A stretch of DNA of 64,000 nt from an uncultured Bacteroidota bacterium. Lineage in GTDB: Bacteria; Bacteroidota; Bacteroidia; Bacteroidales; P3. Both the position numbers and the translations under genes were made by a program. The notes under the pieces are model-generated. The model saw only the letters and a list, made by a program, of their open reading frames with translations. It searched no databases and was not told where the DNA came from. The stretch covers positions 1,999 to 65,998 of the forward strand of contig CACZRR010000025.1 of NCBI GenBank assembly GCA_902783595.1. The letters run 5' to 3'. Position 1 is the stretch's first letter, and the number at the start of each line of letters is the position of its first letter. This document shows positions 1 through 64,000 of the stretch, piece by piece.

Positions 1-1
1 T

Positions 2-310
2 GATTATTACGCTTTTCAGGATTCTACCGGTAATACTCTGCAATTTACAATAGCTTATAACGAGGCAATGCAAGGGCAAACAATGTACTTACTCGATGTA
101 GGTACAATTGGTTGCCAAACTTCCAATCCAAAAGACTACATGTCTTTATGTGGTAAAAGTTCACCGATAAGTAAGATCAAGCAGATACCTAATGACATGA
201 AAGTTGTAGTTGGTGATATGACCAAAACACAAAAAACTATACTTTGGACCTCTTTTATTATAGGAGCCGGTTCGATTCTGGCCAGTATTTTCTTCATTTC
301 AAGCATGTAA
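2..310 (+). CDS. Partial CDS (5' end outside window); hypothetical protein with C-terminal transmembrane anchor
   Basis: Frame is open from the window edge to TAA at 308-310. The last ~25 aa (ILWTSFIIGAGSILASIFFISSM) are hydrophobic. Segment is AT-rich unlike the rest of the window. No family recognised. Confidence 0.4.
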   Translation, partial: DYYAFQDSTGNTLQFTIAYNEAMQGQTMYLLDVGTIGCQTSNPKDYMSLCGKSSPISKIKQIPNDMKVVVGDMTKTQKTILWTSFIIGAGSILASIFFISSM

Positions 311-408
311 CCACAATTCATTCATCCTCACATATATGTGGTACGACGACATAAAAAACCAAAATTGTTTGGCATAAAAGGGAATAATTTGGGAGAATAT
401 GTCGAAAC

Positions 409-451
409 GAAGAAAGACTTGAATCTATGGACTCAAGTCTTTCTTTTATTT
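409..451 (+). terminator. Rho-independent-type hairpin between convergent ORFs
   Basis: Perfect 12-bp stem 411-422/433-444 (AGAAAGACTTGA / TCAAGTCTTTCT) with a 10-nt loop, followed by TTTTATTTG on the + strand. Confidence 0.6.
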
Positions 452-500
452 GTGCATAAGGATTATCCCTCGTATAAGGACATCCTGACAGTGATGCCCT

Positions 501-1094
501 TTATTCCATCAACCCTTGCGCCCACAGGGGGATATCATCGGTATAGCGTTTGATGATTTTGCCGTCGGCAAAGCGGAAGAGGATGCGCGCCTCCTGATTA
601 TCAACGGAATTGTCGTAGATATAGGTACGGTCAACAATGCGAGATAGTTTCACACAGTTGGCAATAGACTTATTGTAGCGCGAGATGATTTTGACAATAG
701 GCACGTCATGGCCACCCTCAATAACACGCTTCGCAATACGAGATGCATTGATGGTCGGAGAGGCGGTGCAGACGAAAAACAACCGCACAAAGAAACCTGC
801 ATCAATCGCACGCTCAATGAAATCAACCTTGTCTGGAGCGGAGAGCACACTTTCGAAAATCATGCTTTTGCGTTCGGCCAGACAGTGTTCGCGCCACTCG
901 GCACAGTATTCTGCAGCCTGTCGTACGGCTTCGGGCGAGTTCCAGTCGCCAAACCGTTCCTGAGCCACTTGGTCGGGATTGATATATACAGAATCCTCCA
1001 GCCATTCATGTTTCAGAATTTTCGAGGTAACGGTGGTCTTTCCCGAACCGTTGGGGCCAGCAATTACGATGAGAACAGGACGATGGTCGGTCAT
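501..1094 (-). CDS. Zeta-toxin-family P-loop kinase (putative toxin)
   Basis: 197 aa with N-terminal Walker A (IAGPNGSGKTT). Size and layout resemble zeta/PezT-like toxins. Its ATG overlaps the stop of the upstream small ORF by 4 nt. Confidence 0.75.
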   Translation of the reverse strand: MTDHRPVLIVIAGPNGSGKTTVTSKILKHEWLEDSVYINPDQVAQERFGDWNSPEAVRQAAEYCAEWREHCLAERKSMIFESVLSAPDKVDFIERAIDAGFFVRLFFVCTASPTINASRIAKRVIEGGHDVPIVKIISRYNKSIANCVKLSRIVDRTYIYDNSVDNQEARILFRFADGKIIKRYTDDIPLWAQGLME

Positions 1095-1270
1095 ACGGCA
1101 GCGGAGGTTTGCTGCGTCATGATGCGCAATTGATCAAAGAAGCGTTTCTCTGCTTCTTTCCAACGTTGACCGGCCTCCTCGGCGGCTTCCTTCATGATGG
1201 TGGAAAGCATCTCGTCGGTGGGTTCCTCCATCGAGGTGAGGCGATATGCGTTCAATTCATTATCCGACAT
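1091..1270 (-). CDS. Small acidic protein, putative cognate antitoxin
   Basis: 59 aa from ATG at 1270 (an alternative start at 1303 gives 70 aa). Acidic/helical sequence (EEPTDEMLSTIMKEAAEEAGQRWKEAEKRF). 4-nt ATGA overlap with the toxin gene. Confidence 0.5.
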   Translation of the reverse strand: MSDNELNAYRLTSMEEPTDEMLSTIMKEAAEEAGQRWKEAEKRFFDQLRIMTQQTSAAV

Positions 1271-1327
1271 AATCGTATTTTTCTCGTTAGAACGCAAGAG
1301 CAAAAGAAATATTGTGTGGCTATGACC

Positions 1328-1365
1328 ACAAAGAAAAGCTGGTGCCGTTGAACGATTTCAACGGC
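1328..1365 (-). terminator. Hairpin terminator at the 3' end of the TrmH-family gene
   Basis: Perfect 9-bp stem GCCGTTGAA/TTCAACGGC (1344-1352/1357-1365) overlapping the stop codon, followed on the minus strand by AGCTTTTCTTTG. Confidence 0.55.
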
Positions 1366-2152
1366 TTCCTTTGCCAAGCTCGTAGAAGGCTACGGCGGCG
1401 GCGGCGGCCACGTTGAGGGAGTCGACGCCGCGGTGCATGGGTATGCGGGCCACATGGTCGCACCCCCCTATCGTCGTGCTGCTGAGCCCGTCACCCTCCG
1501 TACCCATCACTATGGCCAGCTTGTCGGGCCGCTTGAGGAGCGGGTCGTCGATGGCCACGCTGTCGTCGGTGAGCGCCAAAGCGACGGTGACGAAATGCTG
1601 CTGACGCAGCTGGCTGTAGCTGTCGAGGAAGGTCCACGGGATCTGGAATACGGTGCCCATGCTCACACGGCAGGCACGCCGGTTAAGAGGGTCGCAGCAG
1701 GTGCGCGTGAGCAACACGCCATCCATGCCCAGCGAGGCGGCAGCACGGAAGATGGCACCGATATTCTCGGAGTTGACCACGCCGTCGATCACCGCCAGAC
1801 GCCGCGCCGCACCGCACACCGTCTCCACCGTCGGGAGCTGGGGACGCCGCATGGCGCAGAGCAGGCCACGGCTCACAGCATAACCGGTGAGACCTTTGAG
1901 CACCTCGCGGGGGGCGGTGAAGAGGGGCACGTCGAGGGCGAGGGGTCGCGCCTGCGTGTCGACGAATTTCTCCTCACAGAGCAGCGAGACGGGCACCATG
2001 CCCGCCGCCAGGGCGACGCGTATCACCTTGAGGCTCTCACAGATGAAGAGGCCCTCCTCGGGATGCAACCTGTTGAGGAGCTGCGCCTCAGTGAGGCGCG
2101 CATAGGGGGCAAGGCGCGGGTCGTCGAGGGTGGTGATGGGAATGAGATTCAT
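1358..2152 (-). CDS. TrmH/SpoU-family RNA 2'-O-methyltransferase
   Basis: 264 aa. C-terminal SpoU motifs (NSENIGAIFRAAASLG, IVMGTEGDGLS, IPMHRGVDSLNVAAAAAVAFYE). Confidence 0.85.
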   Translation of the reverse strand: MNLIPITTLDDPRLAPYARLTEAQLLNRLHPEEGLFICESLKVIRVALAAGMVPVSLLCEEKFVDTQARPLALDVPLFTAPREVLKGLTGYAVSRGLLCAMRRPQLPTVETVCGAARRLAVIDGVVNSENIGAIFRAAASLGMDGVLLTRTCCDPLNRRACRVSMGTVFQIPWTFLDSYSQLRQQHFVTVALALTDDSVAIDDPLLKRPDKLAIVMGTEGDGLSSTTIGGCDHVARIPMHRGVDSLNVAAAAAVAFYELGKGSR

Positions 2153-2179
2153 AAGTGGGAATTAGTACGTGGGGAGGGG

Positions 2180-2860
2180 TCAGAAGTCGATCCAGTAGTT
2201 GAGGCTGGCGACGAGGAAGAGCTGGCCATAGTTCCTGAGGCTGTAGTCGCGGTGGTTGTAGAAGACGATACGCTTGGCGGCCTGCACGCCCGGCATCACG
2301 TCGCCGTCATCCTTGAAGGGGTTGCCCATCCACCAGACGTTGACGGCGAGGCTCACCTTCTGCCACGCCTTGGCTTCGACGCCGCCCTTGAGGGCGAAGC
2401 CGAACCCCTTCTCGTCATACTGGCGTATCACATTGGGGCGCGTCTGCTTGTAGATGGCCATATCGTGGTAATGCGCCCCCAGCGAGCCGTGGAGCCGCAA
2501 GGCCAGCCAGTCGCACACGGGCAGCTCGTAGGCGGCACCCACCACGAGGGGAAAGAACTGGAAGTAATTGACATAAAGGAACGTGTCGATGGGCGACGCC
2601 TTGAAATCGGGGCTGTCGTAGCCGCTCTGCTTCAGGCCTCCCACCTCGGCCACCAGGAGCCAGCGGGGATGCGCCGCCAGGCGCCGCTCCACACGCAGCG
2701 TGCCAAGGGTGCCGCGACGCAGTTCGGGGGCATCGGCGCTATGCGCCCCCGGCCAGGCAACGCCAAGGCCGAAGCCCACATCCCACTGCGCCCGCAAGGG
2801 CAGCAAAGAGGACACCACAAGGGCCGCCAACAGAAGGTATCTACTGCTATGTCTCATCAC
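2180..2860 (-). CDS. Outer-membrane beta-barrel (porin-family) protein
   Basis: 226 aa. Signal peptide (LLLAALVVSSLLPLRAQ), alternating beta-strand pattern and aromatic C-terminus (LNYWIDF). Confidence 0.7.
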   Translation of the reverse strand: MMRHSSRYLLLAALVVSSLLPLRAQWDVGFGLGVAWPGAHSADAPELRRGTLGTLRVERRLAAHPRWLLVAEVGGLKQSGYDSPDFKASPIDTFLYVNYFQFFPLVVGAAYELPVCDWLALRLHGSLGAHYHDMAIYKQTRPNVIRQYDEKGFGFALKGGVEAKAWQKVSLAVNVWWMGNPFKDDGDVMPGVQAAKRIVFYNHRDYSLRNYGQLFLVASLNYWIDF

Positions 2861-2921
2861 CTCCTCCCAACGGAGAAAAGAACAAAAAATTGCACCGCCG
2901 CCAGAGGAGAAAGAAAAAAAA

Positions 2922-2953
2922 TTTGCATATATATATTTTTATGCGTACCTTTG
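2922..2953 (+). promoter_or_regulatory. Bacteroidota sigma-A-type promoter (TTTG-N20-TAccTTTG)
   Basis: TTTG at 2922-2925 and TACCTTTG at 2946-2953, 25 nt upstream of the ATG at 2979. Confidence 0.6.
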
Positions 2954-2978
2954 CAGCATCAAAAACACCCTTACCACC

Positions 2979-3749
2979 ATGACCCTCAAAGAACGCGAAG
3001 ACAAACTCTTCTCACGCTGGGAACAGCGTGCCCGCAAGCTCCGTGAGAGCGACCTCATCACCAAGGACGGCCTGCTGTTCCGCGGCGATATACATTGGAA
3101 TGGCGTCGCACAGGTGCACGACCCCGCCGACGAAGAACAGCTGTGGCACGACGCCGGCATGCGCCTCCTCATCCTCACCAAGGAACTCGACGAGGAGGAC
3201 CTGTGGGACCTGCGCGCCGAGACGGGACGAGTGCCGTCGCCACGCCTCACCTGCCGCACGGCACAGCACTTCTTCCCCAACCTGGAACTCTGGGCCTACG
3301 GCCTCCTCACCATACCCGAGCGCAAAGTCGTCCCCTTCGGCAAAGCCGACAACGCCACACGCCTGCAGGGCTTCTACGAGAACGCTCCCATAGCACGCGT
3401 ATGCTGTAAGAAACAACCCGACGGCAAAGCCGCCAGCAACAGCGTCTTGCAGCGCCACATGGAAAACTACGCCGACCTGCTGGCAGAACAGGTGAAGATG
3501 TACAACGCCGACATCGTGCTGTGCACCGGCGGCCAGGGCATCATGGTCGACTTCCTGACACGCCACGTGTGGAAAGACCTCGAACAGGTGAACACACACT
3601 GCTACTACACGCCGACCTACCACACCCTCGTCGTCAAGCAGTACCACCCCTGCTACACCGTCTACAGCCGCAAAGATATGTACACCGCCATGATGCACGA
3701 CTACCAGGCGTTCCTGAAGGCCTACCCCCAATTCCCGCAACAACGATAG
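2979..3749 (+). CDS. Hypothetical protein (no recognisable domain)
   Basis: 256 aa from the ATG at 2979. The upstream part of the tracked ORF overlaps the porin gene and lies ahead of the promoter. Coding-like GC3-rich codon usage. 9 nt upstream of ettA. Confidence 0.6.
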   Translation: MTLKEREDKLFSRWEQRARKLRESDLITKDGLLFRGDIHWNGVAQVHDPADEEQLWHDAGMRLLILTKELDEEDLWDLRAETGRVPSPRLTCRTAQHFFPNLELWAYGLLTIPERKVVPFGKADNATRLQGFYENAPIARVCCKKQPDGKAASNSVLQRHMENYADLLAEQVKMYNADIVLCTGGQGIMVDFLTRHVWKDLEQVNTHCYYTPTYHTLVVKQYHPCYTVYSRKDMYTAMMHDYQAFLKAYPQFPQQR

Positions 3750-3758
3750 ACAACAGCT

Positions 3759-5429
<1,671 letters not shown>

Positions 5430-5450
5430 CCCCCAACGTAAACCGTTGCG

Positions 5451-5541
5451 CAAAACGCAAAACGTCAAACGTAAAACGTCAAACATCAAACGTAAAACGT
5501 AAAACGTAAAACGTCAAACATCAAACATAAAACGTCAAACC
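5451..5541 (+). repeat. Tandem array of 13 heptamers (consensus TMAAACG)
   Basis: CAAAACG CAAAACG TCAAACG TAAAACG TCAAACA TCAAACG TAAAACG x3 TCAAACA x2 TAAAACG TCAAACC. It fills most of the ettA-to-lipoprotein spacer. Confidence 0.9.
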
Positions 5542-5564
5542 TTAACCCCAAAAACCTCTTTACT

Positions 5565-6701
5565 ATGAAAAAAATCATGCACCTCCTCTGTGCTGCCATG
5601 CTGCTGGTATCCTTCGCGGCATGCACCGAGAAAGACAACGAGAACGGCGGCGACGGCAGCTACGCCTCCCTCATCATCGGCAAATGGAATGTGGACGTCA
5701 TCACCATCAACGGCAACGACATGACGCCACAGAACATGCAGCTCTCCTTCTCCCGCGACGGCAGCGGCGTCATGATCCACAACGGCGTCAGCGAGAACAA
5801 CGGCTTCTCATGGTCCTTCAGCGGCAACGTCATCAACGTCACCACCCACCGTGACGAGTTCTCCTTCACCGTCGACACCATTTCGTCCAGCTTCTGCGCC
5901 TTCCACGGCAGCTACCTCGTCCTCGATCAGGAATACCACGGCGACATACGCTTCATGCTGAGCAAGGTCAGCGGCGGCGGCAACCCCGACCCGGGCGACC
6001 TCGGCATCGGCACCCCCGAGCTCTCCTACAGCACCTCCAACTCCATCACCGTCCATGCCCACGTCACAGGCAGCGTCGGACAATACCTCGACCAGTTCCC
6101 CAACTACTCCTGCGGCATCGTCTGGTGCCCCTCCTGGGACGGCACACCACTCCTGGGACGCAACAACACCATCGTCGCCAACCCCGACTCCGACGGCAAC
6201 TTCGAGATCTCCATCGCACACCTCCAGGTCGAGTCAGAGTACAACATCGTCTCCTGGCTCAAGCTCACACCCACGAGCGACCCCATCTATAGCGACATGC
6301 GCACCTACTCCACCAGCAACGCCCCCGGACAGAACGACACCAACTGGATCAACCTCATCAGCGCCATGCCCACCGCCAGCAGCACCGCCTTCTCCGTCAT
6401 CATCAAGGCCTACTTCGACGGCGACCCCATAGGCATCGGCGTCGTCTACAACACCAGCGGCAACCCCACCCTCAGCGACAACGTCTACAACGGCTTCGAC
6501 CACATCGACATGCAGACCGGCGAGACCGACGCCACCATCCAGCGCATGCAGGAGAACATCGACGGCTCGCGCACCGTGGCAGCACTGATTGGCGGCGTGC
6601 AGCCCGGCACCACCTACCACGTCCGCGGATACATGCAGTTCTCCGACGGCTCCCCCACCATCTACACCGACGAACAGACCGTCACCACATCCGCAAAATA
6701 A
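5565..6701 (+). CDS. Lipoprotein, function unknown
   Basis: 378 aa. Lipobox signal peptide (LLVSFAAC). Ser/Thr/Asn-rich beta-type sequence. Confidence 0.8.
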   Translation: MKKIMHLLCAAMLLVSFAACTEKDNENGGDGSYASLIIGKWNVDVITINGNDMTPQNMQLSFSRDGSGVMIHNGVSENNGFSWSFSGNVINVTTHRDEFSFTVDTISSSFCAFHGSYLVLDQEYHGDIRFMLSKVSGGGNPDPGDLGIGTPELSYSTSNSITVHAHVTGSVGQYLDQFPNYSCGIVWCPSWDGTPLLGRNNTIVANPDSDGNFEISIAHLQVESEYNIVSWLKLTPTSDPIYSDMRTYSTSNAPGQNDTNWINLISAMPTASSTAFSVIIKAYFDGDPIGIGVVYNTSGNPTLSDNVYNGFDHIDMQTGETDATIQRMQENIDGSRTVAALIGGVQPGTTYHVRGYMQFSDGSPTIYTDEQTVTTSAK

Positions 6702-6736
6702 CGGAGATATTCCCTCACACAAACAGAACCATCCAA

Positions 6737-6768
6737 GGGGGCGCCACACACGTGGCGTCCCTTTCTTC
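6737..6768 (+). terminator. Rho-independent terminator
   Basis: ~10-bp GC-rich stem (GGGGCGCCAC / GTGGCGTCCC) with a 4-nt loop, followed by TTTCTTC. Confidence 0.65.
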
Positions 6769-6855
6769 GCTCAAGGATGTTAGCCATCCAGCAAACAAAA
6801 CACCTGTTGAGAAAAGTGAGATTTCCGTACGCTATCTTGTGGACATTTTGTCCAA

Positions 6856-6944
6856 TTGATGTTCGATTGATGTTCGATTGTTGTTCGATTGTTGTTCGAT
6901 TGGCAATCGAACAACAATCGAACATCAGACGAACAAGAAACGAC
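6856..6944. repeat. Palindromic array of 11-nt units (TTGWTGTTCGA x4, then inverted copies)
   Basis: Left arm has 4 tandem 11-mers; the right arm is their reverse complement. 12/12 bp pair around the centre at 6903, and the stem extends imperfectly to ~40 bp. Confidence 0.9.
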
Positions 6945-7031
6945 CATATAAGCATGTTGATATTGTCCAAAGAGCAAAAAAAATGGAGGCGGAGAGGTTA
7001 GGGAAATAAAAAAAATATGGATTTTTCTTCG

Positions 7032-7039
7032 TATCTTTG
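7032..7039 (+). promoter_or_regulatory. -7 promoter box TATCTTTG
   Basis: Matches the Bacteroidota TAnnTTTG consensus, 53 nt upstream of the ATG at 7093. No clear -33 TTTG. Confidence 0.45.
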
Positions 7040-7092
7040 CCTAACGAAGATATGTCTTTAATAACCATCAACCCTCTTAAATACAGTACACT

Positions 7093-7818
7093 ATGATGAA
7101 AAAAGTGATTACCATCATCGCCCTCGCCCTCTTCATGGGCAGCGCTACGGCACAGGACATCGACGAGAAAAACATCAAGATCGGCGACATCACCCTCGCC
7201 GGCTACGAGCTGACCCTCGACAAGGAGGCACGCCTCACGCAGGACGCCCTGCTGGCACGCCTCAAGGAGGCCGACCTCAAGGCCAAGAAGGACGGCGACA
7301 ATATCGTCGTGCGCGACCAGCTCTTCGCCGAGGTGAGTGCCGACCCCATCACGCTCTATGCCGTGGTCAAGAAGGACGGCAAGGAGCGCTGCACCGTAGC
7401 CCTCTGCGCCACGCCCACCGACCCCGCCATCGACGCCAAGAAGGTCAAGGATGGCGTCCGCCGCTTCCTGCAAAACTTCCCACCCTACGTGACGCGCTAC
7501 GAGGCGGCACGCAATGCGGAGAATGAGGAGGCCGTGCTCAAGAAAGCCCTCAAGAAGCAGGCCGCCGCCGTGGCAGCGGTAGAGAAGATAGAGAAGAGCA
7601 TCAAGAACGACCAGGACAAGATCATCGACAAGAAGAAGGACATCGAGAAGTATCAGGAGAAGATCAAGGAGTGTCAGAAGGACATCAAGGACCTCGAAGC
7701 CAATATCGCCAAGAGCCAGGACAAGAAGGCCGAGGCACAGAAAGAGGTCGAGGCCGAGAACAAGAACGTCAAAACCGTTGAAGGACAGGTCGAGTTCTTC
7801 CGCAGCATGGCCCGCTGA
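7093..7818 (+). CDS. Secreted protein with C-terminal coiled coil, function unknown
   Basis: 241 aa. Signal peptide (IALALFMGSATAQ). Lys/Glu-rich heptad-like C-terminal half. Confidence 0.75.
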   Translation: MMKKVITIIALALFMGSATAQDIDEKNIKIGDITLAGYELTLDKEARLTQDALLARLKEADLKAKKDGDNIVVRDQLFAEVSADPITLYAVVKKDGKERCTVALCATPTDPAIDAKKVKDGVRRFLQNFPPYVTRYEAARNAENEEAVLKKALKKQAAAVAAVEKIEKSIKNDQDKIIDKKKDIEKYQEKIKECQKDIKDLEANIAKSQDKKAEAQKEVEAENKNVKTVEGQVEFFRSMAR

Positions 7819-7862
7819 CAAAACCTTGCAACCAGTTTTCTCTATCTAATGGCACACGCGGT

Positions 7863-10800
7863 ATGACTGAGTTCACACATCTGCACGTACACTCGCACTA
7901 TTCGATGCTCGACGGGATGTCGAAGATCCCCGATCTGGTGAAGAAGGCCAAGAAGAACGGTATGTATGCCCTGGCCCTGACGGACCACGGCAATATGTTT
8001 GGCATCAAGGACTTCCTGGACACGGTGCAGAAGGAGAACAAGGGGCGTGGCGAGGGGGAGCCGCTGTTCAAGCCCATTGTGGGCATCGAGGCCTACTGTG
8101 CGCGGCGCACGCTCTACGACAAGGATAAGAACTTCAAGAGCATCAACCCCGAGACGGGGCGCGAGCGTGTGGTGGACCGCAGCGGCTACCACCTGATCCT
8201 GCTGGCCAAGAACCTGCAGGGCTACCACTCGCTGTGCAAGCTGACGTCGATAGCATATACCGACGGTTTCTACGACCGTCCGCGCATCGACCATGCGCTG
8301 CTGGAGAAGTACCACGAGGGGGTGATATGCAGCTCCGCCTGCCTGGGCGGCGAGGTGCCGCAGCTGATCATGGAGGGCGACCTGGAGGGTGCCGAGAAGG
8401 CAGTGGTGTGGTTCAAGGAGCTCTTCGGCGACGACTACTACATCGAGCTGATGCGTCACAAGACCGACAAGCCCAATGCCAACACCGACACCTACCGGTG
8501 GCAGATGAAGGTGGAGCCCGAGCTGGTGCGTCTGGCGCGGAAGTACGACATCAAGCTCATCGCCACCAACGACGCGCACTTTGTCGAGGAGGAGCATGGC
8601 GAGGCGCACGACCACCTGATCTGCCTGGCCACGCAGAAAGACTACGACGACCCGAACCGCATGCACTACACCAAGCAGGAGTGGCTGAAGAGCCCCGACG
8701 AGATGGCGGAGGTTTTTGCCGACCTGCCGGAGGCGTTGGCGAACACCATGGAGGTGGCGGAGAAGGTGGAGGTGTACAGCATAGACAGCGACCCGCTGAT
8801 GCCCGTCTTCCCCATCCCCGAGAGCTTCGGCAAGGAGGAGGAGTGGCGTGAGAAATTCACGGAGCAGCAGCTCTTCGACGAGTTCACGCGCAACGAGAAG
8901 GGCGAGGTGGTGATGGAGCAGGAGGCCGCTGAGAAGAAGATCAAGAAGCTGGGGGGCTACGACAAGCTGTACCGCATCAAGTTCGAGGCCGACTACCTGG
9001 AGCACCTGGTGTGGCAGGGTGCGCGGAAACGCTACCTGATGAGGGCGGAAGCTAATAACTCCGACCTTCGACCTCCGACCTCCGACCTGGAAATCAAGGA
9101 GGCCCTCAGCGAGGAGCAGCGCGAGCGCATCGTCTTCGAGCTGCACACCATCAAGACCATGGGCTTCCCCGGCTACTTCCTCATCGTGAGCGACTATATC
9201 CGTGCCGCGCGTGAGGAGCTGGGCGTCAGCGTAGGTCCCGGCCGCGGCAGTGCGGCAGGCAGCGTGGTGGCCTACTGCCTGTGGATCACGGACCTCGACC
9301 CCTTGCGCTACGACCTGCTGTTCGAGCGCTTCCTGAACCCCGACCGTATCTCGCTGCCCGATATCGACGTCGACTTCGACGATGCGGGGCGCGGCAAGGT
9401 GCTGGAGTGGGTCACCAAGAAATACGGCAAAGAGCGTGTGGCGCATATCATCACCTATGGCACCATGGCCACCAAGAGCTCCATCGCCGACGTGGGACGT
9501 GTGGAGAAAGTGCCGCTGAGCACCGTCAACCAGCTCAAGGGCTACATCCCCGAGCGCAACTTCCCCGACGGTCTGAAGGGCGACGACGGCAAGCCGCTGG
9601 CCAAGCCGCCGAAGGTGAACCTCAAGAACTGCTACAAGTACGTCCCGGAACTCAAGGCCATCATGCAGGACGGTCCCGACGACCTGCGGCGCATGCTCAC
9701 CTATGCCGAGGAACTCGAGGACACCAACCGCCAGATCGGCATCCACGCCTGCGGCGTCATCATAGGCTCGCAGGACATCACCAACATAGCGCCTGTCTGC
9801 GTCATCAACGACAAGGAGAGCGGCGAGGATGTGCTGGTGACGCAGTACGATGGTCATGTGGTGGAGAACGTAGGCCTCATCAAGATGGACTTCCTGGGGC
9901 TGAAAAACCTCACCATCATCAAGAACTGCATCCGCATGGTGAAGAAGCGCACGGGCGAGGAGATCGACATCGACCACCTGCCGCTGGACGACGAGCTGAC
10001 CTACAAGCTCTTCTGCGAGGGCAACACCGTGGGTGTGTTCCAGTTTGAAAGTGCGGGCATGCAGAAGTACCTGCGGGAGTTGCAGCCCCACGTCATCGAC
10101 GACCTCATCGCCATGAACGCCCTCTACCGCCCGGGTCCCATGGACAACATACCCGAATTCATCGACCGCAAGCAGGGCCGCAAGCCCATCAGCTACGACC
10201 TGCCGGTGATGGAGAAATACCTGAAGGAGACCTACGGCATCACCGTCTATCAGGAGCAGGTGATGTTGCTGAGCCGTCTACTGGCGGGCTTCACACGCGG
10301 CCAGAGCGACACATTGCGCAAGGCCATGGGCAAGAAGCAGATCGACAAGATGAACGAGCTGGAGGTGCTCTTCTACGAGGGCGGCGAGAAGAACGGCCAC
10401 CCGCGGGAGGTGCTGAACAAGATCTGGGAGGAGTGGAAGAAATTCGCCAGCTACGCCTTCAACAAGAGCCATGCCGCCTGCTACTCGTGGGTGGCGTACC
10501 AGACGGCCTACCTCAAGGCGCACTACCCTGCCGAGTATATGGCTGCCGTGATGACGAGTGCCCAAACCGACATCAGCCGCGTGCGCGAGCTCATGGACGA
10601 CTGCAAGAAGCACGGCATCGAGGTGGCGGCGCCGAGCGTCAACAGCAGCGAAATGGACTTCAGCGTCGATGCCGACGGCAAGATACGCTTCGGGTTGCAG
10701 GCCATCAGCGGCATGGGCGAAGCCGCCTCGGGGGTGATCATCGCCGAGCGCGAGAAGAACGGTCCCTACCAGGACATCTTCGACTTCCTGAAGCGCATCG

Positions 10801-11735
10801 ACATGCACTCCGTGAACAAGAAGAACATGGAGGTGCTGGTGAAGGCGGGCGCCTTCGACGGTGTGGGCACGATGCACCGTGCGCAGTATTTCTACAAAGA
10901 GAACCAGCTGGAGACCACGCCCACGTACCTCGACCTGCTGGTGCGCTGGGCCATACGGCGCCAGGACGGCGCGGCGAGCAACCAGATGAGCATCTTCAGC
11001 ATGAGCGCAGAGCTTGCCGAGGAGGACCATCCGCCGATACCCGTCTGCGACGAGTGGAGCACCCTCGACCGCTGCCGCGCCGAGAAGGAGGTCATCTCCA
11101 CCTATCTCTCGGGGCATCCCCTCGACGACTTCCGCTACGAGATGAAGCTCTTCACCAACACCCCCGTCAGCGCCCTCGCCAACCTCGAGGCCCTCGTCGG
11201 CAAAGAGGTCACCTTCGGCGGCATGGTGTCGGGCGTGAAAGGCGGCATCTCCTCCAGGGGCAACCCCTACGGCTCTATGGTCATCGACGACTACACCGGC
11301 AGCTACGAGTTGCGCCTCTACGACGAGGAGTACACCAACTTCAAGAACCTCTTCATCGACGGCACCTTCATCCACTGCCGTGCCACCGTGCGCAGCACCA
11401 CCTATACCGACAAGAAGACCGGCGCCGAGAAGAGCTTCACGCGTATGCGCATCCTCTCCATGACGCTGCTCTCCGGCGTGCTGGACAAGTATATCGCGCG
11501 TGTGGCTTTCACCGTGCCCCTCGAGCGTGTGGACACCGCCTTCTGCCGCCAGCTCGAGCGGCTGGCCAAGCGCCACAAAGGCAGCGTGCCGCTACAGGCC
11601 ATCGTCGTCGACGCCTCGCAGAAGCTCACCCTCACCCTCAACACCACGGCTTTGCGCGTCAACCCCCACGACATCCTCGGCGAATTGGAGCAGTTGCCCG
11701 GCGTCACCGCCGTGAAGCCCATCCCAAAAAGTTAA
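7863..11735 (+). CDS. dnaE: DNA polymerase III subunit alpha
   Basis: 1290 aa. PHP domain start (FTHLHVHSHYSMLDG), GFPGYFLIV, the PDIDVDF catalytic motif and a C-terminal OB region. Confidence 0.97.
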   Translation: MTEFTHLHVHSHYSMLDGMSKIPDLVKKAKKNGMYALALTDHGNMFGIKDFLDTVQKENKGRGEGEPLFKPIVGIEAYCARRTLYDKDKNFKSINPETGRERVVDRSGYHLILLAKNLQGYHSLCKLTSIAYTDGFYDRPRIDHALLEKYHEGVICSSACLGGEVPQLIMEGDLEGAEKAVVWFKELFGDDYYIELMRHKTDKPNANTDTYRWQMKVEPELVRLARKYDIKLIATNDAHFVEEEHGEAHDHLICLATQKDYDDPNRMHYTKQEWLKSPDEMAEVFADLPEALANTMEVAEKVEVYSIDSDPLMPVFPIPESFGKEEEWREKFTEQQLFDEFTRNEKGEVVMEQEAAEKKIKKLGGYDKLYRIKFEADYLEHLVWQGARKRYLMRAEANNSDLRPPTSDLEIKEALSEEQRERIVFELHTIKTMGFPGYFLIVSDYIRAAREELGVSVGPGRGSAAGSVVAYCLWITDLDPLRYDLLFERFLNPDRISLPDIDVDFDDAGRGKVLEWVTKKYGKERVAHIITYGTMATKSSIADVGRVEKVPLSTVNQLKGYIPERNFPDGLKGDDGKPLAKPPKVNLKNCYKYVPELKAIMQDGPDDLRRMLTYAEELEDTNRQIGIHACGVIIGSQDITNIAPVCVINDKESGEDVLVTQYDGHVVENVGLIKMDFLGLKNLTIIKNCIRMVKKRTGEEIDIDHLPLDDELTYKLFCEGNTVGVFQFESAGMQKYLRELQPHVIDDLIAMNALYRPGPMDNIPEFIDRKQGRKPISYDLPVMEKYLKETYGITVYQEQVMLLSRLLAGFTRGQSDTLRKAMGKKQIDKMNELEVLFYEGGEKNGHPREVLNKIWEEWKKFASYAFNKSHAACYSWVAYQTAYLKAHYPAEYMAAVMTSAQTDISRVRELMDDCKKHGIEVAAPSVNSSEMDFSVDADGKIRFGLQAISGMGEAASGVIIAEREKNGPYQDIFDFLKRIDMHSVNKKNMEVLVKAGAFDGVGTMHRAQYFYKENQLETTPTYLDLLVRWAIRRQDGAASNQMSIFSMSAELAEEDHPPIPVCDEWSTLDRCRAEKEVISTYLSGHPLDDFRYEMKLFTNTPVSALANLEALVGKEVTFGGMVSGVKGGISSRGNPYGSMVIDDYTGSYELRLYDEEYTNFKNLFIDGTFIHCRATVRSTTYTDKKTGAEKSFTRMRILSMTLLSGVLDKYIARVAFTVPLERVDTAFCRQLERLAKRHKGSVPLQAIVVDASQKLTLTLNTTALRVNPHDILGELEQLPGVTAVKPIPKS
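9041..9087 (+). repeat. Heptamer element inside dnaE (short GAGGGCGGAAG arm, loop, then TCCGACC-type x4)
   Basis: TCCGACC TTCGACC TCCGACC TCCGACC at 9060-9087, translated in-frame as NSDLRPPTSDL. Confidence 0.85.
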
Positions 11736-11736
11736 T

Positions 11737-11771
11737 CCACTTTCCACTTTCCGTTTTCCACTTTCCACTCC
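11737..11771 (+). repeat. Five tandem heptamers (CCACTTT family) forming the dnaE-to-GSCFA spacer
   Basis: CCACTTT CCACTTT CCGTTTT CCACTTT CCACTCC lies between the dnaE TAA (11733-11735) and the ATG at 11774. Confidence 0.9.
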
Positions 11772-11773
11772 CC

Positions 11774-12733
11774 ATGATAGCCCTCAACACTCCCGTCAGT
11801 GTCTCTCCCCTCCCCTTCACGGTGGACTTCGACAGCGGCATCGTCACCCTGGGATCGTGCTTTGCCGACGAGGTGGCACAGCGTCTGCTCGACGGTGGCT
11901 TCCGCGTCGACGCCAACCCTTTCGGCACCCTCTACAACCCTGCCTCCATCGCCGCGGCGTTGCAGCGCATCATCGACGACCGCGAGGTGGGTGCCGCCGA
12001 CCTTGTCGAGCGCGACGGCCTCTGGCATTCGTGGCACCACCACGGCGCCTTCTCGCGGCGGAGTGCTGAGGAGTGCCTCGACGCCTGCAACGGGCGTCTG
12101 CATGAGGCACACCGTCACCTGCGCCAGGCGCGGCTGCTCATGGTCACCTTCGGCACCGCCTGGATCTATGAGTTGAGGTCGGAGGTCGGAGGTCGGAAGG
12201 CGGCAGCTTCACAAGACACCTCCGACCTCCGTCTTCCGACCTCCGCCTTCCACGTTGTGGCCAACTGTCACAAAGTGCCGCCGCAGGCCTTTGTGCGGCG
12301 CATGATGGATGTCGACGAGATCGTGCAGCTGTGGCGTCCCCTGCTGCAACAGCTCTCCACTTTCAACCCTCACCTTTCCGTCATCTTCACCGTCTCCCCC
12401 ATCCGTCACCTGGCCGACGGTGCCCACGGCAACCAGCTCAGCAAGAGCACCCTGCTATTGGCTGTCGACCCACTTTCCACTCACATGGTGAGCCCGTCGA
12501 ACCACCACTCTCCACTTTCCACTTTCTACTTCCCCTCTTACGAGATTGTGCTCGACGAGCTGCGCGACTACCGCTACTACGGTCAGGATATGACGCATCC
12601 CACGGCGCTGGCTGTCGACATCGTCTACGAGCGTCTGCAGGGCGCCATCATGACCCCCGCCGTCGTGCAGCAGGCGCACCTCAACGCCAAGCGTCAGCGC
12701 CGCGACCGGCACATACCCCTGCACCAGTCATAA
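11774..12733 (+). CDS. GSCFA-family protein
   Basis: 319 aa from the ATG at 11774. Has the eponymous motif (VTLGSCFADEV) plus TFGTAW, VVANCHK, SPIRH and YFPSYEI..DELRDYR blocks. Confidence 0.85.
   Translation: MIALNTPVSVSPLPFTVDFDSGIVTLGSCFADEVAQRLLDGGFRVDANPFGTLYNPASIAAALQRIIDDREVGAADLVERDGLWHSWHHHGAFSRRSAEECLDACNGRLHEAHRHLRQARLLMVTFGTAWIYELRSEVGGRKAAASQDTSDLRLPTSAFHVVANCHKVPPQAFVRRMMDVDEIVQLWRPLLQQLSTFNPHLSVIFTVSPIRHLADGAHGNQLSKSTLLLAVDPLSTHMVSPSNHHSPLSTFYFPSYEIVLDELRDYRYYGQDMTHPTALAVDIVYERLQGAIMTPAVVQQAHLNAKRQRRDRHIPLHQS
12175..12251 (+). repeat. Inverted-repeat heptamer hairpin inside the GSCFA gene
   Basis: Left arm is GAGGTCG x3 + GAAGGCG (12175-12202). Loop is ~17-19 nt. Right arm is CTCCGAC CTCCGTC TTCCGAC CTCCGCC (12220-12247). 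Read in-frame as RSEVGGRKAAASQDTSDLRLPTSAF. Confidence 0.9.
12470..12534 (+). repeat. Second heptamer element (CCACTTT family) inside the GSCFA gene
   Basis: CCACTTT CCACTCA, a 21-nt spacer, then CCACTCT CCACTTT CCACTTT CTACTTC. Read in-frame as PLSTHMVSPSNHHSPLSTFYF. Confidence 0.8.
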
Positions 12734-12737
12734 ATCA

Positions 12738-13028
12738 TTATTTTCCCTTTCTATTGGGATTCTTGGGGAACCAGCCTTTTTCCACCCGCTCGCGCTGCTT
12801 GAACAGCTCGAGGATGGACCATAGGCTCGAGAAAGCCACGACGCCGAGGATGGTCGAGGGAATGACGGCCTCTGTGAGCAGCGACCCCGCGACGCAAACC
12901 GCAGCCACCAGCAGGAACACCCACCAGCAGCGTGTGCCGAGATAGTATTCCGCCTTGATAACGATGGGGTGGAAAAGGCCTATGCACAAGAAAGAAGAGA
13001 CACCGATGATTATGCCGACAAAGTTCAT
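12738..13028 (-). CDS. Small integral membrane protein (DUF4491-like)
   Basis: 96 aa with three hydrophobic segments and a basic C-terminus. The family assignment is from memory only. Confidence 0.55.
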   Translation of the reverse strand: MNFVGIIIGVSSFLCIGLFHPIVIKAEYYLGTRCWWVFLLVAAVCVAGSLLTEAVIPSTILGVVAFSSLWSILELFKQRERVEKGWFPKNPNRKGK

Positions 13029-13073
13029 TTTGGAAGGGTTAGTCAGAATTTAACATTTAGTATTTAGAAATCC

Positions 13074-13697
13074 TCAGATGGGTATGACCACGAACACCAG
13101 CGCATCCCAGAGGGCGTGGCTGACCACGAGTGCCGGCAGCGCCCTGGGGCAGAGCCGGTAGAGGAGACCCCATACGGCCCCTGCCGTCAGCGCCGCCATC
13201 ACCAGCATGAAGTTGCCCGACCAGATATGCACGAGGGCATAGATGGCCGTGGTGACGAGGAAGGCCGTGGTGGCGCCATGCTGTCGTGCCAGGGTGCGCT
13301 GCACATATCCGCGCCAGAAGAGCTCCTCGGCGGGGCCGATGACGAGCAGCAGCAGCGCGGCGATGGCCGCGGGCGGAAGGCCCGTCTTCATGGCATAGAC
13401 ATTGTCCACCTGAGTGCGGGCGAAGTCGAACATAGCGGCGGAGGCCTTGTCGCCCACCCAGAACACACCCCACAGCAGCAGCGCGATGACGACGCCTGCC
13501 GTCAGCTGCAGCAGCGGTTTCTCCACCTTCATCAGTTCCCTGCTGTCGGGCGTGAAGAGCAGTGCCAGGGTGGTGAGCACGACACCCGAGAGGGTCATCA
13601 CGATCCAGAAATTGGGGCGTCCCTGCGTCCATGGGGAGAACATATAGAACCAGAGCAGGGCGGCGACGGCGATGGCGACGATGAGGTGGCGTCTCAT
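13074..13697 (-). CDS. CPBP-family intramembrane glutamic endopeptidase (CAAX protease-like)
   Basis: 207 aa from the ATG at 13697. Motifs EELFWRG and HIW/HALWD in TM helices. The start overlaps the menA-like stop by 4 nt. Confidence 0.8.
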   Translation of the reverse strand: MRRHLIVAIAVAALLWFYMFSPWTQGRPNFWIVMTLSGVVLTTLALLFTPDSRELMKVEKPLLQLTAGVVIALLLWGVFWVGDKASAAMFDFARTQVDNVYAMKTGLPPAAIAALLLLVIGPAEELFWRGYVQRTLARQHGATTAFLVTTAIYALVHIWSGNFMLVMAALTAGAVWGLLYRLCPRALPALVVSHALWDALVFVVIPI

Positions 13698-14596
13698 AGC
13701 AATCCGGCTATTATCAACCCTATGGTGAGGAGACCCGAGAAGGCCATCTGCAACTTGGAGGAGGCGATATCGAGGCCCTTCATGGCGTCGAGGCCCAGGT
13801 GGCGGTACTGTGCTGCCCGGCGGAAATTCTTGTAGGCCGGCACCACGGCGACAAGGCTGAGCAACGCCAGCGGGTGGAGCAGGCCTGCCGCCACATAGAG
13901 CACGAGGCAAAGGAATGGCAACACCATGTAGCAGCAGTAGAGACGCGCCGACGTCTGGATGCCGAGCAGCATGCCGAAGGTCTTGATGCCTGCCTCGCGG
14001 TCGCTGTTGGTGTCGAAGGTGTTGTTGGCGTGGAGCACCGACACGGTGATGATGCCCACGGGCAGGGCCAGCAGCAGTGTGTCGACGACGACGGTGCCGG
14101 TGATGGCGCAGGAGGTGCCGAGGAACGCCAGCACGCCGAAGATGAGGAAAATGTCGAGGTCGCCGAGGGCGTGGTATTTCAGGAAAGAGTAGAGCACTGT
14201 CAGCAGCACGCCCGCGGCACCCACGACGAGCACACCGGGGCCGCTGAGCAGCGTGATGACGATGCCGACGGCTATGCCGACGGCGAAGAGCAGGATGCTG
14301 AAAACAAGGTATTCGCGAGGCTCGAAGGTCTTGAACACCAGGTTGGGGACGGCGAAGGCGCGCTCGTTGTCGACGCCACACTTATAGTCCTTGTAGTCGC
14401 TCAGCACATTGCCGGCGGCGTGCAGCACCACGATGCCCAGCAGCGACAGGAGGAGGCAGAGCCACGGCATAGTGCCGTCGGGCACAAGGCCGCGGCTGAA
14501 GAGGTAGGCGAAGCAGACAGCCACAGGCATGGCGGAGACAGGGAAAGACCAGTAGCGGGTCACCGCAAGCCACTCTTTGAGCGTGTGTTTCATCAT
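13694..14596 (-). CDS. menA: UbiA-family prenyltransferase, likely 1,4-dihydroxy-2-naphthoate polyprenyltransferase
   Basis: 300 aa with ~8 TM segments. Asp-rich motifs (NVLSDYKDY, NNTFDTNSDREAG) typical of MenA/UbiA. Confidence 0.75.
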   Translation of the reverse strand: MMKHTLKEWLAVTRYWSFPVSAMPVAVCFAYLFSRGLVPDGTMPWLCLLLSLLGIVVLHAAGNVLSDYKDYKCGVDNERAFAVPNLVFKTFEPREYLVFSILLFAVGIAVGIVITLLSGPGVLVVGAAGVLLTVLYSFLKYHALGDLDIFLIFGVLAFLGTSCAITGTVVVDTLLLALPVGIITVSVLHANNTFDTNSDREAGIKTFGMLLGIQTSARLYCCYMVLPFLCLVLYVAAGLLHPLALLSLVAVVPAYKNFRRAAQYRHLGLDAMKGLDIASSKLQMAFSGLLTIGLIIAGLL

Positions 14597-14711
14597 CGTT
14601 CTTTCTTGTGCTCATAGCAACGCATAGGGCACTCGTTTATTGCCTTCGGACAATAAAAAAAGAGAGGCTGCGTTATTGCTTTTGAAAATCGATTTTTTCC
14701 ACTAAAACGCC

Positions 14712-15218
14712 ATGATTATGAAAAAGATTCTTATTGCCATGATGGCTTTTGCGACACTCTTTGCTGTGTCGTGCAACAAAGACGACGAAGAGGAGAATGC
14801 CACCCTCCAAGGACGCTGGGACGCTCCGCACTCTGCCGACGACATGGGAGACATCGCCTTTGTCGCCCTCTTCGGGGACGAGAACCTCGACCTGTATATC
14901 ATCCCCTGGGGGCAGCACATGAAGGGCACCTACTCCATGAACAACGGGGTGATCACCTACAACATCACGGAGGCCTACCAGGCCTATACGGATGTCTCCT
15001 ACGATGGCGAAGGCAACATGACCAGCTGGTCGTGGATGGCCGGCAACCTGGATGCCACCACCCTCACGCTTGCCGAAGGCTACGATTGGTACGCCATGAA
15101 CGGGGAGAATTTCAACCAAGCCCAAGAGGGCTTTGGCGAGTTTGAATTCAACATCAAAGGCAGCACCGCGAAGAGCACGCTGGTGGGCCTCCCCGATCTG
15201 ACCTTCTACAAGAAATAG
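14712..15218 (+). CDS. Lipoprotein, function unknown
   Basis: 168 aa with a lipobox (FATLFAVSC). Confidence 0.7.
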   Translation: MIMKKILIAMMAFATLFAVSCNKDDEEENATLQGRWDAPHSADDMGDIAFVALFGDENLDLYIIPWGQHMKGTYSMNNGVITYNITEAYQAYTDVSYDGEGNMTSWSWMAGNLDATTLTLAEGYDWYAMNGENFNQAQEGFGEFEFNIKGSTAKSTLVGLPDLTFYKK

Positions 15219-15253
15219 CACATCGTAGGGGCGATCCCCCCACCAGAGACGAG

Positions 15254-15283
15254 AAGACCCGTGGGTTTCCACGGGTCTTTTTT
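15254..15283 (+). terminator. Rho-independent terminator
   Basis: 11-bp stem AAGACCCGTGG/CCACGGGTCTT with loop GTTT, followed by a T-run. Confidence 0.8.
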
Positions 15284-15368
15284 ATATCGTCGTTCGCTTG
15301 GCCACTGGGGAGGAGCCCTCGTGGAGGCAAAATCATCATTTTTAGGTATTGCAGACGTGGAAATTGTG

Positions 15369-15376
15369 TATCTTTG
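15369..15376 (+). promoter_or_regulatory. -7 promoter box TATCTTTG
   Basis: TAnnTTTG match 20 nt upstream of the ATG at 15397. Confidence 0.45.
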
Positions 15377-15396
15377 CAGCATAATCGCACAAGGCC

Positions 15397-16155
15397 ATGA
15401 ATGCTTTAATTGTCGGAATACTAATGCCTTTGGCGGGGACGATGCTGGGGTCGGCTTTCGTGTTCTTTATGCGGAAGGAGATCCCCGACCGGCTGCAGAA
15501 GACGCTGCTGGGCTTCGCCAGCGGCGTGATGGTGGCGGCGAGCGTGTGGTCGCTGCTGATACCGAGTATCGAGATGGCGGGCGAGGGTGTTGTCCCTGCC
15601 GCCGTGGGGTTCCTCGCGGGCATCGCCTTCCTGCTGCTGATTGACGAGCTGACGCCCCACCTGCATGTCGGCGCGCAGAATGCCGAGGGTCCTCGCAGCC
15701 GCCTGTCGCGCACCATGATGCTGGCGCTGGCTGTCACCATCCACAACCTGCCCGAGGGTATGGCCGTGGGCGTGGTGTTCGCCGGAGAGGCGCAGGGCTT
15801 GACCCTCAGCGCCGCCCTGGCGGTAGCGGTCGGCATCGCCATACAGAACATCCCCGAGGGGGCTATCATCTCAATGCCCATGCATGCCGAGGGCAACTCA
15901 CGAGGCAAATCATTCCTCATCGGCACCCTCAGCGGCGTGGTGGAGCCCATAGGATCCGTAGCCATCCTGCTGCTGGCGGGTGTGCTGGGTGTGGCGCTGC
16001 CCTACTTGTTGGCCTTCGCCGCCGGCGCCATGATGTATGTGGTGGTGGAAGAGCTCATCCCCGAGACCGCCCAAGGGCGCCACACCAACCTCTCCACCAT
16101 CGGTTTCGCCATAGGCTTCGTGCTAATGATGGCGATGGATGTGGTTATGGGGTAA
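15397..16155 (+). CDS. ZIP-family metal (zinc) transporter
   Basis: 252 aa. TM protein with ZupT-like motifs (HNLPEGMAVG, QNIPEG). Confidence 0.88.
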   Translation: MNALIVGILMPLAGTMLGSAFVFFMRKEIPDRLQKTLLGFASGVMVAASVWSLLIPSIEMAGEGVVPAAVGFLAGIAFLLLIDELTPHLHVGAQNAEGPRSRLSRTMMLALAVTIHNLPEGMAVGVVFAGEAQGLTLSAALAVAVGIAIQNIPEGAIISMPMHAEGNSRGKSFLIGTLSGVVEPIGSVAILLLAGVLGVALPYLLAFAAGAMMYVVVEELIPETAQGRHTNLSTIGFAIGFVLMMAMDVVMG

Positions 16156-16200
16156 TACGTTTTACGCTTTCGGAAAGTCGTTAAAATAAACCATTCGGAT

Positions 16201-16590
16201 ATGAGAGAAGATATTGCTGCCGCCAAGAAACGTTGTGGAAGCCACAACTGTGCCCAGGCGGTGTTGAGTACCTACGCCGACGTGGCGGGAATCAGTGAAG
16301 AGCAGGCCATGAGCCTCGCGGCTGCCTTCGGTGGCGGCATGGGCAATATGGAGGGGACCTGCGGTGCCCTGGTCGGCGCGGGCCTTGTGCTGGGGATGGC
16401 CAGCAAAGAGAGAGGCGCTGCCATGAGGCAGATGCGCCAGCTGATGACCCTGTTCCAGGAGAGGAACGGCGCCACGCAGTGCAAGCTGCTCAAGGGTGTC
16501 GGCACAGGGGTGGTGCTGCGCGAGTGCCCGCTCTGTGTGGCCGATGCGGCGGAGCTGCTGGAGCAATGCCTCGGCGAGAAGCAGAAATAG
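16201..16590 (+). CDS. C_GCAxxG_C_C-family protein
   Basis: 129 aa. Contains CAQAV, TCGALVGAG and a C-terminal CPLC, the family's cysteine pattern. Confidence 0.8.
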   Translation: MREDIAAAKKRCGSHNCAQAVLSTYADVAGISEEQAMSLAAAFGGGMGNMEGTCGALVGAGLVLGMASKERGAAMRQMRQLMTLFQERNGATQCKLLKGVGTGVVLRECPLCVADAAELLEQCLGEKQK

Positions 16591-16636
16591 CATCTGGGGG
16601 AAAATTGTAGTTTTGCATTGCATAAAATAAAGATCC

Positions 16637-16783
16637 ATGATACAGAAACATTGCCACGAATGCGGGGCCGCCCTCATTGAGAAGGAATTGGAGGGGGAGG
16701 GCATCGTGCCGCACGCGCCCTGGGATGGGAACATACTGGTGGCTGCACCCTCTACGAGCACCGCGACGAAGTGGAAGCCATGA
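16637..16783 (+). other. 48-aa ORF with one zinc-knuckle (CHECG); possible remnant of a zinc-ribbon N-terminal domain
   Basis: MIQKHCHECGAALIEKELEGEGIV resembles zinc-ribbon N-termini, but the second Cys pair is missing. Below the ORF-track size cut-off. Confidence 0.2.
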
Positions 16784-16817
16784 TAAATAGCTCACGTCCG
16801 GAGAGGAGGAGGACCCT

Positions 16818-17528
16818 ATGACACTCATAGAAGCCATCGCCGCCAGGCATAGTGTGCGGCAATATTTGGACAAGCCCATCGACGCCACGACAGTGGATGC
16901 CATACGTGCCTGCATCGACGAATGCAATGCCGCCAGTGGGCTGCACATGCAGCTTGTCACAAACGAGCGGACGGCCTTCGCCTCAGGGCTGGCGCGCTAC
17001 GGCCGTTTCCGAGGTGTGAGCAACTATATTGTGCTGGCAGGACGGCGGGGTCACGAGAGCGACGAGCTGATGGGCTACTACGGCGAGAAAGTGGTATTGC
17101 TGATGCAGACCTTAGGGCTCAATAGCTGCTGGGTGGGGCTTACCTTCAAGGATGTGAGGGGCGCCTACACCCTCGACGAGGGCGAGAAGATGCGCCTCGT
17201 TATTGCTTGCGGCCATGGGGCCTCGCAGGGCGTACCGCACCGGCAGAGGCACACCTGGGAGGACTTTGTGGTGAACCACACAGGCCTGCCGCTACCCGAA
17301 TGGTTCATCGCCGGCGTGCAGGCTGCCGAACAGGCCCCCACGGCAATCCACCAGCAGAAATTTGAATTCGAATGGTTGGGGGACGAAAAAGTCGTTGCAC
17401 GGCGCCGCATGGCCCTCAACAGCTACACCTACATCGACCTCGGCATCGCCAAGCTGCACTTCGAGATAGCAACGAATGAGATGAGGCTCCAGCAGCTGGG
17501 GGATGTTCCCCTCCTGAAAATGATATGA
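16818..17528 (+). CDS. Nitroreductase-family protein
   Basis: 236 aa. N-terminus IEAIAARHSVRQY is typical of nitroreductase-fold proteins. Confidence 0.8.
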   Translation: MTLIEAIAARHSVRQYLDKPIDATTVDAIRACIDECNAASGLHMQLVTNERTAFASGLARYGRFRGVSNYIVLAGRRGHESDELMGYYGEKVVLLMQTLGLNSCWVGLTFKDVRGAYTLDEGEKMRLVIACGHGASQGVPHRQRHTWEDFVVNHTGLPLPEWFIAGVQAAEQAPTAIHQQKFEFEWLGDEKVVARRRMALNSYTYIDLGIAKLHFEIATNEMRLQQLGDVPLLKMI

Positions 17529-17818
17529 TCCAGATAACATCCACCCATATCATCCTGACCTACCTTATAGTCATCACCGTGGTGGCCTTCTTCGCCTACG
17601 GCATCGACAAAAGGAGAGCCCAACGTGGCGGACGACGCACCCCCGAGGCGGTGCTGCTATGGCTGGCGGCGGCAGGCGGTAGTATAGGGGCATGGATGGG
17701 GATGAAGGTATGGCGTCACAAGACGCTGCACAAGAAATTCAGGTACGGTGTACCACTCATCCTGGTCGGTCAGATTGTGGTGGTGCTGGTATTCTGCTGG
17801 CTGGCGATGGGACAATAG
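17525..17818 (+). CDS. DUF1294-family membrane protein
   Basis: 97 aa. YGIDKRRAQRG..R.PE..L, GGSIGAWMGM and RHKT..KF are characteristic. 4-nt overlap with the upstream gene. Confidence 0.8.
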   Translation: MIQITSTHIILTYLIVITVVAFFAYGIDKRRAQRGGRRTPEAVLLWLAAAGGSIGAWMGMKVWRHKTLHKKFRYGVPLILVGQIVVVLVFCWLAMGQ

Positions 17819-17835
17819 ACGACAAAGTTTTTTCA

Positions 17836-18750
17836 ATGACGATGAGCCACTCCCGCCCCTTCTACGTTGCATTTGCCCCACTGCAAGGATATACCGGCGC
17901 TATTTACCGGCAGGCGCATCACCTGTGCGCCGGTGGCGTGGACGAATACTACACCCCCTTTCTGCGCATTGAGCGAGACGCCGTAAGGGGCAAAGACCTG
18001 CGCGACGTAGCCCCCGCCGCATGCGAGGGAGTGCCGACAGTACCACAGGTGATTGCCAATGGTGGCGACGAGTTCGCCCGATTGTGCGATGCGCTACAAG
18101 GACAAGGATGGAACCGTATAGACCTCAACATGGGATGTCCTTTCCCCATGCAGGTGAGGGCTGGCCGCGGCTGCGGATTATTGCAGCATAGGGAACGTGT
18201 TGAAGAGATACGGCGCGAGATGTTGCGGCGCAGTGATGTGGCGTTCTCCGTCAAGATGCGCCTCGGCCAAGAGAGCGAAACAGAAGGCGAGGCTATCATG
18301 TCCATCGTGAACGCTATGCCTTTGCTGCACGTCACATTGCATCCTCGGCTGGGACGACAACAGTACAAAGGGGAGGCCGACCGTGATGCCTTTATTCGTT
18401 TTGCGCAACGCTGCCAACATCCCATGGTATACAATGGTGACCTAACAGAGGTGAGCCAACACGAATGGGATGCGCTGCACATCAAAGGCGTGATGCTCGG
18501 GCGCGGTCTCCTTGCACGTCCCTGGATGTTATGTGAGAGAGATCCCCAAGAGGTGGTCGGCGAGATGCATGCTCTCATCTATCGGCATGCGACCACCCGA
18601 TTGTGTGGCGACAGCCAGATCCTTGCGCACCTACATGCCTTTTGGGAATATCTCGACATACCCCATCGCCTGAAGAAACCCATCATGAAAGCCACCACGC
18701 TTAGCCGCTACAATGAGGCCGTTGCCAACTACACAAAAAAAATATCATAG
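17836..18750 (+). CDS. tRNA-dihydrouridine synthase family protein
   Basis: 304 aa from the ATG at 17836. APLQGYT and IDLNMGCP motifs of the Dus TIM-barrel. Confidence 0.8.
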   Translation: MTMSHSRPFYVAFAPLQGYTGAIYRQAHHLCAGGVDEYYTPFLRIERDAVRGKDLRDVAPAACEGVPTVPQVIANGGDEFARLCDALQGQGWNRIDLNMGCPFPMQVRAGRGCGLLQHRERVEEIRREMLRRSDVAFSVKMRLGQESETEGEAIMSIVNAMPLLHVTLHPRLGRQQYKGEADRDAFIRFAQRCQHPMVYNGDLTEVSQHEWDALHIKGVMLGRGLLARPWMLCERDPQEVVGEMHALIYRHATTRLCGDSQILAHLHAFWEYLDIPHRLKKPIMKATTLSRYNEAVANYTKKIS

Positions 18751-18790
18751 AAGGAACAGTTCCTCGGCGTTCATTTTCATTATTTTTTTG

Positions 18791-18798
18791 TATCTTTG
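18791..18798 (+). promoter_or_regulatory. -7 promoter box TATCTTTG
   Basis: TAnnTTTG match 56 nt upstream of the ddl ATG. Confidence 0.45.
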
Positions 18799-18854
18799 CA
18801 GACCATATGGCTCCCCTTCAGAGAGTCTAATATCTTAAGAATAAGAACACTGCA

Positions 18855-19880
18855 ATGAAAAAGAATATAGCCCTCGTGATGGGTGGCTTCAGCGGCGAGC
18901 ACGACATCTCGATTGCCAGCGGACGTCAGGTCTATGAGCAGTTGGACCATAGTCGCTACAATGTGTACAAAATTGTGGTGGATCGTGCGGGCTGGTACTG
19001 GGAATGCGGCGACGAGCACAGACCCATCGACCGCGGCGACTTCACCGTCATCGATGCCGGCGTCACGGTTCATTTTGATTTAGCCTTTATCATCGTGCAT
19101 GGCAACCCCGGCGAAAACGGCGTGTTGCAAGGTTACTTCGATATGCTGGGCATCCGCTACACCACCTGTGGTTACTACACCTCCGCACTCACCTTCCATA
19201 AAGGCTACTGCAACCCCGTAGTAAAAAACTTTGGCATCGTCAAAGTAGCCAACTCGGTTCTGCTATATAAAGAACAGTGGGAAGTGGAAAGTGGGAAGTG
19301 GAAAGATGGAATAGTGCCAACCGACTCTCCGCAATCCTCTCTTCATCTCCCCGTTTTCGTGAAGCCGGCTGCCGGCGGCAGCAGCGTTGCCACCACCAAG
19401 GTGAAGAGCCCCGAGGCCCTGCCCGCCGCCATCCGTGAGGCTTTCACAGAAGATAGCGCAGTGCTGATAGAGGAAGCCATTGTAGGACGCGAGTTTGACT
19501 GCGGCGTATTCCGCAATGCAGACGGAGAATTGCTCCTGTTCCCTATCACCGAAATTATACCCAAAGGTGGACATGAATTCTTCGACTATGCTGCCAAGTA
19601 TGAGGGTTTCAGCAGCGAGGTGACCCCCGCCGAGGTCGACGAGCACACGGCACAACACATACAGGCGGTGTCGGCACAGCTCTACGAACGCCTGGGATGC
19701 AAAGGCATCGTACGCTTCGACTACATCCTCGACAGCGCCAACAACGAGCTCTACTTCCTGGAGGTGAATACCATCCCGGGACAGAGTGCAGAGAGCATCG
19801 TACCCAAACAAGCCCGTGCCATGGGCATCACGCCCGCCCAGCTCTACCAGATGAGCATCGAGGCGGCGATGAATAAGTGA
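18855..19880 (+). CDS. ddl: D-alanine--D-alanine ligase
   Basis: 341 aa. GGFSGEHDISIASG, HGNPGENG, FVKPAAGGSS and EVNTIPG motifs. Confidence 0.92.
   Translation: MKKNIALVMGGFSGEHDISIASGRQVYEQLDHSRYNVYKIVVDRAGWYWECGDEHRPIDRGDFTVIDAGVTVHFDLAFIIVHGNPGENGVLQGYFDMLGIRYTTCGYYTSALTFHKGYCNPVVKNFGIVKVANSVLLYKEQWEVESGKWKDGIVPTDSPQSSLHLPVFVKPAAGGSSVATTKVKSPEALPAAIREAFTEDSAVLIEEAIVGREFDCGVFRNADGELLLFPITEIIPKGGHEFFDYAAKYEGFSSEVTPAEVDEHTAQHIQAVSAQLYERLGCKGIVRFDYILDSANNELYFLEVNTIPGQSAESIVPKQARAMGITPAQLYQMSIEAAMNK
19277..19311 (+). repeat. Five tandem heptamers (AGTGGRA family) inside ddl
   Basis: AGTGGGA AGTGGAA AGTGGGA AGTGGAA AGATGGA, read in-frame as QWEVESGKWKDG. Confidence 0.85.
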
Positions 19881-19910
19881 ATAGTGAAAAATTAAAAGTG
19901 AAAAGTTAGA
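19876..19910 (+). repeat. Five tandem heptamers (AGTGAAA family) forming the ddl-to-asnS spacer
   Basis: AGTGAAT AGTGAAA AATTAAA AGTGAAA AGTTAGA, running from the ddl stop codon to 1 nt before the asnS ATG. Confidence 0.85.
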
Positions 19911-19911
19911 T

Positions 19912-21315
19912 ATGAAACGCTACGAAATTAAGCACTTGTTGAAAGAAGACGTGAGCGCCCTTATTGGCGCCACAGTATGCGTCAAAGGATGGGTGCGCAC
20001 CAAGCGCGGCAACAAGAACGTTGCTTTCCTTGCCGTCAACGACGGAAGCATCATACACAACATACAGATTGTTGCCGACCCGACGAGATTCGAGGAGGAG
20101 TTGAAACGCATCACCACCGGAGCCTGCATCGGTGTAGAAGGTCTGCTGGTGGAGAGCCAGGGCAGCGGTCAAGCCGTGGAGGTACAGGCCACGAAGATTG
20201 AAGTCTACGGAGAAGCCGACCCCAACACTTACCCACTTCAAAAGAAAGGCCACTCTATGGAGTTTCTCCGCGAGATTGGGCACCTGCGTCTGCGTACCAA
20301 CACCTTTGGTGCCGTGATGCGTCTGCGTCACAACATGGCCATGGCCATCCACACATTCTTCCACGAGCGCGGCTTCTTCTACTTCCATACGCCCCTCATC
20401 ACCGCCAGCGACTGTGAGGGAGCTGGCGAAATGTTCCACGTAAGCACCCTTGACCCCGAGAATCCTCCTCGCAAAGAGGACGGCACCATCGACTGGGAGC
20501 AGGACTTCTTCGGCAAGTTCACCGCCCTGACCGTCAGCGGCCAGCTGGAGGGAGAGCTCGGTGCCACGTCGCTGGGTAAAATCTACACCTTCGGCCCCAC
20601 CTTCCGTGCCGAGAACAGCAACACGCCACGCCACCTTGCCGAATTCTGGATGATAGAACCCGAAATGGCTTTCTACCAACTCGACGAACTGACGGCTTTA
20701 GAAGAAGAATTCATCAAGTATTGCGTGCGCTGGGCATTGGATCACTGCATGGACGACCTCGAATTCCTCAACAAAATGATCGACTCTACCCTCATTGAGC
20801 GACTGAAGAGCGTGGTGAACACCGATTTTGTACGCCTGCCCTATACCGAGGGTATCAAAATCCTCGAAGAAGCCGTCAAGAGCGGCGTGAAATTTGAGTT
20901 CCCCGTGAGCTGGGGCGTCGACCTGGCCTCCGAGCACGAGCGCTACCTTGTAGAGAAACACTTCAAGAAACCCGTCATCATGATTGACTACCCGAAGGAG
21001 ATCAAAGCCTTCTACATGAAGCAGAACGACGACGGGAAGACGGTTCAGGGCACCGATGTGCTCTTCCCTCAAATCGGCGAGATCATAGGCGGCAGCGTGC
21101 GTGAGGAGAACTACGACAAGCTCATGCAGCGCATCGAGGAGCTCGACATCCCCATGAAGGATATGTGGTGGTACCTCGACACACGGCGCTACGGCAGCTG
21201 CCCCCATGCCGGCTTTGGTCTTGGCTTCGAGCGCCTGATGCTCTTCGTCACCGGTATGGCCAACATCCGCGACGTCATACCCTTCCCGCGTACGCCTAAG
21301 ACAGCTGAATTCTAA
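19912..21315 (+). CDS. asnS: Asparagine--tRNA ligase
   Basis: 467 aa. Class IIb synthetase motifs ([30 protein letters not shown]). Confidence 0.95.
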
Positions 21316-21348
21316 TTTGAATCAAGACCTATCGACAATCAATAACCA

Positions 21349-22369
21349 TATGAAAAAAGCAATGATGATGACTTTCGCTGCTGCCATCATGCTTGGAGCA
21401 TGCAAACAGCATGTCGCCGATCCCGAAGCGCAGAAAGACACAGACGGCGCTACCGTCTACATGACCAAGGACATCAGCCCTGAGAGCCTAGTGAAAATCT
21501 ACGAAGCTCTCGGCGTGAAGGCACAAGGGAATGTGGCCGTCAAGATCAGTACCGGAGAGGGGAGCAACCCCAACTACCTGAAACCCGAGCTCATCCAAAA
21601 ACTCGTGGAACTGGTGGACGGCACCATCGTGGAGTGCAACACTGCCTACAGTAGCGGCCCCGGTGACGAGCAAGACGACCGCAACACCTCTGCCAACCAC
21701 TGGAAAATCATCAAACGTCACGGCTTCATTCCCATGTTCAAGGTCGACATTATGGACGAGGAGGGCGAAATCCGCATCCCCGTCAAGGACAGCACCCACA
21801 TCAAGTACGACATCGTGGGCAGCCACATGGCGAACTACGACTTCATGATTGCCCTCAACCACTTCAAGGGCCATCCCATGGGCGGCTACGGCGGAGCCCT
21901 GAAGAACCTCAGTATCGGCTGCGCCAGTCAGAATGGCAAAGCCTACATCCACTCTGCCGGCAAGATGGAAATACTCGATATGGCCAAGCTCTGGACACCC
22001 GAATTCATCGGCGACCAAGACGGATTCCTTGAGAGTATGGCGGCAGCTGCCCAAGGTGTGGTAAACCACTTCAAAGCAAAGAAAGGCATCATTTACATCA
22101 GTGTGATGAACAACATGAGCATCGACTGCGACTGCGTGGACCATCCTGAACCAGTGAAACTTGAAGACTATGGTATCCTGGCCTCCACAGACCCTGTGGC
22201 TCTCGACCAAGCCTGCGTGGACATCGTCAACCAGATGGAAGTCAGTGCCAGCAACGACCCCACCGACCTTATCAATCGTATCAACCAGCAGCATGGCGTG
22301 CACACCATCGAGCATGGTGAGACCATCGGTTTAGGCTCCCGCAAGTATCACATCGTAAGCATTGATTAA
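21349..22369 (+). CDS. DUF362-domain lipoprotein
   Basis: 340 aa from the ATG at 21349. Lipobox (AIMLGAC). DUF362-like blocks (HFKGHPMGGYGGALKNLS, DCDCV). Confidence 0.7.
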
Positions 22370-22460
22370 ACTCTCTGACCCTTTTGACCACCGTCGGCTG
22401 CTGCGTTTCACGCTGCTGTCGACAGGGGTCATTAGTTATCTGAACAAGGGTCTTCTATCA

Positions 22461-22490
22461 ACCAGCAATCGTCCCGCGGCGATTGCTGGT
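22461..22490 (+). terminator. Perfect 11-bp hairpin in the 3' region of the DUF362 gene
   Basis: ACCAGCAATCG / CGATTGCTGGT with an 8-nt loop. The downstream T-tract is weak, so terminator function is uncertain. Confidence 0.4.
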
Positions 22491-22533
22491 ATTCGATATA
22501 TTGGCAGTATTCGCGACGAGAAGAAAATTATTT

Positions 22534-22564
22534 TTTGACATTTGGCATTAGTTTACTATCTTTG
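22534..22564 (+). promoter_or_regulatory. Bacteroidota sigma-A-type promoter (TTTG-N19-TAtcTTTG) for guaA
   Basis: TTTG at 22534-22537 and TATCTTTG at 22557-22564, 22 nt before the ATG. Confidence 0.65.
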
Positions 22565-22586
22565 CAATTTAAAATAATATATATAT

Positions 22587-24113
22587 ATGGAGACTATCAT
22601 CATCTTAGACTTTGGTTCTCAGTACACTCAGCTGATAGCACGCAAAATTCGCGAGCAGAATGTCTACTGTGAAATACACCCTTACAACAAGATTCCCGTA
22701 CTTACAGAGAACGTAAAGGGGGTAGTCTTCTCCGGCAGTCCTTACAGCTGCAACGCAGCCGACGCACCCGTGCCAAACATGGAGGGTATCAAAGGTACAC
22801 TGCCGTTGTTGGCAGTATGCTATGGTGCGCAATACCTCGCCAAATGGGGCGGCGGACGTGTGCAGCAAAGCGCGAGCCGCGAATATGGCCGTGCCAACCT
22901 CACCACCATTGATAGCAGTAATCCCTTGATGAAAGGTATTTCCTCTGGCAGCCAGGTGTGGATGAGTCATGGCGACACCATCGAGCAGTTGCCGGAAGGC
23001 TACCGCGTGATCTGCTCAACCGAAAGCGTAAAGAATGCAGGATACCAGATTGAAGGGGAGCAGACCTATGCCATCCAGTTTCACCCCGAGGTGCACCATT
23101 CGCTTGACGGTACTACATTGCTGCACAACTTTTTGGTTGATATCTGTGGCTGTCACCAGGAATGGACGCCACAGAACTTCATTGAGACCACCGTGCACGA
23201 CCTGCGTGCCAAACTAGGCAACGACAAAGTGGTATTAGGCCTCAGCGGCGGTGTGGACAGCACCGTTGCCGCCGTACTCATCAGTCGTGCTATCGGCGAC
23301 CAGCTGCACTGCATTTTCGTTGACAACGGGCTACTGCGTAAAAACGAGTTTGAGAGTGTGCTTGCCTCGTACCGTGACATGGGTCTCAACGTGAAGGGCG
23401 TCGATGCCAAAGAGCGTTTTTACAGCGTGCTGGCAGGCGTCACCGACCCGGAAAAGAAACGCAAAGCGATCGGAAAAACATTCATCGATGTCTTCGATGC
23501 CGAAGCGAAGCTCATCACCGATGCCCGCTGGCTGGGTCAGGGGACCATCTACCCCGACGTCATCGAAAGCAGCAGTGTGAAGGGGCCAAGTCAGACCATC
23601 AAAAGCCACCACAATGTGGGCGGTCTCCCGGATTATATGAAGCTGCAGCTTGTAGAGCCACTCCGCCTGCTTTTCAAAGACGAAGTGCGCCGTATCGGAC
23701 GCCAGTTAGGGATCAAAGAGGAGCTCATCGGGCGCCATCCCTTCCCTGGCCCTGGTTTGGCCATACGCATCCTTGGCGATGTGACCCCTGAGAAAGTGCA
23801 CATCCTTCAAGAGGTGGACCACATTTTCATCCAAGGGTTACGCGATGCTGGGCTCTACGATAAGGTGTGGCAGGCCGGAGCCATACTGCTACCGATACAA
23901 AGCGTGGGTGTGATGGGCGACGAGCGGACCTATGAACGTGTAGTTGCGCTGCGCGCAGTGGAGAGCGTGGACGGAATGACCGCTGACTGGTGCCATCTGC
24001 CCTACGATTTTATGGCTCGCATCTCAAACGAGATTATAAACCATGTACGCGGTGTGAACCGTGTATGCTACGACATCAGTTCCAAGCCGCCAGCAACAAT
24101 CGAATGGGAATAA
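22587..24113 (+). CDS. guaA: Glutamine-hydrolysing GMP synthase
   Basis: 508 aa. GATase domain ([14 protein letters not shown]), ATP-PPase SGGVDS motif and C-terminal TIEWE. Confidence 0.96.
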
Positions 24114-24151
24114 ACCCATCTGGTAAACGGAAAAATAAACGAGGAGAGATT

Positions 24152-25741
24152 ATGAAAAGAGCCACTGATAAGGTTTTTTGCGGGAAAGCGCTAAAAGTGA
24201 TGTTGCTGGTTTTCGTCTGCATCACCTTCCGTTTTTCTCCTTCCACTTTCCTCGCATTAAGAGCCCAAGCGCCTGGGACAGCACCCGTGAAGGTGAGCAG
24301 CGAGATACAAGTGGTGCACGGAAAGCGATACTTTGTCCACATCGTCGAAAAAGGGCAAACCGTCTACTCTATTTCCAAAGCATACAAAGTGGAGAGCTAC
24401 GATGCCGTCACGCATGTCGACATCCATTTCCTGCACCCCGGCGACACGGTGTGGATCCCTTGCCGCTACCAAAATGCTACCACTCCACTACCTGTTGAAC
24501 AGGCTTCCCCGAAAAGCCCACAACAACAAACCACAAAGCCGACGAATAAGGACTCGCGAAAACCCGTCACGGTGCCACCTACAGTGACACACCCCACCCC
24601 TGTGGTACACAGCGCCGCGAGTGGCGACGCACGGCCTTCGCGCTCGGTAGGTTCCGTGGTCAAAGTGGCGCTTATCATGCCCCTGCACCTTGGCGAGATG
24701 GAGGAAATCTCAACAACAAAATTTGACATCGAACAAAGGGGCAAACGAACCTACCATCAATTTGAATTCATCGAATTCTACGAAGGCATACGTATGGCCC
24801 TTGACCAATTGGCCGAGGAGGGCATCAACAGTGAAATTAACGTAGTAGATATTGCCACCCAAAGTGCCGACGAGGTGAAGCGCCTCTTCAACGAGCACCA
24901 CCTTACAGAAAGTGATGTCATCATCTCGCTCCTCTTCCGCGACGCTTTTACGCAGGCCGCCGAATTGGCGCGCGACGCAAAGGTGTATATCGTCAACCCC
25001 ATGACGACACGCAGCGAAGTATGCCAGGATAACCCCTATGTGGTAAAGATACAGCCCTCGCTGGCGGGACAGGTGAGCACTATGCTCGACAACATCAAGA
25101 GCGAACGTCCCAACGGACAACTCTTCGTCATTCATTCAGGCAACAAAGAGGAACGAGTAATCCTCGAAGAGATCAAAAAACAGTTGATACAACGCGGAGA
25201 TCTGCGCTATACCCTTTTCAACTGGTCACAATACGCCAAACTAACCCAGTTCCTTAAAGCAAATCCGTCGAGTAGCGTGCTAAGTATCTACAACGAGGGA
25301 CGCGACAAAAATCGTATCTATGTGAGCAACCTCCTCAACCGTCTCGCATCGTTCAAGAGCAACACCCCTACACTCTACACCTTTAACGACTGGACGCGAG
25401 AGTTGCCCGATGTAGATTTTGCGCAGCTACAACAGGTCGGATACCATACCTTCGCGACAGGGTGGGATATGACCAACAACATACATGTGGACTTCTTGAA
25501 AGCATTCCGCACGCGCTACGGGACCGAGCCCACATCAACGCTAGCTTCCACAGGCTATGACCTAACACTCTACATCGTCGGTGGTCTAGCCAAGAAAGGA
25601 ACATCTTTCTGGCTTGCCCCAACCCTACCCTCCCCCACGCTAACCAGTCCCCTCCACCTCATACGTTCCGGCGAAGGATTGGAAAATGACCGTTCTCTAC
25701 TCTACCGCCTAGAATCGTTACGATTCATCCCCGCCAACTAA
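24152..25741 (+). CDS. LysM-domain protein with periplasmic-binding-protein-like C-terminal region
   Basis: 529 aa from the ATG at 24152. Signal/anchor segment, a LysM-like block (HIVEKGQTVYSISKAYKV), a Pro/Thr linker, then an alpha/beta region. Confidence 0.7.
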   Translation: MKRATDKVFCGKALKVMLLVFVCITFRFSPSTFLALRAQAPGTAPVKVSSEIQVVHGKRYFVHIVEKGQTVYSISKAYKVESYDAVTHVDIHFLHPGDTVWIPCRYQNATTPLPVEQASPKSPQQQTTKPTNKDSRKPVTVPPTVTHPTPVVHSAASGDARPSRSVGSVVKVALIMPLHLGEMEEISTTKFDIEQRGKRTYHQFEFIEFYEGIRMALDQLAEEGINSEINVVDIATQSADEVKRLFNEHHLTESDVIISLLFRDAFTQAAELARDAKVYIVNPMTTRSEVCQDNPYVVKIQPSLAGQVSTMLDNIKSERPNGQLFVIHSGNKEERVILEEIKKQLIQRGDLRYTLFNWSQYAKLTQFLKANPSSSVLSIYNEGRDKNRIYVSNLLNRLASFKSNTPTLYTFNDWTRELPDVDFAQLQQVGYHTFATGWDMTNNIHVDFLKAFRTRYGTEPTSTLASTGYDLTLYIVGGLAKKGTSFWLAPTLPSPTLTSPLHLIRSGEGLENDRSLLYRLESLRFIPAN

Positions 25742-25752
25742 ATGATCCTCAC

Positions 25753-26679
25753 ATGGAATACCAAACCACCATACAGAAAGAATTTCGAGTCACAGGACCT
25801 GGGCTGCACACAGGACGCACTGTGACCGTCACCGTGAAGCCCGCCTTCGAAGACTTCGGCATTGCTTTCCGTCGCACCGACCGTACCAATATCGTCACGC
25901 AGCATGCCCTTGCTGAAAACGTGGGAGCCACCTCACGCGGCACCACACTCGGCTCGGGGCGCCAAACCATAGCCACCATCGAACATCTCATGTCAGCACT
26001 GCATGGTATGCGGATTGATAATGCACTTATCGAACTGGATGGCGGCGAGGTACCCATCATCGACGGCTCTTCACGTCCCTGGATGCTCGAGCTTACACGC
26101 GTAGGATTACGCACGATGTCGGCGCAACGCCACACATATAATATCCCCGAGGCACTGCATTTCGAATTCAAAGACACAGGGTCAGTATTCGATGTGGAGC
26201 CCAGCGATCGCTTCTCTGTGCATTGTGCCATCAACTTCCCCAATAGCGTCATCGGAGCCCAGGAAGCAGACATGAACGACCTCTCTGAATACTCCTCTGG
26301 CATAGCTCCTTGCCGCACCTTCGTTTTCCTTCATGAGATTGAACCACTACTGCATTTCAACCTTATTAAAGGCGGGAGCCTCGACAATGCATTGGTATAT
26401 GTAAACAAAGAGCTCACCCCGCGACAGCTCAAACGCCTCGGCAAAATATTCAATAAGGACATCAATAACTTCCGTGTGCACGACGGCGTGCTCAACACTA
26501 CCAACCCTTACTTCCCCAACGAGCCCGCACGACACAAACTGCTTGACTTTGTGGGCGACATTCGCCTTGCTGGCCCCATGATAAATGGTCACTTCTCTAT
26601 CTACCGCCCCGGTCACAAGGCCAACAACGCCTTCGCACGTTTCCTTTCAAACTACATCAAGGACCATCCGCAAGAATAG
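25753..26679 (+). CDS. lpxC: UDP-3-O-acyl-N-acetylglucosamine deacetylase (stand-alone, no FabZ domain)
   Basis: 308 aa. LpxC motifs (GPGLHTG, TIEHLMSAL, IIDGSS, HK.NN). Confidence 0.9.
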   Translation: MEYQTTIQKEFRVTGPGLHTGRTVTVTVKPAFEDFGIAFRRTDRTNIVTQHALAENVGATSRGTTLGSGRQTIATIEHLMSALHGMRIDNALIELDGGEVPIIDGSSRPWMLELTRVGLRTMSAQRHTYNIPEALHFEFKDTGSVFDVEPSDRFSVHCAINFPNSVIGAQEADMNDLSEYSSGIAPCRTFVFLHEIEPLLHFNLIKGGSLDNALVYVNKELTPRQLKRLGKIFNKDINNFRVHDGVLNTTNPYFPNEPARHKLLDFVGDIRLAGPMINGHFSIYRPGHKANNAFARFLSNYIKDHPQE

Positions 26680-26726
26680 CATCCTGATAATACCCATTGT
26701 ATTGATAATACCAAAACTGATATAGA

Positions 26727-27515
26727 ATGACTCTGTACGACCTTCACCCCGATGCTAAAATCGGGCAGAACGTAAAGATTTCAAATTTCACCACCATCTA
26801 TGAAGATGTGGAAATTGGCGACGGCACATGGATAGGACCCAACGTCACCATATTCCCTGGTGCCCGCATCGGCAAGAACTGCCGCATCTTCCCTGGCAGC
26901 GTCATCGCCGCTGTACCTCAGGACCTGAAGTTCGCTGGCGAGTATACTACCGTAGAAATTGGCGACAACAACACTATCCGCGAGTGCTGCACCATCAATC
27001 GTGGTACTGCCGCCAGCGGTAAAACCGTCATCGGCAACGGGAACCTACTGATGGCATACGTGCATGTTGCCCATGACTGTGTCGTAGGCGACAACTGCGT
27101 GCTGGCCAACAACGCCACCCTCGCCGGACACATCATACTTGGCGACTATGTTATCCTCGGAGGAAAAACGGCATGCCTGCAGTTCATACACATCGGCTCA
27201 CACGTCATCACTCAAGGAGGGTCACTCATCGACAAGGACATCCCTCCCTACGTCAAAGCAGCACGCTACCCTATACAATACTGCGGAGTGAACACCCTCG
27301 GTCTGCAGCGTCGCGGATTCACCCAGGAGAGCATCAACCGCATCAGCGACATATACCGTTACATCTTCGTCAAAGGCCTCAACGTCACCGAAGCAGTGGA
27401 ACAGGTGAAAGAAAAATTTGGCAACACCGACGAGGGCAAAATGATTCTCGCCTTCATCGGCAATGCCAACACTGGCTTGATGAGCGGATATAAATCAGTT
27501 AGAAAAAGCGAATAA
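26727..27515 (+). CDS. lpxA: Acyl-ACP--UDP-N-acetylglucosamine O-acyltransferase
   Basis: 262 aa. Left-handed beta-helix hexapeptide repeats and an LpxA-type C-terminal helical domain. Confidence 0.92.
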   Translation: MTLYDLHPDAKIGQNVKISNFTTIYEDVEIGDGTWIGPNVTIFPGARIGKNCRIFPGSVIAAVPQDLKFAGEYTTVEIGDNNTIRECCTINRGTAASGKTVIGNGNLLMAYVHVAHDCVVGDNCVLANNATLAGHIILGDYVILGGKTACLQFIHIGSHVITQGGSLIDKDIPPYVKAARYPIQYCGVNTLGLQRRGFTQESINRISDIYRYIFVKGLNVTEAVEQVKEKFGNTDEGKMILAFIGNANTGLMSGYKSVRKSE

Positions 27516-27559
27516 CACGATCGCCATAGAAGAATAGCTGTTATCCCTACAGCCAACTC

Positions 27560-27985
27560 CTAAACGTGTACCATCGTAGTCTCGACAGTGGCAACCAACT
27601 TTCCACTGTCGAGATTTGCTATTTCTGTCCGGAAAAGAGCCATTGTGCGACCCACTTTGACGGCTGTACATGTCGCTATAAGACGGCATCCCTTATCCAC
27701 TGGCGCCAAGAAATGAATGTTCGCCTGGGACGATACCCATTGCAAATCCTCCTCTAAACAGCAACTGTTGGCGGCGACAGCAGCGGCAAAATCGCCCAAT
27801 GTAGAGAGCACGCCACCCATCGCCACATCACGCGCATTGCAGTGGCGCTCGTCAATAGCAAGACAGCAAAGAGCACGATATTTTTCTACTTCTACAATCT
27901 CAATACCCGTGGTCCCAACGGCATAACGGTCGCCACAAAAAACGCGCCGTGCTTCTTCTGTCATAGTGTTCATAAACAAGTGCAC
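27560..27985 (-). CDS. PaaI-family hotdog-fold thioesterase
   Basis: 141 aa. G.HGG-like core (AMGGVLSTLGDFA) and hotdog-fold length. The start may instead be an internal Met (27973). Confidence 0.7.
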   Translation of the reverse strand: MHLFMNTMTEEARRVFCGDRYAVGTTGIEIVEVEKYRALCCLAIDERHCNARDVAMGGVLSTLGDFAAAVAANSCCLEEDLQWVSSQANIHFLAPVDKGCRLIATCTAVKVGRTMALFRTEIANLDSGKLVATVETTMVHV

Positions 27986-28032
27986 TTTTCTTTACAACGT
28001 ATCTTACCAGCATCTATTGCTCTATCACTTTT

Positions 28033-28062
28033 AAAAAAGCAAAACCGCCTCTACTGAGGCGG
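28033..28062 (-). terminator. Rho-independent terminator downstream of tRNA-Val
   Basis: Minus strand: stem CCGCCTC/GAGGCGG with a 4-nt loop, followed by TTTTGCTTTTTT. Confidence 0.75.
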
Positions 28063-28071
28063 CTTGTATCG

Positions 28072-28146
28072 TGATCTGCACAAGATTTGAACTTGTGACC
28101 TCTTGCCTGTCAAGCAAGCGCTCTAAACCAACTGAGCTAGCAGATC
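28072..28146 (-). tRNA. tRNA-Val (anticodon GAC)
   Basis: Manual cloverleaf: acceptor GATCTGC/GCAGATC, D-stem GCTC/GAGC, anticodon stem CTTGC/GCAAG with loop TTGACAG, T-stem ACAAG/CTTGT with loop TTCAAAT. CCA is not encoded. Confidence 0.9.
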
Positions 28147-28229
28147 AAAATGGTCAATTTCGGCTGTCGAAATCGGGTGCAAAATTACATATATTTTCCA
28201 ATGTGGCAAAATTTATTTGAAAAAAGTTG

Positions 28230-28237
28230 TAATTTTG
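28230..28237 (+). promoter_or_regulatory. -7 promoter box TAATTTTG
   Basis: TAnnTTTG match 87 nt upstream of the ATG at 28325. Confidence 0.4.
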
Positions 28238-28324
28238 CCTTCGGATGCACCTATCATCGCTCGCATAGCATACTGACAGTCAATCAAGAAACATCACACA
28301 TTTTATAAAGAAAAAAACAGACAA

Positions 28325-28960
28325 ATGGCTGACAACTATCTGGAAAAAAGATACGAAGAAACCCTCGGAAAAGGCAAAATCAAAGTACGTAGAATCGGCC
28401 ACACCGTCGATGAACTGCTATTGAAAAACCGCAGCACACGAGGCTACAATAAAGCCTATGTCGTGAGCCAAGCAGAACTAGAACGTATCGTAGGCGTTTG
28501 CACCAAGATACCATCAGCATGCAACCAACAGGTACTACGCTTCAAGTTAGTGACACGCGACAACGGCGCCGACCGGTTGTTGCCGTTATTACGAATGGGG
28601 GCAGCACTTCCCGAGCTACACCTCCCCATAGCAGGCACAGAACCGGAGGCTTTCATTATCTGCTGCTCCACCACAAAAGAGAGTCCTCTGGTGGATGTCG
28701 ACCTCGGCATAGCCCTACAAAGCATGCTACTCAAGATGACGGAAATGGGCCTGCAGGGCTTGGTTATCGGCGCTTTCAACCGCACACAGACACAAGAGCT
28801 CTTCGAACTTCCCTATTTACCTCTAATGCTCCTGGCGGTAGGCAAAGGTATCGAACGCTTCGAGATAAAGCCCATCCACGCCAACGAAAGCCATGCCTAC
28901 TACCGCGAAAACGGGGTGCATGTGGTACCCAAAGTGATGCTACAGGACCTCATCCTGTAA
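28325..28960 (+). CDS. Nitroreductase-family protein
   Basis: 211 aa. NRSTRGY and nitroreductase-fold blocks. Confidence 0.8.
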   Translation: MADNYLEKRYEETLGKGKIKVRRIGHTVDELLLKNRSTRGYNKAYVVSQAELERIVGVCTKIPSACNQQVLRFKLVTRDNGADRLLPLLRMGAALPELHLPIAGTEPEAFIICCSTTKESPLVDVDLGIALQSMLLKMTEMGLQGLVIGAFNRTQTQELFELPYLPLMLLAVGKGIERFEIKPIHANESHAYYRENGVHVVPKVMLQDLIL

Positions 28961-28980
28961 TCCCTTCTCGAAACCACCCT

Positions 28981-30411
28981 ATGCGGCGTACACCTTTTCT
29001 ACCCCTTGCCATTGCCTTGCTGTTCGGATGTCTGGTAGCACACCATCTGAATAGCATGGATACAATATCCTGGCTATTAATATGCGGAATAGTAGCCATG
29101 ATAACGGCACTAATCGTCGCTCTTAGCCGACAAATGCCACATAAAACGGTAGCATGCCTCCTCATCCTTGTTTTCTTTACTATCGGCGGCAGCCGCTATT
29201 GCATGCAGCGTGATGCAGCCCCTGCATGGTACGACCTTTGTCCTACTCACTCTTTCCTCTCGCTACGCCTTAATGAAACTCCTTCGCCCCACAAACGAAG
29301 CCTGATGGCCACCGCCGATGTCGTAGCTGTCGACGGATTGTCTACGCAAGGCACACTACGCCTCTTCCTGCGCAACGACAGTCTGGCAAACACACTAATG
29401 CTTGGCGACAAACTGCTTGTGCACGGCTATGCCGATACCCTTCAACGCACACTATACAGCACCTCCGACCACTATTTCATAACAGAACGAGGCAAAGGAC
29501 TAAGACACCAACTGGAAGGATGGCGGCAAGCACTCCTGCGCCGTATGCAGAAAGGTCCTATAGACCATCGCTACGCCGGCGTAGTAGCGGCATTGACACT
29601 CGGATGGCGCAGCGACCTGGATGGGAGCCTGCGTGACCAATTCCGCGATGCAGGAATCATGCACCTGCTGTGCGTCAGCGGTTTGCATGTAGGCCTAATA
29701 ACAAGTATTATCGGTTTATTACTTTTCTGGATACCACGCGATCGACGGGGACGGCAGATACGTTGCGGGGTACAGATGACGGCATTATGGGGATTCACAC
29801 TGCTTACGGCACTATCGCCAGCAACGCTACGCGCCGCCATGATGTTCTCTCTGATCCTGGTAAGCCACATGTTGGCACGACGCACCGATAACATGAACCT
29901 GTTGGCCTTCGTGGCTATCGTTATGCTCATAGCCGACCCAACGTTGCCTTTCGACATCGGATGGCAGCTTTCTTTCAGCGCCGTGACGGGAATTTTGATG
30001 ATACGTCCCTTATTGCAAAAGCTGCACCATCAGATACCCAAAGCCTTCGTGGTCTCCGTTGCAGCCACATTGGCCACACTACCCTTCGCGCTCGCTGCTT
30101 TTCACTCCTTCTATCCGTACTTTATCGTTGCCAATGTCATCATAGTGCCCGCCGCATCAGTGCTGCTGACGCTGTCACTCATCTATCTACTACTCCCATG
30201 TTCCCTCACAGCCTTCCTTACCGCACACACCATCTCCTTCTGCGACCGTCTAACAGCTGCCATTGCTTCTTGGCCACACGCGCACCTGGCGCATATCAAC
30301 TTGAGCACAGCTAATCTTATTGCCATCGGAGTAGCAGTATTTTTGCTACTGCTGGCAATAAATCAGCTCGCAAATCGTTACCCATGCCATAGAAAAATCA
30401 TGCCATGCTGA
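28981..30411 (+). CDS. comEC: ComEC/Rec2-family competence channel protein (no metallo-beta-lactamase domain)
   Basis: 476 aa from the ATG at 28981. Polytopic membrane protein with the ComEC core (GIMHLLCVSGLHVG). Confidence 0.85.
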   Translation: MRRTPFLPLAIALLFGCLVAHHLNSMDTISWLLICGIVAMITALIVALSRQMPHKTVACLLILVFFTIGGSRYCMQRDAAPAWYDLCPTHSFLSLRLNETPSPHKRSLMATADVVAVDGLSTQGTLRLFLRNDSLANTLMLGDKLLVHGYADTLQRTLYSTSDHYFITERGKGLRHQLEGWRQALLRRMQKGPIDHRYAGVVAALTLGWRSDLDGSLRDQFRDAGIMHLLCVSGLHVGLITSIIGLLLFWIPRDRRGRQIRCGVQMTALWGFTLLTALSPATLRAAMMFSLILVSHMLARRTDNMNLLAFVAIVMLIADPTLPFDIGWQLSFSAVTGILMIRPLLQKLHHQIPKAFVVSVAATLATLPFALAAFHSFYPYFIVANVIIVPAASVLLTLSLIYLLLPCSLTAFLTAHTISFCDRLTAAIASWPHAHLAHINLSTANLIAIGVAVFLLLLAINQLANRYPCHRKIMPC

Positions 30412-30938
30412 CCGATACTCCTCAATGGGTGGCTCTATACACCAAATCGCGAGCAGAAAGAAAAGCGGAAGAGAAACTACGAGAAAGGGGCTTCGAAACC
30501 TATCTGCCACTACGCTGCAAACTACACCGCTGGAGTGACAGATGGAAGACTATCGAAGAGCCCTTGCTGCCAGGCTATCTCTTCGCTCGCATCAGACGTA
30601 CTGATGTGATACCCGTACGAAGCATCGATTTTGTGGTAAATGTTGTGTCGTGGCATTACCAACCCGCCGTAATCCCAGACAGCGAGATGGCTGCCCTGCG
30701 ACGCCTCGTAGATTCGGATAAAGATATTTTCATCCGCAACAACGAAGGACTACAGAAAGGGGCGATGGTGCGCATCACAGGTGGCGAATTCAACGGTATG
30801 ACAGGAGTATTGTTCTCCGAAGAAACGGGCGGCAACTTCGGTATCAGCATCACCGGTCTCGATTTCTTCCTCGTGGTGGAGGTAGAACGCAACCTGCTCG
30901 AAGTCATTTCTCCGACAGCAGAAAAGGCCAACGAATAA
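30405..30938 (+). CDS. UpxY-family (NusG-like) transcription antiterminator
   Basis: 177 aa. WVALYTKSRAERKAEEKL, YLPL, W.DR.K, PLLPGYLF and a KOW-like GAMVRITGGEFNGMTG. The start overlaps the comEC stop by 7 nt. Confidence 0.8.
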   Translation: MLTDTPQWVALYTKSRAERKAEEKLRERGFETYLPLRCKLHRWSDRWKTIEEPLLPGYLFARIRRTDVIPVRSIDFVVNVVSWHYQPAVIPDSEMAALRRLVDSDKDIFIRNNEGLQKGAMVRITGGEFNGMTGVLFSEETGGNFGISITGLDFFLVVEVERNLLEVISPTAEKANE

Positions 30939-30952
30939 GAAGAAAAAAAACG

Positions 30953-31531
30953 CTATAACTCGTCCTGCCCCGCCTTAATAGATGAGCCGGCGGTGGAATG
31001 GAACCCACATTTGTCCCACTCTATTCGATTGTCCTCATTTTCCACCTTTACCCATCCATAGTGCAGGGCTCCGTGATGAAGAAAGCGTAAACCGACATAA
31101 ATCTTTTCGGCGCTCCTGGACGGAAACACAATGGTATCCCTGCCCTCTGTACCAAAATGCGACTGCGCACCTACGATGCTACCTTTAGTCAACGGCGTAA
31201 CGTGACCACCCTGGGCAACCACTGCATTACCTCCCTCCTCAACATCGTAGACGAGCACTTTCATACCGCCAACAAGACGGAAATCTATGGTATCATCATT
31301 GTCAAGATCAATACCATAGACATCGCTCTCCCAAACCCCATTTATCCTCATCACCCCTTGTGTGATCTGCCCGCGGACAATCGTGGCACCTGAGGTTACA
31401 TCCGGATCATCCTGTTCCTGCTGCGAACCGGTAGCACCAGTACGGGCATCGTCATCCTCGTCGTCACATGACGCCATTAACAAGGCTGTAACAGCAATAC
31501 AGCCTATAGTCTTTATCCAGGGAAACTTCAT
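30953..31531 (-). CDS. Lipoprotein, function unknown
   Basis: 192 aa. Lipobox (ALLMASC) followed by an acidic linker. Confidence 0.7.
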   Translation of the reverse strand: MKFPWIKTIGCIAVTALLMASCDDEDDDARTGATGSQQEQDDPDVTSGATIVRGQITQGVMRINGVWESDVYGIDLDNDDTIDFRLVGGMKVLVYDVEEGGNAVVAQGGHVTPLTKGSIVGAQSHFGTEGRDTIVFPSRSAEKIYVGLRFLHHGALHYGWVKVENEDNRIEWDKCGFHSTAGSSIKAGQDEL

Positions 31532-31593
31532 ATTATCTCTTTTAGTTATTAACGTTCCGCCCTTTTTTATTATTATACATTACAAAAAAAACG

Positions 31594-31601
31594 TATTTTT
31601 G
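31594..31601 (+). promoter_or_regulatory. -7 promoter box TATTTTTG
   Basis: TAnnTTTG match 33 nt upstream of the ATG at 31635. Confidence 0.45.
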
Positions 31602-31634
31602 CATCGAATTATCCTGGTACACAAAACGACACAC

Positions 31635-32900
31635 ATGAAAGGCAAAATACTCATTTTTATATTTATATCCTTCTTCTTCAATACTCTGGCACAAATCCCA
31701 TTACGCCCCGACGCCTTTCCTCCCATCGACGAGCCCTCTGTCCCTAGCAAAGCTCTCCTTATGGCATCAAACGTCGATCAGATGGCACAATGGAACCGCT
31801 ATCCTACCCACTCCACCTACCTCTCTATGATGCAGGAATGGGCCGACAATCACCCCGAACTCTGCCGGCTCGACAGCATAGGAACTTCTGTCCAAGGACG
31901 TAAAATACTATGCTTAGCAATAGGAACCCACTTGGGCGACAGCAACTATCCTGAATTCTTCTACTCCTCTACCATCCATGGCGACGAGCTAACAGGCATG
32001 GTGATGATGCTACGGCTTATCGACACCCTCCTCAACAGCTATGGCAGAAACCCTCGTCTCACACACCTCGTCGACAGCCTGCAGATCTACATCAACCCTC
32101 TAGCCAATCCCGACGGCACCTATCACGGCGGCGACAACACCGTTGCGACATCGTGGCGCTATAACGCAGACGGCATCGACCTCAACCGAAACTACCCGGA
32201 TCCTTTCTCATCTACAACACCCACGCCGACACCCGAAAATACAGCCATGATCGACTATGTGTCACATCATCGCTTTCGTCTCAGTGCCAACCTACATGGC
32301 GGCGCAGAAGTGCTCAACTACCCATGGGATAGCTTCCTATCCTCAGTGCAGGCTCATCCCAAATCCGATTGGTGGCAGGAAGTATGCACGCGATTCATGG
32401 ATACACTGCGATGCTACGACACTACTCATTTCGCAAATGTAACCTCCTCGGGATACATAGCGGGAGGCGATTGGTACGTCATAGGCGGCGGCCGACAAGA
32501 CTACATGAACTATTACCACGACTGTCTGGAGATGACCATGGAGATCTCCACCACTAAACGTCTGCCAAGCCATCTTCTGCCCTCTTATTGGCATTTTCTA
32601 GCAGGACCACTCATCACATATATCGAAGAACTGCTATCCCTCCTTCCTCACGACAGCAACGACATCGCCGAAGTGCCCGACGGGGTGCTATGGGAGGCTT
32701 ACCCCAATCCCACTTCCGGACACATAACTCTCCTGGGCGTGACACCTGGCGACGCAGTCAGCGTGCTCGATCTCTCGGGAGCCACTCTGCTGCACAGCAC
32801 ATCGTCGACGCTCGACCTCAGTCACCTGGCACCAGGCATCTATCTCGTGCGTTATGGCCGCAGGGCCATGAAAGTCATCAAAACTGGAGCACCTCACTAA
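31635..32900 (+). CDS. M14-family zinc carboxypeptidase with T9SS C-terminal sorting domain
   Basis: 421 aa from the ATG at 31635. Signal peptide. HGDE zinc motif (STIHGDELTG), NRNYP and LHGG. C-terminal YPNP....GIYLVRY block typical of type A Por sorting domains. Confidence 0.85.
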   Translation: MKGKILIFIFISFFFNTLAQIPLRPDAFPPIDEPSVPSKALLMASNVDQMAQWNRYPTHSTYLSMMQEWADNHPELCRLDSIGTSVQGRKILCLAIGTHLGDSNYPEFFYSSTIHGDELTGMVMMLRLIDTLLNSYGRNPRLTHLVDSLQIYINPLANPDGTYHGGDNTVATSWRYNADGIDLNRNYPDPFSSTTPTPTPENTAMIDYVSHHRFRLSANLHGGAEVLNYPWDSFLSSVQAHPKSDWWQEVCTRFMDTLRCYDTTHFANVTSSGYIAGGDWYVIGGGRQDYMNYYHDCLEMTMEISTTKRLPSHLLPSYWHFLAGPLITYIEELLSLLPHDSNDIAEVPDGVLWEAYPNPTSGHITLLGVTPGDAVSVLDLSGATLLHSTSSTLDLSHLAPGIYLVRYGRRAMKVIKTGAPH

Positions 32901-33995
32901 CTAGGGACGCAGAGAACGCCCAAGGCGCTGATGGTGACAGGTGAGCAACCGTCCGTCATCGTCATAAAGATGCAGACCGCTACCTTCGCAGTAGCGCCAC
33001 ACTTGGCAGTTCTCACATTGGTCTTTTCTCGTCCACCGACGGTCACGCATCACCGAAAAACGGTTTTGCCACACCTCCCAGAAATCGTCCTCGTAGATAT
33101 TTCCTTGATCCATATGGCTACGCACCGATGTGCATCCACTGATAGCACCATCGCAACGTATGGAGGCCACCTCAATACCGCTACGACAGAAGAAAAAATG
33201 GTCACGCACACGCTGCTCATAAGCTCCCAAGAAACCCTCACAAGCATAGCTCACGTTCATCACATTCCCTTCCACACTCCTTTCCATCCTGCTCGCAGCA
33301 ATAAAATCCATCAGCCCACGCAACTGCCCGTCGTCAAGCTGCAGGGAAGCGTCATGGGCGGCACGACCCATGGGAGCAATACTGAATAGACGCCACGAGG
33401 GGACACCGCGCTGCTGCAGGTATTCCCGCAAAGCGCCAAGATGAAGGTAGTTGCGCGGGTTGACACAGGTGACAACATCCCACAACACCTCATGTTGCCT
33501 AGCCAAAAGGTCGATAGCATGTTCCACATGAGCAAAAGAGTCCGGATGACAACGCAACCAGTTGTGATCCTCGGCAAGACCATCAAGGCTGATAGCAACA
33601 CTATGCATACCACTGGCTAGAAGTCTATCAAAACGCTCTTCATCAAGCAGGTAGCCATTGGTAACCACACCCCAGGGAAAACCACGCCGATAGAGTTCGT
33701 GCCCCACCATCTCAAGGTCATCGCGCAGCAACGCTTCGCCTCCGGTGAAGATAATGAATAACTTATGCGGATCAACATGCAGCAACAAACCATCGATAAC
33801 ATGCAAAAAATCGCCAGCAGGCATATCTCCAACTGAAGGCTGCACACGACAGTCACTGCCACAATGACGACAATGCATATTGCACCGCAACGTACATTCC
33901 CAAAACAAAGTTCGCAATGGATGCAGACGCGCCGTGTTGTGACGCAGGCTGCGCTGCAACTCAAGACCTACACGTTGGCGTAACGTGAGCGACAT
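32901..33995 (-). CDS. Radical SAM / SPASM-domain protein
   Basis: 364 aa from the ATG at 33995. CNMHCRHC (CxxxCxxC) cluster motif and a Cys-rich C-terminal SPASM-like region (CRSG..C.G..SGC...C.NC..W..C.GSG). Confidence 0.85.
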   Translation of the reverse strand: MSLTLRQRVGLELQRSLRHNTARLHPLRTLFWECTLRCNMHCRHCGSDCRVQPSVGDMPAGDFLHVIDGLLLHVDPHKLFIIFTGGEALLRDDLEMVGHELYRRGFPWGVVTNGYLLDEERFDRLLASGMHSVAISLDGLAEDHNWLRCHPDSFAHVEHAIDLLARQHEVLWDVVTCVNPRNYLHLGALREYLQQRGVPSWRLFSIAPMGRAAHDASLQLDDGQLRGLMDFIAASRMERSVEGNVMNVSYACEGFLGAYEQRVRDHFFFCRSGIEVASIRCDGAISGCTSVRSHMDQGNIYEDDFWEVWQNRFSVMRDRRWTRKDQCENCQVWRYCEGSGLHLYDDDGRLLTCHHQRLGRSLRP

Positions 33996-34002
33996 AAAAA
34001 AA

Positions 34003-34551
34003 CTATTTCTTTCTGTCGAGCGAGATATAAATCCTCTTGTTGAAAGTGCCTCGATACCACCCGTTGGCGCCCGTGGTATCGACATCGGCGGCTCTCACCT
34101 CTACATCTACCACCTTATCCTGCAAATCGCCATTAGCGGCACCATCCACATCTCGCACCATAAGACGTACACGGTCTCGGGGAAAGTCGTGCCTATCGAG
34201 AACGAAACGTCCCTTTTCATCAGTAATCACAGCGCTCTCCTCAAGCCATTCCTTCACCCTATCGGGATTGCCCTGCAGCGTGGTACCTTCTACCTCCATA
34301 TTGTATTCGAGCATATTGACACGAATATCCTGCACCGGCCGCCCCTGCTCGTCTTTCACCTCTCCACGAAGACGAAAATCCATCGATGGAGTACCATACA
34401 TAAGCAGAATTTCATCGCGCTGCATAGGTGGCTCCTTGGGCATACCGTCAGAAACTATCGTCTCTTTATGACTGCGGCACGAGGAAAGTCCTAACACACC
34501 CATCAGCGTCACCAAAAACCACTGCTTCACTCTAAGGTATCTTACTTTCAT
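34003..34551 (-). CDS. Putative lipoprotein paired with the radical SAM gene
   Basis: 182 aa. Lipobox (GVLGLSSC). The stop is 7 nt upstream of the radical SAM start codon. Confidence 0.75.
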   Translation of the reverse strand: MKVRYLRVKQWFLVTLMGVLGLSSCRSHKETIVSDGMPKEPPMQRDEILLMYGTPSMDFRLRGEVKDEQGRPVQDIRVNMLEYNMEVEGTTLQGNPDRVKEWLEESAVITDEKGRFVLDRHDFPRDRVRLMVRDVDGAANGDLQDKVVDVEVRAADVDTTGANGWYRGTFNKRIYISLDRKK

Positions 34552-34585
34552 ACCACGCTAACGACACCAAATAAAAAAAATTGTG

Positions 34586-34593
34586 TACTTTTG
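34586..34593 (+). promoter_or_regulatory. -7 promoter box TACTTTTG
   Basis: TAnnTTTG match 18 nt upstream of the ATG at 34612. Confidence 0.45.
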
Positions 34594-34611
34594 CATTTTC
34601 AAAAATAATCC

Positions 34612-35664
34612 ATGGAGATCATCGAGAGACCTTTTGTCATCGCCGGCCCCTGCAGTGTGGAGAGCCGTGAGCAACTTGAGAGCGTATGCACCTCCCTCTG
34701 CTCTCTACCTCAGGTGCAGATGATACGCGGCGGCGTATGGAAACCACGCACCCGTCCCGGTGGATTCGAAGGACTGGGTGAACCGGCACTCCAATGGATG
34801 CAGGAAATCTCTAACGGTCCCCTGCGCATGGCCGATGGCAACCACGTGCGCTTCTGCTGCGAGGTGGCTCGTCCCGAACATATCGAGCTATGCCTCCGGC
34901 ATGGCATCAACACCGTGTGGATCGGTGCTCGCACCACCGGCAATCCCTTTATGGTAGATGAACTAGCCGAAGCTCTGCGCGGAAACAACATGCAGGTGAT
35001 GGTAAAAAACCCCATGAGCCCCGACGTGCGCCTATGGATAGGCGCCTTCGAACGGCTTCAGCAAGCGAACATCAATTGCATAGCCGCCATTCATCGCGGG
35101 TTCAACATGTACAACAACTACGACTACCGCAACACCCCTCTTTGGGAACTGGCGATTGAGTTGCGGCGCACCTTCCCCACCCTGCCTATACTATGCGACC
35201 CCAGCCACATCAGCGGAAAAAGCAGCATGGCAAAAGATCTGATGTTGCGAGCACTACAACTCGCCTACGACGGTTTCATGGTAGAAGTTCACCCCAACCC
35301 CTCACAGGCTTGGACAGACGCCGACCAGCAGCTCACGCCCTCCCAACTGTCAGACATCCTGAAGTCTCTGCCCAACAATATCAACGACGACAGCAGCCAC
35401 ACCACAGCCCTCGAAGCTCTGCGTAGCCGCATTGACGCAATCGACTACGACATGTTGCAACTGCTGGCACGACGCATGGAGGTGTCACGCGAGATAGCAG
35501 CCGTCAAACGCAATGAAGGAATATCCGTCTATCAAGCAAAACGATGGGAGAGCGTGATGAATAACCGCATCAAGATAGCCACAGATATGGGCCTCGATCC
35601 CAAATTCGTCAAAGAACTGCTCGACAAGATACACATCGAGAGCGTGCGAGTGCAGTTCGAATAA
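34612..35664 (+). CDS. Bifunctional 3-deoxy-7-phosphoheptulonate synthase / chorismate mutase
   Basis: 350 aa. N-terminal type I-beta DAHPS/KDO8PS-like barrel (AGPCSVES, KPRT, DPSH). C-terminal AroQ-type chorismate mutase (LRSRIDAIDYDMLQLLARRMEVSREIA). Confidence 0.85.
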   Translation: MEIIERPFVIAGPCSVESREQLESVCTSLCSLPQVQMIRGGVWKPRTRPGGFEGLGEPALQWMQEISNGPLRMADGNHVRFCCEVARPEHIELCLRHGINTVWIGARTTGNPFMVDELAEALRGNNMQVMVKNPMSPDVRLWIGAFERLQQANINCIAAIHRGFNMYNNYDYRNTPLWELAIELRRTFPTLPILCDPSHISGKSSMAKDLMLRALQLAYDGFMVEVHPNPSQAWTDADQQLTPSQLSDILKSLPNNINDDSSHTTALEALRSRIDAIDYDMLQLLARRMEVSREIAAVKRNEGISVYQAKRWESVMNNRIKIATDMGLDPKFVKELLDKIHIESVRVQFE

Positions 35665-35670
35665 CATCAC

Positions 35671-35697
35671 AAAAAAGGGCCCCAAAAAGGGACCCTA
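35671..35697 (-). terminator. Candidate terminator for the rplU-rpmA operon
   Basis: Minus strand AGGGTCCC-TTTTT-GGGGCCCT followed by TTTTTTGTG. The stem has one mismatch. Confidence 0.45.
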
Positions 35698-35741
35698 CAA
35701 CAAATCAATATCATGTAACAATACCTCTGCTCGCGCAGCGA

Positions 35742-36002
35742 TTATTCCGCAGCGGGAAGGACAGAGACAAAACTGCGATCCTCGCGGCCTTTGTGGAACT
35801 TCACAACACCGTCGACGAGTGCAAAGAGGGTATGATCCTTACCCATGCCAACATTCTGACCGGGATTGTGGACGGTGCCACGCTGACGAACGATGATGTT
35901 GCCAGCGATGCACTGCTGACCACCAAAAATTTTCACTCCTAAGCGTTTGCTTTCGGATTCGCGACCGTTACTGGAACTACCAACACCTTTCTTGTGTGCC
36001 AT
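35742..36002 (-). CDS. rpmA: 50S ribosomal protein L27
   Basis: 86 aa. [24 protein letters not shown]. Confidence 0.97.
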
Positions 36003-36028
36003 ATTCTTTTCTTTTTAAACGGTTAGAC

Positions 36029-36337
36029 TTAGTTGATGCTATCAATTTTGATCTGGGTCAGATAGTCACGGTAACCATTCATCTTCTGGAAACCTTTGCG
36101 ACGGATTTTCTTAAACACCAAGACCTTATCGCCCTTAAGATGGCGAAGCACAGTGGCTTTCACATTTGCTCCGGCGATATAGGGCTTGCCTACCTCGACC
36201 TTGCCATCATTGTCCTTAAGCATCACGGTGTCAAAAGACACTTCGCTGCCTTCCTCGTTCTTGAGGCGGTTGACGAAGATCTTCTGATCTTGGGCGACCT
36301 TGAATTGCTTGCCTGCGATTTCTACGATTGCGTACAT
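36029..36337 (-). CDS. rplU: 50S ribosomal protein L21
   Basis: 102 aa. MYAIVEIAGKQFKV. Confidence 0.97.
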   Translation of the reverse strand: MYAIVEIAGKQFKVAQDQKIFVNRLKNEEGSEVSFDTVMLKDNDGKVEVGKPYIAGANVKATVLRHLKGDKVLVFKKIRRKGFQKMNGYRDYLTQIKIDSIN

Positions 36338-36372
36338 TTTTAACTGTTTGTTTTTTAGGTTGTTTCAGAAAT

Positions 36373-36398
36373 AAATAGACATTTTCCTATGTCTATTT
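36373..36398 (-). promoter_or_regulatory. Perfect 10-bp hairpin in the rplU 5' leader
   Basis: AAATAGACAT / ATGTCTATTT with a 6-nt loop, located between the -7 box (36406-36413) and the rplU ATG (36337). Confidence 0.5.
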
Positions 36399-36405
36399 GG
36401 AGTTG

Positions 36406-36413
36406 CAAAGATA
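36406..36413 (-). promoter_or_regulatory. -7 promoter box TATCTTTG (minus strand) for rplU-rpmA
   Basis: The reverse complement of CAAAGATA matches TAnnTTTG, 68 nt upstream of the rplU ATG. Confidence 0.55.
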
Positions 36414-36446
36414 CAACCTTTTTCCAAACCACCAAAATATTTTTTT

Positions 36447-37427
36447 CTATTTCACTCTCTCTATCAGCTCCCGCGAGGATGCCACCGCTCCAACACCCCC
36501 ATATATTCCTAAGGTATCAGGACAAAAACTGAAACTGCTCTTGGCAACGCCGGCAAAGATACCAAGGGCACCATTCACATTGCCTCGCACCTGACCCTGC
36601 TCCGAAAAGAAAGAGGAGGTACCGCGCTGCCTTGATGCATCAATAATGTAACGCAGGCGCGCAGGCGTAACCGAGCGCAGGCTGACAGTATACTCATGTT
36701 TGAATGGTGCTATCTCGGTAGTATCAATAATATGAAGTATCTGCATCTTGACAGGATAGGTCCTGCCATCAATCCTGCTATCGTTAAAATAATTGTGCGT
36801 ATAGAAGAAACCAAAGGCAGCGTTGACATACGAGGCATCACCAGTGATCTCGTCATTGTCTGTGAGGGCGAAATAGACACTGCGCGTGGTGTCGACATGG
36901 TCAATACGGTGTTCTCTGTGGTTGCGGCGGGCCCCACTGTCACGCACCTCTACAACGAGCGTATAATACTCCGCCTCTCCTCCGTGGTCCTCAAAAGCAA
37001 AAGAGGCATTGTAAAAACGAAAGGCCTGACCACCCGTGTCGGCCAAGAGACTGATGTTGCTGAGGGTGGGCACGCGCGGCACATAGGTGCGCGCCGTCAA
37101 GGTACCATACGGAGTGATCCCCTCCAGACGCAGGCTGTCTCCCTCCTGTGGCTCATAGGCGTAATGGTAGCGGCAACGCACTATACTATCAAGCGCCAAC
37201 GGCACATCGTTGGCATAAACCGTCAGACTAGCATCAGCAAGGGGCTGGTTGTTATTGGTATCAAGAAAGAAACGCGTATGGGCAAAATAGACAAACAGGG
37301 GCTCCCCAACTGTTGGTATGGCGTTAACAACAGGCAATTCCTTCGAAGGATCGTTGTTTATATCAACAACCTTCTCGCACCCAACAAACAGCACCGCAGC
37401 AACAATAATCATCAATATCCTTTCCAT
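36447..37427 (-). CDS. DUF4249-like lipoprotein (partner of the upstream TonB-dependent receptor)
   Basis: 326 aa from the ATG at 37427. Lipobox (AAVLFVGC). Sits immediately downstream of the TonB-dependent receptor, as DUF4249 genes typically do. Family assignment is from memory. Confidence 0.7.
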   Translation of the reverse strand: MERILMIIVAAVLFVGCEKVVDINNDPSKELPVVNAIPTVGEPLFVYFAHTRFFLDTNNNQPLADASLTVYANDVPLALDSIVRCRYHYAYEPQEGDSLRLEGITPYGTLTARTYVPRVPTLSNISLLADTGGQAFRFYNASFAFEDHGGEAEYYTLVVEVRDSGARRNHREHRIDHVDTTRSVYFALTDNDEITGDASYVNAAFGFFYTHNYFNDSRIDGRTYPVKMQILHIIDTTEIAPFKHEYTVSLRSVTPARLRYIIDASRQRGTSSFFSEQGQVRGNVNGALGIFAGVAKSSFSFCPDTLGIYGGVGAVASSRELIERVK

Positions 37428-37459
37428 ATCCTCTAAATCTTCTAATAAAACCAAAACCT

Positions 37460-39904
37460 CTAAAAATATAAAGTATATGCCACCGATGGCAGTATCGGAA
37501 AGAGCGACAACTGCACCAGCGCCGACGGATAATGGGCGTAGGTGTCGCGACTCGACCGGTAAAGCATGTAGGGATTCTGTCGGTTGTAAACATTGTAGAT
37601 ACTAACGTTGATACATCGCCGCGCACGCTTGAATTTCTTATGAAAGTTAACACCTACGTCAAGTCTGTGATAGTCGGGCATCCGGTAGTTGTTCCTTCCT
37701 TCTATGTAGTTCACCGCACCACGACGGCCCATGTGGTCGTAGTCGTCAGACTCTTCCTGTGCTATGGGGTAGCTCTGTGTGGCTAGGGATGCAGCATTGC
37801 CACTGGAATAAACCCACGTAACATTGAAATCCACACGCTCGCTCAGCTTGTAGTTGAGCACCACAGAGAGGTCGTGGCGACGGTCATATTTGGCGGGGAA
37901 GGGCTCTCCATTGTTGAGCTCTTGTCCCTTGCGGTCAAAGAGACGCATGGTGCGGCTCCACGTGTAGCCCACCCACCCTGTGAGACGTCCCACCTCGCGC
38001 TGCACCAATATTTCCACACCGTAACTCCACCCCCTGCCCATGCAGACAAGATTCTCCCAGGCGTCATACGACCCAAGCAGCGTGGCACCGTCACGATATT
38101 CTAGCAAGTTGTCCATGTGCTTGTAATACACCTCAGCAGAGAAGTCGGCTATACCACTCAAACTGTAAGACACACCACCGGCAACCTGATGACTGCGCAT
38201 GGGCAACACACGTCGCGTAACGGGCATCCACAAATCGGTGGGCAGGGTGACACTGGTGGTGGAAAGTAGGTGCACATACTGCGTCATGGCGGCATATCCC
38301 ACCTTGACGGAAAGGTCGGGGGTGAGCAACAGTCGCGCCGAGAGACGCGGCTGCAGCGATGGATAAACGGTATCGCTCAACCGGAAGCACGACAGATGCA
38401 GGCCATAGTTGACCTTCAAGGCGTCACTGACGGACCAATCATCCTCACCAAATAGGGTGAAGGTGTTGGCCATAACCATGGATGAGCCGATGTCAAGGGT
38501 GTGGTGCAACGTGTCGTTCATCAGCAGCGAGTCGAAGTAGTCGATGCTGGCAGTGGCCACCTCGGGACTAAACCAGTGTCGAGTGACACCACCACCGAAA
38601 CGCACACTGTGCTCCGGCGACGGAGTGTAGTCGAAGTCGGCACGCAGGCTCCCCTCTCGGATACCAGAGGTGTAGTCTCCCTCGATGGTCGAAGCATTGT
38701 GATCACCAGCAGTGGGCTGCTTGGCAACGCTGCCGACAATGACGTTGCGGTAGCGCGAAAAGGAGCCCGTAACATTGAGGAAGAGTTTCGGACTCATAGC
38801 ATAGTTCCACCGCAGCGAGGCAACAATATTGCCCCACAACGACGAGAAACCCAGATCCACATCTTCGTCGTCGGCATTGACGGTATGGATGGCACCATGC
38901 AGCTTGTCGTCGCCCATATAGAAGCTGGCATGCAGACGACTACGGTCACTGAATTTGTGCGTGACACGGGCATTGAAATCGTAAAAGTAGTATCCCGCAT
39001 CGTAGTCGGCAGCGTCAGTTCCACCGTCCGACGTCGAAGTACCCGCCAAGCTGTTTTTATTGAGAGACAAAGCCAAAGGAATGATAAAGAGCTCTGCGTA
39101 TGTACGGCGGAAGGAAAAGCTGAAGGTGGTACGCTCCCTTACGATAGGACCCTCTAAATTGCATTTGGCAGAGATAAGGCCTACGCTAAGATTGCCGTGC
39201 AACTCTTTGTCGTTGCCGTTGTTCTGTGTAACGTCGAGCACTGCACTGAGCCTTCCGCCAAAACGCGCAGGAAAGCTGCCCTTGTACAGGGTGACGTTCT
39301 TGACAGCGTCGGTGTTGAAGGCCGAGAAGAAGCCGCCAAGATGGGTGACGTTATACAGCGGCACTCCATCCAATAGGAAAAGGTTCTCGTCAGGCCCTCC
39401 TCCTCGCACATACATGCCACTTCCACCTTCACTGCCGCTCTGCACTCCGGGAAGCAATTGCAAGGCTTTGATGAGGTCGGCTTCTCCGAAAAGGACAGGC
39501 ACCGAACGGATTTTCTCCATGGTGACCTGCACGGCACTCATCTGCGACGAACGCAGGTCACCTGGTCGCTCGGCGGTGATGGTGACCTCTTGAAGCAGCA
39601 ACGACGGCACCAGGCTCACATGCACCTCATGGCTGCGATCCATCAGCAACCTCACCTCCTGTGGCTCGTATCCCACGAAGCTCACCCTCAGTGTCACACT
39701 GTCTCTCGGGAGCGTCAAGGAGTAGTGACCAGCCATGTTGCTGACAGCACCTTTACCACTGCGCATATCCACCACCGTGGCACCGATCAAGGTCTCGCCA
39801 CTGCGTGCATCGGTAATGGTACCACTCACCGTGGCCGTCTGCCCACACAACATCAATGGCATCAAGATCAACGCCAACGCAATAATGAACGACCTACACC
39901 TCAT
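37460..39904 (-). CDS. TonB-dependent receptor with N-terminal carboxypeptidase-regulatory-like domain
   Basis: 814 aa. Signal peptide. CarbopepD_reg-like block (VSGTITDARSGETLIGATV), a plug region and a beta-barrel ending in an aromatic residue (YTLYF). Confidence 0.9.
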   Translation of the reverse strand: MRCRSFIIALALILMPLMLCGQTATVSGTITDARSGETLIGATVVDMRSGKGAVSNMAGHYSLTLPRDSVTLRVSFVGYEPQEVRLLMDRSHEVHVSLVPSLLLQEVTITAERPGDLRSSQMSAVQVTMEKIRSVPVLFGEADLIKALQLLPGVQSGSEGGSGMYVRGGGPDENLFLLDGVPLYNVTHLGGFFSAFNTDAVKNVTLYKGSFPARFGGRLSAVLDVTQNNGNDKELHGNLSVGLISAKCNLEGPIVRERTTFSFSFRRTYAELFIIPLALSLNKNSLAGTSTSDGGTDAADYDAGYYFYDFNARVTHKFSDRSRLHASFYMGDDKLHGAIHTVNADDEDVDLGFSSLWGNIVASLRWNYAMSPKLFLNVTGSFSRYRNVIVGSVAKQPTAGDHNASTIEGDYTSGIREGSLRADFDYTPSPEHSVRFGGGVTRHWFSPEVATASIDYFDSLLMNDTLHHTLDIGSSMVMANTFTLFGEDDWSVSDALKVNYGLHLSCFRLSDTVYPSLQPRLSARLLLTPDLSVKVGYAAMTQYVHLLSTTSVTLPTDLWMPVTRRVLPMRSHQVAGGVSYSLSGIADFSAEVYYKHMDNLLEYRDGATLLGSYDAWENLVCMGRGWSYGVEILVQREVGRLTGWVGYTWSRTMRLFDRKGQELNNGEPFPAKYDRRHDLSVVLNYKLSERVDFNVTWVYSSGNAASLATQSYPIAQEESDDYDHMGRRGAVNYIEGRNNYRMPDYHRLDVGVNFHKKFKRARRCINVSIYNVYNRQNPYMLYRSSRDTYAHYPSALVQLSLFPILPSVAYTLYF

Positions 39905-40391
39905 GCAGCATCTCCTCCACGGTCTTCCCCAACACTGGATGCCGAAATCCAGGCGCTATCTCCGCCAACGGCTCCAACACGAAACGGCGCAGGTGCATAC
40001 GCGGATGCGGCAGAGTGAGCTCAGGGGTATCCGTCACAACATCATCATAAAAGATCAAATCTATGTCCATCGGGCGCCCAGAGTAGATTCTTGAAGCACC
40101 ACTAGGGATACTAGAAATGCTATCGCCTTCTGGCCTCACCCTTCCCAGCTCCGCCTCGATAGCCAACGCAGCACGCAGCACCTGCCAAGGTGAAAAGGTG
40201 GTCTCCACCAACAGCGCACGGTTGAGAAAATTCTTTTGAGGTTTATCAAAGCTACCCCAGGGGGCTGTCTCGTAGAGGCCCGAAGCAAGAACAACCGTGC
40301 CAATACGTTCTTGTATCAGCACGGTTGCCTGTTCTATCAGCTGCTCTCGGTTGCCCTGATTGCCGCCGATAAGGAGGGTTACTCTATTCAT
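39894..40391 (-). CDS. folK: 2-amino-4-hydroxy-6-hydroxymethyldihydropteridine diphosphokinase
   Basis: 165 aa from the ATG at 40391. GGNQGN, YETAPWG, R.DIDLIFY and LTLPHPRMH.R.FVL.PL motifs. Confidence 0.85.
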   Translation of the reverse strand: MNRVTLLIGGNQGNREQLIEQATVLIQERIGTVVLASGLYETAPWGSFDKPQKNFLNRALLVETTFSPWQVLRAALAIEAELGRVRPEGDSISSIPSGASRIYSGRPMDIDLIFYDDVVTDTPELTLPHPRMHLRRFVLEPLAEIAPGFRHPVLGKTVEEMLHEV

Positions 40392-40404
40392 AGAACATAT
40401 TCGT

Positions 40405-41910
40405 TCAGCCGCAGTGGATAAAAGTCTCGACAAGTTCGAGGGTCTTCTGGGCGTCCTTGCCGATGTCGGCACGCAGGGTGCGGTCGTTAAAAGCACGCAA
40501 CTGCTTCAGAATACCGTCAACAAGCTGCGGCGCAAAGATACCATCCTGCTCATACACGGCGCGGTCGCGCTCCAGCAGGTCGGCGCTGGCTGCACAACTG
40601 TCGGGAAGCACATCAAGGCGCGACAGCACGTCCTCATGTTCAAAGATATTGACACTGACATAGCGGTCTTTGGCATACTGCACAGCATCAGCCATCTCAA
40701 AACCACGACGGGCGGCGACAGTCATACCGGCAAGCAGCAGGTATACATTGGCACTGCCGTCGGGAGTGCGCAGCTCGATAGTCTGCTTGTGGCTGAAGTC
40801 CACAGATTCCTTCTTCTCCAAAGGATTGACGACAGCCATCATATTTCCGCTGCCTTTGTTCCACCCCAGCGGAACGCGCACCATGGCGCTACGGTTGCGG
40901 TCGCCCCAGCAAATATTCGTCGGGGCCTCCTGATGCGGCACCAGGCGGAAGTAACTCGTGGGATTGGTGTTACCAAAGGCCGTGAGCGAACCTGCCAGGC
41001 TCAGAATACCAGCCATGGTCTTCATGGCCACATCACTCAATCCGTTCTCCCCGACATACATGTTTTTCCCATTCTGGCTCACACGTGTATGAATGTGCAT
41101 ACCGCTACCGGCCTTACCAACGGTAATCTTCGGCGCAAAGGTAATAGTGATACCATAGCGGTAGCCTAGCTCTCTCATCATCCATTTGGCTATCACCAAC
41201 TGGTCGGCAGCCTGCTCCAGCTTGGTGGGAAGAAACTCTATCTCGTTCTGCTCATACATCAGATCGCCATGCGTGAAGTTACCCACCTCGCTGTGCCCGT
41301 ATTTGATCTCACCTCCCGCAGCGGCAATCATGCGCATGGCCTCGGTGCGAAACTCTTCAAATTTACAGAAGGGCATGCTCACATGGTAGCCATGCTGGTC
41401 CTCAGCCATATACTGCTCCTCTTTGGGGGCTATGGCGTAGTATTCCAACTCGCCCATCACCTCAAAGTCCATACCGCCTGTCGCCTCACGGAAGGCTCGT
41501 GCCGCCTTCTGCAACGTGTATTCGGGAGCCAATGCAAAAGGTTCTCCGTCCTTGTTGAAGAAAGAACACAGCAGGTCTAACGTAGGCACCTCGCTGAAAG
41601 GATCCAGGAAAGCAGTGCGGAAACGCGGAATGACATACAGGTCCGAATTGCCGGCCTCGATGTAGGGAAACAGACTGCTACCGTCGACACGCTCACCGCT
41701 CGTCAGCACCTCGTCAGCATGCGCCAGACTCTGAATGACGAAGTTAAGCGTATGCAACTTGCCGTCATCAGCCATGTAGCGGAAGTTGAGCATCTCTATC
41801 TGGAACTCCTCAATAACCTTGAGGATATCAGCCTTAGTGAATTCGGCCATGGGCTTCTCCAGGAAAGCCACCAATGGATTGGGATTGAATTTCAGTTGTT
41901 CTTGTGTCAT
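40405..41910 (-). CDS. glnA: Glutamine synthetase (about 500-aa Bacteroidota type)
   Basis: 501 aa. GS beta-grasp and catalytic domain blocks (GSGMHIH, NRSAMVRVP). Confidence 0.88.
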   Translation of the reverse strand: MTQEQLKFNPNPLVAFLEKPMAEFTKADILKVIEEFQIEMLNFRYMADDGKLHTLNFVIQSLAHADEVLTSGERVDGSSLFPYIEAGNSDLYVIPRFRTAFLDPFSEVPTLDLLCSFFNKDGEPFALAPEYTLQKAARAFREATGGMDFEVMGELEYYAIAPKEEQYMAEDQHGYHVSMPFCKFEEFRTEAMRMIAAAGGEIKYGHSEVGNFTHGDLMYEQNEIEFLPTKLEQAADQLVIAKWMMRELGYRYGITITFAPKITVGKAGSGMHIHTRVSQNGKNMYVGENGLSDVAMKTMAGILSLAGSLTAFGNTNPTSYFRLVPHQEAPTNICWGDRNRSAMVRVPLGWNKGSGNMMAVVNPLEKKESVDFSHKQTIELRTPDGSANVYLLLAGMTVAARRGFEMADAVQYAKDRYVSVNIFEHEDVLSRLDVLPDSCAASADLLERDRAVYEQDGIFAPQLVDGILKQLRAFNDRTLRADIGKDAQKTLELVETFIHCG

Positions 41911-41964
41911 GATATATATGTGACTTTTATGGTTGTTTTACACATTTTTTTACAACGCCACCCA

Positions 41965-42170
41965 CCCCTTTTTATTGTCCCGCACAAACAAAAAAAAACA
42001 ATACCACCCACCCCTCTAAATTCTCTAAGACTTCTACGACTCGGAAATAAAAAATTGGAAACCAGCACTTTTCAAAACATATAATAGCCCAACACACTGA
42101 TTTACAACATCTCCCGACACCTCTCTCCAAGACCGCTCCATATCCGCTCCCATATCGCTCCCATCTCCTC
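41965..42170 (-). repeat. Dispersed non-coding repeat, copy A (5' leader/promoter region of glnA)
   Basis: Aligns with 58133-58335. Identical blocks include CAACACACTGATTTACAACA, ACCTCTCTCCAAGACCGCTCCATATCCGCTCCCA and CGCTCCCATCTCCTC, and the CCCCTTTTATTGTCCC(C)GCACAAACAAAAAAAAC block is near-identical. A CT-rich tail continues to ~42200. Confidence 0.85.
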
Positions 42171-42285
42171 GCATCTCTTCGCATCTCCCTCCCCCACTCT
42201 TTTTTTTCTCTACCCGACATACTAAATCGCACCCCCCATCGTTGACCTATAATTATTTTAATACCCACTCAATACCCCTACTATT

Positions 42286-43674
42286 ATGTTTAGCAAAGAA
42301 ACCTATATCGCCCGTCGCGAGCAGCTCCGCAAGGACATCAGCCACGGCATCATCATCATCCCCGGCAACCACGAAGCACCCTGCAACTACAAGGACAACA
42401 CTTACTGGTTCCGCCAAGATAGCACATTCCTCTACTTTTTTGGCCTGCAGCGTGAAGACCTCGTGGGCGTCATCGACTGCGACAGCGGAAAAGACTACCT
42501 CTTCGGCAACGACTACGACATCGACGACATCATCTGGACAGGCCCCCTGCCCTCCGTCAAAGAACTCGCCGCTAGCGTCGGCATCGACAACAGCGGATCC
42601 ATCGCCGAACTCCATAAATACCTCAACGCCAAACGCCCCACTTCCGCCTTACCTCATTACCTACCGCCCTACCGCGCCGACATACGCGCCGACATCAGCG
42701 AAATGCTCGGCGTCACCTACTCCGCCGTAAACCGCCACGCCTCACTCGATCTCATACTGGCATGCGTGAAACAACGCGCCGTAAAGAGCGCAGAAGAAAT
42801 AGAGGAAATCGAGAAAGCAATAGCCACGGCCTACAACATGCACGTCGGCGCCATGAAGATGGCCATGCCAGGTCGCTACGAATACGAACTTGCCGGATTC
42901 ATGGAGGGCGAAGCATGGAAAGGTAACGGCCCCGTCTCCTTCCCCGTCATCATGACAACACACGGCGAGACACTCCACAACCACGGCCACAACAACAAAC
43001 TGGAGGTGGGTCGCATGCTAGTGATGGATGCCGGATGCGAAACTCCCATGAACTATTGCTCCGATATCACACGCTCCGTTCCCGTGGGAGGACGCTTCAA
43101 TGAGCGTCAACGCACCATATACGAAATAGTGCTCAGCGCACAACTCGAGGCAGCACGCGTCACTCGCCCCGGCATCACTTACAAGGAGGTCCACCAGGCT
43201 GCCAGCCGCAAACTGGCAGAAGGATACAAGGAAATTGGCATACTCCGCGGCAACATCGACGACATCGTGGAAGCCGGCGCTCACAGCCTCCTCATGCCTC
43301 ACGGCCTCGGACACATGATGGGTCTCGACGTGCACGACATGGAGAACTACGGCCAGATCAACGTGGGATACGATAACGAAACACGCCCCTCCGAACAGTT
43401 TGGACTCGGTAGCCTCCGTTGCGGACGCCGTCTCCTGCCAGGCTACGTCATCACCGACGAGCCGGGATGTTACTTCATACCCGCTCTTATAGACAAATGG
43501 CACGCCGAAGGCACTTGCAAGGACTTCATCAACTTCGACGAACTGGAAAAATGGAAGGACTTCGGCGGCATACGTATCGAAGACGACGTACTCGTAACCG
43601 AAAAAGGATCTCGCATCCTGGGCAAACCTATCCCCAAGACGGTGAAGGAAATCGAAGAAACCATGGCCTCATAA
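42286..43674 (+). CDS. Xaa-Pro aminopeptidase (M24B family)
   Basis: 462 aa. N-terminal creatinase-like domain and pita-bread catalytic domain (HGLGHMMGLDVHD, EPG.Y, IRIEDDV). Confidence 0.85.
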   Translation: MFSKETYIARREQLRKDISHGIIIIPGNHEAPCNYKDNTYWFRQDSTFLYFFGLQREDLVGVIDCDSGKDYLFGNDYDIDDIIWTGPLPSVKELAASVGIDNSGSIAELHKYLNAKRPTSALPHYLPPYRADIRADISEMLGVTYSAVNRHASLDLILACVKQRAVKSAEEIEEIEKAIATAYNMHVGAMKMAMPGRYEYELAGFMEGEAWKGNGPVSFPVIMTTHGETLHNHGHNNKLEVGRMLVMDAGCETPMNYCSDITRSVPVGGRFNERQRTIYEIVLSAQLEAARVTRPGITYKEVHQAASRKLAEGYKEIGILRGNIDDIVEAGAHSLLMPHGLGHMMGLDVHDMENYGQINVGYDNETRPSEQFGLGSLRCGRRLLPGYVITDEPGCYFIPALIDKWHAEGTCKDFINFDELEKWKDFGGIRIEDDVLVTEKGSRILGKPIPKTVKEIEETMAS

Positions 43675-43686
43675 AAACAAAAAAAA

Positions 43687-45378
43687 ATGAACCAAGTTGA
43701 AATCGTCCTCGCCAACACGGGTGAACGAAAAATGATAGAAGCGGGCACACCGCTATCGCAACTAGCAGAGGAATACACAAAACAGAAGACCGCAGCCAAC
43801 AGCAAGACACCTTGGCCCATCCTCGGCGCACTGGTGAACAACAAGGTGCAACCCCTGCACTACCGCGTGTATACGCCTAAGACTATAGAATTGTTCGACA
43901 TCACGACGAACCAGGGATTCCGCATGTACCGCAACGCTCTCTGCTTCATGCTCTACACTGCCGTGCACGACTGCTATCCCAAGGCGGTGCTACAGTTCGA
44001 CCACTCCATGCAGAACGGCTTCTACTGCCGCATCACGTCGGCGGTGGATGATTTCGTTCTCCCCGATACCATGGAAGTGTGCCGAACCGTGCGCGAACGC
44101 ATGATAGAACTGCAAGAACAGGACATCCCATTCACCACACGCACTATGCTCATCAAAGATGCCATAGAGCTCATCCGTCCCCGACACATGGAGAAAACGC
44201 TCTATATCCTTGAGCACCTACGACAGATATACATCGAGATGAATTTCCTAGGCGATACAGTGCACAAGATCAACGGCAAGCTGGCGCCTAGCACAGGATG
44301 TCTGTCGACTTGGGATTTCCGCACCTTTGAAGATGGCTACCTGCTACTCTGCGCCGATCCTGAACACCCCGACAAACTCTCGATGTTCACAAATACCCCC
44401 AAGCTCTTCGCCATCTTCCAAGAGCACAAGCAGTGGGTAGATCTGATGCACACTCCCACCGTCGGCGACTATAACCGCATAGTACAACAGGGCGGAGGCC
44501 AGCAACTCATACTCCTCGCCGAAGCACTGCACGAGAAAAAATATGCCGAGATCGCCGAACAGGTAAGACAACGGGGTGCACGCATGGTGCTGCTCTCGGG
44601 ACCCAGCAGCAGCGGCAAAACAACGTCATGCCGACGCCTCAGCGTGCAGCTCTCCGTACTCGGTTACGACGTCAACCAACTCTCTCTCGACGACTACTTC
44701 CTCGGTCGCGAACGTACCCCCAAACTGCCAAATGGCGACTACGACTTCGAAAGCGTCGACGCACTCGACATCCCCCTGCTCAACGAGCATCTCGACGCAC
44801 TGGCTCGTGGCGAGGAGGTGAAAATACCTACCTACGATTTTATCAAGGGGGAGCCCTTCTACAGCGGTAAGACGCTAAAACTAGGGCCCCGTAGCATCCT
44901 CGTGGTCGAAGGCATCCATGCCCTCAACCCTCGCCTCACAGCTAGCATCGACGACGCACTGAAATTCAGGGTCTACGTCAACGCACTTACACAACTGGCC
45001 ATCGACGGGCAGAATATCATCCACGGCACCGACAACAGGCTCGTGCGCCGCATCGTGCGCGACAACAACTTCCGCGGATGGAACGCCCACGAGACCCTCA
45101 AGCGCTGGCCCGAGGTGGTGCGTGGCGAACGCAAGCACATATTCCCCTACCAGGAAAACGCCGATGTCATGTTCAACTCTGCCCTACTCTACGAAATCGG
45201 CGTACTGAAACGCTATGCCGAACCCCTGCTCAAGCAGGTGCCAGAGGACAGTCCCGAATATGCCATTGCTTGCCAACTGCTGGGATTCTCCGAGCTGCTC
45301 CTACCCATAGAGGATAGGTTTATCCCCTACAATAGCATCATGCGCGAATTCCTCGGCGGCAGTGTCTTCGAATACTGA
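43687..45378 (+). CDS. Nucleoside (uridine-type) kinase with extended N-terminal domain
   Basis: 563 aa. P-loop (LSGPSSSGKTT) followed by uridine-kinase-like blocks (SLDDYF, VVEGIHALNP). The N-terminal ~280 aa is TGS/ThrRS-like. Confidence 0.7.
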   Translation: MNQVEIVLANTGERKMIEAGTPLSQLAEEYTKQKTAANSKTPWPILGALVNNKVQPLHYRVYTPKTIELFDITTNQGFRMYRNALCFMLYTAVHDCYPKAVLQFDHSMQNGFYCRITSAVDDFVLPDTMEVCRTVRERMIELQEQDIPFTTRTMLIKDAIELIRPRHMEKTLYILEHLRQIYIEMNFLGDTVHKINGKLAPSTGCLSTWDFRTFEDGYLLLCADPEHPDKLSMFTNTPKLFAIFQEHKQWVDLMHTPTVGDYNRIVQQGGGQQLILLAEALHEKKYAEIAEQVRQRGARMVLLSGPSSSGKTTSCRRLSVQLSVLGYDVNQLSLDDYFLGRERTPKLPNGDYDFESVDALDIPLLNEHLDALARGEEVKIPTYDFIKGEPFYSGKTLKLGPRSILVVEGIHALNPRLTASIDDALKFRVYVNALTQLAIDGQNIIHGTDNRLVRRIVRDNNFRGWNAHETLKRWPEVVRGERKHIFPYQENADVMFNSALLYEIGVLKRYAEPLLKQVPEDSPEYAIACQLLGFSELLLPIEDRFIPYNSIMREFLGGSVFEY

Positions 45379-45384
45379 CCACCG

Positions 45385-45867
45385 CTACAGCAAATCGAAA
45401 TCAGGCATTGCACCATCAACGACGATGGATGCCCTGCGGTAGTAGGGTTCACGCTCTCTCATCTGCCTTTCTATACGACGCCGCACCTCATCGGCGCTGA
45501 GGCCTCGCATGGCAGGGCGCGGGTTACGGCTGTCGAGAGCACGTTGCACAAGTTGATCTACCGTCATCTGCAGGTAAACCGCGGTACCATGGGCAAGGAT
45601 GAAATCCATATTGTCACCATAGCATGGTGTCCCTCCTCCGGTAGCTATCACGGCGGAATGCAACGTTGCCGTGGAATGCAGCACCTCGGTTTCCAGACGG
45701 CGGAAAGCCGCCTCTCCAAACCGTGCGAAGCAGTCACGCACAGTGTAGTGGTAACGCTCCTCAAAGGCGTGGTCGAGATCCACGAATGCCATACCACGCT
45801 GCGATGCAAGACGGCGTCCGAAGGTGGTCTTGCCGGAGTACATATAACCTATGAGGTAGATATTCAT
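45385..45867 (-). CDS. aroK: Shikimate kinase
   Basis: 160 aa. GYMYSGKTT P-loop, DLD and ATGGG motifs. Confidence 0.85.
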   Translation of the reverse strand: MNIYLIGYMYSGKTTFGRRLASQRGMAFVDLDHAFEERYHYTVRDCFARFGEAAFRRLETEVLHSTATLHSAVIATGGGTPCYGDNMDFILAHGTAVYLQMTVDQLVQRALDSRNPRPAMRGLSADEVRRRIERQMREREPYYRRASIVVDGAMPDFDLL

Positions 45868-47525
45868 AACTTCATCAGTTCACGTGCTGTCTGAAGGGCG
45901 GCAGGCGTGGGCGGGTCACTGCTGAGCATCACGGCAATCTCCGTCACACGCTCGTCAGTGCAGAGCTCGCGCAGACGGCTCACTGTACTGTCATCCTCAA
46001 CCTCCTTGTATACCTTTAGGTGTTGGTTGGCCCGTGCCGCTATCTGGGGGAGGTGGGTGATGGCAACCACCTGCATCGTCGCTGCCATGTGGCACATCGT
46101 ATCGGCCACCGAAACACTAATATCGCCGCTAACGCCGGTGTCTATCTCGTCAAAGATAACGGTAGGTATCAGACGGCGACTGTTTACCATGCTCTTCACA
46201 GCCAACATTAGGCGCGACATCTCGCCACCCGACGCCACACGCGCCATATCGCTCATCTCACCGCCGCGGTTGGCGGTGAAGAGGAAGGATGCGTTATCAT
46301 GTCCTTCGGGAGTATAAGATGCTGCAGGGGTAATCGCCACCCGAAAACGAGCCTCGGGCATGCCGAGAGCATGAAGTGTGGGCAGTATACCCTCAGAGAG
46401 GGTGGCGGCAGCTTGTTGGCGCGCCTCGGTGAGCGTAGCGGCTTCGCTTTGCATGGTGGTGTAGGCCTTGTCAACCTCCTCCATGAGTGCCTGAATGCGC
46501 TCCCCTTGTGTGGCGATACCTTGCAGACGTCGGTCTAGGTCATCGCGCAGTGCGATGAGAGCCTCTTCGTCATCCACCCCATGCTTCTTCTCGAGGCGAT
46601 ATAGAAGTGCAAGCCGCTCGTCTACCTCCTGCTGCCTGGCAGGGTCATAGCTCACTTGGGAAGATTGATGCTGCAACTCACTGTTGATGTCATCAAGCTC
46701 GATAAGTGAGGAGTTGAGACGCTGCAGCAATGCGTCTGCCACCGGCAAAAAAGAGGCAATATGCATCAATGCATTCTTGGCATCACGCAAACGTACCAAC
46801 ACAGACTGGTTCTCATCACCGTCCAAAAGGGCGGCGGCCTCATAGAGTCCTTCTCTTATGGATTCAGCATGTTCCAGCAACTGCTGTTCCTGTTCCAAGG
46901 CCGATTGTTCATCAGTCACAAGGTGCGCCTCCGCCAGTTCATCGTACTGAAACAGCAGATAATCCTGCTCTCGTCTCGACTCAGCCTCCTCGGCGGTGAG
47001 GCGCTCCAACTCATGCTTAAGAGTGGAATAATGTTCGTACGCCTCGCGGTAGCGAGCGGAGATTGTGGCGTCGCTGAGACTGTCGAGCAATCCCAGACGG
47101 AACAAGGCATCGGCCAACTGCGTATTCTGGTTCTGTGAATGGATATCCACCAACCTCGACGCCATGTCGGCGAGGAAACGTAGAGGTACAGGACTATCGT
47201 TAGCGAAAGCACGGCTTCGTCCTGTAGGTAGTATCTCGCGGCGCAAAATGAGCAGACCGTCTTCGTTAATGTCGATGTCACTATCAGCAAGCTGCGGTGC
47301 CAAGGCTAGTTCACGGATGTCGAACACAGCCTCCACGACACATTTCCGGTTTTTATCGGCCAGCACCGCGCAGTCGGCACGACCGCCCAACAGGAGGGTC
47401 AAGGCCCCTAAGAGTATGCTCTTGCCAGCGCCCGTCTCGCCAGTGATAGCCACGAAGCCGCCCGCAAAATGAATGTCGCTCTCGCGTATCAGGGCGTAGT
47501 TTTCTATATGTAGGGAGGTGAGCAT
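45864..47525 (-). CDS. recN: DNA repair protein RecN
   Basis: 553 aa. N-terminal Walker A (ITGETGAGKSIL), long coiled coil and C-terminal SGGE/FDEID. Confidence 0.93.
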   Translation of the reverse strand: MLTSLHIENYALIRESDIHFAGGFVAITGETGAGKSILLGALTLLLGGRADCAVLADKNRKCVVEAVFDIRELALAPQLADSDIDINEDGLLILRREILPTGRSRAFANDSPVPLRFLADMASRLVDIHSQNQNTQLADALFRLGLLDSLSDATISARYREAYEHYSTLKHELERLTAEEAESRREQDYLLFQYDELAEAHLVTDEQSALEQEQQLLEHAESIREGLYEAAALLDGDENQSVLVRLRDAKNALMHIASFLPVADALLQRLNSSLIELDDINSELQHQSSQVSYDPARQQEVDERLALLYRLEKKHGVDDEEALIALRDDLDRRLQGIATQGERIQALMEEVDKAYTTMQSEAATLTEARQQAAATLSEGILPTLHALGMPEARFRVAITPAASYTPEGHDNASFLFTANRGGEMSDMARVASGGEMSRLMLAVKSMVNSRRLIPTVIFDEIDTGVSGDISVSVADTMCHMAATMQVVAITHLPQIAARANQHLKVYKEVEDDSTVSRLRELCTDERVTEIAVMLSSDPPTPAALQTARELMKL

Positions 47526-47572
47526 TATTATTTCTTTTTGCTATTCCTGCTATTTTTTCCGTTACAGAAAAC

Positions 47573-48775
47573 CTATGATAAGAGGGGCAATATTTTCTTT
47601 ATGGCGGCGATGAAAGCGTCAATCTCCTCGCGCGTGTTGTAGACCGCGAAAGAAGCACGCACGGTACCGGGGATACCGTAGCGGTCCATGACAGGCTGCG
47701 TGCAGTGGTGACCGGTACGCACGGCGACACCAAGCTGGTCTAGCAAAGTGCCCACATCATAGGGATGACTCTCGCCTAGGAGGAATGAAAGCACCGCAGC
47801 CTTGTGTGATGCCGTACCATAGAGGCGCACACCAGGGATGTCCCGCATCTTGTCGGTAGCATAGGACAGAAGATCCGCTTCGTGGGCCGAAATATTTTCC
47901 AGTCCCACTCCTTCCATGAATTCAATAGCCTTACCTAAACCCACCACATCTCCCACCGACGGAGTGCCAGCCTCAAACTTGTACGGCAACACATTGTACG
48001 TGGTGCGCTCAAAAGTGACGTTCTCTATCATCTCTCCCCCCCCTTGATAGGGTGGCATACGGTCGAGCCACTCACGACGGCCATACATAACACCAACTCC
48101 CATAGGACCATACATCTTGTGACCCGAGAAGCAATAGAAATCTGCGCCCAGCTGCTGCACATCAACAGCGGTGTGTGCTACTGCCTGCGCTCCATCCACC
48201 AACACCGGCACACCATGACTGTGTGCTATGGCCGTCATTTCGGCAATGGGATTGATGGTGCCCAAAGTATTGGAGACGTGACATAGTGCCACAAGGCGCG
48301 TCCGCGCGGTGAACAGGCGTTCATAGGCATCCAAATCAAGCTCCCCCGCATCACTGAACGGCACGGCACACAGTCGCGCACCCACAAGTTGCCAGGGGAC
48401 AATGTTGCTGTGATGCTCCATACCGCTGACAATCACCTCATCATCACCCTTAAAAAAGGCCTTGGCAAACGAGGCTGCCACAAGGTTAACAGCCTCTGTG
48501 GTACCCCGTGTAAACACCACCTCCTCGGCTTCTGCAGCCCCAATAAAGCGCTGCACATGTCGTCGCACGTCCTCATAGCGGGCAGTAGCCTCGGCGGCGA
48601 GATGGTAGGTGCCACGATGTATGTTGGCGTTGAGGGTCCGGTAATAGTCGTCAAGGGACTCTATTACCGACAACGGTTTCTGCGTGGTGGCGGCATTGTC
48701 GAGATAGACAAGCTGACGACCACGCTCCTTCTCGCCGAGAAGGGGAAAGAGGGTTCGTATATTGCTATTGTTCAT
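47573..48775 (-). CDS. sufS: Cysteine desulfurase, SufS-like (class V aminotransferase)
   Basis: 400 aa. YLDNAATTQKP, FSGHKMYGP (PLP lysine) and RTGHHC (active-site Cys). Confidence 0.88.
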   Translation of the reverse strand: MNNSNIRTLFPLLGEKERGRQLVYLDNAATTQKPLSVIESLDDYYRTLNANIHRGTYHLAAEATARYEDVRRHVQRFIGAAEAEEVVFTRGTTEAVNLVAASFAKAFFKGDDEVIVSGMEHHSNIVPWQLVGARLCAVPFSDAGELDLDAYERLFTARTRLVALCHVSNTLGTINPIAEMTAIAHSHGVPVLVDGAQAVAHTAVDVQQLGADFYCFSGHKMYGPMGVGVMYGRREWLDRMPPYQGGGEMIENVTFERTTYNVLPYKFEAGTPSVGDVVGLGKAIEFMEGVGLENISAHEADLLSYATDKMRDIPGVRLYGTASHKAAVLSFLLGESHPYDVGTLLDQLGVAVRTGHHCTQPVMDRYGIPGTVRASFAVYNTREEIDAFIAAIKKILPLLS

Positions 48776-49509
48776 TGCTTACGCTTTTTCACATAATGTC
48801 GTACCACTACAACCACCACAGCCACCACTACGATGCCCATGATGATGTAACTCAGCAGATCGCTATATTGTTTGATCATACTCGGGTTTGCCACCTTGAA
48901 AGCCAGCCAACCCATACCCGCAAGTACCATATTCCAGATGGCGGCGCCAAGGGTGGTATAGAGAGTGAAGAGGCCAAGGTTCATCTTGCTCAACCCAGCA
49001 GGAATGGAGATGAGCTGACGGATGACAGGGATGAGCCGTCCTACGAGGGTGGACATGACACCATGGTCGTTGAAATAGCGCTCGGCGCGCTCCATCTTCT
49101 CTCCAGAGAGGCCTAACATATGCCCCCAACGGCTATCGACAAAAGCATAGATAATGGGACGCCCCAACCACAATGACAGAAAGTAGTTGATATACGCACC
49201 AATAAGAGCACCCAATGTTCCTATCACCACAATAAGCCACCACGTCATGCCGCTACGACTCGTCTCGTCGAACGACACATAAACGGCGGGAGGAATAACC
49301 AACTCCGACGGAAACGGAATAAACGAACTCTCCACAGCCATAAGCACTCCCACAGCAGGATAGCCCATGTGCTGATCATACTGCTGCAAAGCCCAGGCCA
49401 CAACACCAGTTTGGTTACTGTCAACACTTTCGGCCAAACCTTGTCCCCGACAGGGTAGCACGACAGAAAATATCACAAGGAGCGTCAAAAAAAATAGGGT
49501 TTTTCTCAT
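48772..49509 (-). CDS. DedA-family membrane protein
   Basis: 245 aa. DedA core (ESSFIPFPSE, GRLIPVIRQLISIPAG). Confidence 0.8.
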   Translation of the reverse strand: MRKTLFFLTLLVIFSVVLPCRGQGLAESVDSNQTGVVAWALQQYDQHMGYPAVGVLMAVESSFIPFPSELVIPPAVYVSFDETSRSGMTWWLIVVIGTLGALIGAYINYFLSLWLGRPIIYAFVDSRWGHMLGLSGEKMERAERYFNDHGVMSTLVGRLIPVIRQLISIPAGLSKMNLGLFTLYTTLGAAIWNMVLAGMGWLAFKVANPSMIKQYSDLLSYIIMGIVVVAVVVVVVRHYVKKRKQ

Positions 49510-50948
49510 ATCGTTGTCTTATTATTGTTATCATTGTCACTATCGCCAACAGAAGGCACCAAGGGACCGAGAAGCGGATGAGTCATAATTTCCGGGCAGA
49601 TATCCGCCAACAAGGCAGCCGATACATCGGGCAGCAGCTTGCGCACCCTGTTGTAGCGGTTGGTGTAGAAATAGGCAGCTGCAAGATAGGTGCTGTAGAA
49701 GGGGTCGTGGGGTAGATCAAGCAGAGAATCGCTGCCGAAGAGATCAATCATATCATAGTTGTGGTGTTTGTAGAGGAACTGCACGTACAGCTGGTACTGT
49801 TGCTCCGTCGCGGTGCCGGTGGCTATCATGCCATCAAAACAGTCGCACGCCATCTGATAGTTGCCAACGGCGTCATAGACCATGGCCGCCGAGCAATAGA
49901 CATCTGCACTACCCCCTGCAGGGTCAGCATGGCTGGCAGCCTCGATATTCATGGCTTTTTGGACATACGTCAAAGCCTGCGACTGGTCGCCAAGATGCAG
50001 ATGACACATTGCCAATGAGGCCAGCACATCGGCATTGAGAGGATTCTCATCAAGGGCCTTTTTGAAATAGGCCATTGCAGTGGCAAAGTTGCCATCACGG
50101 GCATAGAGGGCTCCGATAGTACGGTAGATATGGTCTCTCTGGTCGCTGTATTCGAGGGCACGCACCATGGTCGTCACCGCCTCGCCAAGGTTGCCCTGCA
50201 GATCGTAGGTCTGCGACAACATAATGTAGGCATCGATGAAGAATTTGTCTATAGCGATGGCATACTCATAAGCATCGACAGCTCGCTCATAAAGTGTCAT
50301 GTCGCGATAGCCATTACCTAAACAGAACCACGCCTCTTTGTTGTATGGATCAGCCTCCACCAACCGCTGCATCTCACTGATGGCTTCAGATACGAAACCC
50401 TGCTCATAACAGGTCTCACAGAAGTTATACACCGTCGAGTCGTCGAACGAGTCGGTCTGCAACGCCTTACGGTAGTAACGCAGTGCCTTGGCGTAGTCTT
50501 TCATCTTGTAGTATTCCTCAGCCATATTGGTATACACCTTCCCAAGCATCCACCCGTCGTGAGCGGCCTCCTGGAAGCACTCTATCGATTTTTCGGGCTT
50601 ATCCATGGCGCTGTAGGCAACACCAAGTGAGTAGGCAATATCTGTGTTGTCGGGCTCCTTCTCTCGCAATAAAAGCAGACGTTTCAGCGCGGGAGCAAAC
50701 TGACGGTTGGAGATCATCAAGTGAGCCCGACGCAAACGAATGGGGGTATTGTTTGGATACAAGTATTCGGCGTACTCGACAGCACGCACCAAAGGCTTGG
50801 TGTCATTGACCTCGAAGTAGTAGTCGATGATCATCTCGAGCTCGTCGACATCAAAGAACTGGTCCTTCCCTTGGAGCACGGTGCTCTCAAACTCGATGAC
50901 AAGGTTTCGCAGTTCATCGTCGTAGTCGTGGAAGCGATCTTTCTTCAT
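49506..50948 (-). CDS. Tetratricopeptide-repeat protein
   Basis: 480 aa. Multiple TPR-like A..Y..AL motifs. Confidence 0.8.
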   Translation of the reverse strand: MKKDRFHDYDDELRNLVIEFESTVLQGKDQFFDVDELEMIIDYYFEVNDTKPLVRAVEYAEYLYPNNTPIRLRRAHLMISNRQFAPALKRLLLLREKEPDNTDIAYSLGVAYSAMDKPEKSIECFQEAAHDGWMLGKVYTNMAEEYYKMKDYAKALRYYRKALQTDSFDDSTVYNFCETCYEQGFVSEAISEMQRLVEADPYNKEAWFCLGNGYRDMTLYERAVDAYEYAIAIDKFFIDAYIMLSQTYDLQGNLGEAVTTMVRALEYSDQRDHIYRTIGALYARDGNFATAMAYFKKALDENPLNADVLASLAMCHLHLGDQSQALTYVQKAMNIEAASHADPAGGSADVYCSAAMVYDAVGNYQMACDCFDGMIATGTATEQQYQLYVQFLYKHHNYDMIDLFGSDSLLDLPHDPFYSTYLAAAYFYTNRYNRVRKLLPDVSAALLADICPEIMTHPLLGPLVPSVGDSDNDNNNKTTI

Positions 50949-50955
50949 TTGAGAA

Positions 50956-50980
50956 TTTAGATTATTTAGAGGTTTTAGAA
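50956..50980 (-). repeat. Three 9-nt units (minus strand TTCTAAAAC CTCTAAATA ATCTAAATT) in the sprA-to-TPR spacer
   Basis: TTTAG on the + strand at 50956, 50965 and 50974, exactly 9 nt apart. The first unit includes the sprA stop codon. Confidence 0.7.
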
Positions 50981-53900
50981 GGAGAAGCGTATAGTCAAAC
51001 CTCCTTTGGTGGTGGAGTTGGGGTAGGAGTTGGAGATGTAGGGTGTGTTGATGTTGGTCTGGAAGAAGGCACGTGCCGTGAGCGACGAGGTGAGGGCGTA
51101 CTCAGCACTCAACTCGGCCATCCACACCTTGCTGCCCGAGGAGATCTGACTGATGTTCTGGTTTATCTTGCGTATGTTGGTTTTGTTGCTGTTGTAGGTG
51201 ATATTGAGCTGCAGGACGATATCGCTCTTGAGGTCGTGGGTGCGGTCGGCGAACTTCACCTTGAAGGCGACGTCCTTGAAGCGGTAGCCGGCGCCAACGG
51301 TGAAACCGTCGCGGGTGGTCTCCGTGAGTTGGTTGTTGGAGAAGGAGAGCATCAGCGTGCGATTTTTCTGCAACGAAAAATTGAACTGCACATTGTTCAC
51401 CATGGCTACCGCCACCTTGAGGAGCGGGTTGAACTGCTCCGTGATCTGCACACCTTCCATGGTAACGGGGGGGATATAGTCACCGCTGTTGTTGAGCAAT
51501 GTCTCGGCGCCATAATCGTAGTCGTCGTTGCCTGACAAGGCTGCGTCGGTGTAGTAGTTGCCAACGGTGTAGGTCGAAGCATAGCGGTGTGACAGAGTGA
51601 TATTGGTGAACCACTGCTTGAGGAACTGGATCTTGTTCAAGCCCGTATAATTGATGTTCCAGTTGGGGAGGGGAAACCTGAGGAACGGCGAGAAACCCTG
51701 CGTGGCTGCACTACCTCCCGTATAGGTAGCGAGGAAAGAAGTGAGCAAGACGGTCTGCGAGTTGGGACTATATCCTGCCGGAAAATACTGTCCAGACATA
51801 CTGTCGAGCACCATCTGGTCGGTGTAGGTGTCGGGGTTGGCAGCGGCCAGGCGCTGTGCCACAATGGCGCGATTGGAAAGGAATGTCTCGAAAAGCGCGT
51901 CAGCATCGGAGAAGGCGGTAGCGAAGGTCCAAGTGGTGGTGCTATAGGTGCCTGTCATCGTGGGCAACAGGGGCCCCTGCACACTGCCGTAGTCGGCGAG
52001 GTACTTGTAGTAGTACTGCTCTCGCGACGACTGCGACTGCTGCGCGTTGAGCGTAATCTTCATATCACGTATGGGCTCTACATTGGCCTGCAGCGTCAGG
52101 CTTTTGTTCGCCGTCATCTCGTGGGGCGTATTGAACAGCGAGTCGGCAGAGAGCAGGTCTCGACGTAGCAGATCTTCGGCGACATCCATGTCGTAGCCCA
52201 GAATATACCCCACTCCAGGCGTCCAGCCAGCCTGTGGATCGAGCCCGACAAACTGGGGTACGCCCATATAACCCGGCAGCCGCGAGCCCCAGCTGTTGTT
52301 GTACTGCACGGTGAGATCCTTCCACGCAGTGAGCAGACGCAATCCGGCATACCCCAAGCCTTTCAACATCTCTTTCCGTTGCTCACGGCGTAGGCTGTCG
52401 GCAACAGCCACAGAGTCTTTGGCACTCATCTTGTCTTGCCCACGCAGCCGCCGCTGAGGCTGCTGGCGCGCAGGCGTTTTGGCAGCATTGGCAGCCTTCA
52501 GAAGCTTCGACTTGTTATAGAGGTTCAGAAAGTTGGCAGAACCCGTGGCAGTGAAGGTGGTAGCACCCTGCAACGTGCCGCCCATCGACTGCAGAGCCTG
52601 CGATGCACCTTGGAAGTTATACGTCGTGCGATAGCTCAGTGGCACGCGTACGAAATCCAGATAGGGCAGCTTGTTGATAGGCAGGTCATAAGTAACATTG
52701 ATCTGTTGCTGGAAGTTCTGAAGCGTGCCTCCCGAGGCGATGGATCGCCAAATGGAATCGACGGCAGACTGGCTGCTAATGGCCCCCATAGGCTCTTCGA
52801 TACGCGCACTGGCATTGGCGGAATACTGTATGTGCAGCGTCTTCATCAGGTCGTACTGCAACCCGTAGGTACGCTGCCAAGTGAACTGCTTGAAGTAGGT
52901 GGGCTTGATGATGACCAGTGCGGCACTCTTGTTGCGCAACAAGGTCTCCTCAAAGTCTCGATAGATTTCAGTAGAGAAGTTCAGGTTCTTAGGCATGTAA
53001 TAGAAGTTGAACTCCTTGAGCAGCTTCCACGCCTTACCCTGGAAGAGTTTCACCTTGCTGAACGGCGTCACAGGCTCCGCCTTGGGCGAATAGTTGTAAG
53101 TGAAGCCCCCACGGTGTTGGTCTTTATTGTAGTGCTCTATCTCCTCGTCACTGTTGCGCTCGCGGCTGTAGGCGTAAGTGAACGAGAAATTCTCTATGTC
53201 ATAGAAATGTGGTGTCAGTGCAGCCTCGCCTACCCGCTCCTTACGCACATTGGCGAGGGTGAGGTTGGTGGCACTCTTGCGCCGTTGGGTCATTCGGCGC
53301 ACACTGTCTCGCTCTGCGCTGGTGCGGTAGGTGTCTATATCTTCGCTGAGTAGCACATCTGGGTTGTAAGGATTGTATTCCGGACTGCCGATTTCGCGAC
53401 TGTGATCTATGTAGAAAGGTATGTGAAGTCCCCATTCCTCTGGCAAAAACTTGCCCAACTCTAGATCCAGGGTGGTCTGGAAGTTGAAGGTGTTCATGTA
53501 CTCTTCCTTGATGAGCGGGTCTTCGAGGTTGCCGAAATGGGCTGTTGTGTAGCTGCCATAAAGCGACAGGTTGCCAAGGTCAGCAAGGTTGGTACGCGCC
53601 ATCAACATGGCCGCCCAGCCTCCCTTGTTGGTGTAGTCGCTCAGACGCATCTCATTAAGCCACACAATAGCCGACTTGGGCATCATGTTGTTGCCGTCGT
53701 CGAGGCTCTGCTTGCGAGGGTTGCGGACACCAACCATGATGACCTTCACCTTGCCAAGGTTGGGGGTGCCCAGCACGGTGTACTTCTTGTCGCCCACCAT
53801 CTCGCTATACAGCAATGTCGGCGAGTAGCCCGTTTCACATCCGCGAATACGGCGGTTGCGGTTGGTCTTGATGTCGGGAAGCTTCTGCAGGTCGATATCC

Positions 53901-56900
53901 ACATTGTTCGCCCGCGGCCAGATGCCGTAATCGTCGTCGGTGGGCGTATACCACGGGGTGAGCTTCAGCGGCACCTCGTATTCGTAGTAGTTGTTGGTAT
54001 AGTCGCTACCCAGTCGCACGAAGAGCACCAGGTCATCGTCGTCCAGCATGTCGGTGGCATACTTCTTCTCGGCGTGGACGAACATCTTCAGGTGTCCGTA
54101 TTGGCGAAGGTCGTAGCTCGTGGAACGGTAGATAGCTCGTGCATCGCCACTGGCGAGGGCGTCGATGTCGAGTTCTATGCTCTGCTCGTTGAGTTGCGTG
54201 TAGCTGTTGCTGGTCGAGTACCACTCCTCGCGCTCAATGCCGGGAGGTAGCACGTAGGGAACGGGCTGTCGGCTGCCGTTTTCCTCGATATTCACCGTAC
54301 TGATGTTGAAGGAGGTACCCTCGTCACCTCCTCCTGTATAGTCGCCAGGCTCCAGCAGGTCCTCGCTGTACTTGCGCCACGTCGAATAGACCAGGTCGAG
54401 GGTGGCGAAACGCAGGATGATGGGCTCCTCAAAGCCGTTGAGGAACATACGCATGAAGCGTATTGACTGGTACCCGTTGATGTTGCCCACCTTCTGGTCG
54501 GGCTCACGTATGGGAATGCGGAACTGGTACCACTTACAGGTGGTAGTCTCCCCATTGGCAAGTTGCACATTGCGCGCCTCCTGGATGTCAACGATATGGT
54601 TCTCACCAATATTCATGTGCGCAGGGTCCAACTCCACAACATACTGGTAGTAGTTCTCGGCCTCGCTGAGGGTGTTGTCCTTGTTGATGTCCTCGACATT
54701 GGGATAGGCCGAAGCAGAGGTCATATACTCTTCGTCGCTATCCTCATCTACGGGCGAGTTGCCCTCGGCGTTATTGAAGTATTTGTAGCGATCGTTGACT
54801 TTGGTGTTGTTCTGATCCCAATAGGAGGAACGGAAATAGCGGAAGTCGTCGCTCGACGGGTCGGCAGAGGCTTCCTGATAGGCGCGCGAGGAGGTGCCGT
54901 AGCGCGCCGCGATAGCAGCAAGGTAGTCGGCGAAGAAAGTCTGCTCGTCATCGATGCCGTGGGTGGAGCCCAAGCCGTCATACCCTACATCCTGGTACAT
55001 GCGCGACGCAGCATCGTTGTCGAAAGCATTGACGATGGGCTGCGCCGCCGGCACACGACCCCAGATGGTGGTGTCGACACCCGTGACGGCAGCACTCGTG
55101 GGCAGCCCATTCTCAAAACCCTTCCGACCATCGCGCAATATATCCTCACTGATGTCGCCAAGGTTCAGATAGAGGCGTCCGCCGCTATGGTTGGGTCGCT
55201 CTATGAATGGATCCATGAGCCAGAACTCTATGGTCTCAATGTTCTGTGTCTCAAAATCGGTGTAGTCCATCTTGCGCATGATGCCGCCCCAACGGCTGGC
55301 GGGGTTCACCAGGGTGCCGCTGTCGGTGATGCCGGCACTGTAGGCGGTGGGGTCGACGTCGTAGTTGTAGGGACCCTTCTCCTCAGGGTAGTAGGCCAGG
55401 TTGAGCTCATAAATGTAGGTGGGCTGTCCCGCAACACGGTCTTTGTTGGGGAAGACTTCCTGCTCATAGATGCGACGCGCATAGGGCTTTGAGAGGTCTT
55501 CGTTGTTGATGTTGCCAGGACGGTTGGTCTGGAAGTAAAAGTCGTTGCTGATGCGGTACCACGCCAGACGCGCACGATTATATCCATAGGCCAATCCCGT
55601 ACCAGGACTCGTCTCAGGGAACAGGGGCATGGGCATACGCCAGTCCTGCGGCGTGCTGGCAAGGTACCACATGGCGGGGGTGACAAGGCTGATGTTGCTC
55701 TCGGCACCCTCGAAGTCGTCAATATAACTCACACTGCCCTCGCTGCTCCCCGTCGACGACATGCCGGGAATGAAATGGGCAAACTCGGCAGTGAGACTCA
55801 GCTTCGAAGGCTCCTTGGTGTCTATCCCGGGAAGCTTGTCGATGAGCTTGGTGATGAAGGGCACTTCGTGACTGTAGTTCACATCAAGGCCCCAGATGGT
55901 GTTGCTGGTCGGCTCGTCGCCAAAGTTGTTTTTCTGCGTCAATGGCTTCTCATGCAGGTTCATGACCGTGCCTCCAATGTTGAAGTCTTTATCCACCTCA
56001 TAGTTCAGGTGCAACCCCAACATCCTCTTGGTGGTCATGCTGAAGGAGTTATTCTCCGAACTCACACTGATGGGAGTGCCCGAAGCCAAAATGCTCTCGT
56101 TGATGATACGCACCGTACCCATGGTGTAGTCGACAGAGTAGTCAACATTCTCTATCAATGGCACTCCTCCGGCGGTAACGGTGACGCTACCCTGCGTGAC
56201 GCTGTAGCCAAGGGAGATCTCGCCGCTCACGGAACTGGTGTAGTAGCCCTCCAGGTAGAAGCGGTTCCTGTCGGCATACTGCTGCGCCAAACTCTTGGTC
56301 ATGGTGTAGAGCGAGTCAAAGCAGTAGCGGTTAGCATAGTCATCGTCACCCAATATAGCCCGCAAATCGCGACCAAAAGGCTCAACATATGGGAAGAAAA
56401 CACGGCCCGTACTGCTCTGTATGAGTCCCCCCTTATAAGCCGCCGAGTCAAACCAGTCGAACACTCCGTCGGCATAGTAATAGCTCTGCGAAGCATCCAT
56501 GCGGTCCATCCCGAAAAGCTCGATGAGAGGGATACCTTGCTTGGGACCGTCGGTGAAAAAGCCGACGCCAACGCCACCCTCATTGCTCTCGTAAAGCACA
56601 TTGAGACGGAAATTGTCGCGACTGAGCTGGCTACTCTTGAGGAAGTAGACATTCTTCATCATGAGCTTCCACAGAGGACTATGGGTGTCTATGGTGGTAC
56701 TCTTGAGCAGCTTGACGATGAGTGTGCTGGGGTCGTTGACGCCATCCGTCGTCAGCTCACCAACCTGGTACACATTGGTATCGCCCACCACCTGGTATTG
56801 GAAAGCAACGGCGAGCACCTGGTCATTGCTGAGAGGCTGGTTCAAGGTAATGAAGCCCAACTGAGAATTGAAGGTGTACTCGTTGCTGTTGAGCAACCGC

Positions 56901-58087
56901 GCACTCTCCACCTTCTCGTAGTCGACGCCAGCCGTGAGACCCAGGCCCTGCATGTGGCTGGTGACGGCGTTGATACTACGCACGCTGCCGCTACCTATAA
57001 CCTGCAGCATGTCGTTGGCGGTATTGCTGGGCATCACGGCTCCCATTCCGTGAAAGCGAAAGTTGGAAGGCACACCCTCGCCAAGGTCTGTCAAGGCAAG
57101 AATGTTGCGGTTCTGCGTGACAGCAGCACCCACATTCGTACGCCACACCTCAATACGCAATATGCGCACGTTGCTGTTCACCACCGGCAGCGTACTCATA
57201 GCCCTATTGTAGTTGTCATAGAAGTACTGCGCGATGAAGTAGTGTCGATTGTCCTCGTACTCGTCGGCGCGTATCTCGAACTCATGGCTGCTGGCACCAC
57301 CCTTCACCTGCATATTCTCCGTGCTGGTCTCCTTCTCACTGAGCACAGCATCAATGGTCAGTCGGCCAAATTTCAACTTGGTGTGGAAACCCCACAGTTG
57401 TTGGCTGCCTTTGATAAGATTGGTGCTCAACGGAAACGACACATCGGCTGCTTCGAGCAGTTGCAGGATATCGTCCTCCTTGCCCTCATAGCGCAGCACC
57501 TTTTTGTTCTCAAAGTCGAAGGTGGCTTGCGTGTTGTGGCTGATGTCAAAAGTGATAAGGTCGCCTATCTTGGCACTGACATTGGCCTGTATCTTCTCGT
57601 CAAAGTCGAAGGTGGTGACGCTACGCTCATTCTCGTCGCGCTGCGGATCGTTACGGTAGTTGTTCACGATCTGGAAGGTGAGTTCCGCACTGCCCGAAGG
57701 GGTAATCTTGATCTCCGGCTTGCCCATCACGGCCTCCAGCTTCGAACTGATACCACTGAAACCAGGTATCTTGCTCAGCAAACCACCATCACCACCGTCA
57801 AGCACCGACCCCTCGCTCTTCTCGTTCCAGTACTGCGACATCAGCTCGTCCATCTTCCAGTCCTGGTAGTCGTCAAAGGTCATATACTCCCTGCTCACCA
57901 CCACATCACCTATCCGAGTGACACGCACATAGTCACCACGCTCAGCATTATACTCCACGGTGGTCTGCAGCACCGACGGGCTATACCCACTGCCCATCGG
58001 CCTATACACACTGTCGTCCTGACCGTATGCCACCGGCACCGCGAACAGAACACATACAAGGAGTATCAGCCGTTTTAGGGTCAACAA
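50975..58087 (-). CDS. sprA: T9SS translocon protein SprA
   Basis: 2370 aa. Signal peptide, size and sequence character of SprA/Sov, C-terminal beta-barrel ending RFSF. Only a TTG start is available (58087). Confidence 0.92.
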   Translation of the reverse strand: MLTLKRLILLVCVLFAVPVAYGQDDSVYRPMGSGYSPSVLQTTVEYNAERGDYVRVTRIGDVVVSREYMTFDDYQDWKMDELMSQYWNEKSEGSVLDGGDGGLLSKIPGFSGISSKLEAVMGKPEIKITPSGSAELTFQIVNNYRNDPQRDENERSVTTFDFDEKIQANVSAKIGDLITFDISHNTQATFDFENKKVLRYEGKEDDILQLLEAADVSFPLSTNLIKGSQQLWGFHTKLKFGRLTIDAVLSEKETSTENMQVKGGASSHEFEIRADEYEDNRHYFIAQYFYDNYNRAMSTLPVVNSNVRILRIEVWRTNVGAAVTQNRNILALTDLGEGVPSNFRFHGMGAVMPSNTANDMLQVIGSGSVRSINAVTSHMQGLGLTAGVDYEKVESARLLNSNEYTFNSQLGFITLNQPLSNDQVLAVAFQYQVVGDTNVYQVGELTTDGVNDPSTLIVKLLKSTTIDTHSPLWKLMMKNVYFLKSSQLSRDNFRLNVLYESNEGGVGVGFFTDGPKQGIPLIELFGMDRMDASQSYYYADGVFDWFDSAAYKGGLIQSSTGRVFFPYVEPFGRDLRAILGDDDYANRYCFDSLYTMTKSLAQQYADRNRFYLEGYYTSSVSGEISLGYSVTQGSVTVTAGGVPLIENVDYSVDYTMGTVRIINESILASGTPISVSSENNSFSMTTKRMLGLHLNYEVDKDFNIGGTVMNLHEKPLTQKNNFGDEPTSNTIWGLDVNYSHEVPFITKLIDKLPGIDTKEPSKLSLTAEFAHFIPGMSSTGSSEGSVSYIDDFEGAESNISLVTPAMWYLASTPQDWRMPMPLFPETSPGTGLAYGYNRARLAWYRISNDFYFQTNRPGNINNEDLSKPYARRIYEQEVFPNKDRVAGQPTYIYELNLAYYPEEKGPYNYDVDPTAYSAGITDSGTLVNPASRWGGIMRKMDYTDFETQNIETIEFWLMDPFIERPNHSGGRLYLNLGDISEDILRDGRKGFENGLPTSAAVTGVDTTIWGRVPAAQPIVNAFDNDAASRMYQDVGYDGLGSTHGIDDEQTFFADYLAAIAARYGTSSRAYQEASADPSSDDFRYFRSSYWDQNNTKVNDRYKYFNNAEGNSPVDEDSDEEYMTSASAYPNVEDINKDNTLSEAENYYQYVVELDPAHMNIGENHIVDIQEARNVQLANGETTTCKWYQFRIPIREPDQKVGNINGYQSIRFMRMFLNGFEEPIILRFATLDLVYSTWRKYSEDLLEPGDYTGGGDEGTSFNISTVNIEENGSRQPVPYVLPPGIEREEWYSTSNSYTQLNEQSIELDIDALASGDARAIYRSTSYDLRQYGHLKMFVHAEKKYATDMLDDDDLVLFVRLGSDYTNNYYEYEVPLKLTPWYTPTDDDYGIWPRANNVDIDLQKLPDIKTNRNRRIRGCETGYSPTLLYSEMVGDKKYTVLGTPNLGKVKVIMVGVRNPRKQSLDDGNNMMPKSAIVWLNEMRLSDYTNKGGWAAMLMARTNLADLGNLSLYGSYTTAHFGNLEDPLIKEEYMNTFNFQTTLDLELGKFLPEEWGLHIPFYIDHSREIGSPEYNPYNPDVLLSEDIDTYRTSAERDSVRRMTQRRKSATNLTLANVRKERVGEAALTPHFYDIENFSFTYAYSRERNSDEEIEHYNKDQHRGGFTYNYSPKAEPVTPFSKVKLFQGKAWKLLKEFNFYYMPKNLNFSTEIYRDFEETLLRNKSAALVIIKPTYFKQFTWQRTYGLQYDLMKTLHIQYSANASARIEEPMGAISSQSAVDSIWRSIASGGTLQNFQQQINVTYDLPINKLPYLDFVRVPLSYRTTYNFQGASQALQSMGGTLQGATTFTATGSANFLNLYNKSKLLKAANAAKTPARQQPQRRLRGQDKMSAKDSVAVADSLRREQRKEMLKGLGYAGLRLLTAWKDLTVQYNNSWGSRLPGYMGVPQFVGLDPQAGWTPGVGYILGYDMDVAEDLLRRDLLSADSLFNTPHEMTANKSLTLQANVEPIRDMKITLNAQQSQSSREQYYYKYLADYGSVQGPLLPTMTGTYSTTTWTFATAFSDADALFETFLSNRAIVAQRLAAANPDTYTDQMVLDSMSGQYFPAGYSPNSQTVLLTSFLATYTGGSAATQGFSPFLRFPLPNWNINYTGLNKIQFLKQWFTNITLSHRYASTYTVGNYYTDAALSGNDDYDYGAETLLNNSGDYIPPVTMEGVQITEQFNPLLKVAVAMVNNVQFNFSLQKNRTLMLSFSNNQLTETTRDGFTVGAGYRFKDVAFKVKFADRTHDLKSDIVLQLNITYNSNKTNIRKINQNISQISSGSKVWMAELSAEYALTSSLTARAFFQTNINTPYISNSYPNSTTKGGLTIRFSF

Positions 58088-58132
58088 GGTTTGCCTTTTT
58101 ATATATAATAACCCGTATTAAACGACCTCGCT

Positions 58133-58335
58133 CCCCTTTTATTGTCCCCGCACAAACAAAAAAAACATATCACCCTCCCTTATAATTTTCCAAGGCCTCT
58201 AAACCTCAGCAATAAAAAACTGGAAATTAACAACTTCCGCAACCACAAATAACACAACACACTGATTTACAACACCTCCAATCACCTCTCTCCAAGACCG
58301 CTCCATATCCGCTCCCAGTCCGCTCCCATCTCCTC
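58133..58335 (-). repeat. Dispersed non-coding repeat, copy B (between the ruvA stop and the sprA start)
   Basis: See copy A. Same orientation relative to the downstream minus-strand gene. A CT-rich tail continues to ~58400. Confidence 0.85.
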
Positions 58336-58406
58336 CTCTCTAAAAAAGGCCTCCCAAAAGCATCCCCTCCGATACTCTCTCCTACCCCTCCAATCTTCCA
58401 AATCCC

Positions 58407-59006
58407 CTACAGTTTCTGCAGGCCTACCTTGATAATCTCCTCCACCGTCATCGCCGTACCATCCGCATGGCGCCAGTCATTGGCAGTGAGGAATTTCTCA
58501 ACGGCCGTCTTCTGGAAGCCCAGCATGACAAGGGCTGACAGAGCCTCGTCGCGAGCCACATTAGCCTGCGCGGCCATCGGCGAAACCGTCGACACGCCTA
58601 TACCGCCCACCTTGTCGGCCAATTCAAGGACGATTCTCTGCGCTGTCTTCGCACCTATCCCCTTCACTCTCTGTACCTTACGCACATCCTGCGTAGCTAT
58701 GGCACCTTTCAGGTCGTCGACGGTAAGCGATGACAACATCACACGCGCCGTCTGTGCACCTACACCGTTCACACCAATGAGCAGTCTGAACATCTCGCGC
58801 TCCGCGAGGTCTCCGAAACCAAAGAGCAGATGAGCATCCTCGCGCACTACATGGTGGGCATAGAGTTTCACACGACCCTCATCAGCCTTCTGCAGCTGCT
58901 GGTATGTGTTGAGGGTAATCTCCAGCAGGTAGCCCACGCCACCGCAATCCACAACAGCCTGTGTAGGCTCCAACGAAGCCAAACGGCCCTCAAAATATTC
59001 GTACAT
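58407..59006 (-). CDS. ruvA: Holliday junction branch migration protein RuvA
   Basis: 199 aa. MYEYFEGRL, GVGY and HhH motifs (LIGVNGVGAQTA, VKGIGAKTAQRI). Confidence 0.93.
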   Translation of the reverse strand: MYEYFEGRLASLEPTQAVVDCGGVGYLLEITLNTYQQLQKADEGRVKLYAHHVVREDAHLLFGFGDLAEREMFRLLIGVNGVGAQTARVMLSSLTVDDLKGAIATQDVRKVQRVKGIGAKTAQRIVLELADKVGGIGVSTVSPMAAQANVARDEALSALVMLGFQKTAVEKFLTANDWRHADGTAMTVEEIIKVGLQKL

Positions 59007-59030
59007 AATGAATGCTTTACGTTTGATGTT

Positions 59031-60305
59031 TTAAAACTCATACCCCAACCCCGCCGCAGGACTCCCCTCCTGCAGCGTGTAGTCGTCGTTGGCGGGGTCG
59101 CTGAAGAGGGGGTCTTCGTCGCGTTCACCACCCCGCACAATACTATTGAGGAAACGGTGATTCGAGGAATAGCCGTCAACAAAGGAAAGCAGCACCTCGC
59201 CACTATTGTAGCTTCCCCAGACGATGCAGTCAATGAAATCAGCACGCTCCAAATCTCCTCCCTCCACACTGTCGCTCAACGCCATGTAGTTGGTCAAAAC
59301 AACCGTCGGCAACTCCCGCGAGGTGTAGTTCCAATAGCCTGCAAAAGTGCTGTGACGGAACTCATAGTTACCTCCCAGCAGAGCAATGAACGAAGTAAGA
59401 CAGTCGTAGACCAGCAGGTTGCGGGCATTGAGGGTGGCCTGCTGACCCACAAGACCACAGTCGCTCATATTGCGCACTATGCTGTTGGTCAGCGTGAGTT
59501 GCGCTCCCGGGTAGAGACGGAGTCCACCAATGCCGTTCTCAACAACGGCATGGTCAATTACATTGCCTATGCTGTTGTCCCTAAACCAGATGAGCCCCCA
59601 TTGCCCAGGCAAAAAACGGTACCAGCCGTCGTGACGCAACGAGGTGAAGACAATAGGTTCCTCTTCGCTGCCGCGCGCCTGCAGGCGCGCCGTCGATTCC
59701 AACACCAGACAGGCGTCGTTGGCGAAATGCACCTCGGCGCCAGGGCTGATAGTGAGCGTCTGCAGCGAGTCCACCCACATGTTGCCCACCACGATATGCG
59801 GCAACGTAGCATCCCACGTCTGACTGCTCAGGTGAAGCACACCGCCGTCAGGAGCTATATGGTAGCGCGCATTGCGTCCATAGGCCGTCAAGGGTAGCCG
59901 CTGACCATTGGAAAAGAGGATGGCATCACTCACCAAAAAAGGCGTCGTCGAATCGTTGGGATTGATATTTACCTGCACGAAAATGAAAAGGCTATCGTGG
60001 GCCAGCAACTCCACATCGCGGACCACAAGCGATGTGTCACCATCGACATTGAGACGAAAACGGCTGGCACGTCCGCCCTCAAGGGTCACACTGCTCAACA
60101 TCACATTGTCACTGCTGCCATTAGTAACGGTGAGACGCAGCGTGGTGCTGCCCATGGTAGTGAAAACGGTGTCGAACGTCAGCGTGTCGCACGAGAATGT
60201 CAGTCGTACACTCCCATCATCCTCCACAAACGATTCCTTCTCGCACGACAACGAAAACCATGGCATCACAGCTAAAACCACCACGTATAGAATCCTCTTC
60301 ATCAT
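59031..60305 (-). CDS. Lipoprotein, function unknown (possible beta-helix fold)
   Basis: 424 aa. Lipobox (WFSLSC). Confidence 0.7.
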   Translation of the reverse strand: MMKRILYVVVLAVMPWFSLSCEKESFVEDDGSVRLTFSCDTLTFDTVFTTMGSTTLRLTVTNGSSDNVMLSSVTLEGGRASRFRLNVDGDTSLVVRDVELLAHDSLFIFVQVNINPNDSTTPFLVSDAILFSNGQRLPLTAYGRNARYHIAPDGGVLHLSSQTWDATLPHIVVGNMWVDSLQTLTISPGAEVHFANDACLVLESTARLQARGSEEEPIVFTSLRHDGWYRFLPGQWGLIWFRDNSIGNVIDHAVVENGIGGLRLYPGAQLTLTNSIVRNMSDCGLVGQQATLNARNLLVYDCLTSFIALLGGNYEFRHSTFAGYWNYTSRELPTVVLTNYMALSDSVEGGDLERADFIDCIVWGSYNSGEVLLSFVDGYSSNHRFLNSIVRGGERDEDPLFSDPANDDYTLQEGSPAAGLGYEF

Positions 60306-60332
60306 CTTTTTCTTTGTTTTTTGCCTCGTCCC

Positions 60333-61580
60333 CTACTTCGTGTACAACCCAAACACCTCCTCCAGTCGTTTCTTGCAGACAGGGCAGAAAGGCGCATAGT
60401 CGCGCATCATGCAGTGCATGGTGGGTCGATAGATGCCCTTGGCGGCATAACCAGCACCTTCATACACCCCCAACGGACCATTCTCACTGCGCGGAACAGC
60501 ACTGTTAGCGGGCGTAGGAACAGGCGTCCCCGAGGGCAACATAGACTTCCACTTCGAAGCAAAGTCCTTCAAATTGGTAATATTGGGCTCAAAAGGCTCC
60601 ATATCGCCTTGATGCAAACTCCCATAAGAAAGCGCGGTATCGACATACTCGTCGGCCAGACCACCAAAATGGTGGCCAAACTCGTGAGGTAGCACATACT
60701 CCGCCATAGTGTGCATGGAGGTGACAGCATAGAGGTTGTAAATGGCTCCACCACCATACACAGTGTCGTTCACCATGACGATGATGAAGTCGCACGGCGT
60801 AGTTCCTATGCGGCTGTGCAAGCGGTGCACAAACGGCGTCATCAAGTAACGGTCGATGCCGAAGGTGTTGTATTCGGCACCCACATCGCCCACGACACCA
60901 TAAACATTAAAATCGCTACGGTGCGACGCAAAAGGTTCCTTGCCGAAGAGTATCTCTTTAATGCGGTAGTAATCCACCCGCAGGCGCGGATCGGCACCGC
61001 CATCATAGCCCTGCGCCACGATGACCACATCCACCTTTTGCGACGGGTCGCCGTGCACCTCAAGGTCCACGCGCTCCCCAACAAAGAAGTCGTGCTCTAT
61101 CGGGGTACTCTCAGGGTCGAAATGCAACAACGTGGCATCCTTCATGCGTCCGTCGGCACCACGTTTCTGCAAAGCCACAACGACGGCCCGCTTGGGCATG
61201 GGCAGCAGCAACGTCTCCTCAAACCGCTCCTTGACGCCCTTCCTGCCGGCAGGAGTGTCACAATATTCGCGGAAAAGGCTGCCATAGGCTCGTGAGTATA
61301 TGGCTTTCCCGCTACGCTCGTCGCGCATCTCCACACGATAGTCGCCATTGGGGAAAGGATCTATCAGCTGCTTTCGGGAACCATGCCAGTCAGAACGACG
61401 GTCCACCCAGCGCAACGCCCATACGGTATCGCCACGCGACGAGCCCTCACGCAAGCAGTCTAACCGCAACGTGCGCCCACTAAAATACTTCCCGAAGCGC
61501 ACCCGTTGCCCCTCAGCATCTGGCACAACAGCCATGAGCAGCAGCAACAACAGCAAAGGAGAAAAATAGACATTCTTCAT
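60333..61580 (-). CDS. M64-family (IgA-peptidase-like) zinc metallopeptidase
   Basis: 415 aa from the ATG at 61580. Signal peptide. HEFGHHFGGLADEY zinc motif and an M64 N-terminal-type domain. Confidence 0.85.
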   Translation of the reverse strand: MKNVYFSPLLLLLLLMAVVPDAEGQRVRFGKYFSGRTLRLDCLREGSSRGDTVWALRWVDRRSDWHGSRKQLIDPFPNGDYRVEMRDERSGKAIYSRAYGSLFREYCDTPAGRKGVKERFEETLLLPMPKRAVVVALQKRGADGRMKDATLLHFDPESTPIEHDFFVGERVDLEVHGDPSQKVDVVIVAQGYDGGADPRLRVDYYRIKEILFGKEPFASHRSDFNVYGVVGDVGAEYNTFGIDRYLMTPFVHRLHSRIGTTPCDFIIVMVNDTVYGGGAIYNLYAVTSMHTMAEYVLPHEFGHHFGGLADEYVDTALSYGSLHQGDMEPFEPNITNLKDFASKWKSMLPSGTPVPTPANSAVPRSENGPLGVYEGAGYAAKGIYRPTMHCMMRDYAPFCPVCKKRLEEVFGLYTK

Positions 61581-61663
61581 ACCATCCTTTAACGTCGACG
61601 CACACCCTTTATTGCATTGCACAACAAAAAGAAACATAACACCACCGAAAATTATTTTTTTTG

Positions 61664-61671
61664 TACTTTTG
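61664..61671 (+). promoter_or_regulatory. -7 promoter box TACTTTTG
   Basis: TAnnTTTG match 24 nt upstream of the ATG at 61696. Confidence 0.45.
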
Positions 61672-61695
61672 CGCTCTCGTAAGAAGAGCAAACCC

Positions 61696-62322
61696 ATGAT
61701 CATCAAACTCTACAACGGCAACCCCAACGTGCGCGACCTGCGCCGCATCGCCGACACCCTGCGTGCAGGCGGCATCGTCATACTGCCCACCGACACGCTC
61801 TATTGTTTTGCCTGCTCCATGGAGCACAAAAAGACTGTCGAGACCATAGCGCAGTTCAAAGGGTTTCGCATCAAACAGGCCAAATACTCAATGCTGTGCG
61901 AGAGCATGAGCCAGATGTCAGAATATGTTCGACCCATGTCCCGCGAAATGTTCGCCATGCTCAAAGAATGTCTGCCAGGACCCTTCACATTCATCATGGA
62001 GGCGGCAGGCAGCGTGCCGCGCAACTACCAAAACGCTAACCACACCATAGGCATCCGCATACCAGACAACGACATCACCCGCGCCATCATCGCCGAGGTT
62101 GGCACCCCGCTCATCGCCACCTCCGTACGCCCTATCGACAGCGACGACGACCCTGAGAACTACACCGACCCCGAACTCATACACGACCGCTTCGGCAACC
62201 GCGTCGACATCGTCGTCGACGGCGGCATTGCCGACCCCGAACCGTCCACAGTGGTCGACTGTTCCGACAATATCGAGATCATTCGCCAAGGTAAAGGACA
62301 TATCACCATCGACGAGCAATGA
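61696..62322 (+). CDS. tsaC: L-threonylcarbamoyladenylate synthase (TsaC/YrdC/Sua5 family)
   Basis: 208 aa from the ATG at 61696. ILPTDTLYCFAC, KGF.I.Q, LPGPFTFI and STVVD motifs. Confidence 0.85.
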   Translation: MIIKLYNGNPNVRDLRRIADTLRAGGIVILPTDTLYCFACSMEHKKTVETIAQFKGFRIKQAKYSMLCESMSQMSEYVRPMSREMFAMLKECLPGPFTFIMEAAGSVPRNYQNANHTIGIRIPDNDITRAIIAEVGTPLIATSVRPIDSDDDPENYTDPELIHDRFGNRVDIVVDGGIADPEPSTVVDCSDNIEIIRQGKGHITIDEQ

Positions 62323-62786
62323 ATCCCCAGCGCCCCACCCACATGTTCTACGTACAACGCAGCGGATGTCTCCTGCGCCTCATGGTACTCATGATCGCCG
62401 TGATGGCAGGAGCATGGCTGCTGCCCGGCGTCGAGGTATCATCGTTTTGGGCGGTAATGCTCACAGCTGTGGTCATATCGGTACTCAATAACATTGTGAG
62501 ACCTATCCTCATCGTCATCACTCTTCCAGCCACGGCACTCACCCTCGGTCTCTTTCTCTTTGTTATCAACGCCATCATCATACTTATGGCCTCTGGCCTC
62601 GTCAGCGGATTCAAAGTCGATAGTTTCCTATCGGCTCTCTTGTTCAGCATAGTGCTTACTGCCGTCAACTATCTCCTTGAATGGCCTAACAAATACATCA
62701 ATCGCCACAATCTCAGCGATTCATCACAACACCAAGACCCCAACAACGACGACGAAGGCTTCACACCCTACGAAGAAGTTGAATAA
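62319..62786 (+). CDS. DUF360 / phage-holin-4_2-family membrane protein
   Basis: 155 aa. Typical LLPG..V.SFW, NNIVRPIL..ITLP and TLGLFLFVINA blocks. ATGA overlap with the tsaC stop. The true start could be Met at 62343. Confidence 0.72.
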   Translation: MNPQRPTHMFYVQRSGCLLRLMVLMIAVMAGAWLLPGVEVSSFWAVMLTAVVISVLNNIVRPILIVITLPATALTLGLFLFVINAIIILMASGLVSGFKVDSFLSALLFSIVLTAVNYLLEWPNKYINRHNLSDSSQHQDPNNDDEGFTPYEEVE

Positions 62787-62790
62787 CAAT

Positions 62791-62844
62791 TTCTAAAATA
62801 TCTAAAACGCCTAAACCAACTAAATCAGCCCCAACCCCTAAAAC
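62791..62844 (+). repeat. 9-nt periodic CTAAA array in the spacer upstream of panC
   Basis: CTAAA at 62793, 62802, 62811, 62820 and 62838. Spacing is 9 nt or a multiple of 9. Units are TTCTAAAAT ATCTAAAAC GCCTAAACC AACTAAATC. Confidence 0.7.
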
Positions 62845-62856
62845 ACATCCACAACC

Positions 62857-63735
62857 ATGAAACAAATCACCCAAGCCGCCGAGCTACAGGCAGCAGTGGC
62901 AACAGCAAAACAACAAGGCCTTTCAATCGGCCTCGTACCCACCATGGGAGCTCTCCACAAAGGACACCTCTCCCTCATCTCTCGCGCTATCAAAGAGAAT
63001 GACATCGTGGTGGTGTCGCTCTTCGTCAACCCCATCCAGTTCAACAACAAGGAGGACCTCGAGAAATATCCGCGCACCATCGACGCCGACCTTCAACTCA
63101 TAGCAACACTGGGAGCTGACAAAATCCTCGCTTTCACCCCCTCTGTTGACGAGATGTATCCTCAAGGACAACCCTCCGAGGTCTACCACTTCGGTCCCGT
63201 AGAGGAGGTGATGGAAGGTCCGCGCCGCCCTGGACACTTCAACGGCGTGGCCATAGTGGTGCGTCGCCTCTTCGACCTGGCACAGCCCACACGCGCATAC
63301 TTCGGCGAGAAAGACTACCAGCAGATAGCTGTTATCCGCGCTCTGCTCGAACAGATCAAATACCCCATCGAGCTGGTGCCATGCCCCATCATACGCGCCG
63401 ACGACGGTCTAGCCCTCAGCAGCCGCAATATGCGCCTCTCCCCGGCAGCACGCGCCATGGCTCCCGCCATCAACGCCACACTCGAACAAGCTGCAGAGAT
63501 GGCAGAATATGAGGAAGTAGACGATGTGAAGGAGTGGGTGCTCGACACCCTCTCCACCTACCACCTCGTCAACGCCATAGAGAACTTACAGTTCGAACCC
63601 GAATATTTCGAAATCGTCGACGCCAAGACCCTGCAGCCCATCTCGGAATGGAACGAAGCTGGCGACCTCGGCGCCGTGGGATGCATCGCCGTATGGCTCG
63701 ACGGCGTGCGACTCATCGACCTGGTGAAGTTCTAA
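62857..63735 (+). CDS. panC: Pantoate--beta-alanine ligase
   Basis: 292 aa. VPTMGALHKGHLSL, FVNP.QF and GEKDYQQ motifs. Confidence 0.94.
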   Translation: MKQITQAAELQAAVATAKQQGLSIGLVPTMGALHKGHLSLISRAIKENDIVVVSLFVNPIQFNNKEDLEKYPRTIDADLQLIATLGADKILAFTPSVDEMYPQGQPSEVYHFGPVEEVMEGPRRPGHFNGVAIVVRRLFDLAQPTRAYFGEKDYQQIAVIRALLEQIKYPIELVPCPIIRADDGLALSSRNMRLSPAARAMAPAINATLEQAAEMAEYEEVDDVKEWVLDTLSTYHLVNAIENLQFEPEYFEIVDAKTLQPISEWNEAGDLGAVGCIAVWLDGVRLIDLVKF

Positions 63736-63755
63736 GCTCCTCCTCGCTCATCCTC

Positions 63756-63806
63756 AAAAAAGACGCTGGTCCATTCCCTCCGTGGAACGACCGGCGCCTT
63801 TTCTTC
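63756..63806. terminator. Bidirectional hairpin terminator between panC and aroQ
   Basis: Imperfect long stem AAGACGCTGGTCCATTCC / GGAACGACCGGCGCCTT, flanked by an A-run (5') and TTTTCTTC (3'). Confidence 0.6.
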
Positions 63807-63900
63807 TAGCTCCACTCCCAGCGAACGCAACTCCTCGTCAAGCTCCGCTTGATTGTCGGAGAGCGTCATCAACATGTCTCCTTCTGTCTAATCTACAACC

Positions 63901-63928
63901 TAAAACGCAAAACGAACAGCATTAAACT
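63901..63928 (+). repeat. Short heptamer run (TAAAACG CAAAACG plus 2 degenerate units) abutting the aroQ stop
   Basis: Same unit sequences as the 5451-5541 array. Ends directly at the aroQ stop codon (63929-63931). Confidence 0.55.
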
Positions 63929-64000
63929 TTACACCCCCTCCGCCAAGCAGCGAATGGCCATCTCATAGCCCCGCAATCCCAATCCACAAATCATCCCCTT
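63929..64000 (-). CDS. aroQ: Type II 3-dehydroquinate dehydratase, C-terminal fragment (continues beyond window)
   Basis: The minus frame reads KGMICGLGLRGYEMAIRCLAEGV*, typical of an AroQ C-terminus. Confidence 0.65.
   Translation of the reverse strand, partial: KGMICGLGLRGYEMAIRCLAEGV

Follow-up and report, generated by a model that had tools for sequence, protein, structure and literature searches.

The cyanobacterial STRR heptamers of Calothrix and Anabaena comprise several tandem heptanucleotide families dispersed in one genome, with the unit often changing from one array to its neighbor; to our knowledge, in-frame occupancy of conserved enzymes is not a described feature of them. RPEs are palindromic, dispersed elements of 100-150 bp with a family consensus. 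REPs are imperfect palindromes of 20-40 nt whose conserved head is GTAG or CGTC and which have no internal tandem periodicity, and we know of none found in frame in genes. MITEs possess terminal inverted repeats, a target-site duplication and conserved internal sequence. In phase-variable contingency SSRs, a variable surface gene has its frame or its promoter spacing shifted by a change in copy number.

The closest described systems are the heptameric repeats of Xanthomonas (unit GGGAATC) and Nostoc (unit GGGGAYT; Rehm et al. 2015, PMC4692102). The Xanthomonas repeats prefer four units, form 70-75 convergent inverted pairs per genome, lie no more than 50 bp from a start or stop codon, overlap with the stop included, are intragenic in 7-11% of cases and vary between close relatives (PMC4692102). 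Heptanucleotide long simple-sequence repeats were surveyed by Mrazek et al. 2007, a study represented here by its citation in PMC4692102 and PMC4679880. TAACTGA direct repeats are present in Beggiatoaceae, cyanobacteria and a few Bacteroidetes, including Paludibacter (MacGregor 2015, PMC4679880). Like the arrays described below, they are heptamer direct repeats of two to six units found mostly a few nucleotides upstream of start codons, with some copies directly after stop codons or inside genes, and other heptamers share those intergenic regions; unlike our arrays, which have many units and commonly form hairpin pairs, they consist of a single unit across phyla with one inverted set reported (PMC4679880).

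The window analyzed here is a 64-kb stretch of DNA from the metagenome-assembled genome of an uncultured rumen/gut Bacteroidales bacterium. Seven heptamer elements (eight TRF arrays) and one 11-mer hairpin are clustered between 5.4 and 20 kb, confirming the concentration of arrays noted in the first-pass annotation. TRF and our own periodicity scan were concordant on this inventory and detected no period-7 array elsewhere in the window (20-64 kb). The arrays are not chance occurrences, because three exact heptamer copies are expected only about 0.006 times in 1.5 Mb. The elements, with two distant remnants, are:

5449-5540, plus strand: single-arm array of AAAACGT/CAAACGT, 12.7 units, between the ettA stop codon (5427-5429) and a lipoprotein start (5565)
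6855-6902 and 6904-6943, no strand assigned: intergenic 11-mer hairpin, ATTGWTGTTCG in 4.4 units, a 1-nt gap, then an inverted CGAACAACAAT-type arm of 3.6 units
9059-9088, plus strand: CTCCGAC, 4.3 units, an in-frame part of dnaE coding for residues 399-409 (NSDLRPPTSDL)
11736-11769, plus strand: TCCACTT, 4.9 units, all but the last 4 nt of the spacer between the dnaE stop codon (11733-11735) and the GSCFA ATG (11774)
12175-12197 and 12218-12251, plus strand: in-frame GSCFA hairpin, GAGGTCG in 3.3-4 units, a loop of about 20 nt and inverted ACCTCCG in 4-4.7 units, encoding residues ~134-160
12470-12481 (1.7 units) and 12505-12531 (3.9 units), plus strand: CCACTTT family, in frame in a second GSCFA loop
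19276-19316, plus strand: AGTGGRA, 5.6 units, in frame in ddl, encoding residues 141-154
19870-19906, plus strand: AGTGAAA-like, 5.1 units, including the ddl stop codon (19878-19880) and ending 5 nt before the asnS ATG (19912)
16158-16170, minus strand: two-unit AAAGCGT-AAAACG remnant, directly past the stop codon of a ZIP gene, one mismatch, weak
63902-63914, plus strand: two-unit AAAACGC-AAAACG remnant, intergenic, exact match, weak

The figure of four to five units per arm given in the first-pass annotation describes all of the arrays except AAAACGT, with its 12.7 units. Its distant AAAACG-type remnants are weak matches of two units only, and are nevertheless probably real because chance alone would give the whole pattern 0.12 times in the window. 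Mirroring into hairpins was seen in two elements: the 11-mer hairpin (6850-6948) has a fold energy of -33.1 kcal/mol (z = -8.7) and the GSCFA hairpin (12168-12256) one of -24.6 kcal/mol (z = -4.7). Single arms are unstructured, with a fold energy of 0 for 11736-11769. The ddl array at 19276-19316 represents the left half of an old hairpin; in the window the right arm has decayed and folding is lost. The ddl ortholog of L086 retains a (TTCCACT)n right arm, and that of L088 retains four AGTGGAA units.

The region is not special. The same arrays are found across the Bacteroidales and in many metagenomic lineages besides. They are also present in phage contigs, two of which (L213 and L237) carry an array at nearly every gene junction. 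In a census of 1.5 Mb of related Bacteroidales loci, periods 7 (174 arrays), 8 (52) and 11 (52) outnumber periods 6, 9 and 12. Arrays with two, three, four, five, six and seven copies number 35, 48, 66, 53, 9 and 7 (median 4.4), so that copy number has a mode at 4-5 and falls steeply above 5.5, whereas periods 9 and 12 decay monotonically. The units are AT-rich (GC 0.32 across loci), and the 174 arrays represent 99 distinct units that form a continuum rather than discrete families. A unit is shared within a genome at 4.7 times the between-genome rate (permutation p ~5e-4), and unit families recur at unrelated sites, in agreement with the earlier view that these are not isolated microsatellites. 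Only 33-35% of arrays are intragenic, compared with 72% of random positions; 27% begin no more than 6 nt downstream of a stop codon (7% for random positions) and 19% finish no more than 6 nt upstream of a start codon (6%), an approximately threefold enrichment right at the codons themselves. Single arms are commoner than hairpins, which number 70 overall. All 10 Bacteroidales heptamer hairpins, and 29 of the 31 scorable metagenomic hairpins (32 found), have the purine/G-rich arm on the 5' side, and polarity is reversed in the 11-mer hairpins (6/6). Three hairpins of L039 have identical arms and unrelated loops.

Three proteins of the window carry arrays in frame, DnaE (7863-11735), the GSCFA protein (11774-12733) and Ddl (18855-19880), as previously claimed, and ValRS of L031 and L036 is a further example. 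In the three window proteins the arrays occupy loops inserted relative to the orthologous proteins. The DnaE array sits in a clade-specific insertion of about 20 amino acids whose sequence is different in every species; the same site holds an 11-mer array and about 60 amino acids in L010 and is empty in most Bacteroidales. The first GSCFA loop has other inserts in 23 of 63 orthologs. In the AlphaFold model of the GSCFA protein (mean pLDDT 84), the array-coded segments are the only low-confidence stretches, with pLDDT below 50 at residues 137-158, encoded by the hairpin, and at residues 238-244, encoded by the second-loop array. The suggested preference for gene ends and surface linkers is borne out, the arrays lying preferentially at gene ends and in disordered loops. 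Reading frames are preserved; the second-loop array differs between L031 and L036 by exactly 21 nt. The unit of the ddl array differs between orthologs (AGTGGAA versus AGTGGTC/AGTGACC) within conserved flanks, and the two arms of this element evolve independently.

Presence/absence polymorphism among related strains, a test that the first-pass annotation had set for its own reading, does exist, because what separates strains of 98.6-99.2% identity is one or two units or a whole spacer. The 5449-5540 array is 14 nt shorter in strain L245 (99.1% identical) and is absent from strains L241-244 (98.6% identical), which have an unrelated 77-nt spacer at this site; no local seed for the AAAACGT array was found in the array-free allele (L241 spacer). 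The 11736-11769 spacer has one extra 8-nt unit in strain L083 (99.2% identical), and length differences of +7 and +14 nt, and of exactly +21 nt inside a gene, separate L031 and L036. The 11-mer hairpin at 6855-6943 is conserved in strain L241. The AGTGAAA-like array 3' of ddl is missing in L086, L087 and L088, and many related genomes have no array at the corresponding junctions. Across species the same loops and junctions are occupied by different units, including different heptamers at the dnaE-GSCFA junction. At the valS site, wholly different arrays are found in genomes with 98-99% identical flanks, and more distant relatives are empty. Such abrupt replacements could alternatively be old alleles with flanks homogenized by recombination and are therefore not decisive on mechanism.

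The arrays belong to a known, mechanistically unexplained class of bacterial heptamer repeats and are not a Rickettsia-type mobile element. The same syndrome has been described for the Xanthomonas and Nostoc repeats (PMC4692102): tandem head-to-tail 7-nt units dispersed at many loci (here 174 arrays in 1.5 Mb of related loci), a preference for about four units (here a median of 4.4), frequent convergent inverted pairs with stem-loop potential, placement between ORFs of the same direction and no more than 50 bp from a start or stop codon, with stop overlap and an intragenic minority, and variation in length and sequence between close relatives in the same gene context. The arrays described here differ in their Bacteroidales host, in having many unit families per genome rather than one dominant G-rich unit, in their 8- and 11-nt analogues, and in an intragenic share of about one third, these copies occupying loops of essential enzymes in frame (DnaE, Ddl and ValRS). 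Their units are also AT-rich and without G-tracts, and the G-quadruplex account of the four-unit preference is therefore inapplicable; a G-quadruplex-forming subclass was rejected because the window units (AAAACGT, GGTCGGA, AAAGTGG and AGTGAAA) contain no GGG run, G-tracts of at least three being required for four units to form a G4, and unit GC is 0.32 across the loci. The STRR heptamers are similar in having several dispersed heptanucleotide families per genome and differ in units and taxon.

An RPE-like element system, as proposed in the first-pass annotation, is not upheld. The arrays resemble RPEs in being palindromic, dispersed and in frame in conserved protein genes at tolerated surface positions (DnaE, GSCFA, Ddl and, in L031 and L036, ValRS), but a 7-nt unit is all that they share, their loops are variable and they change in unit steps. 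RPE identity was rejected because there is no consensus of ~100-150 bp, copies with the same arm differ in loops and flanks, and units are so diverse; nor is there a common loop, terminus or target-site duplication. MITE identity was rejected because flanking direct repeats are absent from every window element and internal loops are variable. REP/BIME elements with their RAYT are likewise short, extragenic, hairpin-forming, located at gene ends and polymorphic in presence, but no GTAG/CGTC head is visible on the window elements, which are tandem-periodic and in some cases in frame. A phase-variable contingency SSR was rejected because the hosts are essential housekeeping genes and the sole intragenic length difference observed (21 nt) keeps the frame. 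A Pfam scan of ~40 window proteins found no transposase (Y1 included), integrase, reverse transcriptase or other mobiliser, as had been claimed, and an Rfam scan of the window returned tRNA only.

We propose, with a probability of about 0.55, that the arrays belong with the dispersed heptamer repeats of Xanthomonas, Nostoc/Calothrix (STRR) and Beggiatoaceae as long simple-sequence repeats with heptameric (and also 8- and 11-nt) units, generated by slipped synthesis and strand switching and filtered by selection; this is the most likely mechanism. During replication or repair, a short unit would be copied reiteratively to give ~30-40 nt of new DNA per arm, and a strand switch would often add an inverted second arm. 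Later remodeling would include unit gain and loss, homogenization and replacement of whole segments. Purifying selection would spare arrays only at harmless sites (gene junctions, last codons and disordered surface loops) and within genes would permit only stop-free units with a total length divisible by three. The unit-sized strain differences (+8 in L083, -14 in L245, and +7/+14/+21 in L031 versus L036) support slippage, and the intragenic deficit, the stop/start enrichment and the low-pLDDT GSCFA segments support the selective filter. In the comparison with strain L083, substitutions are concentrated in the arrays and convert a degenerate unit to the consensus. The prevalence of periods 7, 8 and 11, the copy-number mode, the change of the ddl unit in place, the lack of transposon features and the match to the published Xanthomonas and TAACTGA repeats also favor the proposal. 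For some junction copies, the usefulness of a structure-free leader ahead of a start codon may be a further reason for retention. A stronger version of this idea, in which junction arrays are selected cis-elements, for example structure-free leaders or standby sites for Shine-Dalgarno-independent translation initiation or binding arrays for single-strand binders of the S1 or cold-shock type, with hairpins as terminators or RNA-stability elements, is compatible with slippage and strand switching since it accounts for retention and not for origin. It draws on the enrichment at start and stop codons, the near-zero fold energy of single arms, the array-bearing junctions of L213 and L237, the layout of L237, where arrays are followed by TTCCCC-ATG much as the window has ...CCACT-CCCC-ATG, and the ends of all three single-arm intergenic arrays of the window, 4-25 nt upstream of a co-directional start codon; the same position and hypothesis have been put forward for the TAACTGA repeats (PMC4679880). 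We regard it as doubtful as the principal account: it is inapplicable to the one third of arrays that lie inside genes, the units show great diversity and are present in both orientations, near-identical strains differ by gain, loss and replacement of arrays with genes unchanged, and corresponding junctions are empty in many related genomes.

It is unlikely that the arrays form a family of nonautonomous mobile hairpins (MITE-, REP- or RPE-like) whose spread to new sites depends on an enzyme from another part of the genome, as in the RPE-like reading of the first-pass annotation. Unit families common to unrelated loci of one genome, the sharp boundaries of presence/absence alleles and the occupation of the same protein loops by different elements would fit such copying, as would an 11-mer hairpin family (TGTTCTTCGAT / ATCGAAGAACA) present in L005, L017 (twice) and L023, and a composite AAAGTGG...TTTTAGC module with a conserved spacer found three times in phage contig L237. 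However, the compared copies have no conserved termini, loops or target duplications, the L039 hairpins being a case in point; the continuum of units, the independent evolution of arms, the rarity of hairpins relative to single arms and variation in 7-nt steps also argue against it, and the absence of a transposase from the window is alone not decisive. Least probable, and very unlikely, is that arrays are written in trans by a templated polymerase (reverse-transcriptase-/telomerase-like or a primase-polymerase) that heals breaks with purine-rich repeats at both 3' ends, end joining then producing an array, a variable junction and an inverted array. Convergent polarity with the purine/G-rich arm 5' on both strands (the word convergent is used also in PMC4692102), identical arms with variable loops, four to five units per arm, genome-typical units, whole-segment replacement at one site and arrays in phage DNA would all be expected. 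Against this, a candidate enzyme or template was not identified, genomes have several unit families (99 distinct units overall), 11-mer hairpins have the opposite polarity, polarity could instead stem from selection (against, for instance, a 5' arm that is C-rich, exposed and Rho-loading), and strain differences of unit size are in line with slippage.

Against our preferred reading, simple local slippage does not predict a copy-number mode instead of monotonic decay, one unit at unrelated loci of a genome, the seedless array-free allele, the valS array replacement or strict hairpin polarity.

The arrays of the window belong to a class of repeat that is already known and poorly understood. Among long simple repeats, heptamers show the strongest over-representation in bacteria, yet to our knowledge detailed studies cover only a few genomes; we found nothing in the literature specific to heptamer or hairpin arrays in Bacteroidales. 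TRF and an independent periodicity scan of the whole window restricted the period-7 arrays to 5.4-20 kb, which confirms the clustering of repeat arrays described in the first-pass annotation. The genes of this region are ordinary housekeeping genes, and four elements are intragenic and in frame: one in dnaE, two in the GSCFA gene and one in ddl.

Repeat arrays and neighboring genes in the window
3759-5429, ettA
5449-5540, AAAACGT/CAAACGT array of 12.7 units, beginning 20 nt past the ettA stop
5565-6701, lipoprotein gene
6855-6902 and 6904-6943, 11-mer pair
7863-11735, dnaE
9059-9088, CTCCGAC array of 4.3 units, in frame within dnaE
11736-11769, TCCACTT array of 4.9 units, adjoining the dnaE stop and 4 nt short of the next ATG
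11774-12733, GSCFA-family gene
12175-12197, GAGGTCG array, in frame within the GSCFA gene
12218-12251, ACCTCCG array, inverse of the GAGGTCG array, in frame within the GSCFA gene
12505-12531, CCACTTT array of 3.9 units, plus another 1.7 at 12470-12481, in frame within the GSCFA gene
18855-19880, ddl
19276-19316, AGTGGRA array of 5.6 units, in frame within ddl
19870-19906, AGTGAAA-like array of 5.1 units, including the ddl stop codon and 5 nt short of the asnS ATG
19912-21315, asnS

Folded as a single strand, 6850-6948 reached -33.1 kcal/mol (z = -8.7 vs shuffled sequence) and 12168-12256 reached -24.6 kcal/mol (z = -4.7). The single-arm arrays of the window gave no structure at all; no hairpin partner was found for the dnaE array, its fold being no better than shuffles. 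The two AAAACG remnants far from the cluster each match two units; the chance expectation of their pattern in the window is 0.12. The heptamer elements are concentrated in the GC-richer part of the window, the array-rich 2000-16000 having a GC content of 0.58-0.62 vs 0.49-0.56 elsewhere.

The window sequence is identical to scaffold_156 of ENA assembly ERZ1024273; MAGs of uncultured Bacteroidales from the rumen and gut are its closest named relatives. Our census covered the window and 80 genomic loci around GSCFA orthologs (1.5 Mb), in which arrays with at least three copies numbered 174 for period 7, 52 each for periods 8 and 11, 25 for period 6, 24 for period 9 and 11 for period 12. The copy number of period-7 arrays has its mode at four to five units and falls sharply above 5.5 (35, 48, 66, 53, 9 and 7 arrays with 2, 3, 4, 5, 6 and 7 copies), and that of periods 9 and 12 decays monotonically. 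The units are diverse, with 99 distinct forms, and AT-rich (GC 0.32 vs 0.50 overall). Array density depends strongly on lineage: loci of P. distasonis have none, and those of P. hominis, sp. ASD2025 and sp. PF5-6 have several each. Separate arrays share an exact unit within a genome at 4.7 times the between-genome rate (13 of 286 pairs, where about 3 were expected; permutation p ~5e-4). The 11-mer hairpin family of the window (TGTTCTTCGAT / ATCGAAGAACA) recurs in three retrieved loci, L005, L017 (twice) and L023. Because the gene calls were approximate and ORF-based, array positions are estimates: about one-third of arrays lie inside long ORFs, vs 72% of random positions, and among non-ORF arrays 27% start no more than 6 nt past a stop codon, vs 7% at random, and 19% end no more than 6 nt ahead of a start codon, vs 6% at random. 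Many of the stop-adjacent arrays contain the stop codon itself.

Hairpins, composed of an array, a loop and an inverted array, numbered 70 across all loci, with a median arm of 4.4 units, a median loop of 22 nt and an arm-size correlation of 0.51; one locus (L039) has three copies with the same arms and different loops. The purine/G-rich arm was 5' on both strands in 10/10 Bacteroidales heptamer hairpins and, among the matches listed, in 29 of the 31 scorable metagenomic ones (32 found) retrieved with (GGTCGGA)x3, a polarity-blind search, and the 11-mer hairpins had the opposite polarity in 6/6, although effective numbers are smaller since some cases are related copies.

The closest known counterparts are the GGGAATC repeats of Xanthomonas and the GGGGAYT repeats of Nostoc described by Rehm et al. 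2015 (PMC4692102). These favor four units, form convergent pairs at close spacing (70-75 in each genome), lie between aligned ORFs no more than 50 bp from a start or stop codon, sometimes overlapping the stop, have 7-11% intragenic copies (more in Nostoc) and vary markedly between close relatives; an earlier proposal quoted there holds that 7 nt matches the stretch of DNA that the polymerase grips, which would favor slippage (PMC4692102). Every testable defining feature of these repeats is found here except G-quadruplex potential, which is absent from our units. TAACTGA repeats lie a few nucleotides ahead of start codons and extend to Bacteroidetes, Paludibacter among them, and binding of S1, Csp or Csr was proposed for them (MacGregor 2015, PMC4679880). 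The first-pass annotation had interpreted the arrays as a possible RPE-like system; they lack the conserved 100-150-bp consensus that defines RPEs, so this part of its interpretation falls, whereas the presence/absence polymorphism that it named as a check among related strains is found. The terminal repeats and target duplication that define MITEs are also lacking, and the GTAG/CGTC head of REP/RAYT elements was seen on none of the window elements. A CRISPR-like array was rejected, the units being 7-11 nt long, head to tail and without spacers. DnaA-box titration, prompted by the resemblance of TTTCCAC units, was dropped, as it does not suit the remaining unit families.

Arrays within genes are insertions, located in loops that tolerate them. 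The GSCFA protein has 319 aa in the window vs 284-289 aa in insert-free orthologs, and in the ortholog alignment the extra residues fall exactly at the hairpin site (loop 1, after TFGTAWIYE) and the CCACTTT array site (loop 2, before YFPSYE). The AlphaFold model based on this alignment is confident overall (mean pLDDT 84, pTM 0.84) and drops below pLDDT 50 only at residues 137-158 and 238-244, the two array-coded segments. The DnaE array lies within an insertion of about 20 residues that is exclusive to the window's clade and differs in sequence in each species, and at the same site the DnaE of L010 has some 60 additional residues and an 11-mer array. The Ddl array is an insertion common only to relatives at about 81% identity. 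GSCFA loop 1 has inserts in 23/63 orthologs, as single-arm arrays or hairpins of varied units (AGGTGAA, GGAATCA, AGTGGTC and others), and loop 2 and the dnaE-GSCFA junction are likewise recurrently occupied. The loop motif CAAGACA/CAGGACA, common to the window, L001 and L002 at the first GSCFA site, probably reflects common descent; no conserved loop motif was seen across the other hairpins. A short palindromic insert of another kind, translated as ...TPQPPHL..(G/S)EGE.., occupies loops where other species have heptamer hairpins (L007, L009, P0021 and P0029 in GSCFA loop 1; P0177 and P0232 in Ddl), and its presence in two unrelated proteins is suggestive of a second family of dispersed hairpins that exploits these tolerant positions.

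Comparison of close relatives indicates how the arrays change. In L083, which is 99.2% identical to the window, the dnaE-GSCFA spacer is one unit longer, and the hairpin has a cluster of substitutions that bring a degenerate unit into line with the consensus; in L245 (99.1%) the AAAACGT array is shorter by two units. This array is absent from L241-244, where an unrelated 77-nt segment stands in place of window 5425-5543 between flanks 98.6% identical upstream and 97.8% downstream. Between L031 and L036 (96% identical) the non-genic arrays differ by 7 and 14 nt, one of them at a gene junction, and the difference inside the GSCFA gene is exactly 21 nt. Their valyl-tRNA synthetase genes contain entirely different array segments of 65-71 nt at one site (L031 ~19990-20060, L036 12296-12360), coding for ...AESLEEAQRLSTLDFGLSTNLV... 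vs ...CEGDPNKEMVNGKCPNGKWI..., with flanks 98-99% identical and more distant relatives insert-free; the AAATGG-type unit also codes for similar peptides in GSCFA loop 2 of L040 and L054. Such abrupt differences could be one-step replacements or old alleles with recombination-homogenized flanks, and as the two look alike we rejected the valS and ettA-spacer alleles as proof of the former. The ddl element is old: both arms are present in L086, where the left-arm unit differs, and the right arm is decayed in L088 and lost in the window.

Other differences were seen between the same relatives. L083 is without 1,275 nt corresponding to window 13142-14416, the Rce1-like/UbiA gene region, and a short stretch of microhomology, CACGA, marks the junction; either a true deletion or an assembly artifact could explain the difference. 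Downstream of the lipoprotein gene, L241 12903-13234 is an unrelated segment of about 330 nt in place of window 6702-6816, with another terminator hairpin and a 72-aa ORF. Homology restarts just ahead of the conserved 11-mer hairpin, whose central loop base differs (TTGGCAA vs TTGCCAA), equivalent to a loop inversion.

Arrays of this kind are widespread. With (GGTCGGA)x3, a query from the window's own unit family, the matches listed included more than 120 metagenomic contigs, drawn from a wide range of unrelated habitats, about one-quarter of these contigs being hairpins. Given those habitats, we rejected the scan as a proxy census of the window's species; it shows wide spread of the arrays, not that species' own copy number. 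Common Bacteroidales units also occur in viral contigs. Two from IMG/VR, L213 and L237, encode tail fiber, endolysin, anti-repressor and HNH proteins and have an array at nearly all gene junctions (13 arrays over 8.4 kb and 17 over 9.5 kb, respectively), and L210 has 32 arrays in 13.8 kb. L237 contains three occurrences of a composite module (AAAGTGG array, conserved spacer, TTTTAGC array) and, at its gene junctions, the array is followed by TTCCCC-ATG, the same layout as ...CCACT-CCCC-ATG(11774) in the window.

We consider it somewhat better than even (about 0.55) that the arrays are heptameric long simple-sequence repeats generated by slippage with strand switching and filtered by selection. 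Reiterative slipped synthesis would generate and remodel the arrays, occasionally accompanied by strand switching, and selection would confine them to junctions and disordered loops. Simple local slippage does not predict the copy-number mode, within-genome unit sharing, hairpin polarity or segment replacement, findings that leave room for three alternatives. Functional retention at junctions, which is compatible with slippage and selection, is rather unlikely. A family of elements mobilized in trans is a doubtful explanation; as the first-pass annotation had stated, the window is without a transposase or mobilizer, and we found no encoded transposase, integrase or reverse transcriptase there, only housekeeping functions among the approximately 40 proteins scanned, and only a tRNA in Rfam at the gathering threshold. 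Dedicated trans-acting templated synthesis, by an RT-/telomerase-like enzyme or a primase-polymerase adding about four to five short purine-rich repeats to both 3' ends of a chromosomal break, is improbable. Such an activity would explain why, as a rule across phyla, the purine/G-rich arm lies 5' on both strands, why the central junction varies, why arms are bounded in length and units typical of the genome, and why whole segments are replaced at hot spots, including those in essential genes and phage genomes.

The same syndrome, in which arrays have four to five units, form inverted pairs that converge and lie close to stop or start codons, occurs in gut and rumen Bacteroidales, many other environmental lineages and phages. 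The published G-quadruplex rationale for the four-unit preference cannot be general, because the preference and the convergent pairing hold without G-quadruplex-capable units; that units lacking this capacity display the same syndrome speaks for a cause that is general, either mechanistic or selective. A one-unit slip in the in-frame arrays of DnaE, Ddl and ValRS would be lethal, and these arrays therefore offer a natural system in which to measure slippage and repair. A practical effect is length heterogeneity and lineage-specific low-complexity inserts in MAG marker proteins.

The window contains another dispersed intergenic repeat of about 130 nt, at 42040-42170 and 58205-58335, with copies approximately 85-90% identical. 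They share the exact 17-mer CACACTGATTTACAACA (42093-42109 and 58258-58274; chance expectation none), followed by an 11-mer array (CCGCTCCCATA-type), and the + strand of the repeat is rich in C. The repeat may represent a promoter module, a small RNA or a further family of elements.

Follow-up and report, generated by a model that had tools for sequence, protein, structure and literature searches.

We analyzed a 64,000-nt stretch of DNA (hereafter, the window) and found an array of tandem heptamers lying in frame within dnaE, an essential gene. Judging from the sequences compared, the segment at 9041-9087 is probably the remnant of a heptamer hairpin of ~68 nt, a functionless passenger that would have been shaped by slippage, fold-back copying, and selection for the reading frame. 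The features of the host gene and its insert are as follows.

7863-11735, forward strand: dnaE, DNA polymerase III alpha subunit (1290 aa), the host gene, from its open reading frame (ORF)
9036-9095, forward strand: 60-nt (20-codon) insertion relative to the ancestral RY-GEELSDE turn, peptide LMRAEANNSDLRPPTSDLEI, from orthologue comparison
9041-9047, forward strand: the one left-arm heptamer that is left, GAGGGCG, from alignment of the window, L208, L001, L002, and L207
9048-9059, forward strand: loop of the putative former hairpin, GAAGCTAATAAC, from the fold of the full L207 allele
9060-9087, forward strand: right arm, TCCGACC TTCGACC TCCGACC TCCGACC, peptide SDLRPPTSDL, from the sequence and Tandem Repeats Finder

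The host protein is identical to one with Pfam PHP, DNA_pol3_alpha, finger, and HHH_6 domains; it matches PDB entries 2HNH and 2HPI by sequence, and its AlphaFold model compares with 2HPI and 5LEW at TM scores of 0.75-0.76. The four in-frame heptamers at 9060-9087, which a preliminary description had pointed out, are plain in the sequence and were recovered by Tandem Repeats Finder (9059-9088; period 7, 4.3 copies, 91% matches). They are read as ...LMRAEANNSDLRPPTSDLEIKEALSEE..., with the segment GFPGYFLIV 25 residues downstream. Pairs of the unit, (TCCGACC)2 with up to two mismatches, occur eight times in the window compared with 0.44 expected (0/100 shuffles reach eight), and all eight are confined to two places, dnaE and 12177-12248. 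The left-arm remnant GAGGGCGGAAG is located at 9041-9051, 5' of the dnaE heptamers. Because the dnaE segment of the window folds no better than shuffled sequence (DNA -7.6 kcal/mol, z -1.8; RNA z -0.9), this allele is an array plus a remnant without a hairpin. The array and the arm remnant first described here both stand.

The full hairpin is found in a conspecific strain. At the same site, L207 reads GAGGTCG GAGGGCG GAGAGCG GAGGGCG GAAGCTAATAAC TCCGCCC TCAAACC TCCGACC TCCGACC, a complete element of ~68 nt with four heptamers on each arm, compared with the 47-nt remnant in the window. This allele folds strongly both as DNA (-29 kcal/mol, z -7.9) and as RNA (-49 kcal/mol, z -7.4). The two dnaE genes are ~99% identical outside the element, and the window lacks exactly three left-arm units of L207 (21 nt, 7 codons), which abolishes the hairpin. 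The 21-nt gap falls directly 5' of the remaining unit, between 9040 and 9041, although its placement is ambiguous within the repeat. Since L207 carries the whole left arm there, GAGGGCGGAAG is indeed the loop-proximal end of a left arm, as had been proposed from its resemblance to the second copy. We argue, from the divergence of the left-arm units only, that the full allele would be the ancestral one.

Deleted dnaE alleles were found on at least seven conspecific contigs and the full allele on one. Besides the TCCGCCC TCAAACC of L207 at units 1-2, unit 2 is TCTGCCC in L002, so that these two strains show three or four base differences clustered inside one or two units. Repeat differences among conspecifics are clustered multi-base substitutions, and length changes are in frame only: all of the conspecific contigs (at least eight) are in frame, with DnaE lengths of 1290, 1293, or 1285 aa. 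It had been pointed out that gain or loss of one 7-nt unit would shift the frame of this gene; accordingly, the sole length variant among conspecific contigs is one of three units (21 nt), in frame.

That the array is an artefact of assembly or sequencing, or else a contingency repeat with phase-variable (on/off) behavior, is a negligible prospect. Short repeats can suffer misassembly, and the array does resemble a contingency locus in its classical layout, a non-triplet (7-nt) unit inside an ORF where a one-unit change shifts the frame. However, dnaE is an essential gene; at least eight conspecific contigs from independent assemblies included no out-of-frame allele, and the array differs between alleles while always remaining in frame. 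GATCGGAAG-like variants were considered as Illumina adapter and dismissed: no further adapter sequence was present in the inspected stretches, and the arrays keep the reading frame and show allelic differences between assemblies. L001 (P0002, 88% identical) at first resembled an independent orthologue carrying this insert but was rejected. Its identity to the window is 99-100% as far as ~10200 and drops to 55-80% from there on, as in a recombinant or chimeric contig, and it was therefore left out of the count of independent orthologues.

The insert stands out against a short, conserved turn. In all Bacteroidales relatives of ≤60% identity, this turn has 5-7 residues (RY-GEELSDE), compared with 26 in the window; of 60 DnaE proteins from diverse bacteria, 53 likewise have 5-7 residues there. 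Measured from anchor to anchor, the window has 57 aa and all relatives of ≤60% identity have 37 aa; RY-G..L..E is present in all 60-odd of them. Distant homologues mostly align to query residues 1-330 and 415-640 only. The short turn in distant orthologues makes the window segment a +20-aa insertion, delimited by the orthologue alignment that the preliminary description had called for.

Closer to the window, the site is hypervariable, with 65 variants among 120 orthologues of this Bacteroidales clade. These variants have no sequence in common and include other heptamer arrays and 8-9-mer hairpins: (AGYGGAG)4 in L206, a (GGAGTGCAG)n/(GCACTCCT)n hairpin (z -6.3) in L084, and, in the 78%-identical orthologue L083, (GGAGGTC)2.5...TCCGACC with the CGGAAGC junction found in the window. 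Mid-distance orthologues have a related peptide of class B, LSDRSDLSDQSDLSDIK, encoded by a 9-nt tandem repeat. The insert is missing from 47 of the 120 close orthologues and from all distant ones. The heptamer element lies within an older, clade-specific insertion that is itself repetitive and a hot spot. A neighbor-joining tree of DnaE, in which insert classes are interleaved with insert-free forms, was set aside and is not relied on because recombination within dnaE is likely.

We modeled DnaE from 60 sequences, mostly diverse cluster representatives; a model from 25 close homologues had an unusable pLDDT of 56.5. In the AlphaFold model (pLDDT 93.7), the heptamer-coded residues 397-407 form a coil between helices 365-396 and 408-414, with a local pLDDT of 76-84 compared with 93-96 in the flanks. 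The inserts are 46% D+S+E+G, and their mean hydropathy is -0.94 compared with -0.44 for the whole protein. Secondary structure and pLDDT suggest that the insert occupies a tolerated, solvent-exposed turn leading from the PHP-proximal helices to the conserved palm segment, in agreement with the surface loop for which a structural check had been proposed.

An insert at such a position could in principle be kept for a function, either as an acidic linker tuning a DnaE contact or as an mRNA or DNA hairpin regulating expression or fork passage. It is in frame and present in every conspecific contig seen, LSDRSDLSDQSDLSDIK is kept with synonymous changes across species of 64-85% identity, and the full hairpin is very stable as RNA. 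We nevertheless consider this improbable, given that so many orthologues have no insert, that the variants share no sequence, that the hairpin is destroyed in the commoner alleles, and that repeats of these kinds are also present in the loops of GSCFA, Ddl, and numerous further genes.

The second place with the heptamer unit is a GSCFA-family gene, where a full hairpin is inserted in frame, 3.1 kb downstream of the dnaE copy.

11774-12733, forward strand: GSCFA-family gene, host of the second copy (Pfam PF08885, E 5e-83)
12173-12253, forward strand: 81-nt in-frame insertion, from the inverted repeat and orthologue comparison
12175-12202, forward strand: left arm, GAGGTCG x3 + GAAGGCG, from the inverted repeat
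12203-12220, forward strand: hairpin loop, from the inverted repeat
12221-12248, forward strand: right arm, TCCGACC TCCGTCT TCCGACC TCCGCCT, from the inverted repeat

The element has four heptamers per arm (74 nt), encodes LRSEVGGRKAAASQDTSDLRLPTSAFH, and folds with -24.6 kcal/mol as DNA (z -4.3). It is missing from 10 orthologues, which have E[KRH]-[DES]G.-VANCHK; 27 residues take the place of a turn of 3-4 aa, for a net gain of 24 aa. Conspecific GSCFA variants (14) are all 319 aa with no length change and show a 5.4-fold enrichment of substitutions in the insert. At the arm-loop junction, GGCGG[AC]AGCT is common to this copy and the one in dnaE.

Together, the short turn of distant orthologues, the full hairpin of L207, and the GSCFA copy bear out the original view that the dnaE segment is a repeat-derived insertion rather than ancestral coding sequence. 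The opposite view holds that there is no element: slippage would have expanded ancestral Ser-Asp-Leu codons (TCC GAC CTG) in a Ser/Asp-rich linker, and the likeness to GSCFA would be coincidental. At this site, L085, L013, and L008 do encode L-SDR-SDL-SDQ-SDL-SD-IK with TCC/TCG GAC codons, the window's SDLEIKEALSEE aligns with SDLSDIKAALSEE of mid-distance orthologues, and three heptamers make exactly 7 codons. However, the left arm of L207 consists of four complementary units with a 9-bp perfect match adjoining the loop, which slippage of the right arm cannot yield, and this allele largely refutes the codon-slippage reading. In addition, in 1.46 Mb of related loci the TCCGACC unit is restricted to dnaE (window, L001, L002; L083) and GSCFA (window, L002), and the arm-loop junction recurs in the GSCFA copy. 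A homologous peptide encoded by non-repetitive DNA is absent from distant orthologues, and at mid-distance the DNA encoding LSDRSDLSDQSDLSDIK is, as noted, repetitive. We therefore give this alternative little credence.

Other heptamer repeats occur in the window.

11736-11769, forward strand: (TCCACTT) x4.9, a second heptamer family, which fills the dnaE-GSCFA spacer (Tandem Repeats Finder, sequence)
12505-12531, forward strand: (CCACTTT) x3.9, in frame in a second variable loop of GSCFA (HHSPLSTFYF) (Tandem Repeats Finder)
19276-19316, forward strand: (AGTGGRA) x5.6, in frame in D-Ala-D-Ala ligase (ORF 18855-19880), peptide QWEVESGKWKDGIV (Tandem Repeats Finder)

The unit at 19276-19316 belongs to the family of 11736-11769, on the other strand. 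Thus, a TCCACTT/AAGTGGA unit recurs at 11736, 12505, and 19276, and a TCCGACC/GGTCGGA unit at dnaE and GSCFA. The Ddl site has a different heptamer array in L015, and full-length Ddl variants are all 341 aa with no length change. Across the 1.46 Mb of related loci, arrays of at least three copies peak at periods 7, 11, and 8, and 39 period-7 arrays lie within coding sequence. The HPPK gene (40166-40181) had also been suspected of a heptamer insert, which was not borne out. At gathering thresholds, Rfam returned only a tRNA and no family for the repeats.

Hairpins of the form (GGTCGGA)n-loop-(TCCGACC)n lie in frame within housekeeping genes of many unrelated metagenome contigs. All such GGTCGGA-type hairpins (33/33), and 32 of 40 built from other units, have the G-rich arm on the 5' side; in the Bacteroidales loci, the polarity of arm order is 12 vs 5 and not significant. 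Hairpins of many unit sequences but one architecture (7-mer or 11-mer, ~4 per arm) coexist on the same contigs. The heptamer recurs on contigs of G+C 0.42-0.72, with source names pointing to Dehalococcoidia and Spartobacteria, and L111, L146, and L148 have hairpin copies with common loops of ~60 nt and common flanks.

These observations also bear on a possible, though rather unlikely, origin as a miniature mobile element (REPIN-, MITE-, or RPE-like), in which a transposase or recombinase recognizes the heptamer arms and dnaE and GSCFA represent two insertions. The window has two copies of one family, separated by 3.1 kb and with a common arm-loop junction, and the strict arm order is as expected of recognized ends. 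The common loops and flanks of the paralogous copies in L111, L146, and L148 look like copy-and-paste of a defined element, counting against fresh generation at each site. The unit spans a wide range of G+C, and source names suggest at least two other phyla, a spread that may reflect a protein recognizing it. Rickettsia palindromic elements (RPEs) are a precedent for in-frame palindromic elements (PMC10969869). However, the GSCFA site has no target-site duplication relative to 10 empty sites, the element instead replacing 9-12 nt. A Pfam scan of the 64 kb, covering most ORFs of at least 80 aa, gave no match to a transposase, RAYT, integrase, or reverse transcriptase. From dnaE to GSCFA to L083, the loops vary in length and for the most part in sequence, and the coexistence of many unit sequences with one architecture is a misfit with one sequence-specific enzyme.

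As the most likely origin, we favor a repeat hairpin that propagates itself, generated by slippage and template switching and filtered by reading-frame selection. The element, with arms arranged as (GAGGTCG-like)4 - 12-nt loop - (TCCGACC-like)4, would be a passenger at the DNA level without a function of its own. Judging from sequence patterns, arrays would arise and change through replication slippage in 7-nt steps, and a G-rich array copied by fold-back or template switch would give the C-rich 3' arm, after which one arm could correct the other. The assembled contigs compared included no intermediate of this process. The 5' position of the G-rich arm in 33/33 and 32/40 metagenome hairpins supports fold-back copying. 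The unit is stop-free in all six frames and so would be translated into a hydrophilic loop (SDLRPPT or GRRSEVG) that the polymerase tolerates. Variants with a stop, or with a net length not divisible by 3, would be purged by selection, leaving only 3-unit steps in an essential gene. The commoner alleles, in losing the left arm, probably freed the dnaE template and mRNA from a strong secondary structure.

More tentatively, and with somewhat less than even confidence, we suggest that tandem-unit hairpins (7-mers and 8- to 11-mers, G-rich arm 5') may form a distinct, undescribed, self-generating class in several phyla, born by fold-back copying of slippage-prone arrays without a transposase and spreading locally, whose stop-free variants, such as (GGTCGGA)n...(TCCGACC)n, settle in permissive loops of essential proteins. 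Such hairpins would have made a 5-residue turn of the replicative polymerase hypervariable in one rumen Bacteroidales clade. Should the polar heptamer hairpins turn out to be general and to have a generating mechanism of their own, they would be a further kind of bacterial repeat, alongside REP/REPIN, MITE, and RPE. The host ORFs of the proposed class would include DnaE, Ddl, and aminoacyl-tRNA synthetase, UvrA-like, MnmE-like, and DNA-ligase-like proteins.

Both heptamer simple-sequence repeats and RPE- or REPIN-like palindromes are known already, and we rate the dnaE element as a variant of these. RPEs are palindromic DNA in frame in unrelated housekeeping genes, adding a peptide at positions compatible with the fold (PMC10969869). 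The present copies are alike in lying in frame at fold-tolerated sites (dnaE, +20 aa, helix-coil-helix; GSCFA, +24 aa), and the hairpin feature is found in L207 (z -7.9) and GSCFA (z -4.3), compared with z -1.8 for dnaE in the window. However, RPEs are ~100-150 bp, form about ten sequence families with conserved peptides, and are found in Rickettsia only. The elements described here measure 47 nt (window), 68 nt (L207), and 74 nt (GSCFA), with tandem-heptamer arms and whole-unit differences between copies, and the host belongs to Bacteroidales (the closest genomes are rumen/gut MAGs, and the window has the type IX secretion gene sprA). The RPE precedent drawn earlier thus serves as an analogy, but not as a family assignment.

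Tandem heptamers have been described among LSSRs with 5-11-nt units (Mrazek 2007, as cited in PMC4679880), as GGGAATC and GGGGAYT in Xanthomonas and Nostoc (PMC4692102), among cyanobacterial STRR, and as TAACTGA in Beggiatoaceae and Bacteroidetes (PMC4679880). Like these, the present repeats have tandem 7-nt units, one unit at many loci, a preference for about four units, and length and sequence that vary among close strains (here 21 nt, window vs L207); Xanthomonas also has occasional inverted pairs, and many arrays adjoin start codons. The known repeats have been described as mainly intergenic and under-represented in coding DNA, whereas ours are in frame in dnaE and ddl; simple-sequence repeats are normally suppressed in the middle of proteins (PMC3315296). 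In the literature searched, we found no description of paired heptamer arms with the G-rich arm 5', nor any earlier account of the unit sequences or of heptamer hairpins lying in frame. Tandem heptamers as such are a known class in bacteria, Bacteroidetes included (PMC4679880, PMC4692102).

REPINs (PMC3116915) are similar in being hairpins of an inverted doublet and a spacer, ~70-110 nt, dispersed, often clustered, and faster-evolving than their flanks. They differ in being extragenic, with non-repetitive arms; both copies here are inside ORFs. REPINs are also linked to RAYT genes, and the scanned ORFs of the window (most of those of at least 80 aa) gave no RAYT match. REP arm ends have a conserved GTAG or CGTC tag (PMC3733652), which is absent here, where arms begin GAGGTCG and end CGACCTC. 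Bacterial MITEs (ERIC, BOX, Correia/NEMIS, RUP) are likewise short, non-autonomous inverted repeats with some in-frame fusions (PMC10969869), but they have insertion-sequence terminal repeats and target-site duplications, unlike the duplication-free GSCFA site and the internally periodic arms found here.

Altogether, a non-triplet repeat that would be expected to be purged from the middle of an essential gene persists and is polymorphic within one species, and reading-frame selection that passes only 3-unit (21-nt) steps is shown directly. The dnaE site is a natural insertion-tolerant turn of Pol III alpha, spanning 5-7 aa in most bacteria and reaching as many as 57 aa within this clade, and it could be useful for engineering and as a strain marker. 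These results show that heptamer hairpins can settle in, and keep remodeling, tolerant loops of essential proteins, which suggests a route from DNA-level repeat dynamics to new protein loops. Heptamer arrays can also mislead gene callers and assemblers. Such arrays yield spurious small ORFs.

Four tandem heptamers lie within the gene for DNA polymerase III alpha (dnaE). The preliminary description, which read them as a repeat-derived insertion in frame, was accurate on the array, its position and its likeness to a second copy in the downstream GSCFA gene, and its interpretation is supported by our analyses. The features concerned are:

7863-11735, + strand: dnaE, DNA polymerase III alpha, 1290 aa
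9041-9051: GAGGGCGGAAG, 5' of the dnaE heptamer array, read from the sequence
9060-9087, within dnaE (+): four right-arm heptamers, TCCGACC TTCGACC TCCGACC TCCGACC, read from the sequence
12175-12202 and 12221-12248: inverted repeat with four heptamers per arm and an 18-nt loop, in frame in the GSCFA gene (11774-12733)

The identity of dnaE is based on the Pfam domains of an identical database protein, sequence matches to PDB 2HNH and 2HPI, and a structural match. At 9059-9088, Tandem Repeats Finder detects 4.3 copies with a 7-nt period. Allowing two mismatches at most, (TCCGACC)2 occurs eight times in the window against 0.44 expected (0 of 100 shuffles reach eight), and all matches are confined to dnaE and 12177-12248. 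The unit is stop-free in every frame on both strands, encoding GRRSEVG from one strand and SDLRPPT from the opposite one; by direct reading of the sequence, TCTGACC, a related unit, contains a stop codon. One caveat applies to the earlier account: the dnaE segment of the window folds no better than shuffled sequence (DNA z -1.8, RNA z -0.9).

We compared 120 DnaE homologues (74-100% identity) and 80 orthologous loci from species-representative genomes; the sampled relatives are all uncultured rumen or gut Bacteroidales, Paludibacteraceae and similar MAGs. The segment is an insertion, as had been claimed, rather than ancestral coding sequence. When 60 DnaE proteins, chiefly diverse cluster representatives, are aligned, the conserved RY is separated from the next conserved Glu by 5-7 residues in 53, versus 26 in the window, which therefore carries an additional 20 aa (9036-9095). 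Every relative of ≤60% identity has the short turn GA.KRY-G[ED].L[ST].E..RI.FELH, and not a homologous peptide encoded by non-repetitive DNA. For most distant homologues, only query residues 1-330 and 415-640 align.

An AlphaFold model of residues 1-640, built on 60 sequences that were likewise mostly diverse cluster representatives, has a mean pLDDT of 93.7 and a pTM of 0.90, and matches Pol III alpha structures with TM scores of 0.75 (2HPI), 0.76 (5LEW) and 0.66 (2HNH). A model from a shallow alignment was discarded (pLDDT 56.5). Mapping onto Pol III alpha had been proposed as a check for a surface loop; the heptamer-coded residues 397-407 (ANNSDLRPPTS) form a predicted coil between predicted helices (365-396, 408-414 and 417-433). 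Local pLDDT falls to 76-84 at the insert versus 93-96 in its flanks, and inserts at this site are hydrophilic (D+S+E+G 46%; mean hydropathy -0.94 versus -0.44 for the whole protein). Together, these features support a tolerated loop that is predicted to be exposed.

Both full and half-deleted alleles of the dnaE element exist. The 1293-aa protein P0123 belongs to the 90%-identity cluster of the window DnaE, and its contig, L207, is conspecific: its dnaE is ~99% identical outside two variable patches, and its GSCFA hairpin is nearly identical. The L207 site reads CTGAT GAGGTCG GAGGGCG GAGAGCG GAGGGCG GAAGCTAATAAC TCCGCCC TCAAACC TCCGACC TCCGACC TGGAAATC, a complete 4+4 heptamer hairpin with folding energies of -29 kcal/mol (DNA, z -7.9) and -49 kcal/mol (RNA, z -7.4). 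Relative to L207, exactly 21 nt (three left-arm units, 7 codons) are missing from the window, contigs L001 and L002, and protein P0125. This complete left arm bears out the reading of GAGGGCGGAAG as the loop-proximal end of a left arm. The window allele is identical to that of L208/P0122 and present on four contigs. In L207 the left-arm units differ among themselves, which makes it probable that the complete hairpin came first and that the window allele arose from it by deletion. Where the alleles differ by substitution, the changes cluster in a single right-arm unit or a pair of them: the window has TTCGACC, L002 has TCTGCCC and L207 has TCCGCCC TCAAACC. The loop-proximal right unit of L207 is the exact complement of its loop-proximal left unit. 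A second dnaE patch at 9560-9630 (DnaE aa ~563-582) has PERNFPDGLKGDDGKPLAKPPK in the window versus PDRGFPDNIKDDKGKSPK in L207, including a 12-nt indel, and may be a small recombination patch.

The same unit was correctly placed in frame in the GSCFA gene, where it forms a 4+4 heptamer inverted repeat (12175-12248) that folds better than shuffled sequence (z -4.3 as DNA, -5.4 as RNA). The site holds 27 residues in the window, L002, L207 and L208, versus a 3-4-residue turn (E[KRH]-[DES]G.-VANCHK) in ten orthologues, and comparison with these reveals no target-site duplication at the insertion. Between conspecific strains these repeats change length only in frame. All 14 distinct conspecific GSCFA variants are 319 aa; substitution is raised in the repeats, with 6 of 18 variable positions inside the 27-aa insert (0.22 per site versus 0.041 outside). 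Loops are reused repeatedly: in other species the very same loops of GSCFA and D-Ala-D-Ala ligase (Ddl) contain heptamer arrays of other kinds, with (CAACTCT) x11.6 at the GSCFA insertion site in L018 and a heptamer array in L015 where the window Ddl has (AGTGGRA) x5.6.

The dnaE position is a hot spot in the clade of ≥62% identity, whose 120 proteins have 65 different sequences there; 47 keep a plain two-residue GE or GD turn. The inserts sort into a few types, among them:

Class B: L.DR.DLSD.SDLSDIKAALSE; DNA is a 9-nt tandem repeat, NNGTCGGAC x5 in L085
Class C: LSGEWRAESGE.SDADIK; DNA is (AGYGGAG) x4, another heptamer array (L206)
Class D: S/G...Y[KR]GEDLSE; includes the L084 hairpin of 8-10-nt units, (GGAGTGCAG)n...(GCACTCCT)n, z -6.3

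A 78%-identical orthologue (L083) has TTCGGAGGTCGGAGGTCGGAAGCC-loop-TCTCCGACCTCC (z -3.3), with the window's unit and the same CGGAAGC junction. Insert-bearing forms have flanking residues in common (R in GARKRY, and EVRER), which suggests that a small number of founding events gave way to in-place turnover and to recombination.

Other variation was seen in DnaE. Contig L001 has a mosaic dnaE: compared with window 5000-13500, it matches at 99-100% identity as far as ~10200, a point within dnaE, and at only 55-80% from there on, and its GSCFA gene is a different one without the hairpin. Either two species have recombined within dnaE or the scaffold is a metagenomic chimera. Another insertion-prone site lies in the PHP domain (aa ~59-68; P0001-P0120; L029 8531-8564) and in relatives holds coiled-coil-like inserts (GKVKDRIKELEA...) or in-frame heptamer arrays (L049 8277-8311, LNSQLSTLNSQL; L015 8344-8382, DSNSQLSILNSQFF). 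A DnaE-like ORF on metagenome contig L114 (G+C 0.46) has several in-frame heptamer arrays (GGRRSEVGGRRSEVGGRR...INNRKSEIVNSIVNRKSEIVNRK) at a different site, after a KSHSASYA motif.

Across 1.46 Mb of related Bacteroidales loci, of which 88% is coding, periods 7, 11 and 8 are the peaks for arrays of at least three copies:

Period 7: 39 coding, 75 intergenic
Period 11: 3 coding, 45 intergenic
Period 8: 11 coding, 29 intergenic

Many 11-mer arrays form hairpins with ~4 units per arm and differing unit sequences. A metagenome scan for (TCCGACC)3 found at least 80 loci; the 80 examined among the matches listed span G+C 0.42-0.72 and many samples. Hairpins of the form (GGTCRGA)n-loop-(TCYGACC)n make up many of these listed matches, and several of them lie within real genes, in frame. 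One host is a class I tRNA-ligase anticodon-binding domain (Pfam-confirmed); further putative hosts, recognized by eye from sequence motifs, are UvrA-like, ATP-dependent DNA-ligase-like, MnmE-like, glycosyltransferase and another DnaE ORF. A translated-repeat search matched mostly short hypothetical proteins, two with the source names Dehalococcoidia and Spartobacteria, and found no Pfam family for the repeat itself. After de-duplication, the G-rich arm is 5' in 33/33 GGTCGGA-type hairpins and in 32/40 with other units (p = 2e-4). Since a hairpin reads alike on both strands, the arm order belongs to the structure itself and does not depend on which strand is read. Metagenome loci L086-L205 (e.g. 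L111, L107, L138, L155, L163) are dense in heptamer-arm hairpins, sometimes one per 1-2 kb, with many other units (AGTGATG, GAGTTGC, AGGCCAG, GAAGGCG and others) and the G-rich arm almost always 5'.

The main rival explanation for these hairpins is a transposase-driven miniature element, which is supported by the wide spread of one heptamer unit and the paralogous copies on some contigs, some <1.2 kb apart with common loops and flanks; against it, no target-site duplication is visible at the GSCFA insertion, Pfam finds no mobility gene among the ORFs scanned in the 64-kb window (most of those of at least 80 aa), and many unit sequences coexist under one architecture. We instead favor a functionless passenger that may arise and be remodelled by 7-nt slippage plus fold-back or template-switch copying of the G-rich array strand. 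Such copying would account for the equal arm lengths, arm-to-arm correction and G-rich 5' polarity. Selection would let through only stop-free variants with a length multiple of 3, and the left-arm deletion would have taken strong structure out of an essential gene's template and mRNA.

The dnaE element is a variant of already known repeat kinds. Among long SSRs of prokaryotes, tandem heptamers are cited as the most frequent class (Mrazek 2007, via PMC4679880, PMC4692102). They are known in Bacteroidetes (PMC4679880), favor ~four units and in Xanthomonas occasionally pair up in inverted orientation (PMC4692102). Published accounts place them between genes and find them depleted in coding DNA, whereas here an array and hairpins are in frame in genes including dnaE. 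SSRs are normally suppressed mid-protein (PMC3315296). Rickettsia palindromic elements set a precedent for palindromes inserted in frame (PMC10969869), but their size, architecture and host are different; REPINs are extragenic and RAYT-transposase-linked (PMC3116915), unlike this element within ORFs. The literature searched, with incomplete coverage, describes neither heptamer-repeat hairpins lying in frame within essential genes nor their G-rich-arm-5' polarity.

The window has other repeats. An intergenic hairpin at 6855-6947 (-33 kcal/mol as DNA, z -9.7) has arms of tandem 11-mers, ATTGATGTTCG x4.4 plus the inverse x3.6; L005, L009 and, three times, L020 have like architecture (11-mer units, ~4 per arm) with unrelated units. 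An (AAAACGT/AAACGTC) x12.7 array (5452-5540) stops ~25 nt upstream of ORF 5565-6701, to which Pfam assigns no family, and a short related stretch lies at 59012-59033. A second heptamer family, TCCACTT/AAGTGGA (11736-11769, 12505-12531, 19276-19316), occupies the spacer between dnaE and GSCFA, stopping 5 nt short of the GSCFA start codon, and also lies in frame within the GSCFA and Ddl genes. (TGAAAAG) x5 (19870-19906) takes up the interval from the Ddl stop codon to the start codon that follows. By crude gene calls, 20 of 75 intergenic heptamer arrays in related loci are ≤15 nt from a start codon and 20 of 75 are ≤15 nt from a stop codon. Near the window start lies a Zeta-toxin-family gene (501-1094, - strand); on the longer contig L208 (566-1167), a ParE-toxin gene and small upstream partner adjoin the Zeta-toxin-family gene, and these are toxin-antitoxin modules flanking the housekeeping block.

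Follow-up and report, generated by a model that had tools for sequence, protein, structure and literature searches.

The window, which is the whole 64,000-nt (64 kb) stretch of DNA analysed here and represents part of its source genome, contains an intact gene of the GSCFA family, into which a long hairpin built of heptanucleotide repeats is set in frame (Table 1). The gene product matches Pfam PF08885 (GSCFA) with E = 5e-83, residues 23-287 of the protein corresponding to profile positions 2-236, and all of the family-invariant residues in alignment A1 are present. The inserted block occupies a position where two core strands of GSCFA are otherwise joined by a short turn, and exchanges about 5 ancestral codons for 28, a net gain of 23 aa.

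Table 1. Features of the GSCFA locus, a related structure in dnaE, and the arms of inserts in orthologous GSCFA genes.
Feature	Position or locus	Strand	Basis
GSCFA-family gene, intact, 319 aa	11774-12733	+	ORF, translation, Pfam, AlphaFold2 model
Direct array (TCCACTT)x5, its last base 5 nt upstream of the GSCFA start codon	11736-11769	+	Repeats
Inserted block, in frame, 28 codons (E133-H160), 84 nt, in place of a ~5-residue ancestral turn	12170-12253	+	Alignment A1, insert lengths, pLDDT
Left arm, GTT + (GAGGTCG)x3 + GAAGGCG + G	12172-12203	+	Sequence, repeat finder
Apical loop, ~18 nt, CAGCTTCACAAGACACCT, coding for ASQDT	12204-12221	+	Repeats, fold, loop comparison
Right arm, four degenerate CGACCTC-type units, CCGACCTCCGTCTTCCGACCTCCGCCTTCCAC	12222-12253	+	Sequence, repeat finder
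Second variable site of the GSCFA gene, CCACTTT-type heptamers and a small CTCAC-ATG-GTGAG hairpin	12476-12531	+	Repeats, alignment, pLDDT
Partial copy in dnaE, GAGGGCGGAAGCT-AATAA-(CTCCGAC)x4, in frame (…AEANNSDLRPPTSDL…), within a lineage-variable 20-aa insert	9041-9088	+	
Arm unit GGTGAAA / TYTCACC	L002, L164		GSCFA orthologue DNA
Arm unit GGTCAGT	L167		GSCFA orthologue DNA
Arm unit GGAGTTC	L168		GSCFA orthologue DNA
Arm unit GTGATGA	L170		GSCFA orthologue DNA
Arm TTTAGTG-like	L169		GSCFA orthologue DNA
Period-8 unit	L165		GSCFA orthologue DNA
24-nt inverted repeat, non-tandem	L166		GSCFA orthologue DNA

Within the left arm, positions 12175-12202 read GAGGTCG GAGGTCG GAGGTCG GAAGGCG. The loop of about 18 nt lies in the GCAGCTTCACAAGACACC region and is followed by a degenerate inverse array (CCGACCTCCGTCTTCCGACCTCCGCCTTCC), in which 12218/12222-12251 reads (A)CCTCCG ACCTCCG TCTTCCG ACCTCCG CCTTCC. 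The repeat finder pairs 12172-12203 with 12222-12253, two arms of 32 nt each that are 78% complementary and 18 nt apart, and slipped registers are equally good (23 nt at 91%, 23 nt at 87% and 19 nt at 89%), as is expected because the arms are tandem. The RNA fold predicted for 12165-12260 has an energy of -52.2 kcal/mol, whereas 200 dinucleotide shuffles average -33.1 +/- 3.5 (z = -5.5) and none of them (0/200) folds as well. Its minimum-energy structure has 27 pairs, 25 of them Watson-Crick and two G-U, and the stem is broken by three single-base interruptions. With up to two mismatches allowed, the 14-mer GAGGTCGGAGGTCG is found 10 times in the window, where 0.64 occurrences would be expected; seven of the ten are in the GSCFA hairpin and three in dnaE. 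The sequence-only reading had given a left arm of three GAGGTCG units and one GAAGGCG, a loop of about 17-19 nt and an mRNA stem of at least 20 bp inside the ORF, all of which are borne out here. It had taken the right arm to be the reverse complement of the left apart from register slips; the slips are found but the arm is an imperfect complement. Likewise, the frame and the peptide (ELRSEVGGRKAAASQDTSDLRLPTSAFH) were read correctly but the block is 84 nt long rather than 77 nt.

The GAGGTCG unit is free of stop codons in all six frames, and the whole element is open in four of the six. Translational bypass or excision, of the type seen in T4 gene 60 or the mitochondrial byps, was considered and rejected, given that the reading frame runs open through the segment. 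The sequence 3' of the stem (GTTGTGGCCAAC) lacks the T-run of an intrinsic terminator or attenuator, and a terminator and promoter scan gave no match here; a search of Rfam at the gathering threshold found tRNA only and no family for the hairpin.

An AlphaFold2 model of the GSCFA protein, built on alignment A1, has a mean pLDDT of 83.9, and values below 50 are confined to two segments, residues 138-157 (the hairpin peptide) and residues 238-245 (the second heptamer site). A PDB sequence search found no solved relative of the protein, so that it is solely from the pLDDT of the model that the insert is placed in a surface loop, presumably a floppy and disordered one. The same hairpin, with four substitutions, is present in an independent metagenome assembly from another sample (L163, 99.5% identical), and is therefore neither an artefact nor part of a pseudogene.

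Among the tandem repeats of the window, arrays of period 7 predominate. Direct heptamer arrays are present at 5449-5540, 11736-11769 and 19870-19906, and start codons are abutted by three direct arrays of this kind. The ddl gene of the window carries an (AGTGGRA)x5 insert, and its L167 orthologue uses AGTGGTC. The GSCFA element is the one full copy in the 64 kb, and is accompanied by the partial copy in dnaE 3 kb away, in which GAGGGCGGAAGCT, as read from the sequence, has 11 of 13 positions in common with GAAGGCGGCAGCT of the GSCFA element. At the second variable site of the GSCFA gene, L011 has a full heptamer-armed hairpin. We also note an 11-mer-armed hairpin at 6848-6947.

The insertion site in GSCFA relatives

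The segment is in a short form in 131 of 146 parsable GSCFA loci of Bacteroidia, where it consists of a turn of 4-7 residues (such as E-R-E-G-x) flanked by TFGTAWV[YF] and VVANCH. Of the 121 closest GSCFA proteins, at 57-98% identity, no more than 6 aa are present at this position in 71 and at least 20 aa in 19, the remainder being intermediate. In the ten insert-bearing orthologues for which DNA was compared, the insert follows the identical codon in every case (10/10), and eight of the ten inserts fold far beyond shuffles (z from -4.0 to -7.1); those of L001 (z = -1.2) and L165 (z = -1.3) do not. The arm units differ between orthologues (Table 1), so that the insert peptides are unrelated with the exception of the loop. 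A GCTAYGCAGGAC loop (A-T/M-Q-D) is common to several GSCFA copies, and the window has a weaker version, GCTTCACAAGAC (A-S-Q-D); the window loop has a weak resemblance to the GCTAYGCAGGACA loops of the orthologous hairpins. Since hairpins with other units lie at the same codon in relatives, the site is a long-standing hot spot rather than the location of a single private insertion. Short arrays with direct repeats only (ERRSESGERR, ELSGQWPVASGQ) are also found at the GSCFA site, collapsed and one-armed derivatives are present at insert sites, and the left arm of the window hairpin begins with the ancestral GAG codon. The tetranucleotide GTTG, which is present at both ends of the window insert, was considered as a target-site duplication and rejected, as it is not reproduced in the other copies.

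These comparisons agree with the sequence-only reading that other family members have only a few residues here, and the predicted insertion of about 20-24 aa is matched by the observed net gain. Equally long loops in homologues, which the sequence-only reading had taken, if alignable, to refute its claim, do occur after the same codon in related lineages, but with unrelated peptides, and most members are short. A pseudogene, which it had also allowed for, is at odds with the intact ORF, the strong PF08885 match and the retained invariants.

The insert changes rapidly among close relatives. The window and L163 differ by 14 substitutions over 2.96 kb of colinear sequence, and four of these are within the 82-nt hairpin (2.8% of the sequence), where 0.39 would be expected; three of the four are clustered within 6 nt (12195-12200) in the innermost unit of the left arm. 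The hairpin arms are hypermutable and change faster than the rest of the gene. The array upstream of the GSCFA start codon also differs by one unit in this sister strain. Across the GSCFA tree insert types are scattered, with an identical type on distant branches. The presence or absence of an insert differs among proteins that are 90-96% identical, and proteins 94-96% identical may have a 44-aa versus a 6-aa insert or two that are wholly different. Two GSCFA genes with flanks 94% identical contain entirely different inserts with sharp boundaries. L168 is a mosaic, composed of an L171-type gene and an L164-like patch that holds the insert and about 80 nt downstream, which indicates that homologous recombination moves inserts between lineages, in this case through a single resolvable exchange. 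The differences between close relatives at least partly reflect slippage-type hypermutation and allelic recombination, rather than transposition.

The L164 and L002 elements are 93.5% identical, whereas other segments of the gene have a mean identity of 63% and third codon positions of 55%, and the window element is 75.6% identical to that of L001 compared to 65% for the gene. This conservation of the element above that of its host gene points either to recent transfer, with the elements younger than the lineages, or to constraint at the nucleotide level; decay purely in situ is insufficient to explain it.

Heptamer-armed hairpins in other genes

A hairpin census was taken over 172 fetched loci (1.48 Mb, mostly Bacteroidia), and the feature is more general than the sequence-only reading had supposed. 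Bacteroides spp., including B. stercorirosoris DSM 26884, have a heptamer-armed hairpin in frame in their gene for the bifunctional MurF-Alr protein, with insert peptides such as …FKEVENGELRVESSMQHDGAQPTLNSQLSTLNFLIV…. The length of this site is 17-19 aa at baseline, 34-44 aa with a full insert and 25-29 aa in collapsed forms. The murF-alr loop (TCTATGCAGCRTGAYGGTGCGCAGCCC) is conserved across species at the nucleotide level and contains a small apical stem, and the arms covary (GAGAGTT/AACTCTC, GACAATT/AATTGTC, GAGAATG/…). RNAalifold reports compensatory changes at 6 of 28 pairs in the murF-alr hairpins; when the structure is imposed explicitly, 83.6% of cells are paired, compared to 31-46% in slid controls, and five pairs are changed on both sides.

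Two ddl sites in L167 also have the hairpin architecture, and one of them has a GGTGAAA arm and an GCTACGCAAGAAC loop in common with the GSCFA hairpins of L002 and L164. Hairpins of heptamer architecture are intergenic in L023, L038, L068, L140 and L158, and the termini of an intergenic hairpin in L043 (TTTAGTG…CACTAAA) recur in those at the GSCFA site of L167-L169. Hairpins in three genes (GSCFA, the L167 ddl and the Bacteroides murF-alr) have a loop motif, GCTAYGCAG…, in common, and the loop core GCTAYGCAG…G(C)GCAGC is present in L002, L164 and L167 at the same GSCFA site.

We define a class of heptamer-armed hairpins of Bacteroidales from the murF-alr copies in Bacteroides. The window hairpin has the architecture of this class, with two inverted arrays of 7-nt units, in frame, about a loop (~20-27 nt in the class), and its loop, GCTTCACAAGACA, agrees with the conserved loop core at only 9 of 13 positions. 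From this architecture, a site shared with carriers of the motif and the 9/13 loop match, it is plausible that the window copy belongs to the class. With a covariance model derived from murF-alr only (R1), the two large hairpins of the window come out on top, and the GSCFA hairpin scores 28.3 bits, second in the window, with the loop skipped in the alignment. Unrelated Rfam miRNA hairpin models score the region at 25-32 bits, so the R1 score reflects a long hairpin rather than family membership, and we do not count it as evidence. An nhmmer profile of the loop finds many murF-alr copies, and its matches in L002, L164 and L167 are circular, the profile having included these three sequences.

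Three GAGGTCG units in tandem are present in 16 IMG/VR viral contigs, several of them as heptamer-armed hairpins, and the architecture may therefore arise repeatedly; the Bacteroides loop motif is absent from the IMG/VR viral contigs scanned. These viral matches suggest a generic architecture and not phage carriage of the GSCFA element. Comparison of 5.8 billion proteins with four concatenated open-frame translations of the element gave none at E <= 1, in a search insensitive enough that known orthologues were missed too.

Selection on the reading frame is evident in the arms. In arrays whose unit contains TGA (GGTGAAA and TTGAGA-type), a variant unit such as GGTTAGA, GCTTAAA or AATGGAG is found exactly where the TGA would be in frame, and this is seen in L002, L164, the ddl of L167 and all of the murF copies. 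The placement of these variants at would-be stops implies that selection acts on the ORF and that the repeat is imposed by a separate process. Pairing behaves differently: summed across 17 hairpins, the minimum energies come to -743 kcal/mol for the sense strand versus -812 kcal/mol for the antisense, with 27 and 52 G-U pairs respectively. The antisense strand folds at least as well, and there is no sign in these 17 hairpins of selection for pairing in the mRNA or of a role at the mRNA level.

Interpretation of the hairpin

The interpretation that we favour, with a probability of about 0.55, is that the GSCFA element is a self-maintaining palindromic heptamer microsatellite, acting at the DNA level and tolerated in a permissive loop of the protein. 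It draws on the hairpin statistics, the insertion relative to the family, the varied arm units, the hypermutability and the recombination, as well as on the collapsed forms, selection restricted to the ORF, the symmetry of the strands and low pLDDT values solely at insert sites. It also draws on the lack of a terminator and an Rfam family for the stem and of transposase, RT and HUH genes in the 40 of 51 window ORFs examined. Counting against it are the conservation of elements above that of their host gene, and the loop motif and termini common to hairpins at different loci. A plausible course of events is that replication slippage in steps of 7 nt lengthens, shortens and homogenises the arms, which, being tandem, could pair in several registers, and that quasi-palindrome template switching within a strand, or repair that copies the opposite arm, makes the arms complementary again. 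Such arm-to-arm templating would yield covarying arms without selection or bias at the RNA level, and also a clustered triple substitution. Selection would keep only a length that is a multiple of three and freedom from stop codons, and recombination would spread the insert alleles. Favoured heptamers could reach dnaE, ddl and intergenic sites via ectopic conversion or another insertion process. No benefit to the host would be involved, with the 23-residue loop extension being neutral, and the GSCFA element is most likely neutral for its host.

The main alternative, possible although we hold it doubtful, is that the hairpin is a mobile miniature element of the RPE or MITE kind, in which a conserved apical core and variable heptamer arms are moved by an enzyme encoded elsewhere and copies survive where they land in frame in permissive loops. 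The recurrence in dnaE, at a distance of 3 kb, of the GSCFA heptamer unit and of a loop that begins similarly would suit such an element, as would the presence of one insert type on distant branches of the GSCFA tree, the conservation of the element well above that of the host gene, and the sharp boundaries of entirely different inserts between flanks that are 94% identical. The loop motif common to GSCFA, ddl and murF-alr, and the intergenic L043 copy with the termini of coding copies, are likewise hints of an element that disperses and keeps its core. However, the boundaries of eleven copies at the GSCFA site reveal neither a target-site duplication nor constant ends, no transposase-like gene is present in the 40 of 51 window ORFs examined, and only a single full copy is found in 64 kb. 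The arms vary from one genome to the next, more than a sequence-specific transposase would allow, the single resolved exchange is accounted for by recombination alone, and both the ancestral GAG start of the left arm and the direct-only arrays fit a local origin. What survives of the RPE-like selfish or structural element proposed initially is an analogy of outcome, the rest being opposed by the same lack of target duplication, transposase (40/51 ORFs) and second full copy in 64 kb, and by the disfavoured mRNA role.

The compensatory changes that preserve the Bacteroides murF-alr stem, the conserved loop nucleotides with their small apical stem, and the identical orientation of the loop relative to the gene in all in-frame copies could all reflect a selected nucleic-acid structure. 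This might be a stem-loop in mRNA or antisense RNA, or a cruciform in the DNA, that acts as a protein-binding, processing or pause site in cell-wall genes (GSCFA, ddl and murF-alr). We regard this as improbable, as presence varies among proteins 90-96% identical, collapsed versions occur, and the window copy is already diverging between strains; moreover the arm sequence is not conserved, the stem has no terminator tail, the sense strand is not preferred in pairing, and covariation is equally expected from templating between the arms. That the insert is open in frame in every case could be read as an adaptive extension of the loop at the protein level, but different lineages have unrelated peptides, and these are predicted by modelling to be disordered. 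An assembly artefact is countered by the independent assembly with its four substitutions in the same hairpin, and a pseudogene by the intact invariants of the catalytic family, so that this group of explanations is very improbable indeed.

We put forward a broader proposal, speculative and with the odds against it, that the window copy belongs to a hitherto undescribed class of palindromic heptamer elements that maintain themselves throughout the Bacteroidales. Such elements would settle in intergenic DNA and in permissive loops encoded by housekeeping genes (GSCFA, Ddl, DnaE and MurF-Alr), with a conserved core and arms that change in concert, and would spread as units through a putative hairpin-recognising or template-copying machinery or via a cis-acting core. 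The hairpins described here would show that long, stable tandem-heptamer structures can live within essential and housekeeping genes of the dominant gut phylum, including MurF-Alr of cultivated Bacteroides, which is open to experiment, and would provide a natural system for the study of palindrome upkeep (arm templating versus selection), of microsatellite spread between loci, and of loops that tolerate arbitrary peptides. Heptamer inserts inflate variation in protein length and create spurious low-complexity 'domains', and in metagenomes they can disrupt assembly and mislead analyses of orthology and recombination.

Comparison with known repeat systems

A full-text literature search found no description of heptamer-armed hairpins for Bacteroidales, and as of 2015 there was no detailed literature on heptameric repeats (PMC4692102). 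Among systems of short dispersed palindromes, REP, BIME and REPIN sequences are similarly imperfect, and hairpins are recognised by HUH enzymes. REPs have a conserved GTAG or CGTC head (PMC3733652). They differ from the GSCFA hairpin, which is intragenic and 82 nt long, in being extragenic, 20-40 bp in length and accompanied by a RAYT gene; the hairpin has no GTAG or CGTC head, and no RAYT, HUH or RT gene is present among the 40 of 51 window ORFs examined. Resemblance to MITEs is similarly lacking, with no consistent target duplication in the eleven copies and no transposase domain in those 40 ORFs.

In the Ripley model, quasi-palindromes are corrected by intrastrand template switching, a process that re-complements imperfect arms and leaves clustered multi-base changes like those at 12195-12200. 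It is a mutational mechanism and not a family of elements, and its action at the GSCFA hairpin would be a matter of inference from such changes.

The Rickettsia palindromic elements (RPEs), reportedly described by Ogata and colleagues in 2000, are said to form hairpins and to lie in frame in genes of conserved proteins. They make up families of 100-150 bp whose members recur many times, nearly unchanged, in a Rickettsia genome, and tandem repeats do not form their arms. The GSCFA element shares with them a palindromic, in-frame and translated nature, a location in permissive or surface segments and the want of an obvious benefit to the host, and it too is an in-frame palindrome in a conserved ORF whose protein is intact. 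In contrast, it is about 80 nt long, has genome-specific tandem 7-nt arms, is present as one full copy in 64 kb and belongs to the Bacteroidota. By analogy, the GSCFA element can be called RPE-like in outcome but is probably not an RPE.

Heptanucleotide repeats are given as the commonest class of long simple sequence repeats (SSRs) in prokaryotes, and are ascribed to polymerase slippage, by Mrazek 2007 as cited in PMC4679880. Described examples include TAACTGA (PMC4679880) and GGGAATC / GGGGAYT (PMC4692102). The GSCFA element resembles these in its 7-nt tandem units, in the dispersal of units favoured by the genome, in unstable copy number and in frequent placement by start codons. The described cases differ in being direct and mostly intergenic (PMC4679880, PMC4692102), and scarcer in coding regions, whereas here the arrays are inverted and form a long hairpin within an ORF. 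Over-represented tandem 7-nt units, together with a unit indel and clustered substitutions relative to the 99.5% identical strain, place the window arrays with long SSRs of this type.

A further case of heptanucleotide repeats is provided by the cyanobacterial STRR. In Nostoc, small dispersed repeats (SDRs) embedded in heptamer arrays were reportedly described by Elhai and colleagues in 2008. Like the GSCFA hairpin, these consist of a structured core of about 20-27 nt between tandem heptamers, are sometimes in genes, and are suspected of mobility without a known enzyme. They differ in that the SDR flanks are direct and the cores form defined, high-copy families in cyanobacteria, whereas the flanks of the window element are inverted and its core is loosely conserved. 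The cyanobacterial SDR cores in heptamer arrays are the closest structural parallel to the GSCFA hairpin.

In-frame heptamer inserts in other genes

In species of Bacteroides, heptamer-armed hairpins also lie in frame in the gene for bifunctional MurF-Alr (Table; there are further copies besides those listed), where the loop is conserved (SMQRDGAQP), the arms covary, and baseline, full and collapsed forms of the site are found side by side across species. In the window, the dnaE insert contains (CTCCGAC)x4 and is lineage-variable; among loci with GSCFA-orthologue inserts, the site is occupied by inserts of 12-16 aa in L164 and L166 and lacks an insert in L002 and L165. The ddl insert of the window is composed of (AGTGGRA)x5 and a degenerate right arm, and the orthologous insert of L167, a further such locus, is built of AGTGGTC units, the unit of that locus's own GSCFA hairpin. 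This pattern looks like a concerted choice of unit that is specific to each genome.

Locations of repeat-armed hairpins, inserts and direct arrays
Feature	Location	Detail
Large intergenic hairpin, tandem 11-mer arms	window 6848-6947	3' of ORF 5565-6701
dnaE (DNA polymerase III alpha) insert	window 9036-9119	20 aa, LMRAEANNSDLRPPTSDLEIKEA
ddl (D-Ala-D-Ala ligase, 18855-19880) insert	window 19275-19345	14 aa, in frame
Intergenic hairpin, 36-nt arms	L002 15979-16078	inner stem AAGCTACGCAG / CTGCGTAGCTT
Direct array AAAACGT x12	window 5449-5540	precedes start codon at 5565
Direct array TCCACTT x5	window 11736-11769	precedes start codon at 11774
Direct array, AGTGAAA-like x5	window 19870-19906	precedes start codon at 19912
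MurF-Alr hairpins	L069 7175-7263; L102 4128-4220; L030 7127-7225; L111 3812-3890	Bacteroides
(GAGGTCG)n and inverse arrays	L174 5200-5330; L185 3000-3200; L187 2800-2960	environmental viral contigs (IMG/VR)

Intergenic and viral hairpins

The intergenic hairpin of the window has the same tandem-repeat-armed design as the GSCFA hairpin at another period (11 versus 7), with arms of (ATTGATGTTCG)x4 against (CGAACAnCAAT)x3-4 (44 nt, 84% complementarity, 1-nt loop). A 9-mer of the L002 inner stem is identical to the loop-core 9-mer of the GSCFA hairpins, a match that may be coincidental or may be linked to the origin of the core. The viral contigs carry long hairpins in which (GAGGTCG)n is paired with inverse arrays, for example of GACTTCT units giving G-T pairs, and the heptamer-armed architecture is therefore not restricted to Bacteroidales chromosomes.

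Direct arrays and strain differences

Colinearity between the window and its 99.5%-identical sister strain (L163) breaks off at approximately 13130, about 100 nt 3' of the DUF4491 gene (12738-13028), and the strains differ there by a rearrangement or indel. The TCCACTT array differs between these strains by one unit. All three direct arrays of the window end 5-25 nt upstream of a start codon, a placement reminiscent of the TAACTGA repeats that have been described in Beggiatoaceae, likewise 5' of start codons.
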